Below are positions 1 to 39,611 of a DNA stretch of 39,611 nucleotides, one piece after another. The stretch comes from Acinetobacter phage vB_Aba_01KA. Both the position numbers and the translations under genes were made by a program. How positions within the stretch are numbered: position 1 is the first letter of the stretch; each line of letters starts with the position of its first letter. Location: sequence record PV615262.1; one strand, given 5' to 3'. The notes under the pieces are model-generated. The model worked only from the letters and a program-made list of their open reading frames with translations. It made no database searches and was not told the origin of the DNA.

Positions 1-374
1 TGGCAGGTGGGTCGAGACATTATAGACACAGCTCGTCAGCAGCTCATTAAGGCCAACCCTTGGGTAGTGAACTCTCAGCTCTCCGTGGTTGAGCAGAATG
101 GCTCTATCTTCCTCCAAGACGCTACAGGTACTATTCGTATTCGCTACGATAAAGAACTTGTAGGTAAACTCTATCGTGAACAACAGCAGAAGGCACAAGA
201 TGCCGCATACGCTCAGGCAGAACGTGACGCTAACAAGCGAGCGCGTATCGTCGGGACTAAAGCTGCTGGTGACAAACGTCGAGCTGACCGAGAGGCCAAC
301 ATCGAGAAGCGCGGGGGATGTACAATGACGTCTCACTGGAGGGTATCGCAAACACCTTAATAGGTAAGGAGTAA
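1..374 (+). CDS. internal virion protein gp15 (T7 gene 15 homolog), C-terminal portion; continues the ORF that runs off the window end
   Basis: Frame-1 translation from base 1 (WQVGRDIIDTARQQLIKANPWVVNSQ...IRIRYDKELVGKLY) is colinear with the T7 gp15 C-terminus as I recall it. The track ORF ends at 360; a 1-nt slip in the G5 run at 313-317 would instead read ...MYNDVSLEGIANTLIGKE to TAA 372-374. Confidence 0.7.
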
Positions 375-379
375 CAACT

Positions 380-3300
380 ATGGCGACTCGTGGTATTCGC
401 AATAACAATCCGGGCAACATCCGGGTAAGTAAGGACCAATGGGAAGGAATGACTGGAGATGATGGCGCATTCGTCACCTTCGATAGTCCAGAGTCTGGCG
501 TCCGAGCTTTGGGTAAAAACCTGCTGTCTTACGGTCGCCAAGGTTACGACTCCATCGAGAAGATTATCAACCGATGGGCACCTCCTAATGAGAACGAAAC
601 TAAGGCTTATATTGACTCAGTGGTGGCTGCAACTGGTATTCCAGCTACCCAGAGTCTAGACCTATCGAACCCGGACACCCTGTCTGCTCTGGCGCAAGCT
701 ATTAGCTTCCATGAGACAGGCTCCCGGTACAATCCTGAAGTCTATCAGAAGGGAGTCGAAAGAGCACTTAATGGCATTAGCCCAAAGACTCCACCAGTAA
801 GCGCTAACGTATTTGACGCACTCACGGAAGGACTCAAGGCTAAACCTAAAGTAGCTCTGGGTGAGAACCTTCCGACCGCTGCTGGTCTAAACATTGAGGG
901 TCAAGCACCAGAAGCTCCCAACGAATCGTTTGGTGAGATGTTCTATAAGTCTACTGGCGAGACCATGCAGGAACGAGAGGAGCGCTCTACGTGGTTCGGT
1001 TTCGGCTCGGCTACAGAAGCTGAAGTGAAGAACTCTATGGTCGGCGTGGCTATCCGCGCTGGTCAGACAGAGGACTCACTTGATGTCATTGGCGATGTGT
1101 TCAACCCTACCCGCTGGAACAACCATAAGTGGTCTCGTGAGGAGCTGGACCAGATTCGTAACGCTGGAGTTCTCCCTCAGTATTACGGTGTCATTACTGG
1201 TGGCTCTCCTCAGAACCTGACCGAGCTTATTAACTTGGCTCTTGAGAACCAGAAGTTGGACCAAGAGAAGGCCAAGGCGGGGACTGGTGCTCAGTTAGCA
1301 GCTGGTGTGATTGGTGCTGGTGTAGACCCGCTGACCTACGTTCCTATCGCTGGACAGGTTGGCAAAGGTGCGAAGCTGGTCAACAAGATGTTCACCGTGG
1401 CTGCTCAATCTGGAGCACTTGCTGGTGTATCAGAGATGGCCCGTACCTCAGTGGCTGGTGGTGATGCTCATGTGGCTGAAGCTATCCTTGGTGGTGCTCT
1501 CTTTGGTGGTGGTATGACTGCCCTCGCTGATGGGTTAGGCAGAGCCTTAGGTCGCAACACTAATGAGTTTGCTGGCCCAGCTACACGTCTGGAAGCTCGT
1601 GAGACCGCTCGTAACGTTGATGGTCAGGACCTGTCTCGTCTTCCTATTCAGGAAGGTGAGCAGACCTTTAGTCATCAAGGCGTTAAGTTCGCTGACGTTC
1701 CTAATGAGCCGGGAAGTGTACGATTAGAAGATGGTTCAATCCTGATTGGTGAGAACCCTCTGAACCCTAAGACACGTCAAGTCTTCGACGAAGTGATTGA
1801 GCCAGAACGTGCCGCTGCTGGTGTGAACCTTGGTGGACTTACCGAGATTGGTCTGAAGCTGCTTCGGTCTGAGAACCCTGAGATTCGTGGAGTAGCTGCT
1901 GACTTAGTACGTTCACCTACTGGTATGCAGTCTGGGGCCTCAGGTAAAATGGGACAACTGCGTCAGACGTGTTCGAGAGGCTTCGTGCTGTGGACCATCG
2001 GTTCTACAACGACATCGACGATGCGGTTACTGAGGCACTAAAGGACCCGTACTTCCAGACAGCATTCTGGCGAGACTCTGGAGCATTCCGTCAGGACATC
2101 TACCAGCGCGTGTCTATGGCTATCGAAGATGGCAGCGGAAACCTGAAGGCTGAACTGACTCCGGGAGAACTTAAAGTCTATGACCTACTGAAGAACCAGT
2201 TTGACGCCAAGCGTGAAATGATGGAGAACCCAGCTATGTTTGGTCGGCCAGACGCTCAGTCTGTCTTTCCGGGTAGCCGCTTCAAGGGAACCTACGTCCC
2301 TCATGTGTATAGCAAACAGATGAAGGAGCTGTACACCAAGGAGCTTGGGAGTCCAGAGGCGTTGCAGGAGGCCATCAAGAAGTCATGGTTGACCAGCTAT
2401 GCGTCTCGCCCTGAAGTCAAGAAACGCGTGGACGAGGCACTCTTAGAGTCTGACCCTACGTTGACTCCAGAAGGACTTGCGGCTGCGGTCGATAAGTACG
2501 CCAACGATAAGGCTTACGGTATCTCCCACACCGAGCAGTTCGAACGTTCATCCGTAATGGAAGAGAACATCAACGGTCTGGTTGGTCTGGAGAACAACAG
2601 CTTCCTTGAGGCTCGTAACCTGTTCGATAGCGATATGTCAATCGTCCTACCTAACGGTCAGACCTTCAGTGTCAACAACCTGCGTGAGTGGGACATGGAC
2701 AAGATTGTCCCGGCCTACAACCGTCGAGTTAATGGCGATATTGCTATCATGGCTGGTACAGGCAAGACAACGAAAGAAATGAAGGACTTGGTTGAGACCA
2801 TGATGAACAAGGCTGGTGATGACGGAAAGTTGAAAGGTGAAGTATCTACCTTGCGTGACACACTGAAGATTCTAACTGGTCGTTCTCGACGTGATGGGGC
2901 TGACGATGCAGCCTTCGCTGCCGTGATGCGCACAATGACAGACCTATCGTTCTTCGCTAAGAATGCCTATATGGGTGTTCAGAACTTAACGGAGATTGGT
3001 GGTATGCTGGCCCGTGGTAACGTTCGTGCAATGCTTCATGGAGTCCCAATTTTCCGTGACCTAGCCTTCCGTAACAAGAAGGTAGGGGCCTCAGAGATTA
3101 AGGACCTGCACAATGTTATCTTCGGTAAGGAACTGGATGACTCAATCCGTCCGTCTAAACAGGATGTCATTGACCGTCTGCGATCTTACAGTGACCTCGG
3201 TCGTGGTACAGCTACAGCTCTGGGGACTGCCAAGTATTACACTGGCGAACTTGCAGTACGCTCTCCGTTCACTAAAGTCCTCAACGGTACTACCAACTAC

Positions 3301-4265
3301 CTGTTAGATGCTGGACGTCAAGGCTTCCTGTCTGACATCGTGGAGCATAGCCTGACTGGTAGTAAGCGTAAGTTCGATGACCGCTGGCTGAAGACCGCTG
3401 GTATCTCTGACGAGCAGTGGAAGGGCATTAAGTCCCTAATCCGTGAGTCAGTGACTCGTGGTCCAGACGGGAAGTATACCATCAAGGATAAGAAGGCGTT
3501 CAGTCAGGACCCAAGGGCTATGGACCTGTGGCGTATGGGAGATACCATCGCTGACGAAACGTTACTCCGGCCCCACAAGCTGTCCAACATGGACGCCAAG
3601 GCTTATGGTCCTCTCGCTAAGACTGTCCTTCAGTTTAAGAACTTCGTCATCAAGTCCATCAATGGTCGAACCATGCGAACCTTCTATAACGCCACGAAGA
3701 ACAACCGAGCGATGGATGCTGCCTTGTCCACTGTGATGTCTATGGGTCTGGCTGGTATCTACTACATGGCTCAGGCTCACGTCAAGGCTTACGCTATGCA
3801 GGATGGTAGAGACCGTGATTACCTCAAGCAAGCTCTTGACCCGACGATGATTGGATATGCAGCTCTATCACGTAGTTCACATCTGGGTGGTCCACTTGGG
3901 TAGCTAACATTCTGGGTGGCATCGCTGGGTATGAGGACACTAAGATGCTCCGTTCGTCTATCCTACCTCGTTCGCCTACAGAGAAGCCTGAACGTGCCAT
4001 CGCGTATGGTGCAGCTACAAGTGACCCTGTGATGAATGTTGTTGGTAACTTCTTGGAGCAGGTTCCAGCTTTCGGATATGCTGCTAACGTTGGCGCTTCG
4101 GCTTACAACTTGGCTGGCTACCTCAAGGCTGATACTCGTGTCAACGAGCGTGACTACATGACCGGGATGTATAATACGTTCCGTGAACTGGTTCCGAACG
4201 ACCCAATTACCCAGAAGCTGTTGCTTGGAACGTTTGAGGAGCAAGGTATCCACATCAAGGACTAA
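380..4265 (+). CDS. internal virion protein gp16 (core/ejection protein), interrupted by two apparent single-base frameshifts
   Basis: Three colinear ORF pieces (380-2041, 1969-3903, 3945-4265) match T7 gp16 from about residue 150 to the C-terminus (GTYVPHVY, SFLEARNLFDSD, TGKTTKE, ELVPNDP). They join if one G is restored in the GGG run near 1950 and one base near 3900-3945. RBS AAGGAG precedes ATG 380. The N-terminal ~130 aa are not T7-like. Confidence 0.85.
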
Positions 4266-4285
4266 ACTATCACTATAGGAAACGG
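4263..4285 (+). promoter_or_regulatory. phage RNA polymerase promoter (phi17-equivalent)
   Basis: TAAACTATCACTATAGGAAACGG, one of at least 11 copies of the T7-type consensus, with CACTATAGG core; +1 G about 4278; overlaps the gp16 stop. Confidence 0.8.
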
Positions 4286-4329
4286 GAGGCGCTACCATAG
4301 GTCTCCTTTAATTCATAACAGGAGGCATA

Positions 4330-7300
4330 ATGTCCACGATTACACAATTCCCTTCAGGAAACACTCAGTACAGGATTGAGTTCGACTACCTAGCCAGAAC
4401 GTTTATTGTTGTTACGCTGGTGAATAGCTCTAACCCTACCCTGAACCGTGTACTGGAAGTTGGTCGAGATTATCGATTCCTTAATCCAACGATGATTGAG
4501 ATGTTGGTTGACCAATCAGGTTTCGACATCGTTCGTATTCACCGTCAGACTGGAACTGACTTAGTGGTAGACTTCAGGAATGGCTCGGTGTTGACGGCTA
4601 GTGACCTGACCAATTCAGAGCTTCAGGCTATCCATATTGCAGAAGAAGGTCGAGACCAAACGGTTGACTTAGCGAAGGAATATGCCGATGCTGCTGGTAG
4701 CTCTGCTGGCAACGCTAAGGATAGCGAGGACGAAGCACGACGAATCGCTGAGAGTATCAGGGAAGCTGGTCTAATTGGCTATATCACCCGTCGCTCCTTC
4801 GAGAAAGGCTACAACGTTACAACATGGAGCGAGGTCCTGCTATGGGAAGAGGATGGTGATTATTACCGCTGGGATGGTACGCTTCCAAAGAACGTTCCTG
4901 CTGGTTCAACTCCTGAAACTTCCGGTGGGATTGGATTAGGTGCGTGGGTTAGTGTTGGTGATGCTGCTTTAAGAAGTCAGATTTCAAATCCTGAAGGGGC
5001 AATACTCTACCCTGAATTACATAGAGCACGCTGGCTTGATGAAAAAGATGTTCGTGGTTGGGGTGCTAAAGGGGATGGTGTCACTGATGATACAGCAGCG
5101 TTAACGAGCGCATTAAACGACATACCGGTTGGACAAAAGATTAATGGCAATGGGAAGACATATAAGGTCACATCCCTGCCTGATATTAGTCGCTTCATCA
5201 ACACTCGTTTCGTTTATGAGCGCATTCCCGGACAACCTCTTTATTATGCCTCTGAAGAATTTGTTCAGGGTGAGTTGTTCAAAATAACGGACACCCCTTA
5301 TTACAATGCGTGGCCTCAGGATAAAGCGTTCGTATATGAGAATGTGATATATGCACCTTACATGGGTAGTGATCGTCATGGCGTTAGTCGTCTGCATGTA
5401 TCATGGGTTAAGTCTGGTGATGATGGTCAAACATGGTCTACTCCAGAGTGGTTAACTGATCTGCATCCAGATTACCCTACAGTGAACTATCATTGTATGA
5501 GTATGGGTGTATGTCGCAACCGTCTGTTTGCCATGATTGAAACACGTACTTTAGCCAAGAACGAATTAACCAATTGTGCATTGTGGGATCGCCCCATGTC
5601 TCGTAGCCTGCATCTTACTGGTGGTATCACTAAAGCTGCAAATCAGCGATATGCAACAATACATGTACCAGACCACGGACTATTCGTGGGTGATTTTGTT
5701 AACTTCTCTAATTCTTCGGTAACAGGTGTATCCGGTGATATGACTGTTGCAACCGTAATAGATAAGGACAACTTCACGGTTCTTACACCCAACCAGCAGA
5801 CTTCAGATTCGAATAACGCTGGAAAGAATTGGCACATGGGTACTTCTTTCCATAAGTCTCCATGGCGTAAGACAGACCTTGGTCTAATCCCTCGTGTCAC
5901 AGAGGTGCATAGCTTTGCTACTATTGATAACAACGGCTTTGTTATGGGCTATCATCAAGGCGATGTAGCTCCACGCGAAGTTGGGCTTTTCTACTTCCCT
6001 GATGCTTTCAATAGCCCATCTAGTTATGTTCGTCGTCAGATACCATCTGAGTATGAACCAGATGCGTCAGAGCCGTGCATCAAGTACTATGACGGTGTAT
6101 TATACCTTATCACTCGTGGCACTCGTGGGGATAGACTAGGTAGCTCTTTGCATCGTAGTAGAGACATAGGTCAGACTTGGGAGTCACTGAGATTTCCACA
6201 TAATGTTCATCATACTACATTACCTTTTGCTAAAGTAGGGGATGACCTTATTATGTTTGGTTCAGAACGTGCAGAAAATGAATGGGAAGCAGGTGCACCA
6301 GATGATCGTTACAAGGCATCTTACCCTCGCACCTTCTATGCACGCTTGAATGTAAACAATTGGAATGCAGATGATATTGAATGGGTTAACATCACTGACC
6401 AGATTTATCAGGGCGGAATAGTTAACTCAGGTGTAGGTGTTGGTTCGGTAGTTGTGAAGGATAATTACATCTACTACATATTTGGTGGAGAGGACCATTT
6501 TAACCCATGGACATATGGAGATAACTCAGCGAAGGATCCCTTCAAATCGGATGGTCATCCCTCAGATTTGTATTGCTACAAAATGAAGATTGGCCAAAGC
6601 AATCATGTTTCCCGTGACTTCAGGTATGGTGCTGTACCTAACAGAGCTGTTCCGTGTTTTTTGATACGAATGGGATTCGCACTGTTCCTGCGCCAATGGA
6701 ATTTACAGGGGATTTGGGTTTAGGTCATGTGACCCTTAGAGCCAGCACCAGTAGTAACATTCGCTCTGAAGTTTTAATGGAAGGTGAATATGGGTTTATC
6801 GGGAAGTCTATACCGACTGATAACCCGGCAGGGCAGCGCATCATATTTTGCGGGTGAAGGCACCAGTTCAACGACTGGCGCACAGATTACGCTTTATGGT
6901 GCAAATAACACCGACTCAAGGCGAATAGTTTACAATGGTGCTGAGCATCTGTTCCAGAATGCTGACGTTAAGCCTTATCTCGATAACGTGATTGCGCTTG
7001 GTGGGCCAAGCAACCGATTCACTACTGCATACCTTGGAAGCAACCCTATTGTTACTTCTAATGGGGAGAGGAAAACAGAGCCGGTAGTTTTTGATGATGC
7101 TTTCCTAGATGCCTGGGGTGACGTTCACTACATCATGTATCAATGGTTAGATGCTGTTCAACTGAAAGGCAATGATGCTCGTATTCACTTCGGGGTTATT
7201 GCTCAGCAAATTCGTGATGTATTCATTGCACACGGTCTGATGGATGAAAACAGTACGAATTGTCGTTATGCCGTTCTGTGTTATGACAAGTATCCACGGA

Positions 7301-7521
7301 TGGCCGATACGGTATTTTCGCACAATGAAATCATTGAACACACTGACGAGGAGGGTAATGTCACCACTACGGAAGAGCCTGTATTCACTGAGGTGGTTAT
7401 CCATGAAGAGGGTGAGGAGTGGGGTGTTCGGCCTGACGGAATTTTCTTTGCTGAAGCCGCTTATCAGAGAAGAAAACTGGAAAGAATCGAAGCCAGACTT
7501 TCTGCTCTTGAACAGAAGTAA
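4330..7521 (+). CDS. tailspike protein gp17 with endosialidase (endo-N-acetylneuraminidase) domain and C-terminal intramolecular chaperone domain; two apparent frameshifts
   Basis: N-terminus resembles the T7 gp17 adaptor (EFDYLARTFIVVTL, DYRF, LVDFRNGSVLTASDL). Asp-box motifs SGDDGQTWS and SRDIGQTWES. C-terminal ...IHFGVIAQQIRDVF...RKLERIEARLSALEQK fits the self-cleaving chaperone domain. Pieces 4330-6723, 6654-6857 and 6784-7521 join via indels near 6655 and in the T run near 6845. RBS AGGAGG. Confidence 0.85.
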
Positions 7522-7656
7522 TAAACAAAACCCTTTTGCCATTAAGTTGGTGGGGGTAGATGTTAGAAGGTTGTGGAGGTAGAGGCTAACTACACGCTAA
7601 ACAACGTATGGTAACAACTTTGGGTCACGGACGACCCGCTTTAAACTGGAGGTTTT

Positions 7657-7851
7657 ATGATTGAGTTAGACTTCAAGAATGAGGTCCTTAAAGCCTCTCC
7701 TATCGTCGGGACCGCTGCGGCTGATGGTGCCAGTCGGTTCTTCTTCGGACTTACACTGAACGAATGGTTCTACGTTGCAGCTATCGCGTACACCGTTGTC
7801 CAGATTGGTGTGCTAGTCTACAAAACGATTAAAGGAGGTGGTAAAACATGA
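7657..7851 (+). CDS. class II holin (T7 gp17.5 homolog)
   Basis: 64 aa; FFFGLTLNEWFYVAAIAYTVVQIG matches the T7 gp17.5 core as I recall it; RBS GGAGG; syntenic after the tailspike. Confidence 0.8.
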   Translation: MIELDFKNEVLKASPIVGTAAADGASRFFFGLTLNEWFYVAAIAYTVVQIGVLVYKTIKGGGKT

Positions 7852-8111
7852 CGCAGATGGACTTAGAGAAGTTCCTCTTGATGCTTGATACTGAGCGTGC
7901 TCGACTTATGCTGCAAGACTTGCGGGATGACACTAAGCGTTCACCTCAGCTCTACAACTCCATTGAGAAGCTACTGGCTCGTCACAACTTTGTGTTAAGC
8001 AAGGTGTCTGTTGACGAGAAGACGCTGGCTGATATGGAGGCCCTGAACGCAGAGTACGATAAGGTGCTCTCCGCTACGGAAGATAATGACACCGGGTACG
8101 GTGTTCAATAA
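7848..8111 (+). CDS. terminase small subunit (T7 gp18 homolog)
   Basis: 87 aa ORF at the position and size of T7 gene 18; start overlaps the holin stop (ATGA). Confidence 0.7.
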   Translation: MTQMDLEKFLLMLDTERARLMLQDLRDDTKRSPQLYNSIEKLLARHNFVLSKVSVDEKTLADMEALNAEYDKVLSATEDNDTGYGVQ

Positions 8112-8115
8112 GTGT

Positions 8116-8168
8116 TAGACTCAAGGTCATTACTATATGTAGTGGCCTTTATGGTTAACACTAACTAG
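8116..8168 (+). promoter_or_regulatory. conserved RNA hairpin, probable RNase III processing site (R18.5-like)
   Basis: TAGACTCAAGGTCAT box; stem AAGGUCAUUAC/GUAGUGGCCUU with two G-U wobbles; same element recurs at 17371 and 24121 with compensatory changes. Confidence 0.5.
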
Positions 8169-8212
8169 TGGAGGCGACTCTACGTGAAATCTGATAAACC
8201 GGGAGGGCAACT

Positions 8213-8662
8213 ATGCTCGAATTTTTAAAGAGGGCGGCTCCGTGGTTACTTGCAGCAGTGATGTTTGCTGGTGGCTACCACACCGCTAACAATAAGTGGG
8301 AGGCTAAGGTCAATGAAGAATACACCTCGAATCTTAAGGCATCGGAGGATACAAGACTTGCTGTCCAAGCTGAAGTCAACAAAGTGTCCAAACGGTTTCA
8401 GGACGAAATGTCCTCGCTGGAAGGCAGCACTGATAGGATTATTGCTGACCTTCAGTCTGACAATAAGCGGCTGCGCATCCGAGTCAAACCAACGAGTGGA
8501 ACCACGCAAAGTGACGGTCGATGCGTCATTGATGGTTACGCCGAACTTGACGAACGAGATGCTAAACGTCTTATCGCCATCGGAGTGAAAGGAGACAAGT
8601 GGATTAAGGCACTTCAAGACACTGTGAGAGCCTTACAGCAAGATAAGGAGGTGACGCATTGA
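8213..8662 (+). CDS. i-spanin (Rz-like, T7 gp18.5 homolog)
   Basis: 149 aa, N-terminal hydrophobic segment ([12 protein letters not shown]) then charged coiled-coil-like region; syntenic between the terminase subunits; RBS GGGAGGG. Confidence 0.7.
8265..8588 (+). CDS. candidate o-spanin (Rz1-like lipoprotein, gp18.7 equivalent) embedded in the +1 frame of the i-spanin gene; true start uncertain
   Basis: Embedded ORF encodes ...[20 protein letters not shown], a lipoprotein-type signal with lipobox ISGC, followed by a short mature peptide; the N-terminal part of the listed ORF is probably not translated. Confidence 0.4.
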   Translation: MLVATTPLTISGRLRSMKNTPRILRHRRIQDLLSKLKSTKCPNGFRTKCPRWKAALIGLLLTFSLTISGCASESNQRVEPRKVTVDASLMVTPNLTNEMLNVLSPSE

Positions 8663-10420
8663 GTAAAGATTTAGTGGCGCGTCAGGCGCTAATGACAGCA
8701 CGTATGAAGTCAGACTTCGTGTTCTTCCTGTTCGTCCTGTGGAAAGCTCTGTCACTACCAGTCCCTACTCGCTGTCAGATTGACATGGCGAAGAAACTAT
8801 CGGCTGGGGACAACAGGCGTTTCATCCTACAGGCGTTCCGTGGTATCGGGAAGTCATTCATTACGTGCGCATTCGTGGTATGGAAACTGTGGAACAACCC
8901 AGACTTGAAGTTCATGATTGTGTCGGCATCAAAGGAACGAGCCGATGCGAACTCCATCTTCATCAAGCGCATCATCGACCTCATGCCTCAGCTTAGGGAA
9001 CTCAAACCTAAGCAGGGACAGCGAGATGCGGTTATCAGCTTCGACGTTGGGCCAGCCAAGCCAGACCACTCACCTTCGGTTAAGTCCGTTGGTATCACTG
9101 GTCAGTTGACTGGTAGTCGTGCTGACCTCCTGATTGCCGATGACGTGGAGGTTCCAAACAACTCAGCTACTCAGGCTGCCCGAGACCGTCTGTCAGAGCT
9201 TGTGAAAGAGTTCGACGCTATCCTGAAGCCGGGAGGTACAATCATCTATCTAGGTACTCCTCAGAACGAGATGACCCTGTACCGTGAGCTGGAAGGCCGT
9301 GGATACACCACTACCATCTGGCCCGCTCGCTACCCACGCGATAAGAAGGACTGGCAGTCTTACGGCGACCGTCTGGCTCCTATGCTTCAGGCAGAGCTGG
9401 AAGAGGACCCTGAGTCCTTCTACTGGCGTCCTACCGATGAAGTACGATTCGATGATACGGACCTGAAGGAACGTGAGCTGTCCTATGGTAAAGCTGGCTT
9501 CGCTCTACAGTTCATGCTTAACCCTAACCTGAGTGATGCCGAGAAGTACCCTCTGAAGCTCCGTGACCTTATCGTAGCAGACTTGGACCCAGCGTCTAGC
9601 CCAATGGTCTACCAATGGCTTCCTAACCCTCAGAACAAGCGTGAGGACGTTCCTAACGTTGGACTCATGGGTGACTCATACCACACGTATCAGACTGTAG
9701 GTTCTGCCTTCAGTTCGTACACCCAGAAGATTCTGGTCATTGACCCTAGTGGTCGTGGTAAGGATGAAACTGGTTATGCGGTACTGTATCAGCTCAACGG
9801 CTACATCTTCGCTATGGAAGTTGGCGGTATGCGAGGTGGCTATGAAGACTCTACGCTGGAAGCCTTAGCTAAGATTGGTCGTAAGTGGAAGGTCAACGAA
9901 TACGTCATTGAGGGTAACTTCGGTGATGGTATGTACCTTGAGCTATTCAAGCCTGTAGCTTCCCGTATTCATCCTGCTGCTGTAACTGAAGTGAAGAGTA
10001 AGGGTCAGAAGGAACTCCGCATCTGTGACGTTCTGGAGCCTATCATGGGGTCTCACCGACTTATCGTCAACGCTGCTGCTATCGTCCAAGATTACCAGTC
10101 GGCCTCTGATAAGGATGGTGTTCGTAACCCTATCTACTCTCTTCTACCAGATGACACGTATCTCTCGTGAACGTGGAGCATTGGCACACGATGACCGACT
10201 TGATGCGCTGGCTATCGGTGTACAGTTCTTCGTTGAGTCGATGGCTAAGGATGCCAACAAAGGCGAACGTGAAGTCACTGAGGAATGGCTGGAGGAACAG
10301 ATGGAGAACCCACGGAAAGGCTTCGAGTCCATCAACACGGAGTTCTGGGACAATGGGGTCCGGGTAACTCACGATACGGACGACGGGCTGGGACTAGGGT
10401 CCTACGTTACGTTCCACTAG
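8659..10420 (+). CDS. terminase large subunit (T7 gp19 homolog), one apparent frameshift near 10140-10170
   Basis: Strong colinear match to T7 gp19 ([75 protein letters not shown]); C-terminal piece 10025-10420 ([14 protein letters not shown]) is in another frame. Confidence 0.9.
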
Positions 10421-10430
10421 CTGAATGAAT

Positions 10431-10477
10431 AACTATAGGTGAAAACTGCATGAATACGCAGTTAGTAACCTATAGTT
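10431..10477 (+). other. nested perfect inverted repeat just after gene 19
   Basis: AACTATAGGT (10431-10440) and ACCTATAGTT (10468-10477) are perfect reverse complements; inner AACTGC/GCAGTT at 10444-10449 and 10458-10463. Confidence 0.5.
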
Positions 10478-10515
10478 ACTACCAGTCTAACCTACTGTTT
10501 TACAAGGAGTTTGGA

Positions 10516-10538
10516 CTTAACTATCACTATAGGGAAGA
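10516..10538 (+). promoter_or_regulatory. phage RNA polymerase promoter (phiOR-equivalent near the right genome end)
   Basis: CTTAACTATCACTATAGGGAAGA, consensus match; located after gene 19 as phiOR is in T7. Confidence 0.75.
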
Positions 10539-10716
10539 CCCCCGGTTACTTATAGTATTACTGTAGTGAATATACATATGCAGACTTTATGCAAGACCTT
10601 AGGAGGCAGACTCCGAGTTCTTACCTAAGGCTTGCACCAATGGAAGGAGGTGATATTAATCATAATCCCTCCAATACAGATAGTCACCGACCATAGATAC
10701 AGGAGGTATGTAGCAT

Positions 10717-10875
10717 ATGGAAAAGACCAAAGCTGTACTTAAAGCTCTGGCGACCAATCGAGCTACATACAGGTTTCTTGCTGCTGTTCTACTTGCTGCT
10801 GGCGTTACTGCTGGAAGTCAGTGGGTCGGGTGGGTCGAGGCTCTCGTATGTTCTCTGGTGTCTCAGTGTAATTAA
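10717..10875 (+). CDS. small hydrophobic protein (52 aa), position-equivalent to T7 gene 19.5
   Basis: ATG 10717 preceded by AGGAGGT; translation MEKTKAVLKALATNRATYRFLAAVLLAAGVTAGSQWVGWVEALVCSLVSQCN; below the 60-aa track cutoff. Confidence 0.4.
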   Translation: MEKTKAVLKALATNRATYRFLAAVLLAAGVTAGSQWVGWVEALVCSLVSQCN

Positions 10876-11315
10876 CGCAATCATGGTAACGATTCATGAG
10901 CGGAAGACCTAAGGTCAGTACGTGGATAAAGACCCACTCTACTGACCTTAGCTACTGTAGTCAAGGACTTTAGGTAACACCTTAATAGAAGCTCACTTAG
11001 GGTCATCCTACTTATTGGTCTATCCTAGTGTCGCCTGACCTACGGTCCTTGACCTACAGTGGCTGTGGCCTACAGTAGTGACGATGAGTTTTGGACCAAA
11101 AGTTTGAGACCACATCTCACAGTTCAAGAACCTCAAGTCTCCCCCATAGGCCCTCTTTAAGTCCAGACCAAAGGCCCTACCCTTGGACCGATGGTCAAGA
11201 CTTCAGGTCAACGATAGGTCTAGGCTATGGCTTAGGGTGGAGACGATAGGTAGAGGCTATAGGTCTTCTTTGAGTCTCTATCTGTATAGTGTTATAGTAT
11301 AACATTACGTCCTAC

Positions 11316-11398
11316 TACCTACAGTCTAACTACCTACAGTCTAACTACCTACAGTCACAACCATAAGACACCAACACCTACAGTCATAGACCTACAGT
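11316..11398 (+). repeat. tandem/dispersed CCTACAGT-containing short repeats in the terminal-repeat-adjacent region
   Basis: 15-bp unit TACCTACAGTCTAAC about three times in tandem (11316-11360), further CCTACAGT copies at 11377-11398 and 11051-11078; analogous in position to the CCTAAAG arrays near the T7 left end. Confidence 0.6.
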
Positions 11399-11451
11399 TA
11401 ATAGACACAAAGCTATAGACTTAAGGTCAAAGACATGTTAGTCAAAGACTA

Positions 11452-11474
11452 TATCCTCTTAGTCACTATGGGGC
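11452..11474 (+). promoter_or_regulatory. degenerate phage-promoter-like sequence (possible phiOL equivalent)
   Basis: TCTTAGTCACTATGGGGCC keeps the TCACTAT core but diverges at flanking positions; followed by an AT-rich stretch and the A1-like promoter, as for T7 phiOL. Confidence 0.3.
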
Positions 11475-11510
11475 CGACGATAGCTTAATCAATATTATTT
11501 AAATAACCTA

Positions 11511-11539
11511 TTGACTATAGGTCCAGACTATGGCTTAAT
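11511..11539 (+). promoter_or_regulatory. candidate host sigma70 promoter (A1-like)
   Basis: -35 TTGACT at 11511-11516 in a context resembling T7 A1 (TTGACT...TATAGG); -10 is weak (CTTAAT, 17-nt spacer). Confidence 0.35.
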
Positions 11540-11651
11540 AGCTTCCGTCAACACGACACGGCAACAACCGGATAGTGAAGACGCCGTGTCATCACGGTTA
11601 AGTAGACAGCCTGATAAGTCATACGAACAACAGGCAGATGACAGAAAGTAG

Positions 11652-11681
11652 TTGACAGGCAGTAACGACTTAAAGTAATAT
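11652..11681 (+). promoter_or_regulatory. host sigma70 early promoter (A2/A3-like)
   Basis: -35 TTGACA at 11652-11657, 18-nt spacer, -10 TAATAT at 11676-11681, followed by GTACCACAT as in T7 A3; upstream GGTTAAGTAGACAGCCTGATAAGTC is near-identical to the T7 early promoter region as I recall it. Confidence 0.55.
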
Positions 11682-11800
11682 GTACCACATCAACACGAAA
11701 CAACGGTGATGACCAACACTGAAATGGTCTACCTGAAGTCCTCTGACTGAAGGGAATGCTCTTTAACAATCTGGATAAACTCTTAATGTGCGCCGATAGC

Positions 11801-11857
11801 GATTAACTACAGGGCCTTTTAGTCTACATCTGAAGGCCCTGACTGATAGTCACTAAC
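11801..11857 (+). promoter_or_regulatory. RNA hairpin upstream of the first early gene (RNase III site, R0.3-like)
   Basis: GATTAACTAC-CAGGGCC-loop-GGCCCTG-ACTGATAGTCACTAAC; 7-bp stem; second copy at 12126-12175 has the same flanks and a covarying stem. Confidence 0.5.
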
Positions 11858-11866
11858 TTAACGCGG

Positions 11867-12121
11867 ATGGACACTATGAAACACTTAAGCACAATCACTA
11901 ATCGCAATGAAGTATTCGTGAACACTAAAGGTTATGCGTGGATTCAGCTTAAAGAGATGACAGGAGCGCGTCACCGTGTGGTAGTGCGCAAGGTATCAAG
12001 CAAGCAGTTCAGCAACTACAGCGTAGATACTGTGCGTATAGACAACGAGACATACCTGATAGACTCGCAGATAACCGTGAGTCCTACAGTGGGCGTCTCA
12101 GCTCCTTATTTCGCTAACTGA
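11867..12121 (+). CDS. hypothetical early protein (84 aa; start may be 11876)
   Basis: First ORF after the host promoters and R0.3-like hairpin; no motif I recognise. Confidence 0.5.
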   Translation: MDTMKHLSTITNRNEVFVNTKGYAWIQLKEMTGARHRVVVRKVSSKQFSNYSVDTVRIDNETYLIDSQITVSPTVGVSAPYFAN

Positions 12122-12125
12122 GAGT

Positions 12126-12175
12126 GATTAACTACAGGTCGTTAGCTTATAGCGGCCTGACTGATAGTCACTAAC
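12126..12175 (+). promoter_or_regulatory. second copy of the early-region RNA hairpin (RNase III-like)
   Basis: GATTAACTACAGGTCG-loop-CGGCCTGACTGATAGTCACTAAC; stem CAGGUCG/CGGCCUG including a G-U pair. Confidence 0.5.
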
Positions 12176-12193
12176 AACTGAGAGGATATAACT

Positions 12194-12691
12194 ATGGAAC
12201 GTAACGCTAACGCATACTATGAGCTGCTGGCTGCAACCGTTGAGGCATTTATCGAGCGTATTCAGTACGACCACCTGACTAAAGATGATGACTACAGCGA
12301 TGCGCTGCATGAGGTCGTAGACAGTCAGGTCCCGCTCTATTACCACGAGATTTTCACGGTGATGGCTGCTGATGGTATAGACCACGAGTTCGAAGACTCT
12401 GGGCTGATGCCTGAAACCAAAGACGTAACGCGTATCCTACAAGCTCGCATCTATGAGGCACTTTATAACGACGTGTCTAATAGCTTGGATGTAGTCTGGT
12501 TTGAGGATGAAGAGGCAGACGAAGAGGATGAATATTGGGTAGTTGACGCTAAAACAGGCGAACTAATTGTGCAATCTGTAGCTCTTGAGGTCGCTACTGC
12601 ATGTGCCGAGGTCAGCTATGCGGCAGGTCGCCACCTGAAGGTGGAAGACATCAATGATAACGTAGTGTTCGACCCTGAGGACTGCGAGTGA
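12194..12691 (+). CDS. ocr: Ocr-like DNA-mimic anti-restriction protein (T7 gp0.3 homolog) with a ~50-aa C-terminal extension
   Basis: [43 protein letters not shown] aligns with T7 Ocr ([43 protein letters not shown]); acidic run [11 protein letters not shown]; 165 aa versus 117 aa in T7. Confidence 0.8.
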
Positions 12692-12852
12692 TGATAACTT
12701 ACGGTCTCTGCCAGCACCACGTCACCATCGCCCGGATTATGGTCAAGACCGGGCGGTTAACCCATGATGAGACTATGCGTCTCCTGAAAGCGGTCTACGA
12801 GGGCCGCAAGTGCATTCACGATAGTCTACACGCTGAGGATAAACCACAATGA
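12691..12852 (+). CDS. small early protein, possible T7 gp0.4 (FtsZ inhibitor) homolog
   Basis: 53 aa; ATG overlaps the ocr stop (ATGA); ...YGL...LKAVYEGRKCI resembles T7 gp0.4 (...YGL...LKELYENNKAI) as I recall it. Confidence 0.4.
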   Translation: MITYGLCQHHVTIARIMVKTGRLTHDETMRLLKAVYEGRKCIHDSLHAEDKPQ

Positions 12853-12998
12853 AACGATACGCTATACAAATTCCGGGATGGTGTTACACAATGACTTGCT
12901 ACGGATACAACGAGAGAGACGCAAGATCCCGATTCCGTGCCCAGCAAGGTTTCGGTAAACGTCTACCAAATGGTACGGCTATCTGGGAGATTGACTAA
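12849..12998 (+). CDS. hypothetical small early protein (49 aa)
   Basis: ATG overlaps the previous stop (ATGA); MKRYAIQIPGWCYTMTCYGYNERDARSRF...; below the track cutoff. Confidence 0.35.
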   Translation: MKRYAIQIPGWCYTMTCYGYNERDARSRFRAQQGFGKRLPNGTAIWEID

Positions 12999-12999
12999 C

Positions 13000-13125
13000 A
13001 TGTACCAGATAACTTATAGCAGTGAACAGGCGTTCTACGATGGGTGCTACGAGATGATGAAGCGCGGTGCTTGCTACGTGGCTAATCACCATAGCCTGAC
13101 CATAACGCTGACAGGCGGGTACTGA
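13000..13125 (+). CDS. hypothetical small early protein (41 aa from ATG 13000)
   Basis: In frame with track ORF 12937-13125, but the start at 13000 follows GGGAGA and avoids overlap with the preceding ORF. Confidence 0.35.
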   Translation: MYQITYSSEQAFYDGCYEMMKRGACYVANHHSLTITLTGGY

Positions 13126-13281
13126 GTGATAGACGAGAGGTCATCGACTGATAGGTGGCCTCAAAGATTACCACTTAAATTGATAGAGGTTAACTATGAG
13201 TGTTGGACATTGGGTATGCTTATCTCCGGTCATCTTTCTGATAGCTTGGGGGATATACGACTGTATTAAACGGAAATCACT

Positions 13282-13479
13282 ATGAGTCTTGCACTATTGA
13301 TAGCCATAGGCTATGGACTTATCGCCTACGTGCTGGTGAGAGACATCAACAAAGCGCGTAAAGTCTACAAATTCAACTATGTATGTCTGGGCCGCTGGAC
13401 TGTACGTCAACCTAATGGACGATTCATGCGCAACTTAGCGAACGTCTGGGATATAGCAACTATTGGTAGCAAACTGTAA
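13282..13479 (+). CDS. hypothetical early protein with N-terminal transmembrane segment (65 aa)
   Basis: MSLALLIAIGYGLIAYVLV hydrophobic N-terminus; 3' end lies in direct-repeat copy 1. Confidence 0.5.
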   Translation: MSLALLIAIGYGLIAYVLVRDINKARKVYKFNYVCLGRWTVRQPNGRFMRNLANVWDIATIGSKL

Positions 13480-13483
13480 TGAA
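13434..13483 (+). repeat. direct repeat copy 1 (~50 bp, about 46/50 identical to 13722-13771)
   Basis: CTTAGCGAACGTCTGGGATATAGCAACTATTGGTAGCAAACTGTAATGAA; covers the last 14 codons and stop of the 13282-13479 ORF and the ATG of the next ORF. Confidence 0.8.
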
Positions 13484-13700
13484 CATAATTAAGGCAGCCG
13501 CGAAGTCTATTAGCGCCATGTTCCCACCACGGCAAGAGGTATGTACAGACCACAAGTTCGTACTATCCTGCGTTGTCGGCGACGAGTTTGACGGTTTTGA
13601 TAAGCTCGTTGTATGTGATTATTGTGGTCAAGAAGCTATACAGCACTCAAACGGTAAATTCGAACTAATTAACGAGGAAGGGGAAGGCGATGGTGAATAA
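13479..13700 (+). CDS. hypothetical small Cys-rich (zinc-ribbon-like) early protein, 73 aa
   Basis: Two Cys pairs (C..HKFVLSC and CDYC) and acidic C-terminus EEGEGDGE; gene is bracketed by the ~50-bp direct repeats. Confidence 0.5.
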   Translation: MNIIKAAAKSISAMFPPRQEVCTDHKFVLSCVVGDEFDGFDKLVVCDYCGQEAIQHSNGKFELINEEGEGDGE

Positions 13701-13721
13701 CAAAAACAACGTATTTGAATA

Positions 13722-13771
13722 CTTGGCGAACGTCTGGGATATAGCAACACTTGGGAGCAAACTGTAATGAA
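13722..13771 (+). repeat. direct repeat copy 2
   Basis: CTTGGCGAACGTCTGGGATATAGCAACACTTGGGAGCAAACTGTAATGAA; here non-coding but still encodes the relic peptide LANVWDIATLGSKL-stop followed by the ATG of ORF 13767. Confidence 0.8.
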
Positions 13772-14027
13772 AACCGTATACATTAACAAACCATCTATCC
13801 GTAGCCGTGTAGAGCAAATACAGCGTGACGAGTTCTTACATCGCCGCATGAAGGCTGAGGGCCATGAGTCCGAACTGATGTGTCTGGCGTATGGTGGACG
13901 ACCGATCACTGACGATGGTAAACTTCTAGTCTCAGGCTGGAAGGCGATGGACCAACGGTCAACCATCAAGCACACGACCAATGGTGACTTCAGCCATCTC
14001 CACGCTAACCAACTGATATGCAAGTGA
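13767..14027 (+). CDS. hypothetical early protein (86 aa)
   Basis: ORF starting at the ATG in repeat copy 2; no recognisable motif. Confidence 0.45.
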   Translation: MKTVYINKPSIRSRVEQIQRDEFLHRRMKAEGHESELMCLAYGGRPITDDGKLLVSGWKAMDQRSTIKHTTNGDFSHLHANQLICK

Positions 14028-14033
14028 TTATGA

Positions 14034-14056
14034 CTTAACTATCACTATAGGACTAA
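14034..14056 (+). promoter_or_regulatory. phage RNA polymerase promoter immediately upstream of the RNA polymerase gene
   Basis: CTTAACTATCACTATAGGACTAA, full consensus; +1 G about 14050, 75 nt upstream of the gene 1 ATG; leader contains a direct repeat AAGTGAAAGAC at 14071-14081 and 14095-14105. Confidence 0.7.
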
Positions 14057-14124
14057 AGGTCTAAGACTACAAGTGAAAGACCAAAGAGACTCTAAGTGAA
14101 AGACTAATAACAAGGACTTTAAGT

Positions 14125-16804
14125 ATGAGCGTCATCTCTATTGACAAACACGACTTCTCTGATGTGTCGAACGCCATTGAGCCGTTTAACCTGCTGGCTG
14201 ACCACTACGGGCAAGACCTTGCAGTCAAACAGCTTCAGCTTGAGCATGAGGCATACACTGAAGGCGAGCGACGTTTCATCAAAAACCTTGAGCGCCAGAC
14301 TGAGCGCGGGGAACTGGCAGACAATCAGGTCGCCAAGCCTTTGATGCAGACTCTGGTTCCTAAGATTGCGCAAGCCGTCAGGGAGTGGCATGAAGGTCCA
14401 GACGGGAAGCTGTCAACCTCTCGTCCTAGCGTAGCGTTCACCATGTTAAGCACCGAAGAGAAGGCCGTCAAGGACCGCTCTCTGCGTATCTCTTGCGAGT
14501 CTGCTGCGGTCATCATACTGAAGGTCATACTCTCCAAGCTGGTAAAGCCTGAAGGGATACCGATTACACCGATGGCCTCCGCGATAGGTCGCACACTTGA
14601 GGACGAAATCCGCTTCGGTCGCATCCGTGACAAGGAGAAGGAGCACTTCAAGAAGGCGATAGCTGAGAACTTGAACAAGCGAGCTGGGGCATCCTACAAG
14701 AAAGCCTACATGCAAGCGGTCGAGACATCCATGCTGGAGCAAGGCCAACTGGAAGATGCGTGGGGACTTGGAGTCCTACAGAGGCTGTCCACGTGGGCAT
14801 CAAGATGCTGGAGATTGTCATCCAGTCAACACAACTGGTCGAGCTTAAGCGGTACGGTGCTGGCAATGCAGCGGCTGACGTAGAGATGGTCCACCTGTCA
14901 GACTTCTGGGTCAAGAAGATGGCACAACGAGGATTCAGCCTTGCGGGTATCGCTCCAGTCTACCAGCCTTGCGTCGTTCCACCTAAGCAGTGGACTGGTG
15001 TCGTAGGTGGTGGGTACTGGGCCAAAGGTCGCAGACCGTTACCATTGATTCGCTTAGGGTCTAAATCAGCGGTGGCACGTTATGAAGACGTATACATGCC
15101 TGAAGTCTATGAAGCTGTGAATATCATCCAGAATACACCTTGGAAAGTGAACAAGAAGGTACTGGACGTGGTGAACATGGTCGAGAAGCTGAACAACACG
15201 CCTATTGATGACATCCCTCAGATGGAGCCACTGAAGCCTGAAGACTATGCGGGTGAGACCGAGGAGGAACTAAAGGCATGGAAGAAGCTGCTGCTGGTAT
15301 CTATCGCCGCGAGAAGGCCAGACAGTCACGCAGATTATCACTGAGCTTTATCGTCAACCAAGCGAATAAGTTCTCTCAGTTCAAGGCCATCTGGTTTCCA
15401 TACAACATGGACTGGCGCGGTCGAGTCTACGCTGTGCCGATGTTCAACCCACAGGGTAACGACATGCAGAAGGGTCTCCTGACTCTGGCAGTCGGTAAGC
15501 CTATTGGTGCTGACGGTTTCAAATGGCTGAAGGTCCATGGAGCAAACTGCGCGGGTGTCGATAAAGTCACCTTTGATGAGCGCATCAAGTGGGTGGAAGA
15601 CAACCACGACAACATTATGGCTGCTGCTAAGGCACCGATGGATAGCATTGAGTGGTGGGGCAAGTTCAGACTCTCCGTTCTGCTTCCTTGCGTTCTGCTT
15701 CGAGTATGCTGGTGTAATGCACCACGGATTGTCTTACTCCTGCTCACTGCCGATAGCGTTCGATGGGTCATGCTCAGGGATTCAGCACTTTAGCGCGATG
15801 CTTCGTGATCACGTCGGTGGACATGCAGTAAACCTAACGCCTTCCGGTAAGGTCCAAGACATCTACCGAATCGTTTCCGACCGCATTGAGGAAGAGCTTA
15901 AAGTCCTGCTGGTTAACGGCACGGACAACGAGATGGTAACTCACGAGGACAAGAAACTGGTGAGATTACCGAACGCCTCAAGCTGGGGACACGAGAGCTG
16001 GCCCGGCAGTGGCTGACTTACGGTATGTCACGCAAGGTCACTAAGCGTTCAGTAATGACTCTGGCCTATGGGTCGAAAGAGTACGGCTTCGCAGACCAAG
16101 TTTATGAGGACATCGTGATGCCAGCGATTGACTCAGGGTCTGGCGCTATGTTCACCGAGCCAAGCCAAGCGTCTCGCTTCATGGCTAAGATGATTTGGGA
16201 AGCTGTGAGCGTGACCGTAGTTGCTGCGGTTGACGCGATGAAGTGGCTTCAGGGTGCTGCCAAGCTGCTGGCTGCTGAAGTGAAGGACAAGAAGACTGGA
16301 GAAATCCTGAAGCCTTGCCTTCCGGTACACTGGGTAACACCTGATGGTTTCCCGGTATGGCAGGAATACCGCAAGAAGGATACCACTCGTCTGAACCTGA
16401 TGTTCTTAGGGTCATTCAACCTTCAGCCTACGGTCAACAAAGGCATGAAGAAAGAGCTGGACAAGCACAAGCAGGAGTCAGGCATTAGCCCGAACTTCGT
16501 CCACTCACAAGATGGTAGCCACCTACGCAAGACTGTAGTACACACGCATCGCAAGTATGGCGTGATGTCATTCGCAGTGATTCACGATAGCTTCGGGACC
16601 ATCCCTGCTGACGCTGAGTATCTGTTCCGTGGCGTCCGTGAGACGATGGTCGAGACCTACCGCGACAACGATGTGCTGCTTGACTTCTACGAGCAGTTCG
16701 AATGCCAGCTTCACGAGAGTCAGCGCGACAAGTTGCCTGAGCTTCCGAAGAAAGGTAAACTGAATATCGAAGACATCTTGTCTTCAGACTTTGCATTCGC
16801 TTAA
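14125..16804 (+). CDS. T7-type single-subunit DNA-directed RNA polymerase (gene 1), interrupted by about four single-base indels
   Basis: Five colinear pieces (14125-14883, 14760-15344, 15278-15793, 15537-16016, 16025-16804) match T7 RNAP throughout (FNLLADHYG, ARFGRIRD, PCVVPPK, AIWFPYNMDWRGRVYAV, DGSCSGIQHFSAM, HDSFGT, ends SDFAFA). Shifts near 14767 (G run), 15287 (A run), 15665 and 15955 (A run). Confidence 0.9.
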
Positions 16805-16819
16805 TAGGAGAAGAAGTAT

Positions 16820-17050
16820 ATGTCAATGAAACTTGTAGCACACAACAAAGCATTCACCGATGGGTCTGGACGTTGCCATGTAGAGCTTACTTATAAGGAT
16901 TTAGTCATTCTCCGAGACAGATTACAAGCGGGTGTGACCGGGTGGATTCAACCTAGCGAGTACAGCCTTATAGCTTCGATTGATGAAGTGCTTAACGCGT
17001 GGATGCAAGACGAGCGTACTCAGTATCCGTCATTCCCTAGAATTAAATAA
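16820..17050 (+). CDS. hypothetical protein (76 aa) between gene 1 and the phi1.1 promoter
   Basis: RBS AGGAGA 7 nt upstream of the ATG; no T7 counterpart that I recognise. Confidence 0.5.
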   Translation: MSMKLVAHNKAFTDGSGRCHVELTYKDLVILRDRLQAGVTGWIQPSEYSLIASIDEVLNAWMQDERTQYPSFPRIK

Positions 17051-17059
17051 GGAGAGGTT

Positions 17060-17275
17060 ATGAAATTTGCACACAAGCAGGCTGGCGTTAATGGCGGGAC
17101 TCAAATCGTGACCGTAACAGAATACAACGGCAAGGGTCTGGTGAAAACCACGGTCATTCCTACAGAAATGTCAAAGCAGCTTAACGTCCCATTCAAGACC
17201 CTCGTCGATCTTGTTGAATCTAGCCACGAGAAATACCTGAAAGACGCAGTGTCCAAGCTGGAGCAGACCAAATGA
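17060..17275 (+). CDS. hypothetical protein (71 aa)
   Basis: RBS AAGGAGAGG; followed by a possible 25-aa hydrophobic ORF (17272-17349). Confidence 0.5.
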   Translation: MKFAHKQAGVNGGTQIVTVTEYNGKGLVKTTVIPTEMSKQLNVPFKTLVDLVESSHEKYLKDAVSKLEQTK

Positions 17276-17350
17276 CAGACTTACAGTTACTGGCCTTGTG
17301 GCTAGGAGCACTCGCAGTATTCACTTTAATCCAACGCAGAAGTGGTTAAC

Positions 17351-17373
17351 CCTAAACTATCACTATAGGATTA
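17351..17373 (+). promoter_or_regulatory. phage RNA polymerase promoter (phi1.1-equivalent)
   Basis: CCTAAACTATCACTATAGGATTA, consensus match. Confidence 0.8.
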
Positions 17374-17425
17374 GACTCAAGGTCATGACTAAAAGTCGTG
17401 GCCTTCATGATTAACCCTAACTAAT
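17371..17425 (+). promoter_or_regulatory. conserved RNA hairpin, probable RNase III site (R1.1-like)
   Basis: TTAGACTCAAGGTCATGAC-TAAAA-GTCGTGGCCTTCATGATTAA; stem with two G-U wobbles at the same positions as the 8116 and 24121 copies. Confidence 0.5.
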
Positions 17426-17443
17426 TCAATCAGGAGCTACACC

Positions 17444-17623
17444 ATGTATCAGAACACTATCAACTTCGAGCGCATCCGTGAACGTCAGCAGACTGAAGAT
17501 TACATTCCGAAGGGCCGCAAGCTGAACAAGACTAAGCGGGGCGGAGGTGTCAAAGGCGCTTTCCGTAACGCTGAAGGCAAAGACTCTCTGGTTAACCAAG
17601 AGAAGTATTTCGTAGGAGCATAA
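17444..17623 (+). CDS. gp1.1 homolog (59 aa)
   Basis: KGRKLNKTKR motif as in T7 gp1.1; strong RBS AGGAGC context; below the track cutoff. Confidence 0.55.
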   Translation: MYQNTINFERIRERQQTEDYIPKGRKLNKTKRGGGVKGAFRNAEGKDSLVNQEKYFVGA

Positions 17624-17627
17624 CAAA

Positions 17628-17891
17628 ATGGGCCGACTTTATAGTGGCAACCTAAACGCTTTCAAAGCAGCGTGTAACAGGCTCTATCAGTTAGACTTCG
17701 CTGTAATATCTCAGGAGTTTCAAGACCTTGCGTCACGCCAAGAGTGTATGAGACTCATGGTGGAGGACCGAGCTGGTAACATCTTCGCGCTTGAGACCTT
17801 CGCACACTACGATGAAGACGTGCTGTATAATACCGCAACCGACTACCTCAACGGTCTCGCTGACCATCTCGACACATGGAGCAAAGAATAA
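17628..17891 (+). CDS. gp1.2 homolog (host dGTPase inhibitor)
   Basis: MGRLYSGNLNAFKAA...EDRAGN...HYDEDVLYN is closely colinear with T7 gp1.2 as I recall it. Confidence 0.7.
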   Translation: MGRLYSGNLNAFKAACNRLYQLDFAVISQEFQDLASRQECMRLMVEDRAGNIFALETFAHYDEDVLYNTATDYLNGLADHLDTWSKE

Positions 17892-18972
17892 TGACAACTA
17901 TCAAAACTAACCCTCACCGCGCTGTAGATTACTCTGAGTCTGGAATTAAGAAGGCACTGGAAGCAGCCGGGTCTCTGGAAGCTGAAGTGAAGTACGATGG
18001 TGTGCGCCTGAACCTCCTGGTCCTGCGTGAAGGTGAGACCTACTGGCTTAGCCGCGAGTCGAAACCTCTACCAGCCTTGGAGTGGATGAACTCTGAGTTA
18101 GGTAATGCGTGGACCCAAGCTGACTGGCGATGGTTCCTGCGTCAATCCGGCTACGAAGGTGTGGGCATGATGATTGATGGCGAGGTCATGGTCAAAGGTG
18201 TAGACTTCAACACCTCCTCAGGTCTCATCCGAACGAAGTGGCTCAAGCCTAACAACGAGGAGTTCGCTGAATACTATTCGCCGGCGACTGGTGGAAAGAA
18301 GCTCCCGTTCTGGGGATCCCGGTCACGACTTCGGGTTGTGGTATACGGTGTCATCGACATGACAACCATTGCTGACCCGAAAGCCGAAGGTCCTATCCAT
18401 AGCGTCACACGCCTGAAGGCCGAAGCTATCGTCCCTCTCCTCCAGAAATACTTCCCGGAAATCGACTGGGTTCTGTCTGAGTCACACACGGTCTATGACC
18501 TTGAGTCGCTCAACTCCCTGTACGAAGAGAAGCGTCTGGAAGGACACGAGGGTCTGGTAGTCAAGGACCCGCTGGGTAAGTGGAAGCGTGGCAAGAAGTC
18601 AGGCATGTGGAAAATGAAGCCTGAGGATACCATCGACGGGACCGTGTGTGGACTCGTGTGGGGACTCCGGGTAAGGCTAACGAAGGTAAGATCATCGGCT
18701 TTGAGGTTCTACTGGAAGATGGCATGGTGGTTAACGCCTGCGGTCTGACTGAAGCTCAGAAGGACGAATTCACAGCTAAAGTCGCTGAATCTAGTGGCTA
18801 TACCTTGGCTGGTGGCCCTGTGGTTATTCAGGATGGGACCGAGAAGACCAACCCATACGAAGGCTGGCAGTGCGAAGTCCTCTTCATGGAGCGGTTCCAA
18901 GATGGTTCCCTTCGTCACCCTAGCTTCAAGTGCTGGCGAGGGACGGAAGATAACCCTACCATTAAGAGCTAA
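17891..18972 (+). CDS. ATP-dependent DNA ligase (gene 1.3), one apparent frameshift near 18650-18750
   Basis: MTTIKTNPHRAV start, adenylation motif EVKYDGVR, MVKGVDFNTSSGL, EGHEGLVVKDP, KRGKKSGMWKMKPE, then C-terminal piece 18646-18972 (GKIIGFEVLLE...SLRHPSF) in another frame. Confidence 0.85.
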
Positions 18973-18981
18973 CGAAACGTC

Positions 18982-19015
18982 AACCCAGTGGTCTTAGGAC
19001 TGCTGGGTTTCTTTG
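18982..19015 (+). terminator. intrinsic terminator after the ligase gene (TE-like early terminator)
   Basis: ACCCAG-TGGTCTTAGGACTG-CTGGGT stem-loop followed by TTTCTTTGCTTG. Confidence 0.6.
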
Positions 19016-19054
19016 CTTGTTCTAGCAAGCTATCGTCTGGGCCACCAGCTAGAC

Positions 19055-19077
19055 CCTAAGCTATCACTATAGGACAA
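19055..19077 (+). promoter_or_regulatory. phage RNA polymerase promoter
   Basis: CCTAAGCTATCACTATAGGACAA (G at one upstream position, otherwise consensus). Confidence 0.7.
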
Positions 19078-19101
19078 CCACCAACAACCAAAGGAGACTC
19101 T

Positions 19102-19362
19102 ATGTCTAAGAACTTAATGTTCAACCGTTATACCGATACCTTCCACCTGTCTCACAACCCGTTCGCTTGCATTAAGCGCAACGAGAAGCTGGGATACTTC
19201 GGGAAGGCAGTTAAGCTGTCACCTACAGTCTTCGCTCTGATTACTCCCGGCAAAGCTGAAGAGGCTCGCCAGAAGCGTGAGACCGACGTACCTGTGGTAT
19301 ACACCAAGTGGCCTCGCGTTCGTCTGTTTATTGAGTTCGTGAAGGAGGTGATCAATGGTTAA
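19102..19362 (+). CDS. hypothetical protein (86 aa), position of T7 genes 1.4-1.6
   Basis: RBS AAGGAGA; no motif recognised. Confidence 0.45.
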   Translation: MSKNLMFNRYTDTFHLSHNPFACIKRNEKLGYFGKAVKLSPTVFALITPGKAEEARQKRETDVPVVYTKWPRVRLFIEFVKEVING

Positions 19363-19798
19363 GGCGGGGGATACAGTTAACTATGTTGGACCAGTTGGAG
19401 CCCACACGGGACGCTCCTATGGCAAGGTGATAGTGGTTAAGAATGAGCATGTAGCTGTTGTTAAGTGGCCCCGTTTATCTGAACCGCTCACTCACTCCAT
19501 TAGTTCCTTAAGTATTACCAAGCAGGCGCAGTCCGAGCCGACAACCATAGGTCAGGACGATAGCGTCCGTAAGCCGTCTCACTATCAGGTCTTTGACGGC
19601 GTGGAGTCCATTGAGATTATCGCTCGGTCCATGACTGTCAGTGAGTTCCGTGGCTTCTGCATGGGTAACGTCCTTAAGTATCGACTCCGGGCTGGTAAGA
19701 AGTCAGAGCTAGCAACTATGGAGAAGGACCTAAACAAAGCGGCCTTCTATCAGGAGCTGTTCGACCTGCATAAAGGTAAGTGCTATGACTCCAAGTAG
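19355..19798 (+). CDS. gp1.7-like protein (putative nucleotide kinase family), 147 aa
   Basis: KPSHYQVFDGVESIEIIARSMTVSEFRGFCMGNVLKYRLRAGKKSEL resembles the T7 gp1.7 C-terminal region as I recall it; lacks the Cys-rich N-terminal part. Confidence 0.5.
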   Translation: MVKAGDTVNYVGPVGAHTGRSYGKVIVVKNEHVAVVKWPRLSEPLTHSISSLSITKQAQSEPTTIGQDDSVRKPSHYQVFDGVESIEIIARSMTVSEFRGFCMGNVLKYRLRAGKKSELATMEKDLNKAAFYQELFDLHKGKCYDSK

Positions 19799-19876
19799 CT
19801 GGTGCTTTAGACAGTGGGTCTCAACCGGGAATGTGGACTACCTGTCCATGTACCATATGTGGAAGGAGAAAGGGCT

Positions 19877-20035
19877 ATGAGCCTTGAAGAAAAGAAATAC
19901 ATCGTGGAGCTTGAGGGTCGCGTTCAGTCCTTCGAGGTTCCGGTGTACGCAAAGTCTCTTGAAGAGGCTACCCTGAAGTCCCAAGAGTATGAGGACGCTG
20001 GTTTTGTGGTCGGACGGATTCGTCCTGAGACCTAA
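19877..20035 (+). CDS. Gp2, inhibitor of host RNA polymerase (52 aa from ATG 19877)
   Basis: [14 protein letters not shown]...[10 protein letters not shown] matches T7 Gp2 (SFEVPIYAETLDEA...AGFEVTRVRP); RBS GGAAGGAGAAAGGG before ATG 19877; the track ORF 19814 is probably an over-extension. Confidence 0.75.
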
Positions 20036-20053
20036 ACTATCACTGTAGGACAG
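20031..20053 (+). promoter_or_regulatory. phage promoter variant (CACTGTAGG core)
   Basis: CCTAAACTATCACTGTAGGACAG; one core mismatch (A to G); overlaps the gp2 stop. Confidence 0.55.
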
Positions 20054-20093
20054 ACGTCCAGTTCGTAACTTTTAAATTAGGAGATTTACACCG

Positions 20094-20792
20094 ATGGCTA
20101 AAGAGCAGCTGAAGACTTTCACCACTCCGGTAGCTGGTATCGTTGAGCCTTACGCATGGCTGAACAAAGCAGACACCAAGTTTAATGATCGTGGTGAGCA
20201 TAAGGTTAACCTGACATTCGACCTGAGCAACCCGAAGGTCCGTAAGATGATTGATGTCTTACAGAAGATTCACGACGATGCGTATGCGAAAGCACTCGCA
20301 GACCACGAGAAGAACCCGCCTCAGGTTCAGCGTGGCAAGAAGCCTATCGAGCCGCGTGAAGGCGACATGCCGTGGATTGAGAATGGTGACGGTACTGTTA
20401 CCCTTAAGTTTAAATGTTTTGCGTCTTACCTTAAAGACGGCAAGTCCGAGCCTATCGTATTACGGTTCTACGACACCGATGCTAAGTTAATCCGTGACGT
20501 CCCGAATATTGGCGCTGGCTCAAAGCTGAAGGTCAAGTTCAAAGTCCTGCCGTTCAAGTGGAACGCTGCGACTGGTGCAAGCGTTAAGCTCCAGCTTGAG
20601 TCCTGCCTTCTGGTAGAACTGAAGGAGTGGAAAGGTGATGGTGCTGGTGGCGATGGTGGCTGGGGTGATGATGAAGACCTCGGTACTGGCTACAAAGCGT
20701 CAACCGATGGTGACTTCGGTGACGATGACTTCGGTGATGATGGTTCCGAAGGTGGTGACGACTCCAACTCTGGTGGCGATTACGACTTCTAA
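20094..20792 (+). CDS. single-stranded DNA-binding protein (gp2.5)
   Basis: Colinear with T7 gp2.5 (RGKKP, EGDMP, NGDGT, SKLKVK, KWN, GASVKLQLES) and an acidic C-terminal tail ending in F (GGDYDF). Confidence 0.9.
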   Translation: MAKEQLKTFTTPVAGIVEPYAWLNKADTKFNDRGEHKVNLTFDLSNPKVRKMIDVLQKIHDDAYAKALADHEKNPPQVQRGKKPIEPREGDMPWIENGDGTVTLKFKCFASYLKDGKSEPIVLRFYDTDAKLIRDVPNIGAGSKLKVKFKVLPFKWNAATGASVKLQLESCLLVELKEWKGDGAGGDGGWGDDEDLGTGYKASTDGDFGDDDFGDDGSEGGDDSNSGGDYDF

Positions 20793-20799
20793 TGGCCCA

Positions 20800-21243
20800 A
20801 TGGTCTGCAAAACGGGGCACTCTGTGGGTGCCTACCGCTCTGGACTTGAAGCCAAGAACCAGCAGTGGCTGGAACAGAACGGCGTCAAAGCGGAGTACGA
20901 AAGCCATTATATCAACTATGTGATTCCGGCTTCCGACCACAAGTACACACCAGACTTTATCCTTCCCAACGGTATCATCGTGGAGACCAAAGGTATCTTC
21001 GATAGTGATGACCGTAAGAAGCACCTTCTGGTACGAGAACAGCACCCAGAGTTAGACATCCGGTTCGTGTTCTCAAGTTCCCGCTCCAAGCTATACAAAG
21101 GGTCTCCGACCACGTATGGCGCATGGTGCGAAAAGAACGGCTATAAGTATGCCGATAAGTTCATCCCGGTTGAGTGGCTGCGAGAGGCGACTTCACGTCT
21201 GCCTTCAGGTATACTCATTCCCAAGAAGAAAGGAGTTAAGTGA
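20800..21243 (+). CDS. endonuclease I (gp3, Holliday-junction resolvase)
   Basis: AYRSGLE, VIPAS.H.YTPDF.LPNGI.VETKG, SDDRKKHLLVREQHPELDIRFVFSSSRSKLYKGSPTTYG nearly identical to T7 gp3; start taken at ATG 20800 rather than the upstream track start. Confidence 0.9.
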   Translation: MVCKTGHSVGAYRSGLEAKNQQWLEQNGVKAEYESHYINYVIPASDHKYTPDFILPNGIIVETKGIFDSDDRKKHLLVREQHPELDIRFVFSSSRSKLYKGSPTTYGAWCEKNGYKYADKFIPVEWLREATSRLPSGILIPKKKGVK

Positions 21244-21467
21244 TGACTCAAGAAGTTAAGGTCATTCGTCAGCGTCTGACCATTGATAAAATCCCAGTAG
21301 GCTATGCGTTTATCATCCATGGTAAGCCGGGTGAAGTGTACGTGAAGATTAGTAACTCTCACGTCTTCAACCATAAGTTGCTCCAGATGCACACCACGGA
21401 TGCTAACCGTTTCCAACGTCATCTGAACCTCGTAGCTGTAGAGCTGGTGGTGTATGATGGTGAGTAA
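21240..21467 (+). CDS. hypothetical protein (75 aa) between genes 3 and 3.5
   Basis: ORF with overlapping start (ATGA); no T7 counterpart at this position that I recall. Confidence 0.45.
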   Translation: MMTQEVKVIRQRLTIDKIPVGYAFIIHGKPGEVYVKISNSHVFNHKLLQMHTTDANRFQRHLNLVAVELVVYDGE

Positions 21468-21915
21468 GGTTCAGTTCAACCCACGGTCCCGTACTGACGC
21501 TATCTTCGTTCACTGTTCGGCTACCAAGCCAGAGATGGACATCGGGGTAGAGACCATCCGTATGTGGCACAAGCAGCAGGGCTGGCTGGACGTAGGCTAC
21601 CACTTTATCATCAAGCGTGATGGCACTGTGGAAGAGGGTCGCCCGGTCAATGTCGTAGGGTCACACGTTAAGGACTGGAACTCACGGTCTGTAGGCGTAT
21701 GCCTTGTAGGTGGAATTGACGCTAAGGGTCAGTTTGAAGCTAACTTCACTCCAGCCCAGATGAACTCCCTGCGCAACAAGCTGGCTGACCTGAAGGTCAT
21801 GTATCCTCAGGCAGAAATCAAAGCACACCATGACATAGCACCTAAGGCGTGTCCAAGTTTTGACTTGCAACGATGGCTGTCTACCAATGAACTGGTCACT
21901 TCCGACCGTGGATAA
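21454..21915 (+). CDS. lysozyme / N-acetylmuramoyl-L-alanine amidase (gp3.5), also the predicted RNAP inhibitor
   Basis: DAIFVHCSATKP, WLDVGYHFIIKRDGTVEEGR, SIGVCLVGGID, FTPAQM, AHHD.APKACPSFDL, ends ELVTSDRG as in T7 lysozyme. Confidence 0.9.
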   Translation: MMVSKVQFNPRSRTDAIFVHCSATKPEMDIGVETIRMWHKQQGWLDVGYHFIIKRDGTVEEGRPVNVVGSHVKDWNSRSVGVCLVGGIDAKGQFEANFTPAQMNSLRNKLADLKVMYPQAEIKAHHDIAPKACPSFDLQRWLSTNELVTSDRG

Positions 21916-21939
21916 TAAACTCTAAGGGAGAACAACCCA

Positions 21940-22154
21940 ATGATTAAACTTATCGAATTTCTTGGTCGTCTGGTGGTGCGTGGTTATCGTCGTGCTGCGG
22001 TACTGGAACGAAAGGTAGAAAGAAGACTGCGGACGGTGCGGCTAATGCTGCTGCTCTGGCTGACAAGCTGACCATCGCGTCACTGGAAGCTGGCATGAAG
22101 GCTCGTCAGGCTGATACCAAAGCTGACCAGTTGGCTCAGTTCTTCAAAGCCTAA
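21940..22154 (+). CDS. hypothetical small protein, probably about 70 aa with one frameshift
   Basis: ATG 21940 after AAGGGAGA; frame A gives 43 aa; the -1 frame continues without stop to TAA 22152-22154 (...AANAAALADKLTIASLEAGMKARQADTKADQLAQFFKA). Confidence 0.35.
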
Positions 22155-22172
22155 ACTATCACCTTAGGGATG
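22150..22172 (+). promoter_or_regulatory. phage promoter variant (CACCTTAGGGA core)
   Basis: CCTAAACTATCACCTTAGGGATG; two core mismatches, likely a weak promoter ahead of gene 4. Confidence 0.45.
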
Positions 22173-22222
22173 GGACAATGAGTCCTGTCCCTTTGTTCGC
22201 ATTTGTGACTAAGGAGTGACCA

Positions 22223-23921
<1,699 letters not shown>

Positions 23922-23936
23922 TTATGAGAAGTATAA

Positions 23937-24119
23937 ATGGAGGGTTCCATTCTAATGTTACGAAAACTTAAAGCTCGCTACCATCGGTTCATGTACAAAT
24001 GGTGGAGTGACGAAGCAACCTGCCTATCCAACATTCTGGGAGACCAAAGGTTCGACTCCGAGGCATGGAAGAAAGCTAACCGGAAATTCATGTACCACTT
24101 CTTGCGTACAGACTTCTAG
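23937..24119 (+). CDS. hypothetical protein (60 aa; alternative start 23955)
   Basis: GGAGGG RBS before ATG 23955; position of T7 genes 4.3-4.7. Confidence 0.4.
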   Translation: MEGSILMLRKLKARYHRFMYKWWSDEATCLSNILGDQRFDSEAWKKANRKFMYHFLRTDF

Positions 24120-24120
24120 G

Positions 24121-24165
24121 TCTAGACTCAAGGTCATTCACAGCGAGTGGCCTTTATGATTAGAC
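24121..24165 (+). promoter_or_regulatory. conserved RNA hairpin, probable RNase III site (R4.7-like)
   Basis: TCTAGACTCAAGGTCATTC-ACAGC-GAGTGGCCTTTATGATTAGAC; third copy of the box, with compensatory stem changes. Confidence 0.5.
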
Positions 24166-24182
24166 TAAACGGAGGATTAACC

Positions 24183-26353
24183 ATGTTTGACCTTAAGAGT
24201 ATCTGGGGTTCTGACATCGAGACCAACGGTCTCCTTGACACCGTGTCCCAGTTCCACTGTGGGGTCCTGATTAACGCCGAGTCGAATGAGACCCTTAAGT
24301 ACGGGGTAGCTCCGATGGTCGGTATCGTCGGTGGCTTCAAAGAGTATGTGCATAAAGTGGAAGAGATTGCCGCATCACCTGATGGTATGCTGGTATTCCA
24401 TAACGGTATCAACTATGACGTCCCGGCTATAGACAAGCTGAAGCGTTTGTACTTTGGGAAACGCTTTAACTTCCCGAAACATAAGATGATTGATACCTTG
24501 GTGCTGGGACGCTTGATGTATCCAAACATTAAGTTCTCAGACATGGGCGCAGTGAAAGCTGGTCGTCTGCCGCCTAAGATGATGGGACGCCAGTCTCTTG
24601 AGGCTTGGGGCTATCGTCTCGGTGAGATGAAGGGTGAGTACAAACACGATTACGTTGCCAAATGCAAGGCTGAGGGTATCGAATATAAGGCTGGGGACGA
24701 ATGGTTGTTCCCGTCTCAGGAGATGCTGGACTATAACGTTCAAGACGTTGTGGTCACACTGGCGTTGTTCAAGAAGTTCCTGACTGACAAGTATTACTTC
24801 CAGTCTGAACAGTTCGCTTTCGACCAGATTTATGCGTTGCGTCTTGAACATGATGCTGCGTGGACCTGTGCGAAGATGGAACGTAACGGCTATCCGATGA
24901 ACACCGAGATGGTCGAAGGCTTATACCGTGAACTCACCGTCAAACGTGCAGAGCTACTGGACAAGCTGCGTTCGACTTTTGGTAGCTGGTATGCACCGAA
25001 GGGAGGCAAGGAGTTCTTCAAGCACCCACGGACAGGTAAGGACCTTCCTAAGTATCCTAGAGTCGTGTATCCCAAGGTCGGTGGAATCTTTAAGAAGCCG
25101 AAGAACAAAGCTCAACGCTTAGGTCTTGAACCCTGTGAACGCGATACGCGAGACACGATGGAGGGAGCACCATTCACGCCAATCACTTACGTTGAGTTTA
25201 ATCCGGAAGCGGAGACCACTTAGCGAAAGTTCTGATTGAGCGTGGCTGGGAGCCTGTGGACTTCACTGACACAGGGAAACCTGTAGTCGATGACGAGACG
25301 TTAGAACACGTTAAGTTACCAGACGAAGAGGCTCAGGCTTGCGTAGAGCTTGTCCGTGAGTATCTGGTAGTCCAGAAGCGCATCGGTCAGGCTGCTGAAG
25401 GTAAGAACGCATGGTTGAAACTTGTAGGTCCAGACGGACGTATGCACGGTTCAATCAACCCATGCGGTGCAGTAACCGGACGTGCGACTCACAGTTCACC
25501 AAACATGGCTCAAGTCCCAGCTAACGGTGCTCCATACGGTGAGACTTGCCGTGGTGCTTTCGGTGCAGCTTGGAACAAGACGGATGGTAAGCCAGACCCT
25601 TGGATTCAAGTTGGTGTGGATGCTTCAGGTCTTGAGCTTCGTTGTCTGGGGAACCGAGCGGCTCCGTTTGATGGTGGCGACTATGCGAAGACTGTGGTCG
25701 AAGGTGACATCCACTGGGCCAACGCAGTAAACGCTGGGTTAGCACCTAACGTCCCACGCGATAAGTCTAACCACGACCATGAGGCTTTCCGTAACAACGC
25801 TAAGACGTTCATCTATGCGTTCCTGTATGGTGCAGGAGCCGCTAAGATTGGACTGATAGTCGGCGGTGGTAAGAAGGAAGGTTCAGCTCTCATGAAGAAA
25901 TTCATTGAGGGTACACCAGCCATCAAGGACCTCAGGGAAGCTGTGAGTAGTACGTTAATATCAGACTCTAAGTGGGTGGATGGAGAGAACATCGTTAAGT
26001 GGAAACGCCGTTGGCTGCGTGGACTTGATGGTCGCCGTATCCACATCCGGTCGCCACACTCAGCACTTAACGCTCTACTTCAGGGTGATGGTGCGGTTGT
26101 CTGTAAGCACTGGATTGTCGAGACCGAACGTATGCTGGAAGCCGAAGGATACGTCCACGGCTGGGATGGAGACTTTGCGTACATGGCATGGGTGCACGAT
26201 GAGCTACAAATTGCGTGTAAAAACAATGACATAGCTGAACGTGTTGTACAGATTGCTCAACTAGCTATGCGTAAGGTTGGCGAGTTCTATAACTTTAAAT
26301 GTGTCCTTGATACCGAAGGTAAGATTGGACCAACGTGGAAGGAGTGTCACTAA
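24183..26353 (+). CDS. DNA polymerase (gene 5, family A), one apparent frameshift near 25200-25230
   Basis: 3'-5' exonuclease motif DIETNG, HNGINYDVPA, LEAWGYRLGEMKG, YNVQDVVVT, then polymerase motifs (RATHSSPNMAQVP, GVDASGLELRCL, NAKTFIYAFLYGAG, HAWVHDE) colinear with T7 gp5. Start taken at ATG 24183 (RBS GGAGG). Confidence 0.9.
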
Positions 26354-26637
26354 TGGCTATTACTAAACGTATTCGTGTAAGTTTTGATCTTAAGATGGTT
26401 TTTCCAACAGACGGTGAGGAGACCATGTGTCGCCAGCTGGTAGAGCTGACCAAAGGTTTCACCGATGGTAAAAAGCTGGACGGGCTTCAGGTTGCTCTGG
26501 TTAAAGCAGCCGTTGAGTCTGGACCGGAAGCAGCCCTTGAGCTGGCACTGAAGAATACCATAAAGGAGGAGATTGTGGAGGCGTTCGACGACGACCAGTT
26601 CAATGTCTCCAACTTCCGCTTTGAGGTGAAACGATGA
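26353..26637 (+). CDS. small protein, possible gp5.5 homolog
   Basis: MAITKRIRVSFDL N-terminus resembles the T7 gp5.5 start as I recall it (MAMTKRFKVSFD); ATG overlaps the gene 5 stop. Confidence 0.45.
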   Translation: MAITKRIRVSFDLKMVFPTDGEETMCRQLVELTKGFTDGKKLDGLQVALVKAAVESGPEAALELALKNTIKEEIVEAFDDDQFNVSNFRFEVKR

Positions 26638-26819
26638 GCGAATACTTACGGGTCCTAGCGGCCCTTAAGTCCTGCCCGAAGACCTTCCAGTCCAACTATG
26701 TGCGCAACAACGCTGCACTAGTGGCTGAGGCTGCGAGTCGTGGACATCTAAGCTGCCTGTCTATGGACGGGCGTAACAACGGTGCGTGGGAGATTACCGC
26801 TGCTGGCACCAGTTCCTGA
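26634..26819 (+). CDS. small protein (61 aa), position of T7 genes 5.5-5.9
   Basis: Overlapping start; identity by synteny only. Confidence 0.4.
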   Translation: MSEYLRVLAALKSCPKTFQSNYVRNNAALVAEAASRGHLSCLSMDGRNNGAWEITAAGTSS

Positions 26820-26838
26820 GCCAACACGGAGGCTGTCT

Positions 26839-27063
26839 ATGAACCAAGACGTATCAGGACGCGAACTTAAGGTAGGACAGAAGGTTGCTTTCTGTCTTGC
26901 TGGAAAATCATACGCAATGTGTATAGGCGAAGTCGTCCGGGTAATGCCTAAGACGGTAGCCATCAAGCATAAGACATTTATTCGCTGGGAGGAGTTACCG
27001 AGGAAGTCGAGACGGTACGTGCATTCTCTTCAGTGTGTATCGTTGAGGAGGCGTAATGTCTGA
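26839..27063 (+). CDS. hypothetical protein (74 aa from ATG 26839)
   Basis: RBS ACGGAGG before ATG 26839; upstream part of track ORF 26782 is probably not coding. Confidence 0.4.
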   Translation: MNQDVSGRELKVGQKVAFCLAGKSYAMCIGEVVRVMPKTVAIKHKTFIRWEELPRKSRRYVHSLQCVSLRRRNV

Positions 27064-27922
27064 CAAGAAGATAGCTCTGGTTCTGGATGGCGACTATCTG
27101 GTATTCTCTTCTATGGCTGCGGCTGAGGATGAGACCGATTGGGGCGATGACATCTGGACCCTTATCTGCGACCACGAGAAGGCTCGTCGTATCCTTGAGA
27201 ACACCATAGCTGAAATCATTAAGAAGCGAAAGGCGTGGAAAGACGCTAAGATTGTGATGTGCTTCACCGATGACGTGAACTGGCGCAAGGACGTCCTGCC
27301 CACCTATAAGGCCAACCGTAAGGGTTCACGTAAGCCTGTAGGTTACAAGAAGTTCGTAGCCGAAGTGATGGCTGACCCACGGTTCAACAGCTTCCTGCGT
27401 CCTACGCTTGAGGGCGATGACTGTATGGGCATAATCGGGACCCGACCTCAGATTGTCGGATGTGACCATGCGGTTCTGGTGTCCTGTGACAAGGACTTCA
27501 AGACCATCCCAAACTGTGAGTTCTTCTGGCTAACCACTGGTGAAATCCTGAGTCATACGACTGCCGAGGCAGACTACTGGCACATGGAGCAGGCCATCAA
27601 GGGTGACACTACAGATGGCTACGGCGGTATTCCGGGGATGGGCGAGGACACCACCCGTGCGTTCCTTGACGAGCCGTACTACTTCGTGCAGGAGAGCCGT
27701 GAGCTTAAGACTGGCAAGAACAAAGGACAGATTAAGACTGAGTGGAAGAAGTATCCAAAGCGCGAAGACATGACGCTGTGGGACTGCATGGTGACTCTGG
27801 CTGCTAAAGCTGGGATGACCGAGGAGGAACTTCTGGTCCAAGCTCAGGTCGCTCGTATTTGTCGAGCATCTGACTATGACCCTAAGTCCAAGGAGGTCAT
27901 CCTGTGGACACCATCCATGTAA
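27056..27922 (+). CDS. 5'-3' exonuclease (gene 6)
   Basis: FTDDVNWRKD, YKANRK, PVGY, LEGDDCMG, SCDKDFKTIPNCEFFW, IKGDTTDGYGGIPG, LWDCM..AKAGMTEEE colinear with T7 gp6. Confidence 0.9.
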   Translation: MSDKKIALVLDGDYLVFSSMAAAEDETDWGDDIWTLICDHEKARRILENTIAEIIKKRKAWKDAKIVMCFTDDVNWRKDVLPTYKANRKGSRKPVGYKKFVAEVMADPRFNSFLRPTLEGDDCMGIIGTRPQIVGCDHAVLVSCDKDFKTIPNCEFFWLTTGEILSHTTAEADYWHMEQAIKGDTTDGYGGIPGMGEDTTRAFLDEPYYFVQESRELKTGKNKGQIKTEWKKYPKREDMTLWDCMVTLAAKAGMTEEELLVQAQVARICRASDYDPKSKEVILWTPSM

Positions 27923-28048
27923 TTTACTGGGTCGGACTTCTGGCCCTTTACTGCATGTACAAGTGGTTCGGGTCGAACAACCGTCCTAAACACTGAGTCT
28001 AACCGATAGTCATATCCTATCAATACAACAGTCATCCATAGGTGAAAC

Positions 28049-28071
28049 ACTAAACTATCACTATAGGGACT
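28049..28071 (+). promoter_or_regulatory. phage RNA polymerase promoter (phi6.5-equivalent)
   Basis: CACTAAACTATCACTATAGGGACTT. Confidence 0.8.
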
Positions 28072-28132
28072 TTAGGACCTAAGATATGACTATAAGATAG
28101 ACTTTAGTCTTAACTTAAAGAGGAGATTCAAG

Positions 28133-28405
28133 ATGGCGATTAATGCTATTGAAAACGTTGTTAAGCAGTTACAGGAAGAAAGACTTGATGTCCCTAACAT
28201 CTCCCAGTCTGCCATCCAGTTCCTGCACGTACTGTTCAACGCAAGCTACGCTGAGAAGATGGGAGCTATCAGTCTCCTCAAGCAGCAAGGCTACAGCGAT
28301 GCGTTCATTGCCGGGTTTATCAAGGGTCTCCAGTATTGTTCTGACACTCTCGACTCTGCGATTGCTATGCGTCGTGAGCTGAAAGATACCGTTCAGTTTG
28401 ATTAA
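28133..28405 (+). CDS. hypothetical protein (90 aa), position of T7 gene 6.5
   Basis: RBS AGAGGAGA; synteny only. Confidence 0.5.
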   Translation: MAINAIENVVKQLQEERLDVPNISQSAIQFLHVLFNASYAEKMGAISLLKQQGYSDAFIAGFIKGLQYCSDTLDSAIAMRRELKDTVQFD

Positions 28406-28419
28406 CTGTAGGAGGGACT

Positions 28420-28644
28420 ATGTGTTTCAGTCCAAAGATTAGCACTCCGAAGCCTTCGGTCCAAGCACCTGAACCAGCACCTCTGAGTGAGGAAGTTGCG
28501 TCAGTTGACATCGGGGCTGAATCGGATGTGGACACCAACGAGACCAAAGGTATCAAAGACCTTAAGGTCAAGAAGGAGTCTGCACCTAAAGATAAATCGT
28601 CAGTGAGTCGCGCTATGCGAGCCTCTGGCGTAAACATGGGGTAA
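28420..28644 (+). CDS. gp6.7-like virion protein
   Basis: MCFSPKISTPKP N-terminus as in T7 gp6.7 (from memory); RBS GGAGGG. Confidence 0.55.
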   Translation: MCFSPKISTPKPSVQAPEPAPLSEEVASVDIGAESDVDTNETKGIKDLKVKKESAPKDKSSVSRAMRASGVNMG

Positions 28645-28648
28645 GACA

Positions 28649-29071
28649 ATGCTACCATATCTCAACTCACGCGAAGGTCGCCACATGTGCGCTTGTCGCC
28701 TCTGGGAAGACGGGCAGTCTAACTTCAAGTCATTCGAGGACTTCAAGGCTCATACTTACCGTATGGCTGACGAGTTCGACGGTGAAGAATACACAATCTA
28801 CGATGTCTCAGGTCAACCAGTAGCGTATCTCTACATGCTGGCTACCGCATCTTGGCACAGACCGACTCCCGGTCTTGACCTTTCAATCGTCGCTATTCGT
28901 CGTGACTCGCAGTCCTCCCGCAAGGTTCTTGAGACTGTCAGACACATCATAGACGAAGAGTGCAAGCGTTGGGGTCTTGGCTGGTATTCTCGTGTCAAGC
29001 ATGTTTCTGGGTCGGTAGACATCGTAACAACCAAGTGCGTTAGCACGAACAAGGAGATTAACCGTGGGTAA
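28649..29071 (+). CDS. gp7-like protein (host-range/virion assembly), 140 aa
   Basis: Size and position match T7 gene 7. Confidence 0.5.
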   Translation: MLPYLNSREGRHMCACRLWEDGQSNFKSFEDFKAHTYRMADEFDGEEYTIYDVSGQPVAYLYMLATASWHRPTPGLDLSIVAIRRDSQSSRKVLETVRHIIDEECKRWGLGWYSRVKHVSGSVDIVTTKCVSTNKEINRG

Positions 29072-29317
29072 ATCAATCAGTAAGGCTTTCAAGAAAGTGG
29101 TGAAAAGTACGTTAGGGACCGTTGGTCTTGGCTCTGACGATGCACCTAAGGTTGTTGCGGCTCAGACCCAGCACCAGCAGCACCAGTGGAAGTACCGAAC
29201 GATAAAGTGGAAGATGTGGATACCGAAGCAACCGCATCTGACGAGAAGAAAGTGAAGCGTTCAGGTAAGCGGAGCCTTCAGGTCTCTCGCACCTCTGGTG
29301 GCGGTATTTCTATTTAA
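29064..29317 (+). CDS. gp7.3-like tail protein, one apparent frameshift
   Basis: GTG start MGKSISKAFKKVVK; the alternative frame downstream reads ...VEVPNDKVEDVDTEATASDEKKVKRSGKRSLQVSRTSGGGISI-stop (29315-29317), matching the T7 gp7.3 C-terminus style. Confidence 0.55.
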
Positions 29318-29328
29318 GGAGGTGACGA

Positions 29329-30895
29329 ATGGCTGAACGTGAAGGCTTTGCTGCCGAAGGAGCCAAAGCGGTCTATGACCGTCTGAAGAACGGACGACAG
29401 CCATATGAGACGCGCGCTCAAAACTGTGCTGCTGTCACTATCCCGTCACTGTTTCCTAAGGAGTCCGACAACTCGTCTACTGAATATACCACTCCGTGGC
29501 AAGCTGTAGGTGCTCGCTGTTTGAACAACTTGGCTGCAAAGCTGATGTTGGCGTTATTCCTCAGTCACCATGGATGCGACTTACAGTCTCAGAATATGAG
29601 GCCAAGACCTTGAGTCAGGACTCAGAGGCTGCTGCTCGTGTTGACGAAGGGCTGGCTATGGTCGAGCGCGTGTTGATGTCCTACATGGAGACCAACAGTT
29701 TCCGTGTGCCATTGTTCGAAGCTCTGAAGCAGCTTATCGTCTCCGGTAACTGTCTACTCTACATTCCAGAGCCTGAACAGGGTACTTACAGTCCTATGCG
29801 AATGTACCGCTTAGTGTCTTACGTTGTTCAACGTGATGCATTCGGTAACATCTTGCAGATTGTGACTTTAGACAAGGTAGCGTTTAGTGCTCTACCGGAA
29901 GACGTGAAGTCTCAACTCAACGCAGAAGACTATGAGCCTGACACAGAGCTGGAAGTGTATACGCACATCTATCGTCAGGACGACGAGTATCTACGCTATG
30001 AGGAAGTGGAAGGCATTGAGGTAGCAGGGACCGATGGTTCTTACCCACTGACTGCCTGTCCATACATCCCGGTACGAATGGTTCGACTGGACGGTGAAGA
30101 CTATGGTCGCTCTTATTGCGAGGAGTATCTGGGAGACCTGAACTCGCTGGAGACGATTACAGAAGCTATCACCAAAATGGCTAAGGTAGCCTCCAAGGTG
30201 GTGGGCCTCGTTAACCCGAACGGTATCACGCAACCTCGTCGTCTGAATAAGGCGGCTACAGGTGAGTTCGTGGCTGGTCGCGTTGAGGACATCAACTTCC
30301 TGCAACTGACGAAAGGTCAGGACTTTACGATTGCTAAATCGGTGGCTGACGCTATCGAGCAGCGTCTAGGCTGGGCCTTCCTTCTTAATAGTGCTGTTCA
30401 GCGTAATGCCGAGCGAGTCACTGCTGAAGAGATTCGTTATGTTGCTGGCGAACTGGAGGCGACCTTAGGTGGTGTGTACTCAGTACAATCCCAAGAGCTT
30501 CAGTTACCTATCGTCCGTGTGCTGATGAACCAACTTCAGTCTGCTGGCATGATTCCTGACCTTCCGAAGAAGCGGTAGAGCCTACTGTCTCCACTGGTCT
30601 TGAAGCTCTGGGCCGTGGTCAGGACTTGGAGAAGCTGACTCAGGCGGTTAACATGATGACAGGTATTCAGCCGCTATCTCAGGACCCGGACATCAACTTG
30701 CCGACCCTTAAGCTGAGACTCCTGAACGCTCTGGGCATCGACACCGCTGGCCTACTCCTGACGCAAGACGAGAAGATGCAACGTATTGCTGAACAATCTG
30801 CTCAAGGAGCTGTGGTCAACGGTGCGTCTGCTGCTGGCGCTAACATGGGAGCTGCTGTAGGTCAGGGAGCTGGTGAGGACATGGCTCAAGCCTAA
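29329..30895 (+). CDS. portal (head-tail connector) protein gp8, two apparent frameshifts
   Basis: YETRAQNCA, TIPSLFPK, TPWQAVGAR, LMLALF, MRLT.SEYEAK, YRLVSYVVQRDAFGN, CPYIPVRMVRLDGEDYGRSY, NSAVQR..ERVTAEEIRYVA colinear with T7 gp8; shifts at a CC run near 29545 and a GG run near 30575; C-terminal piece 30626-30895. Confidence 0.9.
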
Positions 30896-30913
30896 ACTAT
30901 CACTATAGGAACA
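30891..30913 (+). promoter_or_regulatory. phage RNA polymerase promoter (phi9-equivalent)
   Basis: CCTAAACTATCACTATAGGAACA; overlaps the portal stop. Confidence 0.8.
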
Positions 30914-30915
30914 AC

Positions 30916-31009
30916 TAGAGCCACTCAAAGTGGGACTTACTGTAGCGCAAACAATGACCGTGGGTAGTGAGCCTAGGTCATCCTACAGGTCCTACTTTGA
31001 GTGGCTCTA
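30916..31009 (+). promoter_or_regulatory. large nested inverted repeat (structured 5' leader of the gene 9 transcript)
   Basis: Perfect 16-bp arms TAGAGCCACTCAAAGT (30916-30931) and ACTTTGAGTGGCTCTA (30994-31009); inner pairs CTGTAG/CTACAG and ATGACC/GGTCAT. Confidence 0.55.
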
Positions 31010-31039
31010 CCTATTAACGACTTAAAGGAGAATGACTTA

Positions 31040-31924
31040 ATGTCTCAATCAGTTTATGCCGAGTTCGGCGTTAGCTCTAATGCAATCACTGGTTCCGTTG
31101 AGGACCTGAACGAACACCAAAAGTCTATGCTTGAACAGGACGTAGCTGTTCGCGATGGCGACGACGCTATTACCTTCAAGCAACTGGAAGCCGAAAACGA
31201 AGAGGCGACTGAAGAAGACGAAAACGTCGAAGAGACTGAAGGTGAAGAAGACCACGAGTCCGATGACGAAGAGTCTGAGACAGATGGTGAGCAGCCTGAG
31301 TTCATCGAACTGGGTGATGCACCGAAAGAGCTGACCGAAAGTGTCACCGCTCTGGATGAAAACGAAGCTGCATTTGACGACATGGTGTCTTCTGCTGTAG
31401 AAGCCGGCAAGGTCACTGCTGATGAAATTACCGCTATCAAGGCTGAATACGCCAAGGACGGTAAGCTGTCTGACGCATCCTACGCTAAGTTGCAGGAAGC
31501 AGGTTACACCAAGCGTTTCGTAGATTCGTTTGTCCGTGGTCAGGAAGCGCTGGCTGAACAGTATGCTGCTGGTGTGGTTCGCTACGCTGGTGGAGCTGAA
31601 CAGTTTAACCGCATCCTGTCTCACCTTGAGTCAAACGACCCGTCAACTCGTGAGGCACTGGAAGCTGCTATCGTTCGTAAGGACATTGCTACTACCAAAG
31701 CACTGCTGAATCTGGCTGGCAAGACTCTGGGTAAAGCTGTGGGTGTTAAACCTCAGCGTACCATCACCACGCAGGCTAAACCTGTGGTCGCACCTAAGGC
31801 TCCTCAGACCGAAGCATTCAGCTCCAAGGCTGACATGATTAAGGCTATGAGTGACCCGCGATACCTGCGTGACGCTAAATACACGATGGAAGTTCGCGCT
31901 AAGGTAGCTGCCTCAAGCCTGTAG
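31040..31924 (+). CDS. capsid assembly (scaffolding) protein gp9
   Basis: VYAEFGV, ARDGDDAI, highly acidic central region, SYAKL.E.GYTK.F.DS..RGQEAL.EQY, ends MIKAMSDPRY as in T7 gp9; start at ATG 31040 after AAGGAGAA rather than the longer track ORF. Confidence 0.85.
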   Translation: MSQSVYAEFGVSSNAITGSVEDLNEHQKSMLEQDVAVRDGDDAITFKQLEAENEEATEEDENVEETEGEEDHESDDEESETDGEQPEFIELGDAPKELTESVTALDENEAAFDDMVSSAVEAGKVTADEITAIKAEYAKDGKLSDASYAKLQEAGYTKRFVDSFVRGQEALAEQYAAGVVRYAGGAEQFNRILSHLESNDPSTREALEAAIVRKDIATTKALLNLAGKTLGKAVGVKPQRTITTQAKPVVAPKAPQTEAFSSKADMIKAMSDPRYLRDAKYTMEVRAKVAASSL

Positions 31925-31925
31925 G

Positions 31926-31948
31926 ACTAAACTATCACTATAGGGAGA
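31926..31948 (+). promoter_or_regulatory. phage RNA polymerase promoter (phi10-equivalent, closest to full T7-like core)
   Basis: CTAAACTATCACTATAGGGAGACC. Confidence 0.85.
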
Positions 31949-32081
31949 CCAAGAGATAGACTCAAGGTTTTCCCACTAAGTCAGTACATACGGATTGTGC
32001 TGCAAGCTTGGCAACGATAGGCCCGTCTGGTCAGCGCTAGTGACCGAACCCAAACTAAAATTGAACAAGGAGAATTATCAT

Positions 32082-33125
32082 ATGGCAAACGTTCCGGGTC
32101 AGAAAATTGGTGCAGACCAAGGTAAAGGCAAATCCAGTTCCGACGCTCTGGCGTTGTTCCTGAAGGTATTTGCTGGTGAAGTCCTGACAGCATTCACTCG
32201 CCGCTCTGTAACTGCTGACAAGCATATTGTCCGTACCATTCAGAACGGTAAGTCTGCTCAGTTCCCGGTCATGGGTCGCACCTCTGGTGTGTATCTGGCT
32301 CCGGGTGAGCGACTGTCCGATAAGCGTAAAGGTATCAAACATACCGAGAAAGTGATTACCATTGATGGTCTGCTGACTGCCGATGTGATGATTTTCGACA
32401 TTGAAGACGCAATGAACCACTATGACGTGGCTGGCGAGTATTCCAACCAGTTGGGCGAAGCTCTGGCTATCGCTGCTGATGGTGCGGTGCTGGCTGAAAT
32501 GGCGATCCTGTGTAACCTCCCGGCTGCATCCAACGAGAACATCGCGGGTCTGGGCACTGCGTCCGTACTGGAAGTTGGTAAGGCAGCAGACCTGAACACT
32601 CCTGCTAAACTGGGTGAAGCAATCATTGGTCAACTGACCATTGCTCGTGCGAAGCTGACCTCCAACTACGTTCCTGCTGGCGACCGTTACTTCTACACCA
32701 CTCCTGACAACTACTCTGCAATCCTCGCGGCTCTGATGCCGAACGCTGCTAACTATGCTGCGCTGATTGACCCAGAGACTGGTAACATCCGTAACGTAAT
32801 GGGCTTCGTGGTTGTTGAAGTTCCACACTTGACTCAGGGTGGTGCTGGTGAAACTCGTGGTGAGGATGGTATCACTATTGCAACTGGTCAGAAGCACGCC
32901 TTCCCAGCTACTGCTGCTGGTGATGTTAAAGTTGCTCTGGACAACGTTGTGGGCCTGTTCTCTCACCGTTCGGCTGTAGGCACTGTGAAGCTGCGTGACT
33001 TGGCGCTGGAACGTGACCGTGACGTAGATGCTCAGGGCGACCTGATTGTTGGTAAATACGCTATGGGTCACGGTGGTCTGCGTCCTGAAGCGGCTGGCGC
33101 ACTGGTTTTCAGCCCAGCGACGTAA
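32082..33125 (+). CDS. major capsid protein gp10A
   Basis: ALFLKVF.GEVLTAF, GKSAQFPV, HTEKVITIDGLLTADV, EDAMNHYDV, AALMPNAANYAALIDPE, IRNVMGF.VVEVPHLT, SAVGTVKLRDLALER, AMGHGGLRPEAAG nearly colinear with T7 gp10A; ATG 32082 after AAGGAGAA. Confidence 0.9.
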   Translation: MANVPGQKIGADQGKGKSSSDALALFLKVFAGEVLTAFTRRSVTADKHIVRTIQNGKSAQFPVMGRTSGVYLAPGERLSDKRKGIKHTEKVITIDGLLTADVMIFDIEDAMNHYDVAGEYSNQLGEALAIAADGAVLAEMAILCNLPAASNENIAGLGTASVLEVGKAADLNTPAKLGEAIIGQLTIARAKLTSNYVPAGDRYFYTTPDNYSAILAALMPNAANYAALIDPETGNIRNVMGFVVVEVPHLTQGGAGETRGEDGITIATGQKHAFPATAAGDVKVALDNVVGLFSHRSAVGTVKLRDLALERDRDVDAQGDLIVGKYAMGHGGLRPEAAGALVFSPAT

Positions 33126-33256
33126 GCACCTTTAGCCAACCTAACGTCGCTACAGTAGCGGCTGCACCTGAAGAGGAGACTCTAACTCCTCAACAGAAAG
33201 CTGCGCGTACTCGTGCTGCGAACAGGGCCGCTAAACTGGCTGAGTCCAACAACTAA
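32082..33256 (+). CDS. minor capsid protein gp10B (predicted -1 ribosomal frameshift product)
   Basis: GGTTTTC at 33104-33110, at the same relative position as in T7 gene 10; the -1 frame is open for 48 codons to TAA 33254-33256 (QPSDVSTFSQPNVATVAAAPEEETLTPQQKAARTRAANRAAKLAESNN). Confidence 0.5.
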
Positions 33257-33261
33257 TTGAA

Positions 33262-33299
33262 ACCCCTTGGGTGCCTTCGGGTGCTTGAGGGGTTTTTTG
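33262..33299 (+). terminator. Tphi-like late terminator
   Basis: AACCCCTTGGGTGCC-TTCG-GGTGCTTGAGGGG followed by TTTTTTG; near-identical in form to the T7 Tphi hairpin. Confidence 0.8.
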
Positions 33300-33313
33300 C
33301 TTAAGGAGGTACT

Positions 33314-33403
33314 ATGGTCCTTATTTACACAGGGTTAGCACTATTCGTCTTATTCTGGGCGTACCTGCTGTCCAGCTCACCGTCTAGCGCCTATGACCGT
33401 TAA
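33314..33403 (+). CDS. possible small hydrophobic peptide (29 aa) between Tphi and gene 11
   Basis: AAGGAGGT 5 nt before ATG 33314; MVLIYTGLALFVLFWAYLLSSSPSSAYDR; stop overlaps the gene 11 RBS. Confidence 0.3.
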   Translation: MVLIYTGLALFVLFWAYLLSSSPSSAYDR

Positions 33404-33414
33404 GGAGTAAACCT

Positions 33415-33981
33415 ATGGCTCAATACATTCCACTGAATGCTAACGATGACTTAGACGCCATCAACGATATGTTAGCTGCTATCGGTGAACCAGCAGTCCT
33501 ACAGCTTGACGAGGGGAACGCTGACGTCTCAAACGCTCAACGTATCCTGCATCGTGTCAATCGTCAGGTCCAAGCTAAAGGCTGGAACTTTAATATCAAT
33601 GAAGCTGCTGTCCTGACACCTGATGTCCAAGACAATAGGATTCGATTCTTGCCGTCATACCTTCGCGTAATGACCGCTGGGGCCACCAGCTACTACAGCA
33701 ACATGGGTGGATACCTGTACGACCTATCCACTCAGTCAACCACTTTCACCGACCCCATCACGGTAGAGCTTGTGGAGATGAAGCCATTCTCCGAGATGCC
33801 TGTGGTCTTCAGGGACTACATCGTCACTAAAGCTAGCCGTGAGTTCAACGCTAAGTTCTTCGGTAGCCCAGAGTCAGAGCTATACCTTCGTGAGCAGGAA
33901 GCAGAACTCTATCAGCAGGTTATGGAGTACGAGATGGATACTGGGCGCTACAACATGATGTCTGACATCGGGAGGGACTAA
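33415..33981 (+). CDS. tail tubular protein A (gp11)
   Basis: 188 aa; RBS AAGGAG; position and size of T7 gene 11. Confidence 0.8.
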   Translation: MAQYIPLNANDDLDAINDMLAAIGEPAVLQLDEGNADVSNAQRILHRVNRQVQAKGWNFNINEAAVLTPDVQDNRIRFLPSYLRVMTAGATSYYSNMGGYLYDLSTQSTTFTDPITVELVEMKPFSEMPVVFRDYIVTKASREFNAKFFGSPESELYLREQEAELYQQVMEYEMDTGRYNMMSDIGRD

Positions 33982-34208
33982 TGGCTAGTCACAACCTGAA
34001 GATTCACCGCCAGCACTTTGGTCCGGTACAGCTAGGCCTAAAGACAGCAGAGCTGAGACTTAACGACCGGGACTTTAAGGTTGGCGATTGGCTTATCCTG
34101 AATGAGTGGGACAACGGGTATACTGGACAACAGGTAGCACGTAAGGTTGTCCACATTGCTGACGTTGGTGACATCGCTGAGGGATACGTCCTAATGAGTA
34201 TGATTTAA
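33981..34208 (+). CDS. small PUA-like (ASCH/DUF3850-type) protein inserted between genes 11 and 12
   Basis: 75 aa; LKIHRQHFGPVQLGLKTAELRLNDRDFKVGDWLILNEWDNG..YTG pattern resembles the ASCH/DUF3850 small-protein family as I recall it; ATGA start overlap with gene 11. Confidence 0.5.
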   Translation: MASHNLKIHRQHFGPVQLGLKTAELRLNDRDFKVGDWLILNEWDNGYTGQQVARKVVHIADVGDIAEGYVLMSMI

Positions 34209-34217
34209 GGAGGGCCT

Positions 34218-36574
34218 ATGCCACTAATTACTCAATCAATCAAGAACCTTAAAGGTGGCATTAGCCAGCAGCCAGACATACTGAGGTTCTCAGACCAAGG
34301 CGAGGAGCAAATTAACTGCTGGTCATCAGAGAGTGATGGCCTCCAGAAGCGCCCACCTACAGTCTTCAAGAGACGTCTTAACATCGACGTTGGGAGCAAC
34401 CCTAAGTTCCACCTGATTAACCGTGATGAGCAGGAGCAGTATTACATCGTGTTCAACGGGTCCAACATTCAGGTAGTAGACTTGAGCGGCAATCAATACT
34501 CAGTTTCTGGTGCGGTAGACTACGTTCAGTCCTCCAACCCACGAGATGACATCCGTGTCGTTACCGTGGCAGACTATACGTTCGTCGTTAACCGTAAGGT
34601 TGTCGTCAAAGGCGGAAGCGAGAAGTCACACTCTGGTTATAACCGCAAAGCACGAGCTTTAATTAACCTGCGTGGTGGACAGTATGGTCGCACCCTTAAG
34701 GTAGGAATCAATGGAGGCGTTAAAGTTTCGCATAAGTTGCCAGCAGGTAATGATGCCGAGAATGACCCTCCTAAGGTTGATGCTCAGGCTATCGGTGCGG
34801 CTCTGAGAGACCTTCTTGTTGCTTCTTACCCTGCCTTCACGTTCGACCTTGGGTCTGGCTTCCTGTTAATCACTGCCCCCTCAGGGACTGACATTAACTC
34901 AGTGGAGACGGAGGATGGCTATGCTAACCAGCTAATAAGCCCAGTCCTAGACACTGTGCAGACAATCTCTAAACTGCCTCTTGCCGCTCCTAATGGATAT
35001 ATCATTAAGATTCAAGGTGAGACAAACAGTAGCGCCGATGAATACTACGTGATGTATGACTCCAACACTAAGACGTGGAAGGAGACAGTGGAGCCGGGAG
35101 TTGTCACTGGGTTCGATAACACCACAATGCCCCACGCTCTGGTACGACAATCTGATGGCTCCTTTGAGTTCAAGACTCTGGACTGGTCGAAGCGTGGTGC
35201 TGGTAATGATGATACAAACCCTATGCCTAGCTTCGTGGATGCTAAGATTAACGATGTGTTCTTCTACAGGAATAGGCTGGGGTTCTTGTCAGGTGAGAAC
35301 GTAATCATGAGCCGTTCAGCCAGCTACTTTGCGTTCTTCCCTAAGAGTGTGGCGACACTGAGTGATGATGACCCTATTGATGTAGCTGTAAGTCACCCTC
35401 GAATCTCAATCCTTAAGTATGCCGTTCCGTTTAGCGAGCAGCTACTACTTTGGTCGGATGAAGTTCAGTTCGTGATGACAAGCTCTGGTGTCCTTACCTC
35501 GAAGTCTATCCAGCTTGATGTAGGCTCAGAGTTTGCCCTAGGTGACAATGCCAGACCGTTCGCTGTAGGACGCTCAGTCTTCTTCTCAGCGCCTCGTGGA
35601 TCATTCACCAGCATTAAGCGATACTTCGCTGTAGCTGATGTGTCTGATGTGAAGGATGCAGATGATACAACTGGTCACGTACTGTCCTACATCCCTAACG
35701 GGGTGTTTGATATTCAAGGTACAGGTACTGAGAACTACATCTGCGTCAACTCTACAGGTGCATACAACCGAATCTACATCTACAAGTTCTTGTTTAAGGA
35801 CGGCGTACAGCTTCAAGCCTCTTGGTCACACTGGGAGTTCCCTAAAGATGATAAGATTCTTGCGTCTGCATCTATTGGCTCTACCATGTTCATCGTTCGT
35901 CAGCACCAATGGGGGTAGACATTGAGCACCTTAAGTTCATCAAGGAGGCAACTGACTTTCCGTCAGAGCCGTATAGACTCCACGTTGACTCCAAGGTGTC
36001 TATGGTCATCCCAATTGGCTCGTTTAATGCTGACACATATAAGACTACGGTTGACATTGGTGCTGCTTATGGCGGTAACGCTCCGTCTCCCGGTAGGTAC
36101 TATCTGATTGATAGTCAGGGTGCTTATTTGGACCTTGGGGAATTAACCAGTATCTCTACTGTGATTACCCTCAACGGCGATTGGTCAGGACGTACAGTGT
36201 TCATCGGACGGTCCTATCTGATGTCCTACAAGTTCTCACGGTTCCTGATTAAGATTGAAGATGATAGGGGCACTCAGTCTGAAGACACTGGTCGTCTACA
36301 GCTTCGTCGGGCTTGGGTCAACTACAAGGACACTGGCGCTCTGAGACTCATTGTCAGAAACGGTGAGCGAGAGTTCGTTAACACCTTTAATGGGTACACC
36401 CTTGGTCAGCAAACCATAGGGACTACTAACATTGGTGACGGGCAGTATCGCTTCGCTATGAATGGTAACGCATTAACCACGAGTCTAACCTTAGAGTCCG
36501 ACTATCCTACCCCAGTGTCAATCGTTGGGTGTGGCTGGGAGGCGTCATACGCTAAGAAAGCTCGTTCCGTCTAA
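34218..36574 (+). CDS. tail tubular protein B (gp12), one apparent frameshift near 35905
   Basis: ITQSIKNLKGGISQQPD..R start region and overall length (566 + 221 aa pieces) match T7 gp12; RBS AAGGAGGG. Confidence 0.85.
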
Positions 36575-36581
36575 CTTATTG

Positions 36582-36631
36582 AAGGGCCTATAGATTTACC
36601 TTAACTATCACTATAGGGACTATAGGCCCTT
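36582..36631 (+). promoter_or_regulatory. phage promoter (phi13-equivalent, core 36602-36619) embedded in a perfect 12-bp inverted repeat
   Basis: AAGGGCCTATAG (36582-36593) and CTATAGGCCCTT (36620-36631) flank TTAACTATCACTATAGGGA. Confidence 0.7.
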
Positions 36632-36650
36632 AAGGTTATAAGGAGACTTT

Positions 36651-37052
36651 ATGTATATTCGCAAGGCTACGGAACCTGATGTCCACTACTTTCTGTGGCA
36701 TCTTTCAGCAGATGATGTTAATGAGTGCAAAGCAAACTACGGGTCAACCGTTGGTCTCTCTGAAAGACTGCTTAAGCACCTATCTCCGTCATCTGTGGTT
36801 TTAACGAACGGTGTAGGCGAAGTGTTTGCCTATGGTGGAAACCAAGGGGATAACGTATGGTTCTTGACTTCAGGTCTGGTCTATAAGCTGAGACCTAAAG
36901 AGAAGCGAGAGTTCATAAAGCATATCTCTGAGTACAGGGACTTAATGTTAGACCAATACGGGACCATCTGGAACTACGTGTGGTCAGGCAATAAGTCTCA
37001 CATTAAATTCTTGAAGTTGCTTGGGCTAAATTCCATGATGATTGGACTGTAA
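36651..37052 (+). CDS. internal virion protein gp13
   Basis: 133 aa; RBS AAGGAGA; synteny and size. Confidence 0.7.
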   Translation: MYIRKATEPDVHYFLWHLSADDVNECKANYGSTVGLSERLLKHLSPSSVVLTNGVGEVFAYGGNQGDNVWFLTSGLVYKLRPKEKREFIKHISEYRDLMLDQYGTIWNYVWSGNKSHIKFLKLLGLNSMMIGL

Positions 37053-37104
37053 GCCCAGTAACTGGTGAGCGTTTTCAACTATTCACTATCTCTAAGGAGG
37101 ACGT

Positions 37105-37692
37105 ATGTGCGAGCCAATTAGCATAGGCATGGGTGTACTGTCTGTAGCCGGGGCCACTATGTCCGCATCCCAACAGGCCAAGGCTGAGGGTGCAGCCATC
37201 GACGCTCAGAACCGACAGGCTCAGGAAATGGTTAAGCAGATGAACTACTCTGATGCCAACCTGAGGATGCAGGAGCGAGACCTGAAGGAGCAGCAGATGG
37301 CTGAACTGACAGAGACCACGCTCAACGGTATCCGCAATCAGGGTATGGTCAGAGCTGCGGTGGCTGAGTCCGGTCTGGAAGGTAACTCTATGGACAGGAT
37401 TGAACGTCAGGTCGCAGGAGATACAGTCAAGGAGCGAGCGGGGATTACCGAAAGTTACAACCGCGACTATGCGGCTATCTTCGGGAACCGTATCGCCAAC
37501 ATTGAGAACACCAAGTCTGCTATCCGTGGTCAAGGTAAAATCATCAAGACCAGCCCACTGGCTCATGCACTTAATGTTGCTAACGCCGGGATGCAAGGTT
37601 ACGCCGCTGGTAAGTCAATCTCTGGAGCGTCCAGCTCTGGCGGTGCTGCACCAATTAGTGCTGCTAAAGGCACACCTACAGGTCATAGCTAA
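37105..37692 (+). CDS. internal virion protein gp14
   Basis: 195 aa; RBS AAGGAGG; N-terminal hydrophobic segment; synteny and size. Confidence 0.7.
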   Translation: MCEPISIGMGVLSVAGATMSASQQAKAEGAAIDAQNRQAQEMVKQMNYSDANLRMQERDLKEQQMAELTETTLNGIRNQGMVRAAVAESGLEGNSMDRIERQVAGDTVKERAGITESYNRDYAAIFGNRIANIENTKSAIRGQGKIIKTSPLAHALNVANAGMQGYAAGKSISGASSSGGAAPISAAKGTPTGHS

Positions 37693-37703
37693 GAGGAGGA
37701 CTA

Positions 37704-39611
37704 ATGGCTAGTAATATTGAATCAGCTCTGGCTAATCGGACTATGGGTCGTGGCAGAGCGCCTGGTAAAACTATCGCCGTCAACTATCAAGCAGCCAGCG
37801 TTCAGGCTCCAACTGGTGACTCCGGTCTGGCTCGTGCGTTAACCAACTTCGTTGAGTCTGGGACTGGATTGTACAAGCAGTTCAAGGACGAGGAGAAGAC
37901 CAGAGCTGACGAGCGGTCTAACGAGATTATCCGTAAACTGACACCTCAACAAAGACGTGAGGCTATCCAGAACGGCACATTGCTGTATCAGGATGACCCT
38001 TACGCTATGGAAGCACTTCGAGTCAAGACTGGTCGTAATGCTGCCTTTGCTGTAGACGACGAGATTAACGTTAAGATTCAGAACGGTGAGTTCCGTACAC
38101 GTCAGGACATGGAAGAGTATCGCCACCAGCGACTTCAGGATGCCGCTAAGTCCTATGCTGAAGAGGTGGGCATTAACCCTACAGACGAGTTCTTCCAGCG
38201 TGGGTTCAACGATAACATCACAGACCGCAACATCGCTATCTATGGGTCTTTCAATAAGTATTTCAGCAAGCAGTCTGAAGAGACAGCAATGTTGAACACC
38301 CGTATTGAGATGAACTCATTCCTGAACGATGGCGACCTGATGCGTTCACCTGAGTCTGGCAAGACATTCATGGCCTACCTTCGTGATGGACTGACTACTG
38401 CTGCTATCCCCTCGGACCAGCGAGCGCGGGAGGTCATTACCCAGACGGTCCGTGACGCAATCCAGAAGTCAGGCGGCTCAAGCTTCCTACAGCAAGTACG
38501 AGGCGAGCGAATCACCCTTAACGGCGTGGATGCTACAGTCGAAGAGATTGTAGGACCTGATGTCTTCAACGCTGCTATTGTTGAGGCACAAGGAACTGAG
38601 TACAAGCTGGTGGCTAAGTATCAGGAAGACTTAGCGTTAGGCGTTCAGTCTGCGATTCTTCAGGACGACCCAACCATCGGTCTTGCCCAGATTCAGAAAC
38701 TCAAGGAGCAGAACAACCTGCTTCAGCCGGGTGAAGAACTTACGCCTCAGCGTCAGATGCTTATTAATGCCGAAGCCAGCTTACTGGAAGCGGTAAAGCG
38801 TAAGTCTGCTGAACAGGCGAAGGAGAACACGAAGTTAATCCAGACCCAGAACAAGCAACTGGTCATTGACCAAGTTTATCAGCGACGTCTGGCTGGAGAC
38901 AACGTGTCCACCAACTATGAGGACCTTCCGGTCTCTGAAGCCACAGGAGAGTACAAGCGTTCAGACATGAACAACTATGCGTCTTCTAAGCTACAGCAGA
39001 TTGACCAGATGGACATCCCTGAGGCTGCTAAGGACGCACAGAAGGTGGCATTGTTAAGAGCTGACACTAACAACGGTCCGTTCCGTAATGCCTTCCAGAC
39101 GCTTACTCAGGACGCTGCTGGTGAGTGGCAAGCTGCCGTCATCCGTGGACAGTACGACCCAGACAAGATGCAACGCTTCGAGTCTCTTCGTCGTGCCTAC
39201 AATCAGGACCCTTCAAGTTTCGCTGCTCTATATCCTGACCAAGCTCAGTTGTTCTCTACGTTCGACCAGATGGACAAGATGGGTCTGGACCCTCAGACGA
39301 TGATTGAAGCTGATAAGCAAGCTGCAAGCCAAAGCCGTGAGATGCGCATGGAGTCAGACAAGGCGTGGCAGGAGTTGAAGAACGACTCTAGGAATAAGGA
39401 CCTTTCGCGTCTTCCTACGTCTCTAGACTCAAGTGCTCGTAAGGTCTGGGACTCATGGTACTATCGTACAGGTAACGCTGACGCTGCAACACAGCAGACT
39501 CAACGCTGGCTGAATGAGAACACCGTAACGTTCCAGTCTGAAGGTTCTGACGGTAAGTCCATCGGCATGGTGTCCAAGCACCAGCTTATGGTCGGGGATA
39601 ACCCAGAGTCG
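37704..39611 (+). CDS. internal virion protein gp15, N-terminal 636 codons (no stop in window; continues at base 1)
   Basis: ATG 37704 after GAGGAGGA; ERSNEIIRKLTPQQRREAIQNGTLLYQDDPYAMEALRVKTGRNAAF, AALYPDQAQLF and DKMGLDPQ closely match T7 gp15 as I recall it; frame is open to the last base. This ORF is not in the supplied track. Confidence 0.85.
   Translation, partial: MASNIESALANRTMGRGRAPGKTIAVNYQAASVQAPTGDSGLARALTNFVESGTGLYKQFKDEEKTRADERSNEIIRKLTPQQRREAIQNGTLLYQDDPYAMEALRVKTGRNAAFAVDDEINVKIQNGEFRTRQDMEEYRHQRLQDAAKSYAEEVGINPTDEFFQRGFNDNITDRNIAIYGSFNKYFSKQSEETAMLNTRIEMNSFLNDGDLMRSPESGKTFMAYLRDGLTTAAIPSDQRAREVITQTVRDAIQKSGGSSFLQQVRGERITLNGVDATVEEIVGPDVFNAAIVEAQGTEYKLVAKYQEDLALGVQSAILQDDPTIGLAQIQKLKEQNNLLQPGEELTPQRQMLINAEASLLEAVKRKSAEQAKENTKLIQTQNKQLVIDQVYQRRLAGDNVSTNYEDLPVSEATGEYKRSDMNNYASSKLQQIDQMDIPEAAKDAQKVALLRADTNNGPFRNAFQTLTQDAAGEWQAAVIRGQYDPDKMQRFESLRRAYNQDPSSFAALYPDQAQLFSTFDQMDKMGLDPQTMIEADKQAASQSREMRMESDKAWQELKNDSRNKDLSRLPTSLDSSARKVWDSWYYRTGNADAATQQTQRWLNENTVTFQSEGSDGKSIGMVSKHQLMVGDNPES

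Follow-up and report, generated by a model that had tools for sequence, protein, structure and literature searches.

In T7-type phages, the virion contains linear DNA whose two ends carry a short direct repeat, and the K1-capsule-specific T7-like phages draw interest with regard to phage therapy against K1 Escherichia coli. Two of the described systems closest to the genome analyzed here are T7 (V01146), with its one-strand layout from gene 0.3 to gene 19.5, and K1F (DQ111067 / NC_007456), the type species of Kayfunavirus. We analyzed the whole 39,611 nucleotides of record PV615262.1 (hereinafter, the window) and conclude with high confidence that it represents the assembled complete genome of a lytic, K1F-like, T7-type podophage (Kayfunavirus, Studiervirinae), essentially the phage vB_Eco_1RS, that the ends of the record probably resulted from collapse of the terminal repeat, and that the numerous frame breaks are errors.

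A nucleotide alignment of the window with GenBank PV615263 (Escherichia phage vB_Eco_1RS) showed 99.9% identity from end to end, the differences being 6 mismatches and 29 gap positions, so the genome in the window is already known, the same sequence being public under that accession. A literature search found no paper on vB_Eco_1RS. This deposit, along with the frame-breaking indels, was missed in the preliminary description of the window. The window aligns colinearly with K1F throughout, the alignment covering 94.5% of it with an overall similarity of 88.8% (blastn segments). By the established practice of the ICTV, a phage belongs to a genus when its nucleotide similarity to the type species, taken across the genome, is 70% or higher, and these values place the window within Kayfunavirus; the same 88.8% falls below the 95% similarity that would make it the same species as K1F, and the 99.9% identity makes it the same species as vB_Eco_1RS. 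The other best records cover 94-97% of each window half at 95-96% identity, which is under the 95% line when the whole genome is considered. We consider it somewhat more probable than the opposite that the window and vB_Eco_1RS constitute a Kayfunavirus species apart from K1F and all other deposited relatives, and hold with the same modest preference that in this species an endosialidase of the K1F type occurs together with a DNA polymerase gene that has no intron. Even if true, the separate-species reading is a taxonomic nicety that entails no new biological mechanism, and the biological consequence is small, namely, one more, presumably K1-capsule-specific, T7-like phage.

The preliminary description characterized the window as a K1F-like T7-type genome with the full T7 gene order on one strand, and both parts of this characterization are borne out. 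Every conserved T7 protein between 0.3 and 19.5 has a match on the plus strand, in the T7 order, and 40 of the 42 tested K1F proteins match the same strand in order; the succession of early, DNA metabolism, structural and packaging genes is that of the T7 type. The GC skew is positive throughout the window. All features described below are on the plus strand. The early genes start at 11867 with an 84-aa ORF (11867-12121; phrog_10124) that has putative RNase III-type hairpins on either side (11800-11862 and 12118-12180, with folds of -20.4 and -23.8 kcal/mol, respectively) and is followed by gene 0.3, encoding the Ocr DNA mimic (12194..12691; PF08684, E 5e-29, with K1F and T7 protein matches). 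The T7-type trait of a phage-encoded single-subunit RNA polymerase in the early region is represented by gene 1 (14125..16804), although, as written, four single-base indels (14762, 15287, 15667 and 15954) divide this gene into five frames; its product is 98% identical to the K1F RNA polymerase over most fragments and 49-73% identical to that of T7. The DNA ligase gene 1.3 (17876..18972; one frame break, at 18664) is followed by the DNA metabolism block (20094..27922), consisting of genes 2.5, 3, 3.5, 4 (two breaks), 5 (one break), 5.5, 5.7 and 6, and by the structural block (28133..37692), with genes 6.5, 6.7, 7, 7.3, 8 (two breaks), 9, 10, 11, 12 (one break), 13 (one break) and 14, where an ASCH/DUF3850 ORF (33981-34208) separates gene 11 from gene 12. 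Gene 16, for the internal virion protein D with a transglycosylase (380..4265), is divided among three frames by indels near 1951 and 3901. The region 7657..8662 holds genes 17.5 (holin), 18 (small terminase) and 18.5 (Rz-like spanin), all with K1F and T7 matches. The large terminase gene 19 lies at 8659..10420, its frame being broken near 10137, where a CT repeat has lost 2 nt. A scan of the window for tRNAs yielded none, and an Rfam scan of the window at gathering thresholds produced no match.

Eleven matches to the phage promoter consensus ACTATCACTATAGGRA were detected, all on the plus strand, compared to 0.5 expected; the promoter regular expression fits 10 of these 11 and also 10 sites in K1F, with the positions conserved. 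Presumably, these 11 sites are recognized by the phage polymerase. Among them are the match in the phi17 position (4266..4281), which is conserved in K1F, and the phiOR equivalent (10520..10535), with the same site at K1F 38857. Putative host sigma-70 promoters resemble T7 A1 (11513..11541; TTGACT, 17 nt, CTTAAT, aligned to T7 A1) and T7 A3 (11652..11681; TTGACA, 18 nt, TAATAT), the latter agreeing with the consensus at 10 of 12 positions and sharing 'ATGTACCACAT' with T7 A3. The assignment of the host promoters and RNase III sites follows this resemblance to T7 and is to be regarded as a prediction; in a generic scan of the terminal region for sigma-70 promoters and terminators, sites were no more numerous than in shuffled sequences. 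A TE-like terminator is located 3' of gene 1.3 (18982-19010) and the Tphi terminator between genes 10 and 11 (33259-33298).

The endosialidase tailspike reported in the preliminary description is encoded by gene 17 (4330..7521), for which Pfam and PHROGs identify the T7-tail adaptor, the endosialidase domains and the S74 chaperone. The Pfam endosialidase domain set is complete, with PF12217 (End_beta_propel) detected at E 7e-223 in addition to PF12195, PF12218, PF12219 and PF13884, the names in this set being End_N_terminal, End_beta_propel, End_beta_barrel, End_tail_spike and Peptidase_S74; these endosialidase domains sit behind the N-terminal adaptor of the T7 tail fiber. A stretch of 200 nt between a 1-nt loss (6652) and a 2-nt loss (6852) is out of frame. 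Judging by its domain content, the product has the trait of the K1-specific phages, that is, an endo-N-acetylneuraminidase tailspike with a beta-propeller catalytic domain and a C-terminal S74 chaperone.

The ends of the record fall within gene 15, which encodes the internal virion protein C. The 5' part of this gene (37704..39611) starts with an ATG at 37704 and runs off the window end after 1908 nt (0 mod 3), and the 3' part resumes at base 1 and reaches a stop codon ending at 360, for an ORF of 755 aa. Residues 1-743 of K1F gp15 form a single HSP in an ungapped frame, with 99% identity, over 37704-39611 and then 1-321, in full agreement with the earlier claim that gp15 resumes in frame at base 1; a 1-nt loss at about 315 alters the last 13 codons, and the K1F-like frame would end near 374. 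Because window positions 1 and 39611 pair with K1F 28335 and 28334, respectively, and thus abut inside gene 15, the junction shows neither loss nor duplication of sequence. Both points on which the preliminary description staked its reading, namely, a colinear alignment with T7-like genomes and a gp15 frame that joins across the window ends, came out in its favor.

Its placement of the genome's terminal region in mid-window, at about 10.4-11.9 kb, is likewise confirmed for the 19.5-like ORF, phiOR, the repeat arrays, the host promoters and the early genes. The gene 19.5-like ORF of 52 aa (10717..10875; phrog_2193, E 3e-24; 33% identity to T7 gp19.5, E 5e-4) precedes an array of short repeats of the CCTAAGG / CCTACAG type (10900..11090) that lies to the left of the terminal repeat and would form the right-end repeat region of the mature genome. 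Both copies of the 178-bp terminal direct repeat of K1F (1-178 and 39527-39704) map to one site in the window, 11115..11278, which apparently is the single collapsed copy, with a predicted left end at 11115 and right end at 11278. On its two flanks, the window has exactly the same contexts as K1F, 'ACCACA|TCTCACAGTT' and 'GAGTCTC|TATCTGTAT'. On the other side lies the left-end repeat array (11309..11400), with three copies of a 15-bp unit (11314-11356) and more copies of ACCTACAGT; repeats of this type thus flank the terminal repeat on both sides, 6 of the 8 copies in the window being within 10880-11480. The mature genome would then extend from 11115 round to 11278, for a length of about 39,775 bp, with the physical ends and the repeat length predicted by homology alone; the comparison of the repeat boundaries was confined to K1F and T7 because most of the related records are deposited in permuted form. 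In the related phage F, the repeat is 165 bp long and 88% identical to that of K1F (PMC5582158).

Could the permutation be biological, that is, could the virion DNA be truly permuted by headful packaging or the genome be circular? The window closes on itself without terminal redundancy, neither a terminal overlap nor a long direct repeat or second terminal-repeat copy being found within it (repeats longer than 30 nt are confined to promoters, a paralogous early-gene tail and RNase III-type sites), and most related GenBank records share the permuted form. Nevertheless, we regard this explanation as very improbable: the terminase is 97% identical to that of K1F and 67% identical to that of T7, the repeat carried by the K1F record is exact, the window preserves its homolog along with the two cut-site contexts, and K1F-like phages group with the short-direct-repeat packagers in the terminase phylogeny (PMC5582158). 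Permuted deposits, moreover, are the usual outcome of repeat collapse during assembly. Conceivably, the assembler collapsed the two repeat copies, closed the contig into a circle and cut it at an arbitrary point that happened to fall inside gene 15. The term 'circularly permuted' used in the preliminary description is therefore true of the record, whereas the virion DNA, by homology to K1F and T7, should have fixed ends. 'Near-complete' is apt twice over, given that only one copy of the terminal repeat, of about 164 bp, is present and that the consensus carries about 21 frame-breaking indels.

These breaks affect 14 genes, including those for the RNA polymerase (4 breaks), gp4, gp5, gp8, gp12, gp16, gp17 and gp19. 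In the DNA metabolism and structural blocks, the break sites include 22699, 23216, 25205, 29559, 30567 and 35912. The breaks would be real if the sequence were that of a defective variant or of a phage remnant that is decaying and no longer functional, and their sheer number, as well as the similarly fragmented genes annotated in the GenBank twin PV615263, could be taken to point in this direction. However, the sequence has no host DNA on either side, its ends join to give a complete genome, and the break sites are at homopolymers, features on which a decayed prophage was also rejected. Within each fragment, amino acid identity to K1F is 95-100%, with no other sign of decay, and PV615263, whose source is a plaque-forming isolate, keeps intact frames at the sites broken in the window and has its own breaks at different sites. 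Eight essential genes are broken, including those for the RNA polymerase, primase-helicase, DNA polymerase, portal and terminase; from established T7 genetics, this is incompatible with a plaque-forming isolate. At about 20 of 22 inspected break sites, 1-2 nt are lost at or beside runs of G, C or A, and about 25 of the 29 indel differences between the window and PV615263 are differences in run length; among the 24 indel differences inside the K1F alignment, the K1F-like length is in the window at 9 and in PV615263 at 15. Genuine decay being highly unlikely, the frame breaks are base-calling or consensus errors at homopolymers, not real mutations, with long-read sequencing as the most likely source, although the breaks in locally diverged sequence (ligase, 18664; gp13, 37025) may reflect a real difference. 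A chimeric misassembly, with parts of two different T7-like phages joined at the window ends or elsewhere, is the least credible possibility of all: the mosaic identity to K1F (70% to 98% per segment) and several unmatched accessory segments might suggest it, but mosaic accessory genes are normal for Kayfunavirus, the gene order is fully colinear with no core gene duplicated or lost, and the independent record PV615263 carries the same sequence end to end.

The practical value of the window lies in the matter of data quality, with its rotation, missing repeat copy and homopolymer indels in essential genes. The record ends are not phage ends, and any gene- or protein-level use of the sequence needs indel correction; left uncorrected, the indels lead to artefactual 'split', 'truncated', 'novel small' or minus-strand ORFs.

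By homology to T7 and K1F, the infection cycle can be outlined tentatively. The gp17 endosialidase tailspike would open the way to the cell by degrading the K1 capsule of polysialic acid; the host RNA polymerase would start at the A1- and A3-like promoters and transcribe the early genes, including those for Ocr and the phage RNA polymerase, as far as the TE-like terminator; the phage polymerase would then drive the replication, structural and packaging genes from the 11 conserved promoters; and the terminase gp18/gp19 would cut concatemers at the repeat.

Among known systems, vB_Eco_1RS (Kayfunavirus; sewage, Kilifi, Kenya) matches the window in gene content and in the way its genes are fragmented. 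Its record is of the opposite strand, is cut 1,121 nt away, likewise inside gene 15, and is 39,612 bp long compared to 39,611 bp; the substitutions and indel positions that separate the two are chiefly homopolymer run-length differences. With T7, the window shares the one-strand layout, the A1- and A3-like host promoters, phiOR, gene 19.5, the TE and Tphi terminators and, at the predicted left end, the sequence TCTCACAGT with which the T7 left end begins. The core proteins are 36-81% identical to those of T7, the promoter sequence differs, and T7 genes 0.7, 2.8, 3.8, 5.3, 7.7 and many small genes are lacking; only the N-terminal adaptor of T7 gp17 is shared, the fiber being replaced by the endosialidase tailspike. 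With K1F, by contrast, the window has in common the gene order, the promoter consensus and positions, a homologous terminal repeat (178 bp in K1F versus a predicted 164 bp) with identical cut-site contexts, and a gp17 tailspike with 92% amino acid identity; it differs from K1F in the ASCH/DUF3850 ORF, in several small early genes, in the alleles of genes 1.7 and 5.5, and in gene 5, which is free of the 600-bp homing-endonuclease insert that interrupts its K1F counterpart.

In a megablast comparison of the window with 50,697 phage records, we observed a single full-length match at 99.9% identity, on the opposite strand, to PV615263 (Escherichia phage vB_Eco_1RS; 39,612 bp; genus Kayfunavirus), whose source was sewage in Kilifi, Kenya; identities of 90-96% were seen with hundreds of further Kayfunavirus records. 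Direct comparison yielded two segments, 1-38488 and 38491-39611, with 6 mismatches and 29 gap positions in total, so PV615263 is the same genome as the window, written as the reverse complement and opened at a point about 1.1 kb away. Judged by sequence comparison, the window is a T7-type Kayfunavirus in every testable respect, and it belongs to one species with vB_Eco_1RS and to a species other than that of Escherichia phage K1F (DQ111067), with which its overall similarity is 88.8%.

The ends of the window join within gene 15, which, as proposed in the preliminary description, begins at 37704, leaves the window end and resumes in frame at base 1. From 37704, exactly 1908 nt (0 mod 3) are left to the window end, and the frame, continued at base 1, stays open until a stop ending at 360, for a total of 755 aa. 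In the doubled window, residues 1-743 of K1F gp15 form a single HSP of 99% identity that spans the junction; moreover, window positions 39611 and 1 pair with the consecutive K1F bases 28334 and 28335, and the window ends are therefore neighbouring bases of one genome. The join is real, far beyond chance; no terminal overlap of the window ends and no long direct repeat anywhere in the window were found.

The terminal region lies in mid-window, at about 10.4-11.9 kb, and all the elements previously assigned to it could be located. Gene 19 ends at 10420 and is followed by a phage promoter at the phiOR position (10520-10535) and a 52-aa gene 19.5-like ORF (10717-10875; phrog_2193, E 3e-24; T7 gp19.5, E 5e-4). 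Short repeats stand on both sides of the terminal repeat: six of the eight window copies of ACCTACAGT fall within 10880-11480, and 11314-11356 holds three copies of a 15-bp unit. Host promoters are predicted at 11513-11541 (TTGACT-17-CTTAAT, aligning with T7 A1) and 11652-11681 (TTGACA-18-TAATAT, with ATGTACCACAT common to T7 A3); a generic promoter scan of the terminal region did not rise above shuffles, so these calls rest on similarity to T7. Two RNase III-type hairpins (11800-11862 and 12118-12180), the start of the early genes (11867) and ocr (12194-12691) complete the region.

The K1F and T7 (V01146) records carry exact direct terminal repeats of 178 bp and 160 bp, respectively. Both K1F copies map to one window site, 11115-11278, a 164-bp segment with about 90% identity to the K1F repeat and a 15-bp deletion; the related phage vB_EcoP_F reportedly has a repeat of 165 bp, 88% identical to that of K1F (PMC5582158). 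Both boundaries are conserved. The left boundary, ttggaccaaaagtttgagaccaca/TCTCACAGTTCAAGAACC, is identical to the right-end context of K1F, and the first nine bases of T7, TCTCACAGT, are those found at this boundary. The right boundary, GAGTCTC/tatctgtat, matches K1F, and T7 has ...GTCCCT/atctgtta. We infer that the mature DNA would begin at 11115, pass across the joined window ends and finish at 11278, with a length of about 39,775 bp, the assembler having probably collapsed two terminal-repeat copies into one; most related GenBank records are likewise deposited permuted, with a single repeat copy.

Closure and colinearity thus bear out the permuted, near-complete genome of the preliminary description, which, however, missed an indel-ridden consensus. 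Essential genes are already in pieces in the ORF list of the window, with about 21 frame breaks in 14 genes. Alignments to K1F and T7 agree on four breaks in the RNA polymerase gene (14762, 15287, 15667 and 15954), two each in gp4, gp8 and gp16, and one each in ligase, gp5, gp12 and gp19; the K1F alignment alone backs those in gp3.7, gp5.7, gp7.3, gp13, the gp15 C-terminus and gp17, where a pair of 1-nt and 2-nt breaks (6652 and 6852) leaves the 200 nt between them out of frame. At about 20 of the 22 inspected sites, the window is 1-2 nt shorter, in or next to G, C or A runs (for example, GGGGG to GGGG and GGTGGG to GGGGG). About 25 of the 29 indel differences from PV615263 are run-length differences; of the 24 inside the K1F alignment, the K1F-like length is in the window in 9 and in PV615263 in 15, so the two records are broken at different places. 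By established T7 genetics, no phage could form plaques with frameshifts in every one of RNA polymerase, primase-helicase, DNA polymerase, portal, tail tube and terminase; we therefore conclude that the breaks are consensus errors, of a kind typical for uncorrected long-read data. No paper on vB_Eco_1RS was found. In the annotation of PV615263, many genes are cut into "hypothetical proteins", and one CDS (38073-38651), within the gene 15 region, runs against the strand of all others; these look like artefacts of the same indel errors.

The motif ACTATCACTATAGGRA, with up to 3 mismatches, occurs at 11 sites, all on the plus strand (4266, 10520, 14038, 17356, 19060, 20036, 22155, 28054, 30896, 31931 and 36604), against 0.5 expected, and K1F has the same phage-promoter set at corresponding positions. 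The site at 14038-14053, which precedes the phage RNA polymerase gene by about 70 nt and is kept in K1F at 2479, would let the phage polymerase transcribe its own gene; unlike the window and K1F, T7 has no phage promoter at this position. Downstream of the ligase gene lies a TE-like terminator (18982-19010), and downstream of gene 10 a strong Tphi-like hairpin that ends in a T run (33259-33298). A 53-nt plus-strand direct repeat (87% identity), downstream of gene 18 (8115-8167) and of the phi1.1-position promoter (17371-17423), suggests, by position and sequence style, candidate RNase III processing sites.

The K1F-like, T7-type character proposed initially was confirmed by alignment. By blastn, 15 colinear segments of 70-98% identity to K1F cover 94.5% of the window, and 40 of the 42 K1F proteins tested match the plus strand in order. 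With the window rotated to start at 11115, T7 proteins 0.3, 1, 1.2, 1.3, 1.6, 1.7, 1.8, 2, 2.5, 3, 3.5, 4, 5, 5.7, 6, 6.5, 6.7, 8-19 and 19.5 match on one strand in T7 order (33-81% identity); T7 genes 0.7, 2.8, 3.8, 5.3 and 7.7, along with many small ones, are missing from the window, as they are from K1F. Every 2-kb bin has a positive GC skew.

Several local differences accompany this colinearity. At 26196-26198, in gene 5, the window lacks the 600-bp insert of K1F (14936-15534; HNH homing endonuclease, joined CDS), and its DNA polymerase gene is uninterrupted save for one frameshift at 25205. Genes 11 and 12 abut in K1F, whereas in the window a 75-aa ASCH/DUF3850 ORF ("RNA-binding protein", phrog_986; 33981-34208, plus strand) separates these tail genes; the insert is common in Kayfunavirus, since many records carry it at >95% identity and 149 cover the region. 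Two adjacent early ORFs (13282-13771, plus strand), with 97% and 41% identity to K1F gene 0.6, look like diverged paralogues of that gene, and they share, at their 3' ends, a 51-nt direct repeat of 92% identity (13433-13483 and 13721-13771). Segments with weak or no K1F match (12845-13279, 16820-17050, 19354-19888 and 26379-26610) hold small early ORFs, a 76-aa ORF after gene 1 (phrog_28104), a DUF3310-type allele of gene 1.7 and an allele of gene 5.5 that has only 40% identity to its K1F counterpart; this is the usual mosaicism. At 23912-23921, gp4 aligns to the last residue of T7 gp4A (566) and only to residue 564 of the 586-aa K1F annotation, the C-terminus of which may reflect an indel or a real difference.

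The endosialidase tailspike of the preliminary description is confirmed at the sequence level by the gene 17 product (4330-7521), which has 92% identity to K1F gp17. Pfam detects the T7 tail-fibre N-terminal adaptor (PF03906), Tail_spike_N, End_N_terminal, End_beta_propel (E 7e-223) with End_beta_barrel inserted, End_tail_spike and a Peptidase_S74 chaperone; with T7 gp17 it has only residues 12-119 in common. The use of these results is as a warning on the record, with its arbitrary origin, absent repeat copy and frameshift errors. None of the findings is new: the sequence is already public, rotated single-repeat assemblies are routine in the group, and the layout is that of textbook T7.

What the first reader, a model, noticed from the sequence alone, without database searches (positions are those of the whole stretch)
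310..35910. About 19 single-base homopolymer indels interrupt about a dozen conserved genes (probable sequencing artefact)
gp16 (near 1950 and 3900-3945), gp17 (near 6655 and 6845), gp19 (near 10150), RNAP (near 14767, 15287, 15665, 15955), ligase (18650-18750), gene 4 (22700, 23215), gene 5 (25200-25230), gp7.3, portal (29545, 30575), gp12 (35905) and possibly gp15 (313-317) are each split into colinear pieces. Homology resumes immediately in the shifted frame. Where I could localise the slip it sits in a G, C, A or T run. Inactivating RNAP, DNAP, terminase and portal at once is not compatible with a viable phage.
Basis: partly seen in the sequence, partly recalled or inferred. Interest (0 to 1): 0.5.

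Follow-up and report, generated by a model that had tools for sequence, protein, structure and literature searches.

The report
Homopolymer sequencing errors split phage genes
The many broken essential genes in this T7-like coliphage genome are almost certainly consensus errors from sequencing, mostly one base dropped from short G runs, and not real mutations, so the finding is a data-quality issue and not biology.

Summary
The window is a circularly permuted Kayfunavirus (T7/K1F-like) genome. It is 99.9% identical to GenBank PV615263.1, Escherichia phage vB_Eco_1RS. I find 23 frame-breaking indels in 16 genes: 22 deletions (20 of 1 nt, two of 2 nt) and 1 insertion. Five were missed, in gp3, gp3.8, gp5.7, a gp5.9-like gene and gp13.

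Six intact relatives, and 34 of 34 IMG/VR matches at three sites, carry the unbroken state. Adding 24 bases and removing 1 restores every gene to exactly the length seen in relatives.

The error rate rises steeply with G-run length: G3 1%, G4 18%, G5 88%, G6 2 of 2. Segments downstream of the breaks remain under strong purifying selection (pN/pS 0.077).

The strongest single result is that the deposited record of the same phage carries a different, partly overlapping set of breaks. Twelve are window-only, twelve record-only and eleven shared, and at every private site the other version agrees with the relatives. That is the pattern of two noisy consensus calls from one genome. There are no slippery heptamers at the break sites and no Dam or Dcm association. 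The verdict is a sequencing or assembly artefact of low interest. The platform is inferred, not shown.

The parts
313..317 (+). gp15: G run one base short (GGGGG; relatives have GGNGGG). Also present in the deposited record.
1951..1953 (+). gp16 break 1: one base missing before or within GGG. The record resolves the same spot differently (AGG).
3898..3900 (+). gp16 break 2: GGG instead of GGGG. The record and all relatives have GGGG.
6652..6653 (+). gp17 (endosialidase tailspike) break 1: CC instead of CCC. Window-only.
6852..6854 (+). gp17 break 2: GGG instead of GGGGG (2 nt missing), which restores the frame. The record lacks 1 nt here.
10137..10142 (+). gp19 (large terminase): CT missing from a (CT)n repeat. 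Window-only.
14762..14765 (+). RNAP break 1: GGGG instead of GGGGG or GGGGA. Shared with the record.
15287..15287 (+). RNAP break 2: G instead of GG. Shared with the record.
15665..15667 (+). RNAP break 3: one extra base (GTTCAG; relatives have GTTAG, the record GTCAG). The only insertion.
15954..15956 (+). RNAP break 4: AAA instead of AAAA. Shared with the record.
18660..18663 (+). DNA ligase: GGGG instead of GGGGG. Shared with the record.
20814..20817 (+). gp3 endonuclease I, five codons after the ATG: GGGG instead of GGGGG. Shared with the record.
22019..22021 (+). gp3.8-like small gene: AAA instead of AAAA. Window-only.
22696..22699 (+). gp4 primase/helicase break 1: one base missing in GGG[N]G. 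Shared with the record.
23213..23215 (+). gp4 break 2: GGG instead of GGGG. Window-only.
25205..25206 (+). gp5 DNA polymerase: GG instead of GGG. Window-only. 11 of 11 IMG/VR matches are intact.
26811..26811 (+). gp5.7: A instead of AA. Window-only.
26987..26989 (+). gp5.9-like small gene: GGG instead of GGGG (or GGAA/GGAAA in relatives). Window-only.
29167..29169 (+). gp7.3: CCC instead of CCCC. Window-only.
29559..29560 (+). gp8 portal break 1: CC instead of CCC. Window-only.
30567..30568 (+). gp8 portal break 2: AA instead of AAA. Window-only. 19 of 19 IMG/VR matches are intact.
35911..35915 (+). gp12 tail tubular protein B: one base missing in a G-rich run. Shared with the record.
37023..37025 (+). 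gp13: GGG instead of GGGG. Shared with the record.

Best explanation
The 23 frame breaks are consensus-calling errors, not features of the phage DNA. The genome was most likely assembled from reads that under-call homopolymers. A long-read-only (nanopore-type) assembly without short-read polishing is the most likely source, but that is inferred. Short runs, above all G runs of 4 to 6 on the coding strand, were written one base short. One CT repeat lost a unit, and one ambiguous T/C position was written as both bases. Each missing base shifts the reading frame. Gene callers then report essential genes as two to five colinear fragments, while homology to relatives continues at once in the new frame.

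Shown here: the sites, their sequence context, the run-length dependence, the intact state in relatives, restoration of full-length genes by repair, and disagreement between two versions of the same genome.

Inferred: the sequencing platform, and that the real phage DNA carries the longer runs.
For: 1. The window is Escherichia phage vB_Eco_1RS, 99.9% identical to PV615263.1 over the full length. The two versions differ at 36 positions, about 29 of them 1-nt indels in short runs.
2. Against six intact relatives, the window has 12 private breaks, the record 12 private breaks, and 11 are shared. At every private site the other version matches the relatives. The two versions are also opened at different points of the circle, so they are separate consensus products.
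3. Repair with +24/-1 nt restores gp16 1295 aa, gp17 1064, gp19 587, RNAP 893, gp4 566, portal 522, gp12 785 and gp3 150. All are identical in length to relatives.
4. The fraction of G runs miscalled in either version rises with run length: G1-G2 about 0, G3 1%, G4 18% (10/55), G5 88% (7/8), G6 2/2. Of the 23 runs hit by window deletions, 19 are runs of 3 or more (p = 3e-16). There are 22 deletions and 1 insertion (p = 6e-6).
5. pN/pS is 0.077 over 9.9 kb of sequence downstream of the first break in eight genes, the same as in the upstream pieces.
6. Baseline with the same pipeline: 0 breaks in ASO2B, 1 in vB_EcoP_F, 23 in the window.
7. IMG/VR: 34 of 34 matches at three sites are in the intact state.
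8. Literature: homopolymer indels that split DNAP into three annotated pieces are described for long-read-only assemblies of T7-like phages and are removed by short-read polishing (PMC10438801). The Phage Annotation Guide lists sequencing or assembly error as the first class of frameshift to exclude (PMC8785237).
Against: No reads were available, so the true run lengths were not observed directly.

Eleven breaks are shared by both versions. That could be read as those being real, but they sit in the longest G runs (G5-G6), where a systematic under-call is expected in any consensus from the same chemistry (Fisher test for co-occurrence p = 5e-5).

A few errors are in runs of only 1 or 2 bases (15287, 26811) or are not homopolymer errors at all (10136, 15665-15667), so a pure homopolymer model is incomplete.

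At four sites (314, 1950, 22698, 35911) the missing base is a variable wobble position in relatives. That it was G in this phage is an assumption, though site 1279 shows this phage does carry G at such a position.

The sequencing platform is not known. No publication was found.
Confidence: 0.95

Rival explanations
1. The indels are genuine mutations. The sequenced DNA would come from a defective or decaying genome, such as pseudogenised genes or a dominant defective sub-population.
For: The breaks are in the sequence as written, and 11 of them appear in both available versions.
Against: There are 23 simultaneous truncations, including RNAP, gp4, gp5, portal, large terminase, gp12, gp15 and gp16, in a phage that was isolated on E. 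coli. From established T7 genetics these genes are essential. The downstream segments show pN/pS 0.077, with no decay. The other version of the same phage is intact at 12 of the 23 sites and broken at 12 other sites, which a real mutation set would not produce. The strict dependence on run length and the deletion bias fit a measurement error model.
Confidence: 0.02
2. The breaks are recoding sites. Programmed ribosomal frameshifting or transcriptional slippage at the runs would restore full-length proteins.
For: T7-like phages do use one programmed -1 frameshift, and the window carries that signal at the end of gene 10 (G GTT TTC at 33104-33110). The breaks lie in nucleotide runs.
Against: No X XXY YYZ heptamer lies at 22 of the 23 sites. 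The single TTTTTTG near 6657 is also present in relatives that need no shift. Relatives encode every one of these genes in a single frame, so the supposed signals are not conserved, whereas the gene 10 heptamer is conserved in 8 of 8 genomes. Runs of 1 to 6 nt are far shorter than the A/T tracts of about 8 or more known to cause productive polymerase slippage (established knowledge). Several breaks would have to be read through in series: 4 in RNAP alone.
Confidence: 0.01
3. The miscalls are systematic and caused by a property of the DNA itself. Examples would be a guanine modification, or true length heterogeneity of G tracts in the phage population that defeats base-calling at G runs.
For: G/C runs are hit more often than A/T runs of the same length class: 20/78 against 3/80 for runs of 4 or more (p = 8e-5). 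The two consensus versions disagree at many G4 runs.
Against: The gene content is that of a 39.6-kb T7/K1F-like genome. I did not search specifically for base-modification genes. A, C and dinucleotide runs are also affected. There is no link to Dam or Dcm motifs. Simple run-length dependence explains the pattern. A G/C-run bias is an ordinary feature of homopolymer-limited chemistries (my own knowledge, not tested here).
Confidence: 0.02

Closest known systems
Homopolymer indel errors in long-read-only or unpolished phage assemblies, for example the DNAP of przondovirus Toyotomi split into three annotations (PMC10438801)
   Same: Also a T7-like genome. One-base indels at short runs give colinear gene fragments, and the neighbouring relatives are intact. 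The breaks become visible only on annotation and can be corrected by polishing.
   Different: The load here is much heavier: 23 breaks in 39.6 kb, with a similar number in the deposited record. The sequencing platform of this genome is not documented in anything I could reach.
GenBank PV615263.1, Escherichia phage vB_Eco_1RS (Kayfunavirus; Kilifi, Kenya)
   Same: The same genome at 99.9% identity and the same length to within 1 nt. It shares 11 of the breaks, and its annotation also lists RNAP in 4 or 5 pieces and gp16 in 4 or 5 pieces.
   Different: It has 36 differences from the window. It is opened at another point and is on the opposite strand. It is intact at 12 window breaks (DNAP, portal, large terminase, one gp4 site and others) and broken at 12 sites where the window is intact.
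T7 gene 10A/10B programmed -1 ribosomal frameshift
   Same: It is a frame change within a T7-group gene, and the window does contain this signal at 33104-33110.
   Different: The true signal has a conserved slippery heptamer and a conserved extension in the -1 frame in relatives. The 23 breaks have neither, and relatives read straight through them.

Membership tests
Sequencing or assembly homopolymer-indel artefact | Indels concentrated in nucleotide runs, with a rate that rises with run length and a bias towards one direction (here deletions) | tested here: met
   Of the 23 runs hit by window deletions, 19 are runs of 3 or more (p = 3e-16). G3 1%, G4 18%, G5 88%, G6 100%. 22 deletions against 1 insertion.
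Sequencing or assembly homopolymer-indel artefact | Homology to intact orthologues resumes immediately in the shifted frame, and minimal repair restores full-length genes | tested here: met
   tblastn pieces abut or overlap by a few residues. Repair with +24/-1 nt gives ORF lengths identical to relatives.
Sequencing or assembly homopolymer-indel artefact | Close relatives are intact at the same positions | tested here: met
   All covering relatives (3 to 6 per site) are intact at all 23 sites. 34 of 34 IMG/VR matches are intact at 3 sites.
Sequencing or assembly homopolymer-indel artefact | Independent consensus sequences of the same genome disagree at such sites | tested here: met
   Window against PV615263.1: 12 window-only, 12 record-only and 11 shared breaks. 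The other version always matches the relatives at private sites.
Sequencing or assembly homopolymer-indel artefact | Accurate reads or polishing give the longer run | not testable with these tools
   No read data are accessible. No assembly holding these fragments is on record.
Programmed ribosomal frameshift | Slippery heptamer at the shift site | tested here: not met
   Absent at 22 of 23 sites. The one nearby T run is also present in relatives that need no shift.
Programmed ribosomal frameshift | Two-frame arrangement conserved in relatives | tested here: not met
   Relatives encode each gene in one frame. By contrast, the gene 10 site is conserved in 8 of 8 genomes.
Genuine pseudogenes or inactivating mutations | Relaxed selection downstream of the lesion | tested here: not met
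   pN/pS is 0.077 downstream of the breaks, equal to the upstream pieces.
Genuine pseudogenes or inactivating mutations | The same lesions are reproducible in every sequence of the isolate | tested here: not met
   12 of the 23 are absent from the deposited record of the same phage.
Phase-variable simple-sequence contingency loci or transcriptional slippage tracts | Long tracts (about 7 to 9 nt or more) at specific regulated genes | tested here: not met
   The affected runs are 1 to 6 nt long and are spread over 16 genes of all functional classes.

The most novel reading that the evidence does not exclude
The strong preference for G tracts, and the disagreement between the two consensus versions, might reflect something real about the DNA. 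One possibility is a guanine modification that disturbs base-calling. Another is true length heterogeneity of G tracts in the phage population. Either would be an alternative to ordinary platform error.
Probability: 0.02. Interest if true: 0.45.

Novelty: not a real feature. Interest (0 to 1): 0.05.

Why it matters
It matters only as quality control. Both the window and the public record PV615263.1 present an apparently complete phage genome in which most essential genes are fragmented. Such records add truncated proteins to protein databases, inflate gene counts (78 CDS against about 47 to 50 in close relatives annotated in the same way) and can mislead comparative or therapeutic-phage screening. 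The site list and the repaired coordinates given here would let a curator fix the record once reads confirm them. No new biology is implied.

Tried and rejected
- A first, permissive indel listing against relatives was swamped by compensating gaps in diverged stretches. I replaced it with a test for phase changes that persist for at least 25 nt.
- I looked for the origin of the window's version by exact-protein look-up of two fragment products (gp17 N-terminal fragment, gp12 N-terminal fragment). Neither is on record.
- I searched the literature for the phage name and for Kilifi sewage coliphages to learn the sequencing platform, and found nothing.
- I tested whether the errors cluster at Dam (GATC) or Dcm (CCWGG) sites, a known cause of systematic nanopore errors. 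None of the 23 lies within 6 nt of either motif, and both motifs are rare in this genome.
- I tested for canonical -1 slippery heptamers at the breaks. They are absent.
- The apparent G-versus-C asymmetry among runs of 4 or more is not significant on its own (19/65 against 1/13, p = 0.17), because C runs are few. G/C against A/T is significant.
Full report
**What the window is.** The ORF layout is a one-strand T7-like genome, permuted so that it begins and ends inside gp15. Megablast against deposited phages finds one near-identical record, PV615263.1, Escherichia phage vB_Eco_1RS. This is a Kayfunavirus from sewage in Kilifi, Kenya, 39,612 bp long, and it matches at 99.9% identity over the full length. 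Many relatives match at 92-96%. The window is the reverse complement of that record, rotated by 1,120 nt.

**Checking the observation.** I translated the annotated, intact genes of the close relative vB_EcoA_ASO2B and ran tblastn against the window. The results by gene:

| Gene | Pieces or breaks in the window |
|---|---|
| RNAP | 5 colinear pieces in alternating frames |
| gp4, portal, gp16 | 3 pieces each |
| gp15, gp19, ligase, DNAP, gp12, gp13, gp7.3, gp3.8 | 2 pieces each |
| gp5.7 | truncated |
| gp3 | loses its first codons |

gp17 aligns as a single HSP because it contains two compensating shifts. A nucleotide-level analysis recorded only frame-phase changes that persist for at least 25 nt relative to each of six relatives (Mt1B1_P3, vB_EcoP_F, BUCT788, PSK1, LNA3, ASO2B). 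It gives 23 breaks within coding sequence, each supported by every relative that covers the site. Local alignments show each one directly.

Five more were missed: 20813 in gp3, 22018 in gp3.8, 26810 in gp5.7, 26986 in a gp5.9-like gene, and 37022 in gp13. Of the 23, 22 are deletions in the window. Twenty of those are 1 nt, one lacks GG (at 6851) and one lacks CT from a CT repeat (at 10136). The remaining break is a 1-nt insertion at 15665-15667. The same pipeline run on intact relatives gives 0 breaks for ASO2B and 1 for vB_EcoP_F.

**What the breaks look like.** Each break leads to a premature stop 3 to 123 nt downstream in the old frame. The exception is the gp3 site (20813), where the scan followed the gp3 frame and so reports the gene's normal stop 429 nt downstream. 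Adding 24 bases and removing one yields ORFs of exactly the lengths found in relatives: gp16 1295 aa, gp17 1064, gp19 587, RNAP 893, gp4 566, portal 522, gp12 785 and gp3 150 (compared).

Thirteen are in G runs of 3 or more, which hold 3% of bases (p = 1e-14). The fraction of G runs miscalled in either available version rises with run length: about 0 for G1-G2, 1% for G3, 18% for G4 (10/55), 88% for G5 (7/8) and 2/2 for G6.

Four of these runs rest on my assumption that a variable wobble base is G in this phage. Without them the figures are G4 9/54 and G5 6/7. Site 1279 shows independently that this phage does carry G at such a wobble position where relatives have T or A. G/C runs of 4 or more are hit more often than A/T runs (20/78 against 3/80, p = 8e-5).

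**The decisive comparison.** The window and PV615263.1 are the same phage but differ at 36 positions: about 29 single-base indels in short runs and 7 substitutions. Scored against the six relatives, the record has its own set of breaks.

- **Twelve breaks are private to the window:** 3897, 6651, 10136, 15665, 22018, 23212, 25204, 26810, 26986, 29166, 29558 and 30566.
- **Twelve are private to the record,** at window positions 1279, 2163, 7473, 13248, 14308, 15985, 16076, 16914, 19366, 20826, 27634 and 39424.
- **Eleven are shared,** and these are mainly the G5-G6 runs.

At every private site the other version agrees with the relatives. This is why the record annotates DNAP, portal and large terminase as intact, yet shows RNAP in four or five pieces and gp16 in four or five pieces. 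Reciprocal frameshifts in essential genes between two sequences of one isolate, opened at different points of a circular contig, are what two noisy consensus calculations produce. Two real genomes would not show this.

**Selection test.** I restored the frame and compared eight broken genes codon by codon with ASO2B. The pieces downstream of the first break show 250.5 synonymous differences over 2,266 synonymous sites and 64.5 non-synonymous differences over 7,592 non-synonymous sites. That gives pN/pS = 0.077, indistinguishable from the upstream pieces. These segments have therefore been translated in the canonical frame throughout their divergence. Any real frameshift would have to be extremely recent.

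**Wider sample.** I scanned IMG/VR with patterns that accept either state at three sites (DNAP 25204, portal 30566, RNAP 15286). This gave 11, 19 and 4 matches, all in the intact state with the expected extra base.

**Rivals.**
- **Programmed frameshifting.** No slippery heptamer is present at 22 of 23 sites, and relatives need no shift. As an internal positive control, the genuine T7-type gene 10 signal G GTT TTC at 33104-33110 is conserved in all eight genomes, and its 50-codon extension in the -1 frame is conserved in six.
- **Methylation-linked systematic errors.** No break lies within 6 nt of a GATC or CCWGG motif.
- **Real pseudogenisation.** This is contradicted by the selection test, by the disagreement between the two versions, and by the fact that the phage was isolated on a host, while T7 genetics makes RNAP, gp4, gp5, gp8, gp12, gp15, gp16 and gp19 indispensable (established knowledge).

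**Comparison with what is known.** This is the familiar homopolymer-indel problem of unpolished assemblies. A study of T7-like przondoviruses reports SNPs and short indels in homopolymers of long-read-only assemblies. It describes a DNAP split into three annotations by two such errors, and correction by short-read polishing (PMC10438801). The Phage Annotation Guide names sequencing or assembly error as the first kind of frameshift to rule out and recommends comparison with homologous phages (PMC8785237).

The signature here points to a long-read-only consensus: a deletion bias, run-length dependence, contraction of a dinucleotide repeat, a few substitutions next to runs, and two divergent consensus versions. 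The platform itself is my inference. I found no publication and could not see the record's comment block.

**Verdict.** This is not a biological feature, interest is low, and the value is in curation. What remains undone is read-level confirmation.

Noticed in passing
window 33104-33256: A genuine T7-type gene 10 programmed -1 frameshift signal. The heptamer G GTT TTC lies at 33104-33110, six codons before the 10A stop (33123-33125). The -1 frame stays open for 50 codons to a TAA at 33254-33256. The heptamer is conserved in all 8 genomes compared, and the 50-aa extension in 6 of 8.
   Followed up: partly
L003 (KY295894.1 vB_EcoP_F) about 29124: vB_EcoP_F has its own frame-changing indel just after the gene 10A stop, which cuts the 10B extension to 17 aa. 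It is either a real loss of 10B or an error in that record.
   Followed up: no
window 37704-39611 plus 1-371; record end at about window 38490: The window and the deposited 'complete, linear' record both begin and end inside gp15, at different points. Both are therefore circularised contigs cut arbitrarily. The true termini and the direct terminal repeat are not represented, and the repeat is probably collapsed to one copy.
   Followed up: partly
window about 10900-12190, repeats at about 11313-11357: A long non-coding stretch lies between gp19.5 and the early genes, where T7-like termini normally sit. It holds about three tandem copies of a 15-nt unit (ACTACCTACAGTCTA), and relatives differ by multi-base indels there.
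   Followed up: no
whole window: There are only 17 GATC and 3 CCWGG motifs in 39.6 kb, far fewer than composition would predict. This fits avoidance of Dam, Dcm or restriction-related sites.
   Followed up: no
window 4330-7521: gp17 is a K1F-type endosialidase tailspike (1064 aa after repair, 93% identical to ASO2B's), which suggests a K1-capsule-specific phage. PSK1's different tailspike shares only the N-terminal adaptor of about 290 aa.
   Followed up: no
window 5590, 10639, 13718, 20825, 22450, 38489: The two versions also differ by substitutions. At 5590, 20825, 22450 and 38489 the window matches the relatives. At 10639 the record matches them and the window alone has A. At 13718 the region is too diverged in relatives to judge. 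So substitution errors or variants exist in both versions, at a lower rate than indels.
   Followed up: partly
window 7552-7556, 12996, 33289-33292: Non-coding run-length disagreements between the window, the record and relatives: G5 against G6 against G3-G4 downstream of gp17, and the G run of the terminator-like hairpin after gene 10. The true lengths cannot be inferred from coding constraints.
   Followed up: no
L001 (PV615263.1) annotation: The deposited record lists 78 CDS, against 47 to 50 in Mt1B1_P3, vB_EcoP_F, BUCT788 and PSK1. Many are short 'hypothetical proteins' that are fragments or out-of-frame stretches of broken genes, and one is an antisense ORF (38073-38651, +) inside gp15.
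   Followed up: no

Follow-up and report, generated by a model that had tools for sequence, protein, structure and literature searches.

The early region of a K1F-like phage genome: small genes, predicted RNase III-type hairpins and no gp0.7 kinase

What occupies the early region of a T7-like phage when the gp0.7 protein kinase is missing, and is that absence peculiar to one phage or a property of its lineage? The question is raised by positions 11,867 to 14,027 of the 39,611-nucleotide sequence of Acinetobacter phage vB_Aba_01KA (PV615262.1), the whole of which is referred to as the window. The window is the same genome, circularly permuted, as that of the K1F-like Escherichia phage vB_Eco_1RS of the genus Kayfunavirus (PV615263.1), at 99.9% identity and with single-base indels as the differences, seven of them within 7.4 kb. 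The reading favoured here, with a probability of about 85%, is that the block represents the class I (early) region of a Kayfunavirus of the K1F clade, having a hairpin-segmented transcript, exchangeable cassettes and no kinase.

Gene content of the early block

The block is made up of densely packed small genes, all on the + strand, with sigma-70-like promoters on one side and the gene for the phage RNA polymerase on the other. An earlier note, made from the sequence alone, had listed seven or eight ORFs of 41 to 165 aa between the host promoters and gene 1. The ORFs are real and lie where it placed them, but one of those listed is spurious and a 29-aa gene, smaller than the sizes it covered, had been missed, and the curated block has nine genes of 29 to 165 aa covering approximately 90% of its 2161 bases:

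11876..12121, + strand: 81-aa basic protein (84 aa if the start is 11867), K1F gp0.2-like; phrog_10124, E = 1e-39
12194..12691, + strand: Ocr, putative DNA-mimic anti-restriction protein, 165 aa; PF08684, PDB 1S7Z
12691..12852, + strand: 53-aa remote T7 gp0.4 homolog (FtsZ inhibitor family), start overlapping the ocr stop; phrog_5058
12849..12998, + strand: 49-aa basic protein, ATGA-coupled to the upstream gene; phrog_13225, E = 8e-31
13000..13125, + strand: 41-aa protein; phrog_33188
13196..13285, + strand: 29-aa membrane peptide gene (predicted), intact ORF, ATGA-coupled to the next gene
13282..13479, + strand: 65-aa protein with predicted N-terminal membrane helix and basic tail; phrog_2385, E = 2e-31
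13479..13700, + strand: 73-aa acidic Cys/His-rich protein (CxxH...C...CxxC), mobile cassette; phrog_32657, E = 2e-37
13767..14027, + strand: 86-aa basic protein, K1F gp0.38-like; phrog_7066, E = 1e-38
14125..16804, + strand: gene 1, T7-type RNA polymerase (tblastn), the right-hand boundary of the block, interrupted by four indels

Substitutions relative to one to eight relatives are in excess at third codon positions in all nine genes, for instance 1/1/13 in the 49-aa gene, 0/3/9 in the 41-aa gene, 11/4/58 in the 73-aa gene and 28/4/49 in another. The genes return with matching lengths and in matching order in independent genomes (eight relatives with collinear homologs), and the eight genes of at least 41 aa match PHROG profiles; the 29-aa peptide had no match in the PHROG scan. 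The rejected 47-aa GTG ORF (13126-13269) has codon-position substitutions of 39/30/23 and an in-frame stop in one relative; beneath it lie a conserved RNA hairpin and the gene for the 29-aa membrane peptide.

Because the window assembly carries indel errors, single gene starts and stops may be misplaced, although the relatives agree with them. Gene 1 has four single-base indels relative to K1F, at 14766, 15288, 15667 and 15957, with T7 gp1 giving tblastn matches in frames 1, 3, 2, 3 and 2, and the GenBank annotation of vB_Eco_1RS shows several further split genes. Together with the seven differences from that record, one of which, a G run near 13249, alters an ORF call in it, these errors speak for a reading in which sequencing indels have broken up one or several larger genes, perhaps the kinase, into the small ORFs. 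Such fragmentation is largely refuted and now barely credible, since ORFs of the same lengths and boundaries occur in independently sequenced relatives including K1F, the eight genes of at least 41 aa match short PHROG profiles end to end, two kinase queries find nothing in any frame of the window and the window version of the G run yields the 29-aa gene found in relatives.

The overlapping stop/start codons pointed out in the earlier note were located as ATGA at 12849-12852 and 13282-13285, and further junctions are TGATG at 12689-12693 and TAATG at 13477-13481. A gap of 1 nt (12998/13000) separates the 49-aa and 41-aa genes, and a Shine-Dalgarno-like motif precedes each early gene. With genes abutting or overlapping in this manner, translation within a transcript segment is probably coupled.

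Profile searches and structure prediction had been proposed for each ORF. The former allow a function to be assigned by homology to two genes, ocr and the gp0.4-like 53-aa ORF. Scanned against NCBIfam and PADLOC, the nine proteins gave nothing but one DrmA match at E = 0.013, which was treated as noise, and every Pfam match on the ORFs of unassigned function was far below threshold. The remaining seven genes are still without assigned function after Pfam, PHROG, NCBIfam, PADLOC and PDB searches; their products fall into known phage protein families, and from dozens to hundreds of phages with sequenced genomes carry them. Structure prediction was less productive: the AF2 model of the 81-aa protein is all-beta (pLDDT 62.5) with no fold match in the structure search, and that of the 86-aa protein, from a 25-sequence alignment, is unusable (pLDDT 49.5). 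PDB sequence searches with the 84-, 86- and 73-aa proteins returned no useful match.

The 81-aa protein has 37 homologs, mostly called as 81 aa, all unnamed or 'hypothetical' and encoded on contigs of about 40 kb. The 49-aa gene occurs in 88 phage records; among the Kayfunavirus genomes fetched it is found besides only in PDP351P4 (96% aa identity), and after that the nearest copies, at about 87% aa, belong to podoviruses of Yersinia, Enterobacter, Salmonella, Citrobacter and Klebsiella. The 41-aa protein is 95-98% identical in three relatives. The 29-aa peptide, with a maximum hydropathy of 2.13, is 72-100% identical in five relatives; Bas105 has an annotation for it, and so has EPr2, there as a TM protein. 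The 65-aa protein (hydropathy 2.49, pI 10.4) is 89-97% identical in seven of eight relatives, the match in 101118UKE1 being split in two pieces. Neither the 49-aa nor the 65-aa gene was retained as a T7 gp0.6 homolog, there being no cross-matches, despite the label 'gene 0.6' on the 65-aa gene in the K1F RefSeq record. In all Kayfunavirus early regions fetched, no other gene stands between the 86-aa gene and gene 1; none of the 125 homologs of its product has a Pfam domain, and an exhaustive HMMER search with the family profile found just 15 clusters among 1.84 billion representatives, all short or marginal, and therefore no link to a larger known protein. The seven products without assigned function would comprise two small membrane proteins, one Cys/His-rich acidic protein and four small soluble proteins, and may be non-essential host-takeover or anti-defence accessories.

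Promoters and predicted processing hairpins

The block is bordered and subdivided by the following elements:

11512..11540, + strand: sigma-70 promoter-like site, candidate A1-like early promoter (TTGACT, 17 nt, CTTAAT), read from the sequence
11652..11681, + strand: sigma-70 promoter-like site (TTGACA, 18 nt, TAATAT; 10/12 matches), best site of the consensus scan
11795..11866, + strand: RNase III-type processing hairpin (predicted), copy 1, before the first gene; -25.8 kcal/mol, z = -3.8, two-tier
12116..12193, + strand: RNase III-type processing hairpin (predicted), copy 2, upstream of ocr; -23.9 kcal/mol, z = -3.3
13120..13195, + strand: RNase III-type processing hairpin (predicted), copy 3, beneath the spurious 47-aa GTG ORF; -20.1 kcal/mol, z = -2.4
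14035..14052, + strand: phage RNA polymerase promoter directly upstream of gene 1, match to TTAACTATCACTATAGGA

By analogy with T7, the host sigma-70 RNA polymerase would transcribe the block rightwards after genome entry into one long mRNA, starting at promoters near 11.5-11.7 kb. The A1-like candidate, which a simple consensus scan did not report, may function as such a promoter, and the segment around it (11500-11827) is 77% identical to the Kayfunavirus IMM-002. For the site at 11652..11681 a promoter function is suggested by its position and by analogy with the T7 A promoters, because the number of sites in the consensus scan of the region was not above shuffle expectation. At the other end of the block, the motif TTAACTATCACTATAGGA has 10 matches in the window against 0.03 expected, and the position of the copy before gene 1 is kept in K1F and six other relatives.

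The three hairpins of the window and both copies in IMM-002 have the same fold, with two stems and an asymmetric internal loop, and lie between cistrons (z -2.4 to -3.8). The 3' arm of copy 2 is 100% identical to that of copy 1, copy 1 aligns with the T7 R0.3 site, and copy 3, part of which bears a terminator annotation in phage ASO2B, matches the IMM-002 hairpin located downstream of the kinase gene. An alignment of eight sites, the three window copies and T7 R0.3 among them, has 19 consensus pairs, 9 of which show compensatory changes in what is a small sample of related copies. Position 890 of T7, known as the cleavage position of R0.3 (Dunn and Studier 1983), falls in the internal loop. 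No Rfam model matched the hairpins in a scan of positions 10300-14300. Located near 11.8, 12.15 and 13.15 kb, the three hairpins are predicted RNase III cutting sites, at which cleavage would divide the transcript ahead of gene 1 into three segments: the first with the 81-aa gene, the second with ocr, the gp0.4-like gene and the 49-aa and 41-aa genes, and the third with the 29-aa, 65-aa, 73-aa and 86-aa genes.

The layout resembles the class I region of T7 (genes 0.3-1) in an early Ocr, a gp0.4-family gene overlapping the Ocr stop codon, R0.3-type hairpins between groups of genes and small non-essential genes before gene 1. It differs in lacking gp0.5, gp0.6 and gp0.7 homologs, in an additional gene upstream of ocr, in an Ocr about 50 aa longer and in the phage promoter directly before gene 1, where the T7 annotation shows none.

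Ocr and the gp0.4-like gene

The suggestion of an Ocr-like protein is borne out for the second gene after the promoters. Its product scored 101.1 bits with Pfam PF08684 (cut-off 25, E = 5.3e-29) and E = 1e-53 with phrog_2568, and residues 11-113 match the T7 Ocr structure 1S7Z at E = 8.3e-24. It is strongly acidic (pI 4.1) and the gene is preceded by an R0.3-type hairpin. A DNA mimic blocking type I restriction is the function its homology points to. A C-terminal extension of roughly 50 aa without counterpart in T7 Ocr is present in some relatives and missing in others; the extension alone had no match in a PHROG scan.

The 53-aa ORF overlapping the ocr stop codon had been named as possibly gp0.4-like, and at profile level this was substantiated. 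Its product matches phrog_5058 at E = 4e-25 and T7 gp0.4 itself matches the same profile at E = 9e-5. Comparison by hhalign of its 19-sequence family with a 7-sequence gp0.4 family gave 96.1% (E = 3e-9, 41 columns), and with the single T7 gp0.4 sequence 78.6%. PF26807 (Phage_T7_GP04) is assigned to 28 of 28 close homologs, which are 69-88% identical to the 53-aa protein, these being precomputed matches on the homologs. The two proteins have a common motif (YGL, x4, V, x7, MV, x2, G, then AM, x2, LK, x, (L/V)Y, x2, (N/R)K), and T7 gp0.4 is likewise about 50 aa and encoded directly after gene 0.3 with a stop/start overlap, T7 0.3 and 0.4 sharing nucleotide 1278. The identity is only 34% over 41 residues, however, and PHROGs places T7 gp0.4 and the 53-aa protein in separate families, 7202 and 5058. 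A weak SHOCT-like Pfam match of the 53-aa protein (E = 0.004) was rejected in favour of gp0.4. The gene is read as a diverged T7 gp0.4, whose product would most likely inhibit FtsZ.

T7 gp0.4 is cited as an FtsZ inhibitor (Kiro et al. 2013, via PMC9372555). A 2022 paper stated gp0.4 to be absent from K1F, the relationship being missed by BLAST-level searches; infection with K1F nonetheless led to FtsZ mislocalisation and filamentation, and according to the paper a novel peptide must act against FtsZ (PMC9372555). Contrary to that statement, profile comparison places a diverged gp0.4 homolog in the canonical position in K1F as well as in vB_Aba_01KA. Since K1F is said to be without gp0.4 and yet disturbs FtsZ, the gp0.4-like ORF is the obvious candidate; the specific claim that it is the FtsZ inhibitor of K1F is offered tentatively, as a smaller companion to the equally tentative proposal on the 73-aa protein below.

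Kinase absence and exchange of cassettes

The earlier note held that no ORF in the block is large enough for the gp0.7 kinase, and the searches agree. The largest ORF has 165 aa, the best tblastn match to T7 gp0.7 in the whole window has E = 1 and that to the IMM-002 kinase, of Kayfunavirus type, E = 0.58, and no kinase is annotated in the near-identical vB_Eco_1RS record. T7 gp0.5 and gp0.6A gave tblastn values of E >= 0.12 in the window, and the PHROGs matched by these two proteins (16572, 8393, 29241) were matched by no window ORF. In IMM-002 a 244-aa kinase sits between two RNase III-type hairpins, and the same layout is found in phage B1 (PMC12785254). The corresponding slot in the window, 13120-13195, has a single intact hairpin and no kinase remnant.

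A rival reading takes the missing kinase for a recent, strain-specific deletion, made for instance in the laboratory or in adaptation to a host, and not for a trait of the lineage. Gene 0.7 is dispensable to T7, stocks of which often have deletions in that part of the genome; T7 records with only a fragment of 0.7 exist and some members of Kayfunavirus do carry the kinase. With the slot clean and the kinase equally missing from eight other early regions of Kayfunavirus phages that differ in country and year, the type phage K1F included (by its annotated record and our own tblastn), a recent deletion is very improbable. In the K1F clade the kinase is normally missing, and vB_Aba_01KA is no exception. 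Kinases at least 60% identical to that of IMM-002 were found in 44 phage records, a minority IMM-002-like clade.

K1F (NC_007456) has the same order of gp0.2-like gene, extended ocr, gp0.4-like gene, hairpin, 65-aa gene, 86-aa gene, phage promoter and gene 1, with 78-97% protein identity and also no kinase, but is without the 49-aa, 41-aa, 29-aa and 73-aa genes. Kinase-bearing Kayfunaviruses (IMM-002, Enterobacter phage B1, the Dev2/SH4 group) share the 65-aa and 86-aa genes, the hairpins and the gene 1 context, and differ in having a SAM-degrading gp0.3 instead of Ocr and a 243-244-aa kinase between two hairpins. The gp0.7-type kinase is read as a cassette which the IMM-002/B1 clade carries and the K1F clade lacks, and in its absence host shut-off would be left to gp2, annotated as 'RNA polymerase inhibitor' in the vB_Eco_1RS record, and possibly to Ocr.

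Exchange is apparent around the 73-aa gene, which is flanked by a 51-nt direct repeat, D1:

13433..13483, + strand: 51-nt junction sequence, first copy (3' end of the 65-aa gene and TAATG)
13721..13771, + strand: 51-nt junction sequence, second copy, in the ribosome-binding context of the 86-aa gene

The copies are 92% identical at a spacing of 288 nt. Relatives without the 73-aa gene have the 65-aa and 86-aa genes abutting directly, and IMM-002 has an endonuclease VII/HNH gene in the slot. The 73-aa gene is found in 56 records, all but two named Escherichia phages or Kayfunavirus, and is split between Kayfunavirus and siphoviruses of roughly 44 kb such as Kagunavirus K1ind1, at about 80% identity; in LM33_P1-type genomes it occupies another slot. 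The 49-aa gene, with its nearest relatives beyond PDP351P4 in podoviruses of other enterobacterial hosts, also speaks for exchange. The block is read as built of exchangeable cassettes bordered by conserved hairpins and conserved gene junctions.

One of the small proteins of unassigned function could have replaced gp0.7 without homology to it, taking over transcription shut-off or a broad anti-defence role in a re-tooled region. Seven early proteins are without assigned function, and the 73-aa protein, common to Kayfunavirus and unrelated E. coli siphoviruses and encoded in a hot-swap slot, has a distribution typical of host-specific accessory or counter-defence genes. None of them has a match in PADLOC, Pfam, NCBIfam or PDB, however, and kinase-bearing Kayfunaviruses also have the 65-aa and 86-aa homologs and, by size and order only, the 41-aa ORF, so these genes do not alternate with the kinase. 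Such a replacement is considered improbable. Somewhat less doubtful, though still tentative, is the proposal that the 73-aa protein acts as a novel counter-defence or takeover factor specific to the host.

The reading as a K1F-clade class I region makes the early block ordinary for a K1F-like phage and already represented in databases; as a genome feature it has little weight, since an early region of this kind is to be expected in the phage, which has been sequenced and deposited. For T7-like early regions in general it illustrates how kinase, homing endonuclease and small accessory genes swap among slots between RNase III hairpins or conserved junctions, and this cassette picture can guide the choice of candidate anti-defence genes and the engineering of therapeutic phages of the K1F type.

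Nine small genes ahead of gene 1

The earlier note described 11867-14027 as a compact early region of seven or eight small ORFs between host promoters and gene 1. The compact block stands, with all the surviving sizeable ORFs on the + strand, and the count is corrected to nine.

Early genes of the window (coordinates, strand, product)
11876-12121, +, 81-aa gene (84 aa from 11867; the second ATG is the start in most database homologs)
12194-12691, +, Ocr, 165 aa
12691-12852, +, 53-aa gene
12849-12998, +, 49-aa gene
13000-13125, +, 41-aa gene
13196-13285, +, 29-aa gene
13282-13479, +, 65-aa gene
13479-13700, +, 73-aa gene
13767-14027, +, 86-aa gene

Comparison with relatives shows that these nine ORFs are real genes. 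Third codon positions were enriched for substitutions in 9/9 in the nucleotide comparison, relatives sequenced independently encode proteins of the same length in collinear order, and a Shine-Dalgarno-like motif precedes each gene. The overlapping stop and start codons previously remarked upon were found as ATGA twice, TGATG once and TAATG once, together with one 1-nt spacer. A 47-aa ORF with a GTG start at 13126-13269, also annotated in the GenBank record, was rejected as a gene. Its substitutions fell 39/30/23 by codon position without a third-position excess, one relative carries an in-frame stop, and the ORF lies across a conserved hairpin and the gene for the 29-aa membrane peptide, a gene that other annotators have called.

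The window is a complete, circularly permuted genome of about 39.6 kb. Its stretch 11300-14200 matches vB_Eco_1RS (PV615263.1) at 99.9% identity; this Escherichia phage, a K1F-like Kayfunavirus of the Studiervirinae, came from sewage and was isolated on E. coli. Segments of the early region also occur in 428 further phage records, with identities of 76-95%. Gene 1 (14125-16804), encoding the T7-type RNA polymerase, lies in five reading frames with four single-base indels relative to the type phage K1F, at positions 14766, 15288, 15667 and 15957, three of which are deletions within homopolymer runs, and the GenBank entry for this phage gives it as six CDS. Because a propagated isolate needs its RNA polymerase, the indels splitting gene 1 are almost certainly sequencing errors. 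Over the 7.4 kb of 10300-17700 the window differs from PV615263.1 by 2 mismatches and 7 single-base indels, and the record also breaks up the primase/helicase, ligase, tail and internal virion protein genes into several annotated pieces. The sole indel inside the early region, at a G run near 13249, alters the ORF call from 52 aa in the record to 29 aa plus the spurious 47 aa in the window, and the window version agrees with the relatives. The early-region ORFs agree with those of the relatives and appear unaffected by indel errors.

Short tandem or dispersed repeats were observed in the non-coding left end at 11309-11356 and 11211-11266 (GTCTAACTACCTACAGTC three times at 15-nt spacing, plus ACGATAGGTCTAGGCTATGG-like copies). 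By analogy with T7, these repeats are probably part of the terminal-repeat and packaging region, and several tiny 'hypothetical protein' CDS of the record located there are likely spurious.

Kinase absence, predicted processing hairpins and gene cassettes

The reported lack of the T7 gp0.7 protein kinase held in every search. A six-frame tblastn of the window with T7 gp0.7 reached a best E of 1, gp06 of IMM-002 (a 244-aa kinase from the same genus) had no match in the window (best E = 0.58), and no kinase is among the entries annotated in the deposited record. Eight other Kayfunavirus early regions, K1F included, have only small ORFs from ocr to gene 1 and no kinase match. Homologs of gp0.7 are present in 913 phage records overall, and the Kayfunavirus-type kinase (at least 60% identity to that of IMM-002) in 44, Enterobacter phage B1 being a published carrier (PMC12785254). 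Since it is present in these 44 records and absent from the window and the eight early regions, the kinase is an accessory gene that varies within the genus. On these comparisons the K1F clade is without kinase, and its absence is the norm of the lineage and not peculiar to this phage.

Three elements at 11795-11866, 12116-12193 and 13120-13195 share one common fold (z-scores -3.8, -3.3 and -2.4, respectively), in which an asymmetric internal loop separates a lower stem from an upper stem of 9-10 bp. The upper stem varies in sequence among the copies with pairing kept. All three can be aligned with the R0.3 RNase III site of T7 and its equivalents in K1F and IMM-002, and the consensus structure of 19 pairs has compensatory changes in 9. 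The 5′ end of each hairpin is at or overlaps the upstream stop codon, and the 3′ end is just before the next ribosome-binding site. From this conservation and placement between genes the region is read as one processed early transcript, which would start from sigma-70-like promoters near 11512 and 11652 and, before gene 1, would be cut into three groups of translationally coupled genes. A promoter scan of the region gave sites that were not enriched over shuffles. Directly upstream of gene 1, at 14035-14052, is a consensus promoter for the phage polymerase (TTAACTATCACTATAGGA; the genome has 10 of these). It is conserved at this place in K1F and six other relatives and would let the polymerase boost transcription of its own gene. 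T7, as annotated, has no phage promoter directly before gene 1.

The kinase gene of IMM-002 is located exactly between two hairpins of the R0.3-like type, the downstream one corresponding to the third hairpin of the window, and at the same place the window has one hairpin and no kinase remnant. Because of this difference the early genes can be said to behave as hairpin-bounded cassettes. The 73-aa gene is flanked by a 51-nt direct repeat (13433-13483 and 13721-13771, 92% identical, 288 nt apart), in which the terminal part of the 65-aa gene and the TAATG junction are duplicated, with the second copy just before the 86-aa gene. This repeat looks like the footprint of a cassette insertion. The 65-aa and 86-aa genes abut in relatives without the 73-aa gene, its slot is occupied by an endonuclease VII/HNH gene in IMM-002, and in LM33_P1-type phages the 73-aa gene is found in another slot, behind the gp0.4-like gene. 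A cassette and RNase III architecture of this kind would explain both the kinase in some members of the genus and its absence here.

Ocr and seven genes without assignable function

The Ocr-like ORF was recognised correctly, with 101 bits in Pfam and E = 8e-24 against the structure of T7 Ocr, the anti-restriction DNA mimic. At its C terminus is an extension of about 50 aa (residues ~114-165, window 12533-12691) that contains a hydrophobic stretch and is lacking in T7 Ocr. The extension is present in K1F, ASO2B, EPr2, ST1749 and 101118UKE1, absent from Bas105, PDP351P4 and AN24P4, and without a PHROG match when searched alone.

Seven of the remaining genes have no assignable function and gave no significant match in Pfam, NCBIfam, PADLOC or PDB. 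The six of at least 41 aa fall in PHROGs of 'unknown function', and the 29-aa peptide has no PHROG match. A hydrophobic helix is present in both the 29-aa and the 65-aa product, and another annotator calls them transmembrane proteins. For the 81-aa protein a low-confidence all-beta model was obtained, without fold matches.

The acidic 73-aa product has a conserved CxxH...C...CxxC pattern. Its gene occurs in 56 records, nearly all named Escherichia phages or Kayfunavirus, and the carriers fall into Kayfunavirus podoviruses and ~44-kb siphoviruses (e.g. Kagunavirus K1ind1) at ~80% identity, the protein being 72-87% identical in siphoviruses that infect E. coli, such as K1ind1, Golestan and Bas73. 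This Cys/His-rich protein is encoded at 13479-13700 in the window and 2502-2717 in L011, and the K1ind1 record leaves the gene unannotated. Few Kayfunavirus genomes have the 49-aa gene (PDP351P4 copy, 96% aa identity), and its closest copies elsewhere (~87%) are in podoviruses of Yersinia, Enterobacter, Salmonella, Citrobacter and Klebsiella. Cronobacter, Pectobacterium, Serratia and Enterobacter myoviruses of 145-150 kb have more distant copies (46-55%), and Pseudomonas phages have weaker matches (37-50%). The 86-aa family comprises about 15 sequence clusters only among 1.84 billion representatives, and structure prediction yielded no usable model. An unannotated 86-aa homolog in the K1F reference (L004, 2208-2465) has an in-frame stop at codon 13, which may reflect either a sequencing error or a true pseudogene.

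A diverged gp0.4 homolog in the K1F clade

The suspected gp0.4-like ORF is the 53-aa gene, with profile-level homology to T7 gp0.4. T7 gp0.4 matches the PHROG of this gene, 5058, with E = 9e-5, and hhalign gave 78.6% for the 53-aa family against the single T7 sequence and 96.1% for family against family (E = 3e-9, 41 of ~50 residues). A precomputed match to PF26807 (Phage_T7_GP04) was present in 28/28 close homologs in a large protein collection. The T7 gene has the same place after gene 0.3 and the same stop/start overlap. Together these profiles and positions argue that the 53-aa gene is a remote, diverged homolog of T7 gp0.4.

T7 gp0.4 is an FtsZ-binding protein that blocks division (Kiro et al. 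2013, cited through PMC9372555), and K1F too causes FtsZ mislocalisation and filamentation (PMC9372555). The same paper stated from BLAST that K1F 'lacks the 0.4 genes' and hence that the responsible peptide is 'currently unknown'. The K1F ortholog of the 53-aa ORF is YP_338091.1 (82% identical), and given its homology to gp0.4 and the FtsZ phenotype of K1F it is thus the obvious candidate for the peptide disturbing FtsZ.

The earlier observation was correct and its interpretation essentially right, and the early region is ordinary, being the expected and already deposited block of the K1F clade. The gain is modest: the gene list is corrected, the layout of cassettes and predicted RNase III sites is described, and a diverged gp0.4 homolog, already captured by a current Pfam family, is identified where the K1F literature says none exists.

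Follow-up and report, generated by a model that had tools for sequence, protein, structure and literature searches.

The ocr gene and its neighbourhood

The window analysed here is a stretch of 39,611 nucleotides from the sequence record PV615262.1 of Acinetobacter phage vB_Aba_01KA, and its sequence is a 100% match to PV615263.1, the record of Escherichia phage vB_Eco_1RS of the genus Kayfunavirus. An ocr open reading frame encoding 165 amino acids occupies positions 12194..12691 on the plus strand, where exactly the protein sequence quoted in the initial annotation was found. A Shine-Dalgarno-like GAGAGGA, read directly from the sequence, lies at 12180..12186 (+), 7 nt 5′ of the ocr ATG. The T7 gp0.3 Ocr protein is a DNA-mimic inhibitor of type I restriction–modification and BREX systems and a trigger of PARIS.

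The DNA-mimic core of the encoded protein (aa 1–98; 12194..12487, +) was delimited by Pfam PF08684, by the T7 Ocr structure 1s7z, and by an AF2 model. PF08684 (ocr) matched aa 8–95 with 101.1 bits against a cutoff of 25 (E 5e-29), and the T7 Ocr chain 1s7z_A matched at E 8.3e-24, pairing aa 11–113 of the window protein with T7 residues 11–116; the claim that the first ~115 residues align with T7 Ocr was thus borne out. Approximately 50 residues lie beyond this alignment and are absent from T7 Ocr. AF2 predicted core helices at 7–26, 35–59, and 75–95. An alignment of 119 long forms (Ocr proteins that carry the additional residues) shows no variation at F54, L82, or Q83; F54 and L82 belong to the Ocr dimer interface, which is also the surface contacted by PARIS AriA (PMC10802264). 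Residues 1–103 include 22 D/E and 6 K/R (net charge −16), and the net charge of the whole 165-aa protein is −33. As expected for ocr, the gene is located in the early region and precedes both a gp0.4-family gene and the gene for the phage RNA polymerase. On the grounds of sequence, structural homology, interface residues, charge, and gene position, the predicted product is a member of the Ocr family.

The core is followed by a conserved DVVWF segment (aa 99–103; 12488..12502, +), the final element common to long and short Ocrs ahead of the tail. Among the 119 long forms, W102 is invariant and V100, V101, and F103 are at least 96% conserved, and the short Ocrs of Kayfunavirus, Przondovirus, and Vectrevirus likewise have a DVVWF-type segment. 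The next ten residues form a polyacidic linker (aa 104–113; 12503..12532, +; net charge −9), identified by its column entropy, its indels, and its low pLDDT. It is the most variable part of the family, with the highest column entropy, many indels, and lengths between approximately 3 residues (CLB_P1) and more than 20 (protein P0098). An accessory module of 48 aa (aa 114–161; 12533..12676, +), defined by its AF2 fold, conservation, and dN/dS, separates the linker from the EDCE acidic tail and TGA stop (12677..12691, +), which the short Ocrs have in common with the long ones. According to a codon-level comparison of junctions, the module is bracketed by a GAGGA direct repeat, the left copy of which is at 12524..12528 (+) and the right copy at 12677–12681. 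The acidic tail residues E107, E111, and E116 of T7 Ocr contact BrxX (PMC11317158); therefore, this end of Ocr is a region of target contact.

A homolog of the T7 gp0.4 family at 12691..12852 (+) begins with an ATG that overlaps the ocr stop codon (TGATG), and its product is 84% identical to that of a relative (L060) labelled PF26807 Phage_T7_GP04. Every relative examined, whether its Ocr is long or short, has the same overlap, a hint that ocr and the gp0.4-family gene are translationally coupled. Further downstream, the T7-type RNA polymerase gene (14125–16804, +), which encodes approximately 893 aa in two relatives (L004 and L059), is divided here into at least five overlapping open reading frames, and PV615263.1 labels the region as several “N4-like RNA polymerase” pieces. 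Such a broken gene suggests that the record contains errors of the frameshift type, from sequencing or assembly. The indel problems noted for this sequence are thus genuine, and the ocr reading frame itself is intact and collinear with those of its relatives.

Upstream of ocr, from ~9200 to 12100 (positions 1–2930 of L001), the gene for the terminase large subunit directly adjoins the early region and is followed by ~1.5 kb containing only tiny annotated open reading frames. Relative to the canonical T7 map, the record is therefore circularly permuted, and the terminal repeat and early promoters are expected in this stretch. A search of positions 10500–14500 for RNA elements gave no Rfam match at E ≤ 1. 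The Enterobacter phage IME278 (L002) combines an annotated SAM hydrolase with a short Ocr and a kinase of the gp0.7 type (139–591, 953–1288, and 1665–2375). K1F and the window phage have a long Ocr, and neither a SAM hydrolase nor a gp0.7-type kinase is annotated in the stretches examined. A paper on JSS1_004 has no bearing on ocr, since that protein is a homolog of the gp0.7 kinase.

A module inside the acidic tail

Matches spanning the full-length 165-aa form from end to end came from 71 phage records, among them K1F gp0.3, LM33_P1, CLB_P1, Citrobacter phage SH3, Hafnia phage yong1, and Providencia phage EPr2. When the last 55 residues were used as the sole query, the same 71 records were retrieved, and the match was always the 3′ part of ocr. 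In a public protein collection clustered at 90% identity, 118 of the 120 best clusters were long forms of 162–179 aa. The K1F-type module was present in 71 of the 152 phage records with megablast-level similarity to the core DNA.

Comparison with IME278, a Kayfunavirus whose short Ocr ends with DVVWF-DPEEEDCE and the stop codon, located the difference precisely. DNA alignment revealed an in-frame block of 168 nt that is present in the window and K1F and missing from IME278; on either side of it, and through the stop codon to the overlapping start of the next gene, the three agree. Many further short Ocrs, from Kayfunavirus and Przondovirus, have EEDCE or EDCDD as their last residues. Because the block is flanked by this common tail and stop, what had been described as a C-terminal extension of ~50 aa is an internal module within the acidic tail: the extra residues were confirmed, and their terminal placement was not.

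The initial annotation had offered two explanations for the additional residues, a fused extra domain and an indel that removed the native stop. The second, favored by the frameshift-type breaks in the RNA polymerase gene of this assembly, can be dismissed with near certainty, since full-length matches occur in 70 other independently sequenced phage genomes and in more than 100 metagenomic clusters, the stop codon is identical to that of the short forms, and the length difference is an in-frame 168-nt block. The first was upheld by the conservation in 71 phage genomes and 118 protein clusters, by purifying selection, and by a confidently predicted autonomous fold.

Within the K1F-type subgroup, the window protein is unremarkable. 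K1F gp0.3 and the Kayfunavirus proteins annotated as “ocr-like anti-restriction” (PHROG 2568) have the same architecture and are 79–96% identical to it; the window protein shows no difference of substance, although its tail reads DPEDCE instead of DPAAAEEDCE. At 12674–12688, it lacks the “AAAE” of most relatives, which end with DPAA(A)(E)EDCE, and this shortening is a further small in-frame deletion among repeat-rich GCN/GAR codons. C164 (12683–12685) is a lone cysteine in the acidic tail and is kept in 91% of long forms. A tail cysteine, within EDCE or EDCDD, is also found in most short Ocrs of Kayfunavirus and Przondovirus (L007, L014–L018, and L019–L043) and has no equivalent in T7 Ocr. The resemblance to T7 gp0.3 takes in the clearly homologous N-terminal ~100 residues, F54 and L82, the acidic surface, the acidic C-terminal region, and the early gene position upstream of the gp0.4-family and RNA polymerase genes. 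In contrast, T7 Ocr is a protein of 117 aa with a bare acidic tail, whereas in the window protein the predicted helix 3 ends at ~95 and is followed by DVVWF, the acidic linker, the 48-aa module, and EDCE with its conserved cysteine.

Within the module, Y114, W115, V116, D118, T121, G122, I125, L131, A134, Y142, G145, H147, and V150–P161 are 90–100% conserved among the 119 long forms, and these residues would be the ones expected to form a hydrophobic core or turns. Positions 123–124, 126–127, 130, 132–133, 135, 140–141, 143–144, and 146 are variable in the same alignment. The exposed face of the module helix falls into discrete sequence types, namely EVATACAKDHYAIGRHL, YEAIACAKELYEEGFHM, and NDAI.CAKDLYAVGHHM. 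By the Nei–Gojobori method, 17 long-form genes gave a dN/dS ratio of 0.36 over the module, against 0.21 over the core. These codon substitution patterns indicate that the module is under purifying selection, somewhat looser than that on the core.

AF2 modeling on the family alignment placed module strands at 114–118, 124–129, 148–152, and 157–159 and a helix at 131–143. The module had a pLDDT of 84–90 within the full-length model, in which the pLDDT of linker residues 107–109 was below 50 and the pTM was 0.51. The low-confidence linker together with this pTM suggests two units without a fixed mutual orientation. When modeled alone from a 40-sequence alignment, the module reached a mean pLDDT of 90.5 and a pTM of 0.71. 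It is therefore predicted, with high confidence, to be a compact autonomous domain of β-β-α-β-β topology. Its net charge is −5, and the family median is −4.

Loss and age of the module

The direct repeats that flank the module consist of acidic codons. In L057 both flanks carry GAGGAGGAC, K1F and CLB_P1 have GCTGAAGAG at either end, and the window has GAGGA. When such repeats are recombined, the outcome is exactly the short ends that were observed, DEEDCE-stop (L015, L017, L007, and L018) and EAEEDCE-stop (L014 and L016), and the short tail of L018 is that of the window protein minus the module. IME278 has a third junction, at TTCGA. The short Ocrs of IME278, phiYIO1-1, Przondovirus, and Vectrevirus resemble the long form in the core, the DVVWF-type segment, the EDCE/DCDD ending, and the downstream gene but are without the module, and the junctions in Kayfunavirus fit recombination between the flanking repeats of the long form.

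The module has also been disrupted by other routes. In one derivative (P0120/L004), a TAT→TAG nonsense codon at Y114 is followed by a deletion into a downstream gene, and in another (P0123/L059), a +1 G frameshift in a TATTGGG run separates ocr from the module. In P0091, a deletion has left two-thirds of the module, counted from its start, fused to the C-terminal end of the gp0.4-family protein, so that the second Pfam domain of P0091 is the product of that fusion and was rejected as an extra domain. Likewise, the 186-aa form of IMEP24 is not a new domain variant; a deletion has joined the first half of its module to another downstream gene. In P0126, found in Kc166A-type phages from three independent samples (L062–L064; gene 2501–2674), nearly all of ocr is deleted, and its first 10 residues are joined to the back half of the module. 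PARIS is known to select escapers that have lost Ocr, and the deletion in P0126 recalls these (PMC10802264).

In a neighbor-joining tree built from 309 nt of core codons and lacking support values, the short forms of Kayfunavirus are interspersed with long ones, a pattern that recombination could mimic, and the Przondovirus and Vectrevirus clades are uniformly short. The several deletion junctions and the nonsense, frameshift, and fusion forms indicate that loss of the module is recurrent; nevertheless, most close relatives keep it. The initial annotation had anticipated that relatives with a standard-length Ocr and a separate downstream open reading frame would speak against a fused domain. 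Standard-length Ocrs do exist, as does one Ocr accompanied by a separate open reading frame, but they derive from the long form, as their repeat-mediated deletions, TAT→TAG nonsense codon, and +1 G frameshift demonstrate, and hence they do not refute it.

The IME15/Ebrios/Aeromonas phage group and Kosakonia phage Kc166A have other Ocr cores, which carry versions of the module with only ~25% identity, and these versions keep the pattern W-V..G..I...L/F-E.AI...Y..G...VED....V.F/Y.P. The occurrence of these divergent modules on other cores indicates that the fusion predates the K1F-like group. Evolution is much faster in the module than in the core, which is 82% identical between the window protein and IME15.

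Relatives and possible role of the module

Searches for relatives of the module gave no Pfam or PHROG match and no convincing structural relative. An exhaustive HMM search of 1.84 billion representatives for stand-alone or otherwise fused copies returned only two weak matches, P0122 and P0121, and a profile search of 5.8 billion clusters found nothing but degraded ocr derivatives. P0122 was rejected for low complexity. P0121 was not accepted as a solid match, as its E-value of 1e-5 is reached only by adding up a short “VEDIN..V.YDP” motif across repeats, each worth 4–12 bits. P0121 is a protein of 2313 aa with a prepilin-like N-terminus and repeats near 1189–1220, 1548–1565, 1788–1825, and 2154–2172. 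By eye, its repeat unit (W-R-I-L-S-I-D-E-T-T-G-E-I-L-L...ICKELYSSG...VEDINKAVGYDP) looks like the whole module, and these repeats could be either a distant relative or a chance resemblance. The likeness to YegP/DUF1508, suggested by a YWVVD..TGE..I motif, was set aside, since neither a profile nor a fold match was obtained. Capture of a downstream gene such as gp0.4 was also rejected, because the gp0.4-family gene is intact downstream of both long and short forms. The T4 Dmd antitoxin, AcrIF9, AcrIIC3, ClpS, and the C-terminal domain of L7/L12 showed no sequence similarity to the module and received no Foldseek support. The resemblance of the module to small α/β inhibitors and to the ClpS core is one of common small fold only, and we do not claim membership in these families.

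We favor, with a probability of roughly 0.55, the reading that the module acts as an accessory, protein-binding head and tunes the interactions of Ocr with host defense proteins. This reading draws on the acidic autonomous domain predicted at the end of a variable and flexible tether, on the combination of a conserved module core with a variable face, and on the retention of the module despite the repeats by which it can be excised, with some losses. Given the Ocr hallmarks, including the invariant F54 and L82 and the strongly negative surface, the core should act as a dimeric DNA mimic that would plug the clefts in which type I restriction enzymes and BREX PglX/BrxX bind DNA. Helix 3, with Q83 at the dimer interface, would lead away from that interface, and the two modules of a dimer would hang at its distal tips on acidic tethers; this location is deduced from helix geometry. 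There, the module might bind a second target, hold a target more firmly at the place where T7 has just its bare acidic tail, or make Ocr harder to recognize for abortive-infection systems that sense it, such as PARIS. The contact surface would be the variable exposed face of the module helix together with the second strand. Other observations count against such a head. The repeated natural loss shows that the module is dispensable in at least some hosts, and its dN/dS above that of the core could reflect relaxed constraint rather than an arms race.

The alternative that survives best, and which we consider distinctly less probable, is that the module is a structural cap without a target of its own, which would stabilize, solubilize, or protect the acidic C-terminal end, for example against proteolysis, or would add bulk and negative charge that lengthen the DNA mimic. 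The acidity of the module and its position after a polyacidic linker are in keeping with a cap, as are its dispensability in many lineages and its lack of a known partner. In contrast, the Ocrs of T7, Przondovirus, and Vectrevirus manage without it, and the variable length and low model confidence of the linker argue for a tethered independent unit that is not packed on the core. Moreover, discrete sequence types on an exposed helix face are more typical of an interaction surface.

A more specific possibility, which we consider rather unlikely, is that the K1F-type Ocr is bifunctional, its tethered module supplying a second anti-defense activity or a shield against PARIS-type sensing. If so, the recurrent loss and the discrete surface variants would be the record of an ongoing arms race.

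It is still less probable that the module is a decaying relic, an old fusion without meaningful selection whose deletion has merely not yet happened. Frequent loss by many routes, a dN/dS higher in the module than in the core, and a module identity of ~25% between clades whose cores are ~80% identical would all suit decay. However, the ratio of 0.36 is well below 1, and the open reading frame is intact in 118 clusters although the flanking repeats ease excision. The nearly invariant hydrophobic, Gly, and Pro positions, the confident AF2 fold, and the persistence of the fold-defining pattern in clades that are ~25% identical also oppose it. That the module mimics a ClpS-like adaptor, engaging host ClpA/ClpAP so as to protect Ocr or redirect proteolysis, appears very improbable. 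The ClpS family profile gave no match, and the sole other Pfam signal was a sub-threshold HTH_64 at E 0.046.

Ocr is the textbook DNA mimic and is now central to research on BREX inhibition and on PARIS, which senses it. To our knowledge, nearly all work on Ocr, BREX, and PARIS is based on the 117-aa T7 protein. No description or test of the extra domain of the long form was found in the literature searched, a search that did not extend to the original K1F genome paper. The domain itself appears to be undescribed, while the K1F-type protein entered the databases with the deposition of the K1F genome. In the records, long-form ocr is variously annotated, with labels that include “ocr-like”, “protein kinase”, and “N4-like RNA polymerase”.

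This study also bears on the diversity of Ocr among phages. K1F, LM33_P1, and CLB_P1 reportedly target host capsules or O-antigens, according to the BASEL and genome papers. The genus of these phages carries an Ocr architecture that differs from that of T7, with an uncharacterized, selectable extra domain. If the domain is merely a stabilizing cap, its recognition would be a useful correction of annotation, given the “protein kinase” and “N4-like RNA polymerase” labels. If it alters which defenses are blocked or triggered, it would bear on the prediction of host range and would add a new small anti-defense domain.

Follow-up and report, generated by a model that had tools for sequence, protein, structure and literature searches.

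How did a small gene come to lie between two copies of a direct repeat in the early region of a T7-like phage genome? The window, by which we mean the whole 39,611-nucleotide stretch of DNA analysed here (Acinetobacter phage vB_Aba_01KA, PV615262.1), carries a 73-codon gene flanked by such a pair. The initial annotation of this DNA had proposed that the gene was gained by recombination between short homologies, in the region where T7-like phages keep host-takeover and anti-defence genes. Our analysis leads us to consider it likely that the segment is an early-gene cassette acquired by horizontal transfer, along with a recombination scar, in a K1F-like Kayfunavirus.

The region shares 99.8% identity with Escherichia phage vB_Eco_1RS (PV615263.1), a Kayfunavirus (K1F-like Studiervirinae), and 211 further related records match parts of it. 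Its gene order is colinear with that of K1F-like genomes, running from an ocr-like gene through small ORFs to the RNA polymerase gene (Table 1), and K1F itself aligns across gp0.37 and gp0.38, with 96.9% identity to vB_EcoP_F. The feature sits in the ocr-to-gene 1 interval, which is transcribed by host RNA polymerase; its assignment to the early region was therefore correct. At the nucleotide level the gp0.37 homologue is 93-97.5% identical to its counterparts in TM1, ASO2B, SH3, vB_EcoP_F, and AN24P4, and gp0.38 is 97-99% identical to those of ASO2B, vB_EcoP_F, and Mt1B1_P3. The flanking backbone is of the ASO2B/Mt1B1_P3 type (100% and 99.4% identity over 13090-13281; 98-99% over 13851-14124). 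In a promoter and terminator scan of positions 11000-14300, sites were no more frequent than in shuffled sequence, and nothing convincing was found inside the cassette.

Table 1. Coordinates of the features in and around the repeat-flanked gene (positions in the window)
Feature	Position	Strand	Description
ocr-like gene	12194-12691		Upstream; several small ORFs lie between it and the gp0.37 homologue
gp0.37 homologue	13282-13479	+	65 aa, hydrophobic N-terminus; phrog_2385 at 2e-31
Repeat copy 1	13433-13483	+	ACTTAG (right-joint microhomology), 40-nt gp0.37 3' core, ATGAA (left-joint microhomology and start of the 73-aa gene)
73-aa gene	13479-13700	+	phrog_32657 (function not known) at 1.7e-37; ATG overlaps the gp0.37 stop (TAATG)
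Kagunavirus-type segment	13479-13725	+	247 nt: the 73-aa gene and the first 12 codons (13690-13725) of the probable donor's next gene
Chimeric 25-codon ORF	13690-13767	+	MVNNKNNVFEYLANVWDIATLGSKL; begins inside the end of the 73-aa gene, TAA overlaps the ATG at 13767
Repeat copy 2	13721-13771	+	ACTTG from the probable donor remnant; 13726-13766 are the duplicated gp0.37 3' end
gp0.38, short form	13767-14027	+	86 aa; phrog_7066 at 1e-38; directly 3' of gp0.37 in insert-free relatives
Phage promoter-like sequence	Between gp0.38 and the RNA polymerase gene		
RNA polymerase gene (gene 1)	From 14125		

A repeat scan of positions 12500-14800 yielded a single direct-repeat family, 51 nt long with 47 of the 51 positions matching and a start-to-start distance of 288 nt, so that the pair of about 50 bp first described was recovered to within 1 nt. 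Pairs this similar have a chance expectation of ~3e-15 in 39.6 kb, and no third copy exists on either strand of the whole window. The ORF list bears out the description of copy 1 as the C-terminal coding end of the upstream ORF: The last 13 codons and the stop of the gp0.37 homologue make up most of it. Copy 2, in contrast, is not intergenic as had been stated. It supplies the 3' half of a 25-codon ORF in which 12 codons of a Kagunavirus downstream gene are fused in frame to the last 13 gp0.37 codons and stop; a purine-rich, Shine-Dalgarno-like run (GAGGAAGGGGAAGG) lies upstream of this candidate ORF.

Comparison with related phage genomes, which the initial annotation had recommended, revealed a repeat-bounded presence/absence polymorphism at a precise 288-nt site. 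In a MAFFT alignment, TM1, ASO2B, and vB_EcoP_F each show one 288-nt gap relative to the window, and deletion in silico between the repeats leaves 458 nt that are colinear with ASO2B, without indels and with 15 mismatches. TM1, ASO2B, SH3, vB_EcoP_F, Mt1B1_P3, phiHAO2-2, and K1F all pass from gp0.37 to gp0.38 through the stop-start overlap CTGTAATG and have only one copy of the 51-nt sequence. The two genes occur as one uninterrupted piece in 120 of 204 matching records, K1F included, and this uninterrupted junction spans phages of Escherichia, Salmonella, Citrobacter, Enterobacter, and Cronobacter. Only three records (1RS, AN24P4, and AN17P1) have the 73-aa gene at the gp0.37|gp0.38 junction, and the repeat-bearing arrangement is present in the record of one isolate only (1RS-type). 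Searches of IMG/VR, JGI metagenomes, GTDB genomes, and an E. coli genome collection gave no further window-type arrangement, returning either Kagunavirus-type contexts or nothing. K1F and at least 120 related records lack the gene and are exactly 288 nt shorter here, which upholds the proposal that it is a gain.

The 288 extra nucleotides have two components: 247 nt of Kagunavirus-type DNA (13479-13725) and 41 nt of duplicated gp0.37 3' end (13726-13766). The insert matches Kagunavirus siphophages (Guernseyvirinae) at the nucleotide level, with 76.5% identity to K1ind1 over 97% of its length and 82.7% identity to BEU35; many other Kagunavirus records are about 80% identical over the core. Three metagenomic or viral contigs of Kagunavirus size (L012, L016, and L017) reach 83% over 224-225 nt, and in these the homology extends from the ATG into the downstream gene. 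In Kagunaviruses the 73-aa gene lies directly behind a sigma-70-type promoter and a ribosome-binding site (K1ind1, BEU35, Golestan, and L017), and in Golestan it also adjoins a divergent cro-like repressor gene. Its stop overlaps the start of a larger, full-length phrog_6094 gene in K1ind1, BEU35, and L012; the encoded proteins begin with MVSNKNEVFEHL, MVSSKNEVFEYL, and MVNNNDAVIEYL, respectively, beginnings that are also given as MVSNKNEVFEHLIDQL, MVSSKNEVFEYLIDQL, and MVNNNDAVIEYLLNQL. The window keeps just the first 12 codons of this gene (MVNNKNNVFEYL, 13690-13725).

This truncated remnant points to the direction of transfer. The phrog_6094 gene is full length only in Kagunaviruses, and the presence of a stump in a podovirus where the siphoviruses have the entire gene suggests movement from Kagunavirus to Kayfunavirus. 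Absence from close relatives at a precise site, a foreign flank carried along with the gene, and joints at microhomology together mark the segment as an acquired cassette. Since identity to the sampled Kagunavirus alleles peaks at 83%, with a dS of about 1 or more, the actual donor appears to lie outside the sampled set.

The window's cassette is not the only one of its kind. About 28 Kayfunavirus records (LM33_P1, HC12, PM129, and others) have a different allele of the 73-aa gene, with the C-terminus ...DDSLTEGDGE, in another early position upstream of gp0.37. This second cassette is 90.6% identical to Kagunavirus Golestan over 266 nt, a match that spans both the donor ribosome-binding site upstream of the gene and the ribosome-binding site of the donor's next gene downstream. 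The C-terminal variants pair across genera, those of the window and the two AN records with K1ind1, BEU35, and L012, and that of LM33_P1 with Golestan. This pairing of alleles, together with the Golestan-like second cassette, indicates that the gene has crossed from siphovirus to podovirus at least twice.

Both ends of the window's insert can be read to the nucleotide. On the left, recipients read ...CTGTAATGAAAACC across the gp0.37 stop and gp0.38 start, the donor type reads ...AGATGAACCTAATT, and the window reads ...CTGTAATGAACATAATT; the joint is the common ATGAA. On the right, the donor remnant ends ...GAATACTTG, gp0.37 reads ...CGCAACTTAGCGAACG, and the window reads ...GAATACTTGGCGAACG, with the microhomology ACTTRG. 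The 51-nt repeat is made up of the 6 nt of right-joint microhomology, 40 nt of duplicated gp0.37 3' end, and the 5 nt ATGAA. The two joints are offset by 41 nt; as a result the final 41 nt of gp0.37 have been duplicated, and the repeat is therefore a product of the event and not its cause. The idea of a gain by recombination between short homologies survives in this modified form: Short homologies do exist, at joints of 5-6 nt, but the repeats of about 50 bp are not the site of recombination.

The two copies are not alike in their affinities. Copy 1 is 1 nt off the gp0.37 3' allele of ASO2B, vB_EcoP_F, Mt1B1_P3, and phiHAO2-2, and copy 2 matches the allele of SH3, LM33_P1, and PDP351P4 at every position of its 40-nt core. 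The copies differ from each other at four positions, three of them synonymous in the gp0.37 frame and one an Ile/Leu exchange. Since the copies represent different natural gp0.37 alleles, recombination among co-circulating genomes fits the data, and we reject a tandem duplication in place followed by drift. A transposon or integrase-borne element was likewise rejected, since the repeat scan found no inverted repeats and there is no integrase or transposase ORF in 12500-14800.

The same observations bear on the possibility that the insert-bearing form is ancestral and that recombination between the 51-nt repeats has removed the gene from its relatives. Deletion in silico recreates the common gp0.37-gp0.38 arrangement exactly, and loss of the DNA between short direct repeats is known from T7-type phages (Studier 1979; Kong and Masker 1994, both as cited in PMC5630979). 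Such a history would nevertheless leave unexplained why the insert ends in a 12-codon stump of a gene that is intact only in Kagunaviruses, and it sits poorly with an uninterrupted junction distributed over phages of five host genera and a repeat-bearing form that occurs in one record, with two copies of different allelic type. The occurrence of the insert in three of about 200 records already suggests a small derived tip. We regard ancestral presence as very unlikely, while secondary loss of the cassette in some lineages is possible.

Acquisition probably proceeded as follows. The 247-nt Kagunavirus piece would have entered the gp0.37|gp0.38 boundary through illegitimate recombination guided by microhomology, or through template switching. 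At the left joint, the ATG of the cassette would have taken over the TAATG stop-start overlap behind gp0.37, where it may be translated by coupling to that gene. The right joint would have formed within gp0.37, at a recipient position 41 nt upstream of that of the left joint, a geometry that might result from two template switches or from joining to two different genome copies. The duplicated 13726-13766 in copy 2 holds the native GGGAG ribosome-binding site of gp0.38 and its TAATG overlap, and the duplication would thereby restore both to gp0.38; the 25-codon ORF could then hand ribosomes on to gp0.38 by translational coupling. All four frames (gp0.37, the 73-aa gene, the 25-codon ORF, and gp0.38) are intact and are chained by stop-start overlaps as in the parental genomes.

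This chain of frames also bears on whether the arrangement might be an assembly artefact, either because two co-occurring Kayfunaviruses were joined into a chimera or because a repeat was collapsed or expanded. The assembly does contain single-base errors: Its essential RNA polymerase gene is broken by frameshifting 1-nt deletions, the same ones that occur in the vB_Eco_1RS record, and the arrangement has no counterpart in a second isolate. However, the right joint (TACTTG|GCGAAC) is an in-frame microhomology of 4-6 nt, whereas assemblers need long exact overlaps, so that reads must span it, and an artefact would hardly be expected to leave four intact, linked reading frames. We consider an artefact extremely improbable. 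Because of the single-base errors, individual nucleotides of the repeat are known with less certainty than the 288-nt structure.

The other two records with the gene at this junction show that the repeat is not a constant companion of the cassette. AN24P4 and AN17P1 carry a cassette that is 94.9% identical to that of the window and that begins and ends at the same points of the donor sequence, namely at the ATG and at codon 12 of the next gene, but their recipient joints differ, and there is no second repeat copy. The repeat first described as bracketing the gene is thus real in the window but absent from these genomes, which have the gene at the same junction. On the right side, their 12-codon stump is in frame with a long form of gp0.38 at ...YL|VTGYRHG, giving a 97-aa protein. 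On the left side, 51 extra bp separate gp0.37 from the cassette. We considered these as upstream Kagunavirus DNA, but they have no match there; instead, they are an internally deleted remnant (MRKTCSK|RTQISSGE; 15 codons) of a decayed Endonuclease VII-type gene, directly upstream of the cassette.

Two captures, or one? The cassettes of the window and of AN24P4/AN17P1 might have been taken up independently from closely related Kagunavirus donors and guided by microhomology to the same end points. The left and right recipient joints are wholly different between the two forms, the donor ends match recipient microhomologies (ATG/ATGAA; TACTTG compared with CTACTGG or AACTTAG), and more than one capture has clearly occurred in Kayfunavirus. 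Yet, on either side, the two forms break the donor sequence at exactly the same nucleotide, and both have the N-terminal MNIIKAA variant. The inserts are also as similar to each other (94.9%) as their flanking backbones are, while neither exceeds 83% identity to sampled Kagunaviruses. The common donor end points and the agreement between insert and backbone identity favour one capture followed by relocation, and we judge independent captures to be unlikely. For a relocation, microhomologies are available on the left (GTAATGAA, 8 nt) and on the right (ACTTGGTGA/ACTTAGCGA, 7 of 9 nt). As to the order of events under a single capture, the cassette would probably have moved from an AN24P4-like Kayfunavirus into the ASO2B/Mt1B1_P3-like backbone of the window.

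The decayed nuclease gene in the AN records is not an isolated case. In IMM-002 an intact 140-aa Endonuclease_7 gene (PF02945, 1.7e-25) lies exactly at the gp0.37|gp0.38 boundary, and CHRF_10023.2 has a 35-aa in-frame remnant of an Endonuclease_7 gene. Taken with the remnants in AN24P4 and AN17P1, these identify the boundary as a recurrent insertion site. It may be asked, then, whether breaks made by a homing endonuclease drove the event in the window, the boundary being the home site of a free-standing Endonuclease VII-type gene, with genomes lacking that gene being cut during co-infection and then repaired imprecisely, so that the cassette was captured and the target duplicated. The occupants of the site speak for this, as does a statement, cited in PMC5630979, that breaks stimulate repeat-mediated rearrangement in T7 (Kong and Masker 1994). 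Against it, no cleavage specificity is known for this enzyme, and its co-location with the cassette may mean no more than that the gene boundary is permissive. Nor is there a nuclease gene or remnant in or beside the insert of the window, which we accordingly did not class as homing-endonuclease-associated. An endonuclease-driven origin seems to us improbable; the idea complements microhomology-guided capture and does not replace it.

What does the captured gene encode? Compared with Kagunavirus alleles its dN/dS is 0.04-0.08, which identifies it as a real gene under strong purifying selection. A tblastn search found it in 56 of 50,697 phage records, of which 31 are of Kayfunavirus size, 25 of Kagunavirus size, and none of any other kind, and it is absent from GTDB (one genome per species) and from 5,426 complete E. 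coli genomes. The protein matches phrog_32657 over residues 1-73, with the conserved core EVCTxHKFVLSC...VCDxCGQE. An almost invariant stretch (residues 20-52) follows ~19 variable residues, and the tail is acidic. The 36 invariant columns include C22, H25, C31, C46, and C49, so that the description of the protein as Cys-rich is apt, but its supposed two Cys pairs give way to five invariant candidate metal ligands. These form a putative zinc site of the pattern C22-x2-H25 ... C46-x2-C49, plus C31. Judged from this pattern, the product is probably a small early protein that binds zinc through CxxH...CxxC. An AlphaFold2 model from a 6-sequence alignment predicts four beta strands, with a mean pLDDT of only 58.7 and no significant structural match.

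Sequence searches place the protein in no characterised family. There was no match in Pfam, NCBIfam, or the PDB, PHROGs returned only a family without an assigned function, and an exhaustive HMMER search of 1.84 billion representative proteins recovered its own family and two spurious repeat proteins only. We found no homology to characterised anti-defence or takeover proteins (e.g., Ocr, gp0.4, gp0.6, and gp0.7), with which it has just its early position in common. The anti-defence or host-takeover role initially proposed is thus not backed by any family or fold match and was a deduction from position. To position may be added the first-expressed status of the gene in Kagunaviruses and its repeated capture, from which we infer that the protein might act early on a host target or defence, as a small zinc-binding factor. 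We suggest, tentatively, that it could be a previously unrecognised host-takeover or anti-defence factor, valuable in capsulated or ExPEC-type E. coli and for that reason captured at least twice, in two early slots and from two Kagunavirus allelic lineages. A conserved, early gene restricted to virulent phages and repeatedly captured, with a product that probably binds zinc, is a sensible candidate for host-target and counter-defence tests.

The protein may be compared with the small zinc-ribbon and zinc-knuckle early proteins of phages. Like these, it has about 70 residues, early expression, and a CxxH...CxxC pattern that the model would place at the turns of predicted beta hairpins. It differs in having no sequence or fold match to the described families, and its metal site is putative.

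In kind, the event is ordinary phage mosaicism, and the capture of mosaic cassettes in the T7-like early region is well known. The window's cassette resembles others of this region ("morons", class I, between gene 0.3/ocr and gene 1) in being a small, non-essential gene between conserved early genes; close relatives may have or lack it, and host RNA polymerase transcribes it ahead of gene 1. In relatives the same slot holds other inserts, namely the Endonuclease_7 gene and variable gp0.38 N-termini. Unlike the usual T7-like cassettes, both of its joints are readable at the nucleotide level, its donor is of another morphotype and family (the siphovirus genus Kagunavirus, Guernseyvirinae), and its uptake duplicated 41 nt of the target and left behind, in frame, a stump of the gene that follows in the donor. 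New here are the source, the reconstruction at nucleotide level, an insertion hot spot that endonuclease genes also occupy, and the capture of an uncharacterised Cys/His protein on two occasions. With donor lineage, joints, duplication, and stump legible base by base, the event offers a clean illustration of the way in which T7-like phages acquire early genes from unrelated phages infecting the same hosts.

The scar may also have consequences of its own. As in the short-repeat deletions of T7, a 51-nt, 92%-identical repeat with copies 288 nt apart should be a suitable substrate, and the product of deletion would be the common arrangement. The cases differ in that the window's repeat arose from an insertion and that its deletion is a prediction. 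The repeats would make the cassette deletable by T7-type recombination, and spontaneous loss at a measurable rate is predicted unless the host selects for the cassette. If the repeats are indeed deletable, persistence of the cassette would imply a recent origin or selection.

Among the phages of capsulated or O-antigen-bearing E. coli, Kagunavirus and Kayfunavirus reportedly exchange tailspikes and endosialidases. Such exchange has in common with the present case the two genera, their common hosts, and the swapping of genes; it differs in that receptor-binding proteins are exchanged there, and here a 73-aa early protein, captured at least twice at different early slots. The isolates vB_EcoP-22664BS1 and vB_EcoS-22664BS2 both carry the 73-aa gene, and their common strain number suggests that this pair was isolated on the same host.

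The boundary between gp0.37 and gp0.38, the early genes that flank the captured 73-aa gene, holds a free-standing gene of the Endonuclease VII type (Pfam PF02945) in some Kayfunaviruses. In two further relatives the boundary retains only internally deleted remnants of this gene (see the table of features), with the deletions located at short repeats. The presence of both the gene and such remnants suggests that the boundary is a decaying homing-endonuclease home site.

The 5′ end of gp0.38 is a recombination hot spot in its own right. We observe gp0.38 lengths of 83, 86, 97, 108, and 130 aa; the N-terminus has been exchanged between relatives, and the C-terminal ~58 aa are conserved (window 13767-13850; homologues in AN24P4, L005, LM33_P1, and IMM-002).

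Features in the window and in related phages
Feature	Genome	Position	Detail
Endonuclease VII-type gene	IMM-002 (L014)	1221-1643	
Endonuclease VII-type remnant	CHRF_10023.2 (L015)	1221-1328	35 codons, internally deleted
Endonuclease VII-type remnant	AN24P4 (L002)	1890-1937	15 codons, internally deleted
phrog_6094 gene	K1ind1 (L007)	1702-2214	downstream of 73-aa gene
phrog_6094 gene	BEU35 (L008)	1657-2145	downstream of 73-aa gene
phrog_6094 gene	Kagunavirus-like contig (L012)	4197-4538	downstream of 73-aa gene
Phage promoter-like sequence	window	~14038-14055	...CTATCACTATAGGA
1-nt deletion, RNA polymerase gene	window vs. ASO2B	near 14766	GGGGAAC to GGGGAC
1-nt deletion, RNA polymerase gene	window vs. 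ASO2B	near 15287	GAAGGCT to GAAGCT

In approximately 28 Kayfunavirus records the 73-aa gene family is represented by a second allele, which occupies a different early slot. Comparison of this allele in LM33_P1 (1817-2081) with the Kagunavirus Golestan (1428-1693) gives 90.6% identity over 266 nt, a stretch that takes in the donor RBS sequences on both flanks. The equivalent slot in the window (~12838-13089) contains two unrelated small ORFs. Among Kagunaviruses, BEU35 (OM632668.1) and BEU33 (OM632667.1) each show two matches to the 73-aa gene in DNA and protein searches, and both may carry a second copy or a paralogue.

Downstream in Kagunavirus, the phrog_6094 gene overlaps the stop of the 73-aa gene; in Golestan-type Kagunaviruses its place is taken by an unrelated acidic protein. 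The N-terminal half of the phrog_6094 protein is coiled-coil-like, and several motifs of the CxxC or Cx(n)C type occur in the C-terminal half.

Compared with ASO2B, a close relative without the insert, the RNA polymerase gene (window 14125-16800) carries single-base deletions that break it up into several ORFs. The vB_Eco_1RS record, in which four RNA polymerase fragments are annotated, has identical deletions; in this essential gene, they almost certainly reflect errors of sequencing or assembly. The window differs from vB_Eco_1RS by eight small changes, mainly 1-nt indels, spanning 12997-15706.

Between the promoter-like sequence and the RNA polymerase start codon we note a tandem 21-nt direct repeat, AGACTACAAGTGAAAGACCAA / AGACTCTAAGTGAAAGACTAA (window 14064-14107, period 23 nt), a possible leader or processing element.

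The window (1-39611) is a whole genome of ~39.6 kb, circularly permuted with respect to the usual T7-like map: its early region begins at about 11 kb, not at the left end, and the vB_Eco_1RS record is oriented as its reverse complement.

Follow-up and report, generated by a model that had tools for sequence, protein, structure and literature searches.

Homologues of the site described here are already annotated as promoters in EcoDS1 (EU734172; promoter at 2244-2266, gene 1 at 2336), CR44b (HG818823; promoter at 1814-1836, gene 1 at 1906) and the Citrobacter phage CR8 of the genus Caroctavirus (HG818824; promoter at 3356-3378, gene 1 at 3460); the GenBank records of K1F contain no promoter features. 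In the Pseudomonas phage gh-1 (NC_004665), the promoter phi1 (939-961) lies directly before the polymerase gene, which begins at 1058. It is a consensus phage promoter that follows the host promoters and precedes gene 1 by about 100 nt, its sequence matches that of gh-1 phi4, and it is kept in five relatives. In another Pseudomonas phage, LUZ100, phi1 is situated directly upstream of the polymerase gene, and a transcriptomic study of this phage reported it as phage-specific and proposed a positive feedback loop (PMC10134795). The phage-specific promoter phi-A8 of the Vibrio phage phiA318 lies upstream of the kinase and polymerase genes and was read as a means of autoregulation or self-amplification (PMC4099482). 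In engineered T7 genomes, displacing gene 1 has given rise to 'auto-expression feedback loops' (PMC3737178).

Here we analysed a stretch of 39,611 nt (PV615262.1, Acinetobacter phage vB_Aba_01KA), hereafter the window, which is a circularly permuted coliphage genome of the Kayfunavirus type, similar to K1F and EcoDS1. A 3.8-kb query around the promoter site retrieved 398 phage records, with Escherichia phage vB_Eco_1RS (PV615263.1) as the top match at 99.8%; many Kayfunavirus genomes, among them K1F, EcoDS1 and LM33_P1, come next at 93-97%. Position 1 of both K1F and EcoDS1, the left end of the genome, corresponds to position 11115 of the window; in canonical coordinates, this puts the promoter site where the early region ends, some 2.9 kb in from the left end. 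We consider it likely that this promoter, the leftmost one for the phage's own polymerase in a K1F-like genome and placed directly before gene 1, makes polymerase synthesis self-sustaining once the host enzyme has primed it. The promoter itself is already known. It is an ordinary, annotated and standard feature of K1F-like phages, which on its own matters little, and its value is comparative.

A phage promoter directly before gene 1

The promoter lies in the 97-nt spacer between the stop codon of gene 0.38 (14027) and the ATG of gene 1 (14125), and is thus intergenic. The features of this segment are as follows.

13767-14027, + strand: upstream early gene, gp0.38 homologue, with its stop codon 6 nt before the promoter
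14033-14055, + strand: phage RNA polymerase promoter, -17 to +6, ACTTAACTATCACTATAGGACTA, with a class II-like GGA start
14050, + strand: predicted transcription start, +1 G, from alignment of the CACTATAGG core with T7-group promoters (CACTATA ends at -1)
14112-14116, + strand: Shine-Dalgarno sequence AAGGA, 8 nt before the ATG, within the block AGGACTTTAAGTATG
14125-16804, + strand: gene 1, single-subunit RNA polymerase, in five reading frames in this assembly

Reading from the stop codon TGA (14025-14027), the sequence continues through ttatg into ACTTAACTATCACTATA and then GGACTA. This site is one of a family of copies that all point the same way. The 13-mer TATCACTATAGGA, with at most 2 mismatches allowed, has 12 matches in the window, all on the + strand, against 0.78 expected, and none of 100 shuffles reached 12. 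Searching with the 15-mer AACTATCACTATAGG yielded 11 credible promoters, again all on the same strand.

4278, 10532, 14050, 17368, 19072, 20048, 22167 (weak), 28066, 30908, 31943 and 36616, + strand: +1 positions of the promoters found in the 15-mer search

A search for repeated 18-mers, made without a preset motif, also recovered the 14050 site. From -13 to +2 its sequence is identical to the consensus, and the minority T that it has at -14 is also present in the sites at 10532 and 36616, so its earlier description as a full-consensus phage promoter 75 nt before gene 1 is essentially right. The GGA start resembles those of the early and middle promoters at 17368, 19072 and 20048, and is unlike the start at 31943, GGGAGA, in what is presumably the capsid promoter. 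A block of about 23 bp, a CACTATAGG core, multiple copies and a single direction are the attributes of a T7-group (Studiervirinae) promoter, and all are present here, together with an intergenic place and a leader that ends in a ribosome-binding site. A terminator scan revealed no terminator-like site between the promoter and gene 1. The locus therefore has the layout of an autogenous loop, in which a cognate promoter points into the polymerase gene and no terminator intervenes.

The start of gene 1 at 14125 agrees, by alignment, with the annotated starts in EcoDS1, K1F and CR44b, and the block AGGACTTTAAGTATG is identical to the ribosome-binding site of T7 gene 1.1. Further into the gene, alignment to K1F and EcoDS1, both of which have an intact gene 1 of 893 aa, located single-base homopolymer indels near 14765, 15286, 15665 and 15953. 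PV615263.1 shares these errors and has three further ones; its gene 1 is divided in the annotation among six CDS, of which one is labelled hypothetical. We rejected the idea of a truly split or pseudogenised polymerase, because the length differences fall at or beside short homopolymers; the frameshifts are sequencing or assembly artefacts, and they leave the promoter and the start of gene 1 unaffected.

Conservation and co-variation with polymerase specificity

Across the Kayfunavirus-like metagenomic loci in IMG/VR that include upstream sequence, every case (20 of 20) has a phage promoter whose +1, counted from the ATG of gene 1, falls at -75 to -81, and the same holds for K1F and EcoDS1. 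A 116-nt query spanning the promoter, the leader and the start of gene 1 matched 219 GenBank phage records at a coverage of at least 80%, 180 of them with at least 90% identity. The sequence-only reading of this locus, made before our analysis, had named a comparison with related phages as a check, and had said that an arrangement standard in all close relatives would count against it; the same layout, including the repeat in the leader, is indeed standard in all of them. Constraint on the site is evident in 16 sequences of the K1F subclade, in which only 1 of 23 promoter columns varies. The leader (5 of 69 columns varying) is itself more conserved than the adjoining coding sequence (14 of 77 and 19 of 150).

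The promoter also follows the polymerase when specificity changes. In the GW1-like lineage of Kayfunavirus (L018 and L037), every promoter, including that of gene 1, reads AAACCCTCACTATAGG, with the specificity form AACCCTCACTATAGG; the specificity region from -12 to -8 is CTATC in K1F-type phages and CCCTC at all GW1-like promoters. The specificity loop of the polymerase differs in parallel, being TRLNLMFLGSFNLQPT in the K1F type and TRLDLMFLGTFRLQPT in the GW1-like lineage. The latter loop is T3-like, with D as in T3 and R as in both T7 and T3 at the aligned positions. A further promoter and loop pair is found in CR8, in which all promoters, again including that of gene 1, read AAGGAAGGTACACTATAGG and have the specificity form GGTACACTATAGG. 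The specificity region thus matches the phage's own polymerase loop across the K1F-type, GW1-like and CR8 lineages. A T7 polymerase engineered to carry the K1F specificity loop is active in E. coli with the cognate K1F promoter (PMC4299498). Because the promoter before gene 1 is rewritten whenever the specificity of the polymerase changes, the site appears to be in use. Taken together, its ubiquity, constraint and co-variation make the promoter at 14033-14055 look functional.

An A-rich leader with a direct repeat

Between the predicted start and the ATG lies a leader with an unusual composition.

14050-14124, + strand: gene 1 5' leader, 75 nt, 45% A, 36% GC, unstructured
14064-14084, + strand: direct repeat copy 1, AGACTACAAGTGAAAGACCAA, exact core 14071-14081
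14087-14107, + strand: direct repeat copy 2, AGACTCTAAGTGAAAGACTAA, exact core 14094-14104

The leader is the most A-rich 70-nt stretch in the whole genome and belongs to the lowest 0.3% of 70-nt windows by GC (0.36, compared with 0.50 for the genome). It showed no sign of a stable fold, with z = -0.13 alone, -0.32 with 16 nt of gene 1 and -1.36 in a 196-nt context, and a search of the leader against Rfam gave no match. We looked in it for a counterpart of the RNase III site R1, a stable AAGGUCA...UGGCCUU-type hairpin some 50 nt long, and rejected this, given that the leader folds like its shuffles; the RNase III-type hairpins that served as fold controls gave z = -2.15 (T7 R1), -3.62 (T7 R1.1) and -3.98 (the leader at 17368 in the window).

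The 11-nt direct repeat AAGTGAAAGAC that had been noticed in the leader is exact in both copies. The first was correctly placed at 14071-14081; the second is at 14094-14104, rather than at 14095-14105 as first given. These copies are the cores of a 21-nt imperfect repeat with a spacing of 23, whose two copies are 86% identical. An exact repeat of at least 11 nt within the 75 nt arose in 0.54% of 5000 dinucleotide-preserving shuffles of the leader. The duplication with its 23-nt period is most simply a local tandem duplication inside a selected, unstructured and A-rich leader. The conservation of the leader is not accounted for by the feedback model set out below.

The early transcription unit around gene 1

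Gene 1 sits in an early unit that begins near the left end and is delimited by the following features.

11652-11681, + strand: best sigma-70-like host promoter candidate in the left-end region, 10/12 match
17351-17373, + strand: next phage promoter downstream, +1 at 17368, followed by a leader with an RNase III-type hairpin
18982-19009, + strand: hairpin and T-run after the ligase gene, equivalent of the early terminator (TE), closing the early unit that contains gene 1

Sigma-70-like sites are present at 11270 and 11652, in a scan that returned 11 sites overall when 9.4 were expected by chance, and EcoDS1 has three annotated host promoters in the homologous left-end region. The candidate at 11652 and other equivalents of A1-A3 are presumably the source of the first polymerase mRNA. 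The + strand near 14000-14124 yielded no sigma-70 promoter comparable to T7 promoter C. From the left end (11115) up to 14033 there is no phage promoter, and the terminator scan gave no terminator-like site between the left-end region and gene 1. The hairpin and T-run at 18982-19009 are the first strong ones met from the left end. Downstream of this unit lie genes for a gp2-like inhibitor of host polymerase (19814-20035) and for a gp3.5-like amidase or lysozyme (21454-21915); a gp0.7 kinase was not found among the genes of the genome. The lysozyme of T7 directs the polymerase away from promoters of class II (PMC6938266).

A proposed self-amplifying polymerase gene

We propose that gene 1 is switched on by the host and then drives itself. 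Host RNA polymerase would start at the left-end sigma-70 promoters and transcribe the early region through gene 1 to the terminator at about 19.0 kb. Given the candidate host promoters at the left end and the lack of a terminator-like site before gene 1, the first gene 1 mRNA would come from the host enzyme, and this early transcript would yield the first polymerase molecules. The new polymerase would then recognise ACTTAACTATCACTATA followed by GG at 14033-14055 and start at G14050, making a gene 1 mRNA whose leader of 75 nt is A-rich, unstructured and equipped with a good ribosome-binding site, and would read on into genes 1.1-1.3. From this point polymerase synthesis would be self-sustaining and the host enzyme no longer needed, its activity presumably blocked by the gp2 homologue. 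The loop itself is probably held in check by the homologue of the gp3.5 lysozyme, an enzyme known from T7 to damp promoters of the class II type.

With a real phage-type promoter in the right orientation and no terminator in between, the polymerase can be expected to transcribe its own gene. The self-transcription and positive feedback suggested by the sequence-only reading would thus be a natural topological consequence of a conserved, co-varying and correctly oriented promoter. The strength of such a loop is a separate matter. T7-like phages have phiOL and yet are treated as driven by host promoters for gene 1, so an upstream promoter alone is no proof of a significant loop. Moreover, as the leader is devoid of a stabilising hairpin at its 5' end, the gene 1 mRNA could be short-lived.

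Alternative roles for the promoter and its leader

The promoter might mainly, or also, be of the replication type, a Kayfunavirus counterpart of T7 phiOL or phi1.1B whose transcript primes DNA synthesis, with transcription of gene 1 as a by-product or a second function. We regard this as possible but unlikely. Every T7 origin needs a T7 promoter, with replication initiating at phi1.1A/phi1.1B and several promoters able to act as secondary origins (PMC8373140), and the primary origin of T3 is annotated just downstream of phi1.05. The leaders of T7-group promoters are of two types, those with an RNase III hairpin and those that are AT-rich with CTTAAAG or CTTTAAG words; low GC and repeated words of this kind characterise the leaders of T7 phiOL and phi1.1B, T3 phiOL and phi1.05, and gh-1 phi1. 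Kayfunaviruses have neither phiOL nor an AT-rich second promoter right after gene 1, where the leader at 17368 forms an RNase III-type hairpin, and the gene 1 leader is the only early-region leader in the window that leans towards the AT-rich type. It supplies the AT-rich segment that follows the promoter in a T7-type origin, ranks among the most AT-rich windows and as the most A-rich of all, contains 4 AAAG words compared with 0-1 in the window's other leaders, and is conserved above its coding flanks. These likenesses, however, are ones of composition and of short words. The GC of 0.36 falls between that of origin-type leaders (0.25-0.33) and that of most others (0.39-0.50), the leader of the promoter at 28066 is even more AT-rich, and efficient translation would explain an A-rich, unstructured leader equally well. 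Aligned to origin leaders, the gene 1 leader gave P = 0.11 for phiOL and P = 0.42 for T3 phi1.05, and its alignment to the leader of T7 phi1.1B is significant only through the shared ribosome-binding block AGGACTTTAAGT(ATG), which contains a common word; GACTTTAAG is a common word in the window genome. We therefore did not take the resemblance to the T7 and T3 origin leaders as a sign of homology, the matches being the ribosome-binding block and common short words. A more far-reaching version, which we think quite improbable, is a dual module that replaces phiOL in the K1F, CR8 and gh-1 lineages and unites a self-amplifying promoter with a left-end, possibly primary, replication origin, AAAGAC- and CTTAAAG-type words being the shared signature of T7-group 'replication promoters'.

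The repeat raises the question of a regulator. Two copies of AAGTGAAAGAC could be paired sites, in RNA or DNA, for a factor that tunes polymerase expression, for example as a translational or transcriptional brake. A chance repeat is unlikely (P about 0.005), the leader is conserved, words of the AAAGAC type occur at least twice in the gene 1 leaders of the L011 group, the GW1 group and CR8, and a pair of ATCTTAAAGAC in gh-1 has an equal spacing of 23 nt. Both the spacing and the sequence of the copies nevertheless vary, from 23 in K1F-like phages to 26 in the L011 group, 15 in CR8 and units of 11-12 nt in the relatives of gh-1, and this variation weakens the equal spacing in gh-1 and the window as evidence for a paired operator. 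In GW1-like leaders the two copies have not changed in concert, the first having diverged from the second; AAGAC is commoner than expected throughout the genome (97 compared with 39), and no candidate binding protein was identified. We accordingly see paired regulatory sites as very unlikely. That the promoter-like sequence is not used at all, as a chance match or a relic, is exceedingly improbable. Neither transcript mapping nor in vitro transcription for a Kayfunavirus was found in the accessible literature, which would leave room for an idle site, but the site agrees exactly with the consensus from -13 to +2, less than 1 match is expected per genome, it is invariant genus-wide while nearby bases vary, and it has been rewritten to a new specificity in the GW1-like and CR8 lineages.

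Comparison with known systems

The sequence-only reading had set this locus against T7, in which gene 1 was said to be served by host promoters, with the first phage promoters downstream of it. The host promoter C does lie directly before gene 1 in T7, but a phage promoter, phiOL, lies upstream of the gene; the true contrast lies in where the leftmost phage promoter is placed and how good it is, rather than in whether there is one. In both T7 (at 405) and T3 (at 366-388), phiOL is the leftmost phage promoter and, as in the window, it has the same orientation and an AT-rich leader with (C)TTAAAG words. It stands 2.6-2.8 kb upstream of gene 1, however, before A1-A3 and thus upstream of the host promoters and the whole early region, whereas the promoter in the window adjoins gene 1. 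T7 phiOL departs from the T7 consensus at two positions and has been described as a weak promoter (PMC6938266). Kayfunaviruses do without phiOL, and have a consensus promoter adjoining gene 1 in the place taken in T7 and T3 by the minor host promoter C and the RNase III site R1. In 50 of the 55 T7-, T3- and K11-like metagenomic loci that could be scanned, the phage's own promoter is found over 700 nt upstream of gene 1, mostly about 2.2-3 kb away, and a copy within 700 nt was seen only in L038, at about -617. As these phages have an upstream phage promoter, their polymerases would also reach gene 1. In SP6 we found no consensus promoter adjoining the polymerase gene, the nearest candidate having 5 mismatches and lying at -1271.

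The closest counterparts are EcoDS1 and CR44b, in which the +1 is also 75 nt before the ATG and the same promoter precedes the same repeat-bearing leader; the window differs from them only at +6 and at a few bases of the leader. CR8 has a promoter of the same position class with its own specificity and a different leader, of 63-87 nt depending on the choice of ATG. The leader in gh-1 likewise contains an 11-nt direct repeat ending in AAAGAC, ATCTTAAAGAC, twice and 23 nt apart, at +25/+48 compared with +22/+45 in the window. By contrast, gh-1 belongs to a different genus, its promoter sequence is different, no early genes separate its host promoters from gene 1, and the repeats in gh-1 and its relatives belong to an array of 11-12-nt CTTAAAG units. 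Around phi1, the gh-1 record also lists a minor terminator and an RNase III site. LUZ100 and phiA318 are distant Autographiviridae, and nothing in the window compares with the mechanism proposed for LUZ100, in which a terminator and a MarR-like repressor gate the loop in a setting that is temperate-like.

The leftmost promoter of these phages thus has two placements, a distal phiOL before the host promoters (T7, T3 and K11-like phages) and a consensus promoter adjoining gene 1 (K1F-like phages, CR8 and gh-1). This natural variation bears on polymerase dosage and on the switch from early to middle expression, which have so far been explored only with engineered T7 genomes (ectopic gene 1 and autogenes). 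Within a single genus, a promoter that co-varies with a switch in polymerase specificity is a clean natural case of promoter-polymerase co-evolution, and the arrangement amounts to a natural 'autogene' cassette, ready-made for K1F-type orthogonal polymerases in synthetic biology. T7 strains with an ectopic gene 1 were reportedly made by Endy et al. in 2000 and by Springman et al. in 2005. The T7 autogene and the ectopic gene 1 place the polymerase gene behind its own promoter, as here, but they are artificial constructs, whereas the Kayfunavirus layout is natural, genus-wide and combined with priming by host promoters from the left end.

Phage promoters relative to the genome ends

Position 1 of the reference Kayfunavirus genomes K1F and EcoDS1, which is the canonical left end, maps to window 11115, so the record is a circular permutation. 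Because the left end lies there, the promoter at 10515-10537 (+1 at 10532) is a phiOR-like, right-end promoter. T7, T3 and K11-like phages have a phiOL-type promoter (in T7 and T3 the leftmost phage promoter, upstream of the host promoters and gene 1), whereas the window has no such phage promoter between 11115 and 14033, where the promoter of gene 1 (RNA polymerase) begins. In a T3-like IMG/VR contig (L038), consensus T3-type promoters precede gene 1 by 1569 nt (+1 at 1432) and 617 nt (+1 at 2384), so the T7/T3 clade also includes intermediate positions for upstream phage promoters.

Two further matches to the promoter were found in the window:

22150-22172, +1 at 22167: weak promoter-like site AAACTATCACCTTAGGG, two mismatches, upstream of the ORF beginning at 22223
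5481-5503, +1 at 5498: promoter-like match, three mismatches, within a long ORF

The three-mismatch match is unlikely to be a promoter. No other 70-nt stretch of the genome is as AT-rich as 28052-28121 (30% GC), which comprises the promoter with +1 at 28066 and its leader, which holds a second, degenerate promoter-like copy, TATGACTATAAGA, at 28085-28097. By its position after the exonuclease gene, the 28066 promoter may be the equivalent of phi6.5, which in T7 is a secondary origin.

Reading-frame interruptions

Gene 1 (14125-16804) is spread over five reading frames in the window, whereas it is intact in K1F and EcoDS1. Relative to these references, single-base indels occur near 14765, 15286, 15665 and 15953, at or adjoining short homopolymer runs. 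PV615263.1, the nearest GenBank record, shares these indels and has three further ones, and its annotation divides gene 1 into six CDS fragments, including one called hypothetical. In both records the gene 1 indels almost certainly arose as errors of sequencing or assembly. Other long genes are likewise split into two or three consecutive ORFs in differing frames:

22223-23921: probably primase/helicase
24147-26353: probably DNA polymerase
380-3903: probably internal core proteins

These split ORFs suggest that the indel problem of gene 1 is present throughout the window assembly.

Leader elements

At the next promoter downstream of that of gene 1, the leader (17368-17430) forms a hairpin, AAGGUCAUGACU...GUCGUGGCCUU, that is strong (-19 kcal/mol, z = -3.98). 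This hairpin shares its type with the T7 RNase III processing site R1.1 and is therefore probably the R1.1 equivalent.

The sequence AGGACTTTAAGTATG at the gene 1 start (14114-14127) is identical in T7 at 5993-6009, where, downstream of phi1.1B, it forms the ribosome-binding site of gene 1.1 together with the start of that gene. With four occurrences in the window against 0.34 expected, GACTTTAAG looks like a word common to this phage group.

The gene 1 leader of gh-1 contains ATCTTAAAGAC twice (980-990 and 1003-1013), 23 nt apart; the 11-nt direct repeat in the window's gene 1 leader has the same spacing and lies at nearly the same distance from +1. Relatives of gh-1 (L091-L096) carry CTTAAAG words as an array of two to three units with an 11-12-nt period, and three ACTTAAAG words occur in the T7 phiOL leader, as they do in K11-like post-gene-1 leaders. 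According to the phiA318 paper (PMC4099482), the polymerase gene of gh-1 has no phage promoter upstream of it, but in the gh-1 GenBank record phi1 is annotated at 939-961, directly before gene 1. The phi1 sequence matches that of gh-1 phi4.

A change of promoter specificity within the genus

In the GW1-like Kayfunavirus lineage (L018, L037), the promoter specificity has changed from AACTATCACTATAGG to the T3-like AACCCTCACTATAGG:

L018, 2926: GW1-like promoter
L018, 6429: GW1-like promoter
L018, 8282: GW1-like promoter

The AT-rich recognition loop of the GW1-like polymerase differs too, and at aligned positions its specificity loop carries an N-to-D change, as in T3, and an N-to-R change, as in both T7 and T3. 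This switch is a natural event of promoter-polymerase co-evolution within one genus.

Follow-up and report, generated by a model that had tools for sequence, protein, structure and literature searches.

A large hairpin in the phi9 leader of a K1F-like phage, one allele of a hypervariable leader cassette and a candidate RNase III processing site

The window analyzed here is the whole 39,611-nt sequence record of Acinetobacter phage vB_Aba_01KA (PV615262.1). Between gene 8 and gene 9 it contains a 94-nt palindrome, and the leader carrying it is referred to below as type A. The 1.1 kb around the palindrome is 99.9% identical to Escherichia phage vB_Eco_1RS (PV615263; Kayfunavirus, Studiervirinae) and 85–96% identical to ∼250 K1F-like phages. 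The locus is organized as follows.

30891–30913, plus strand: phi9 promoter, recognized by the single-subunit RNA polymerase of the phage (-17 to +6, numbered after T7)
30893–30895, plus strand: TAA stop codon of gene 8 (portal / head-tail adaptor), overlapping the phi9 promoter
30908–30915, plus strand: first 8 nt of the phi9 transcript, GGAACAAC, left as an unpaired 5′ tail (+1 to +8; pairing probability ≤0.28)
30916–30931 and 30994–31009, plus strand: perfect 16-nt arms TAGAGCCACTCAAAGT and ACTTTGAGTGGCTCTA, enclosing 62 nt
30916–30936, plus strand: 5′ arm of the 21-bp lower helix, TAGAGCCACTCAAAGTGGGAC, which includes ACTCAAAGT
30930–31025, plus strand: 31-codon open reading frame with a GTG start, judged non-coding and almost certainly a gene-caller artefact
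30937–30939, plus strand: 3-nt bulge UUA above the lower helix
30940–30988, plus strand: middle and apical part of the hairpin, the most variable part among carriers
30940–30945 and 30983–30988, plus strand: nested 6-bp stem CTGTAG / CTACAG
30947 and 30982, plus strand: isolated G–C pair between the two 6-bp stems
30954–30959 and 30976–30981, plus strand: nested 6-bp stem ATGACC / GGTCAT
30961–30965 and 30971–30975, plus strand: apical 5-bp stem TGGGT / GCCTA, with two G·U pairs
30966–30970, plus strand: 5-nt apical loop AGTGA
30989–31009, plus strand: 3′ arm of the lower helix, GTCCTACTTTGAGTGGCTCTA, pairing with 30916–30936
31010–31039, plus strand: linker CCTATTAACGACTT, Shine-Dalgarno sequence and spacer, common to nearly all leader alleles
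31025–31030, plus strand: Shine-Dalgarno sequence AAGGAG of gene 9
31040–31924, plus strand: gene 9 (head assembly/scaffolding protein; ATG at 31040), the first gene of the phi9 transcript
31943–32084: phi10 leader, 142 nt compared with a homologous leader of ∼111 nt in the other Kayfunaviruses examined, its 3′ part replaced
∼33258–33297: strong G+C-rich hairpin with a TTTTTT run on its 3′ side, downstream of gene 10, where a T-phi-like terminator would be expected for the phi9 and phi10 transcripts

For promoters we worked with the K1F consensus. The motif AACTATCACTATAGG is present in nine copies on the plus strand, as counted over the whole window, against a chance expectation of zero. It has the T7 sequence CACTATAGG as its core, and the copy at the end of gene 8 matches the annotated phi9 promoters of T7 and T3 in position. 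Because those annotated promoters occupy the same position, we infer that the phi9 transcript begins at G30908. The hairpin would then span +9 to +102 of this transcript. It starts 20 nt past the gene 8 stop codon, leaves 15 nt to the Shine-Dalgarno sequence of gene 9 and lies on the only transcribed strand, directly 3′ of one of the nine phage promoters. This is the placement given in the initial annotation, which had put the palindrome past the phi9 promoter and before the ribosome-binding site (RBS) of the scaffold gene.

Two further leaders in the window drew our attention. The phi10 leader opens with a 5′-terminal stem-loop, GGGAGACC…GGTTTTCCC, that contains TAGACTCAAGG. A phage-type promoter at 14037–14055 (+1 at ∼14050) lies ∼75 nt before the apparent RNA polymerase gene ORF at 14125, and its leader contains an AAGGTCT…AGACC pairing that recalls RNase III sites; at the corresponding position upstream of its RNA polymerase gene, T7 has only an E.coli promoter and the R1 site. 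Several genes in this record are also broken up. Gene 8 is split into three ORFs (29329–29613, 29496–30578 and 30626–30895), with single bases missing relative to PV615263 at 29166, 29558 and 30566, and the RNA polymerase, DNA polymerase, gp16-like and gp12-like genes each map as several overlapping ORFs (14125–16804, 24147–26353, 380–3903 and 34218–36574). The split ORFs look like indel errors in the sequence and not like biology, and the hairpin itself is free of the indels seen relative to PV615263.

The perfect 16-bp arms around 62 nt that had originally been described are present, and they form the base of a longer lower helix of 21 bp, whose arms differ at G30932·T30993 alone, a G·U pair in RNA. 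The nested inverted repeats also noted at that time correspond to the stems of 6, 6 and 5 bp. In total the hairpin has 39–41 pairs, ∼18 of them beyond the lower helix. Its minimum free energy (MFE) as RNA is −56.4 kcal/mol, compared with −25.8 ± 3.2 kcal/mol for 200 dinucleotide shuffles (z = −9.6; no shuffle as good), and the earlier view of this region as a large structured leader thus stands up to the folding-energy check. When all 39.6 kb were scanned, the best 100-nt fold was found here (−57.1 kcal/mol; mean −24.6, sd 5.1; z ∼ −6), ahead of a runner-up at −43.9 kcal/mol and more stable than the capsid-gene terminator. The palindrome is the sole inverted repeat in the sequence with 16 perfect base pairs and a spacer of <150 nt, where ∼0.0014 would be expected by chance, and the mean pair probability of the hairpin is 0.99 in a 501-nt context.

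A very stable hairpin in nascent RNA between two genes could terminate or attenuate transcripts entering gene 9, whether made by the phage or the host RNA polymerase. We consider this extremely unlikely. The hairpin is followed not by a U-tract but by CCUAUUAACGAC / CCTATTAACGAC, a scan of 30000–32200 for intrinsic terminators gave no plus-strand site, the genuine hairpin with a U-run comes after gene 10, and stopping at this point would block the essential and highly expressed genes 9 and 10. The translational regulator proposed in the initial annotation found no support either. The Shine-Dalgarno sequence and AUG lie outside the hairpin, and we rejected RBS sequestration or a translational switch on the basis that their predicted accessibility is the same with type A, with another cassette or with none. 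A third candidate is the 31-codon reading frame at 30930–31025, which appears as a 'hypothetical protein' in PV615263 (7465–7560) and in EPr2 OM256482 (20591–20686). That it encodes a small protein is scarcely credible: the frame begins with a GTG that has no Shine-Dalgarno sequence and lies within a −57 kcal/mol helix, its PHANOTATE score is only −0.307, it is interrupted by a stop codon in the metagenomic type A leader L019 and by a 1-nt insertion frameshift in EcL30g, and it is missing from all other alleles.

The palindrome belongs to none of the repeat or RNA families that we searched. The whole window has no match in Rfam 15 at the gathering threshold, and at E-value thresholds the only weak local match is on the minus strand, at 18.4 bits compared with a threshold of 37.4 bits. 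We rejected a host-derived repeat on finding no match in 5,426 E.coli genomes, and a repeat from another species on finding three single-arm matches in an exact-arm scan of 185,579 species genomes, compared with ∼9 expected by chance. REP/BIME, ERIC and MITE-like elements resemble type A in being imperfect intergenic palindromes of ∼100 nt that are present or absent depending on the genome. However, type A is found in one copy per genome, always at phi9, with no flanking direct repeat or target-site duplication, and we rejected a mobile palindromic element as well. No further copies or donors of type A were found in the window, in T7, in the phage database outside the phi9 locus or in IMG/VR, nor were any new variants of type A recovered from metagenomes, and the papers searched contain no description of the hairpin.

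Within the phage database, 13 of 248 related phage records have the type A hairpin. The remaining 235 keep the promoter and the RBS but have other, non-homologous hairpin cassettes between them, and their database match is limited to the last ∼30 nt before gene 9. Conservation in relatives, which the initial annotation had named as a check on the element, is therefore a divided result: the arms are kept and remain complementary in the carriers, with a compensatory pair, but the palindrome is absent from most of the group. To describe the alternatives, we read the spacers of ∼70 loci from GenBank, IMG/VR and metagenomes. The borders are conserved, with the promoter …ACTATAGGAAC on one side and the RBS block CCTATTAACGACTTAAAGGAG on the other, and the stretch that they enclose can be sorted into nine or more types: A is the present palindrome, B is that of K1F, C is found in GA2A, the Salmonella ST phages and NS1, D in TM1, and E to I are further types. 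Type A has no significant homology to any of the other cassette types (local alignment against shuffles, p ≥ 0.18).

Cassette type does not follow the relatedness of the surrounding sequence. The upstream flanks closest to that of the window (94–95% identity) come from type C and type D phages, whereas those of the other type A carriers are only 85–92% identical to it, even where the type A element is 94–97% conserved. Since cassette type is independent of flank similarity, the cassettes must be exchanged by recombination. Type A is one allele of a hypervariable leader cassette that is swapped between a conserved promoter and a conserved RBS region, and it is not a group-wide feature. The neighboring phi10 leader is homologous in all Kayfunaviruses examined, and T7 and T3, which belong to different genera, have mutually homologous phi9 leaders. 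The hypervariability is therefore specific to the phi9 site in Kayfunavirus.

Although the cassettes are unrelated, every allele examined has a stem-loop between +1 and the RBS, as do T7 and T3. Three further kinds of phi9 leader come from IMG/VR: L064 and L069 have a simple 10-bp hairpin, GGAACAACAGGTCAGACTCTTGGCCTGTTACC, L066 has another unrelated cassette, and L073, from a phage with 65% gp9 identity, has a 5′-terminal GGGAGAG…CTCCC hairpin. With these leaders, the rule of some stem-loop right after +1 reaches beyond close relatives.

The 13 type A records contain nine distinct leaders and seven distinct hairpin sequences, which we aligned. Every cell of the lower and middle helices is paired in all seven. 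An A–U to G–C compensatory change occurs in the lower helix of five records, where ACTCAAAGT reads ACTCAAGGT; the only single-arm change seen is one G–C/G·U change in the same helix, which keeps the pair. In L019, the 3′ arm has an inserted TAA opposite the UUA bulge, with which it pairs, and the perfect helix then runs uninterrupted for 30 bp. Variable columns are concentrated in the apex (11/36, compared with 3/56 in the lower helix; Fisher p = 0.002). The alignment offers real but thin covariation support for the helix, because divergence among the carriers is low, with 29 of 31 helix-1 pairs invariant. Homogenization of the palindrome at the DNA level could also produce such pair-preserving change.

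These data bear on two explanations in which the RNA fold has no function. In the first, the palindrome would be nearly neutral, having arisen by template switching or inverted duplication, or by illegitimate recombination, in a tolerant spacer, and would be exchanged along with flanking homology. The presence/absence polymorphism with sharp borders at conserved flanks, the accumulation of at least nine unrelated cassettes at one site with no dependence on flank similarity, and near-perfect arms that in one variant are perfect over 30 bp would all be expected from such a history, and the plus- and minus-strand folds are equally stable. We nevertheless regard it as unlikely, given that the element is better conserved than its upstream flank, that all three lower-helix changes keep the pairing while the apex drifts, and that all of the independent cassettes are structured, which argues for selection on structure at this site.

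In the second explanation, the palindrome would work as DNA, for example as a cruciform, as a binding site for a dimeric protein or nuclease, or as a signal for recombination or replication. The inverted repeat is long, single-stranded DNA of this sequence is also predicted to fold stably (−29.6 kcal/mol, z = −8), and the palindrome marks a recombination boundary. However, a spacer of 52–62 nt is generally held to disfavor cruciform extrusion, the palindrome is single copy and the genome contains no second site related to it, the alleles found in its place are not DNA palindromes but fold in the manner of RNA, with G·U pairs and bulges, and the only single-arm change creates a G·U pair. The two strands of the phi9 leader fold with similar energies, so that strand asymmetry does not separate RNA from DNA constraint. 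We know of no DNA signal at phi9 in T7. A DNA-level role therefore seems very unlikely to us, and the palindrome in all likelihood functions as a cis-acting RNA structure.

What distinguishes type A from the other structured cassettes is the combination of a free 5′ end and a long helix. In alleles B to G, T7 and T3, at least some of the first 8 nt are paired with a probability of >0.9, usually from +1 or +2, the longest helix of the phi9 leader is 5–10 bp, and MFEs range from −9 to −24 kcal/mol. Type A is an outlier on both counts, with its first 8 nt free and an uninterrupted helix of 21–30 bp. In alleles B, E and G, the nucleotides of GGAACAAC have a pairing partner further downstream, and this partner is absent from type A. 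Compared with the 5′ stem-loops of T7-group late transcripts, such as the phi10 leader and the T7 and T3 phi9 leaders, type A occupies the same place between +1 and the RBS and is allelic with cassettes of this kind, but they start at +1 or +2 and have helices of ≤10 bp, whereas type A starts at +9 and is about three times more stable.

For the 5′-terminal alleles, stabilization of the mRNA would be a natural role; according to PMC6146998, which cites Mertens (1996), the 5′ stem-loop of T7 gene 10 is reported to be stabilizing. Like these T7 late-mRNA stem-loops, type A is located between +1 and the RBS and leaves the RBS free, but its pairing does not begin at or near the 5′ terminus. Orthogonal stem-loops are little hindrance to RNase E, which bypasses them readily as it scans from the 5′ end (PMC9943677). 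The unpaired 8-nt tail and this bypass together weaken the suggestion in the initial annotation of a stability element, insofar as it implies simple protection of the 5′ end.

A related explanation is that type A is a passive hairpin that RNase III leaves uncut, equivalent to the other cassettes but oversized, which would serve as a barrier to 3′-to-5′ exonucleases for the gene 8 read-through message and might insulate the gene 9 RBS. We view this as possible but doubtful. A start just past the gene 8 stop codon would suit such a barrier, a stem-loop at this position is shared by all phi9 alleles and by T7 and T3, the reported effect of the gene 10 stem-loop points in the same direction, and the canonical RNase III model has no match here (see below). 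The single-stranded 5′ end, on the other hand, sets type A apart from the other alleles, orthogonal stem-loops are poor obstacles to RNase E scanning, and predicted RBS accessibility is equal with or without the cassette. In addition, a perfect duplex of 21–30 bp should, partly on general grounds, be hard to keep uncut alongside RNase III.

The phage clearly relies on RNase III, given the six canonical sites described here and the inverted repeats around two other late promoters. The ten T7 RNase III sites, at the coordinates attributed to Dunn and Studier, gave a strongly conserved alignment with a ACUCAAGGUC…GGCCUUUAUGA signal on folding, which lends indirect support to these coordinates and to the K1F promoter consensus. 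Three perfect copies of this T7-derived signal are present in the window. A covariance model built from seven T7 sites and three window sites identified six canonical T7-type sites in the window (E 3e-13 to 6e-5), with the pairing TAGACTCAAGGTCAT…GTGGCCTTYATGRTTA; three of them were in the training set and three are new sites in the early region (E 2e-7 to 6e-5).

8110–8167, 11797–11859, 12123–12177, 13124–13180, 17366–17423 and 24117–24172, plus strand: canonical RNase III sites identified by the covariance model

The inverted repeats at 27996–28019 / 28080–28103 and 36582–36593 / 36620–36631 bracket promoters at 28053 and 36603, respectively. As each hairpin encloses its promoter, only read-through transcripts can form it, and the T7 R6.5 and R13 folds have the same layout.

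Type A is not a canonical T7-type RNase III site. The covariance model found nothing at 30900–31020 with filters off and E values up to 10, and half-site hidden Markov models scored the type A arm at E ∼10–13, a motif likeness that is not significant as a genome-wide search. Neither T7 nor T3 is known to have an RNase III site at phi9, reportedly after Dunn and Studier (1983), and their RefSeq records list none there. The canonical consensus has a 9-bp lower stem, an ACUC/UAUGA internal loop and an AAGGUC...GGCCUU upper stem, and type A has no match to it. Its apical region is 52 nt where T7-type sites have a short loop, and its 3′ strand is unrelated to their GGCCUUUAUGAUUA. The two are nevertheless alike in several respects. 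T7-type sites (the R0.3, R0.5, R1, R1.1, R1.3, R4.7, R18.5 class) are also intercistronic, on the transcribed strand and often just past a phage promoter, and they also present about two helical turns of double-stranded RNA. Their 5′ strand, TAGACTCAAGGT, is similar to the type A 5′ arm, which reads TAGA-GCCA-CTCAA(A/G)GT, or TAGA..ACTCAA(A/G)GT. The ACUC that faces UAUGA in the internal loop of canonical sites is paired by the 3′ arm of type A, forming ACUC:GAGU. On this sequence comparison, type A looks like a loop-closed, extended version of the canonical RNase III signal. Closing the internal loop of R1.1 reportedly gives double-strand cleavage in work from the Nicholson laboratory, and double-strand cleavage is what we would predict for type A, as opposed to the single cleavage typical of T7 RNase III sites.

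The dimensions of the helix also fit this enzyme. The longest uninterrupted helix is 21 bp in type A (30 bp in L019). No other phi9 allele exceeds 10 bp, nor do the leaders of T7 and T3, and folds around the ten T7 RNase III sites have 9–15 bp. Type A thus has the ∼20 bp or more, or two helical turns, of double-stranded RNA that a substrate would need, and it lies where a processing site would be expected, on the transcribed strand just past a promoter, after gene 8 has ended (30895) and before the ATG of gene 9 (31040). The RNase III valley accommodates ∼22 bp, and paired cuts in vivo are a median of 58 nt apart (PMC6212723). Our assessment of the fit concerns length and position; the specificity of RNase III in vivo also depends on base-pair preferences. 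Of the three roles suggested in the initial annotation (processing site, stability element and translational regulator), we infer that a processing site for RNase III fits best.

The interpretation that we favor, with about even confidence, is that type A is a cis-acting leader and intercistronic hairpin cut by host RNase III. Among the possible modes of action, double-strand cleavage by RNase III is the most likely because the 5′ end is left free and the duplex has a length that RNase III accommodates. The stem-loop forms at +9 to +102 of the late phi9 transcript and, where transcription from promoters further upstream reads through, also between the gene 8 and gene 9 cistrons. According to this model, host RNase III would then cut both strands of the lower helix, with cuts predicted by analogy with canonical sites near 30925|30926 and 31001|31002, releasing an 18-nt 5′ fragment and a ∼76-nt hairpin RNA. 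The phi9 leader would be trimmed to a 5′-monophosphate end ∼38 nt before the AUG, and the gene 8 message would be separated from the gene 9–10 message. Overall, this would adjust how stable the portal message is relative to the scaffold/capsid messages. The cleavage, the cut positions and the effect on expression should be read as predictions, whereas the structure, its location, its pair-preserving evolution among carriers, its allelic nature and its distinctness from other families are observations. Because eight other cassettes serve at the same site, the data also suggest that any specific function of type A is dispensable.

Long, near-perfect hairpins that are cleaved by RNase III and lie in a leader or just past a gene include the lambda sib retroregulator and the rnc and pnp leader hairpins. 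Type A is like them in form and place, and its predicted double cleavage would alter the stability of the adjacent message. It has no sequence relationship to any of them, however, and for type A both the cleavage and the regulatory effect are predictions.

A more speculative model would add an activity in trans. In this model, the leader would be a 'hot-swappable' cassette under diversifying selection, and the type A duplex, abundantly transcribed in late infection, or the released ∼76-nt hairpin could titrate RNase III or act as a decoy for host defenses that sense double-stranded or other RNA. We consider it quite improbable; if true, it would explain why unrelated structured cassettes replace one another at phi9 while the phi10 leader stays homologous.

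For T7-group phages, both structured leaders and RNase III sites belong to textbook knowledge, and the element alone leaves that picture unchanged. Type A is probably an unusual variant of a familiar theme in phage mRNA processing and not a new kind of element. What is new about type A is that it gives up pairing at the 5′ end for a fully paired duplex of RNase III size, from which double-strand cleavage is predicted. In practical terms, two GenBank records carry a spurious protein gene annotated inside the hairpin, and because K1F-type promoters and leaders serve in orthogonal expression systems, the choice of leader may affect the fate of the mRNA. The more interesting by-product of this analysis is the hypervariability of the site. 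The Kayfunavirus phi9 leader is a site of recombinational cassette exchange, with at least nine alleles that are unrelated and yet always structured, and it provides a natural experiment on what the leader of a late mRNA needs.
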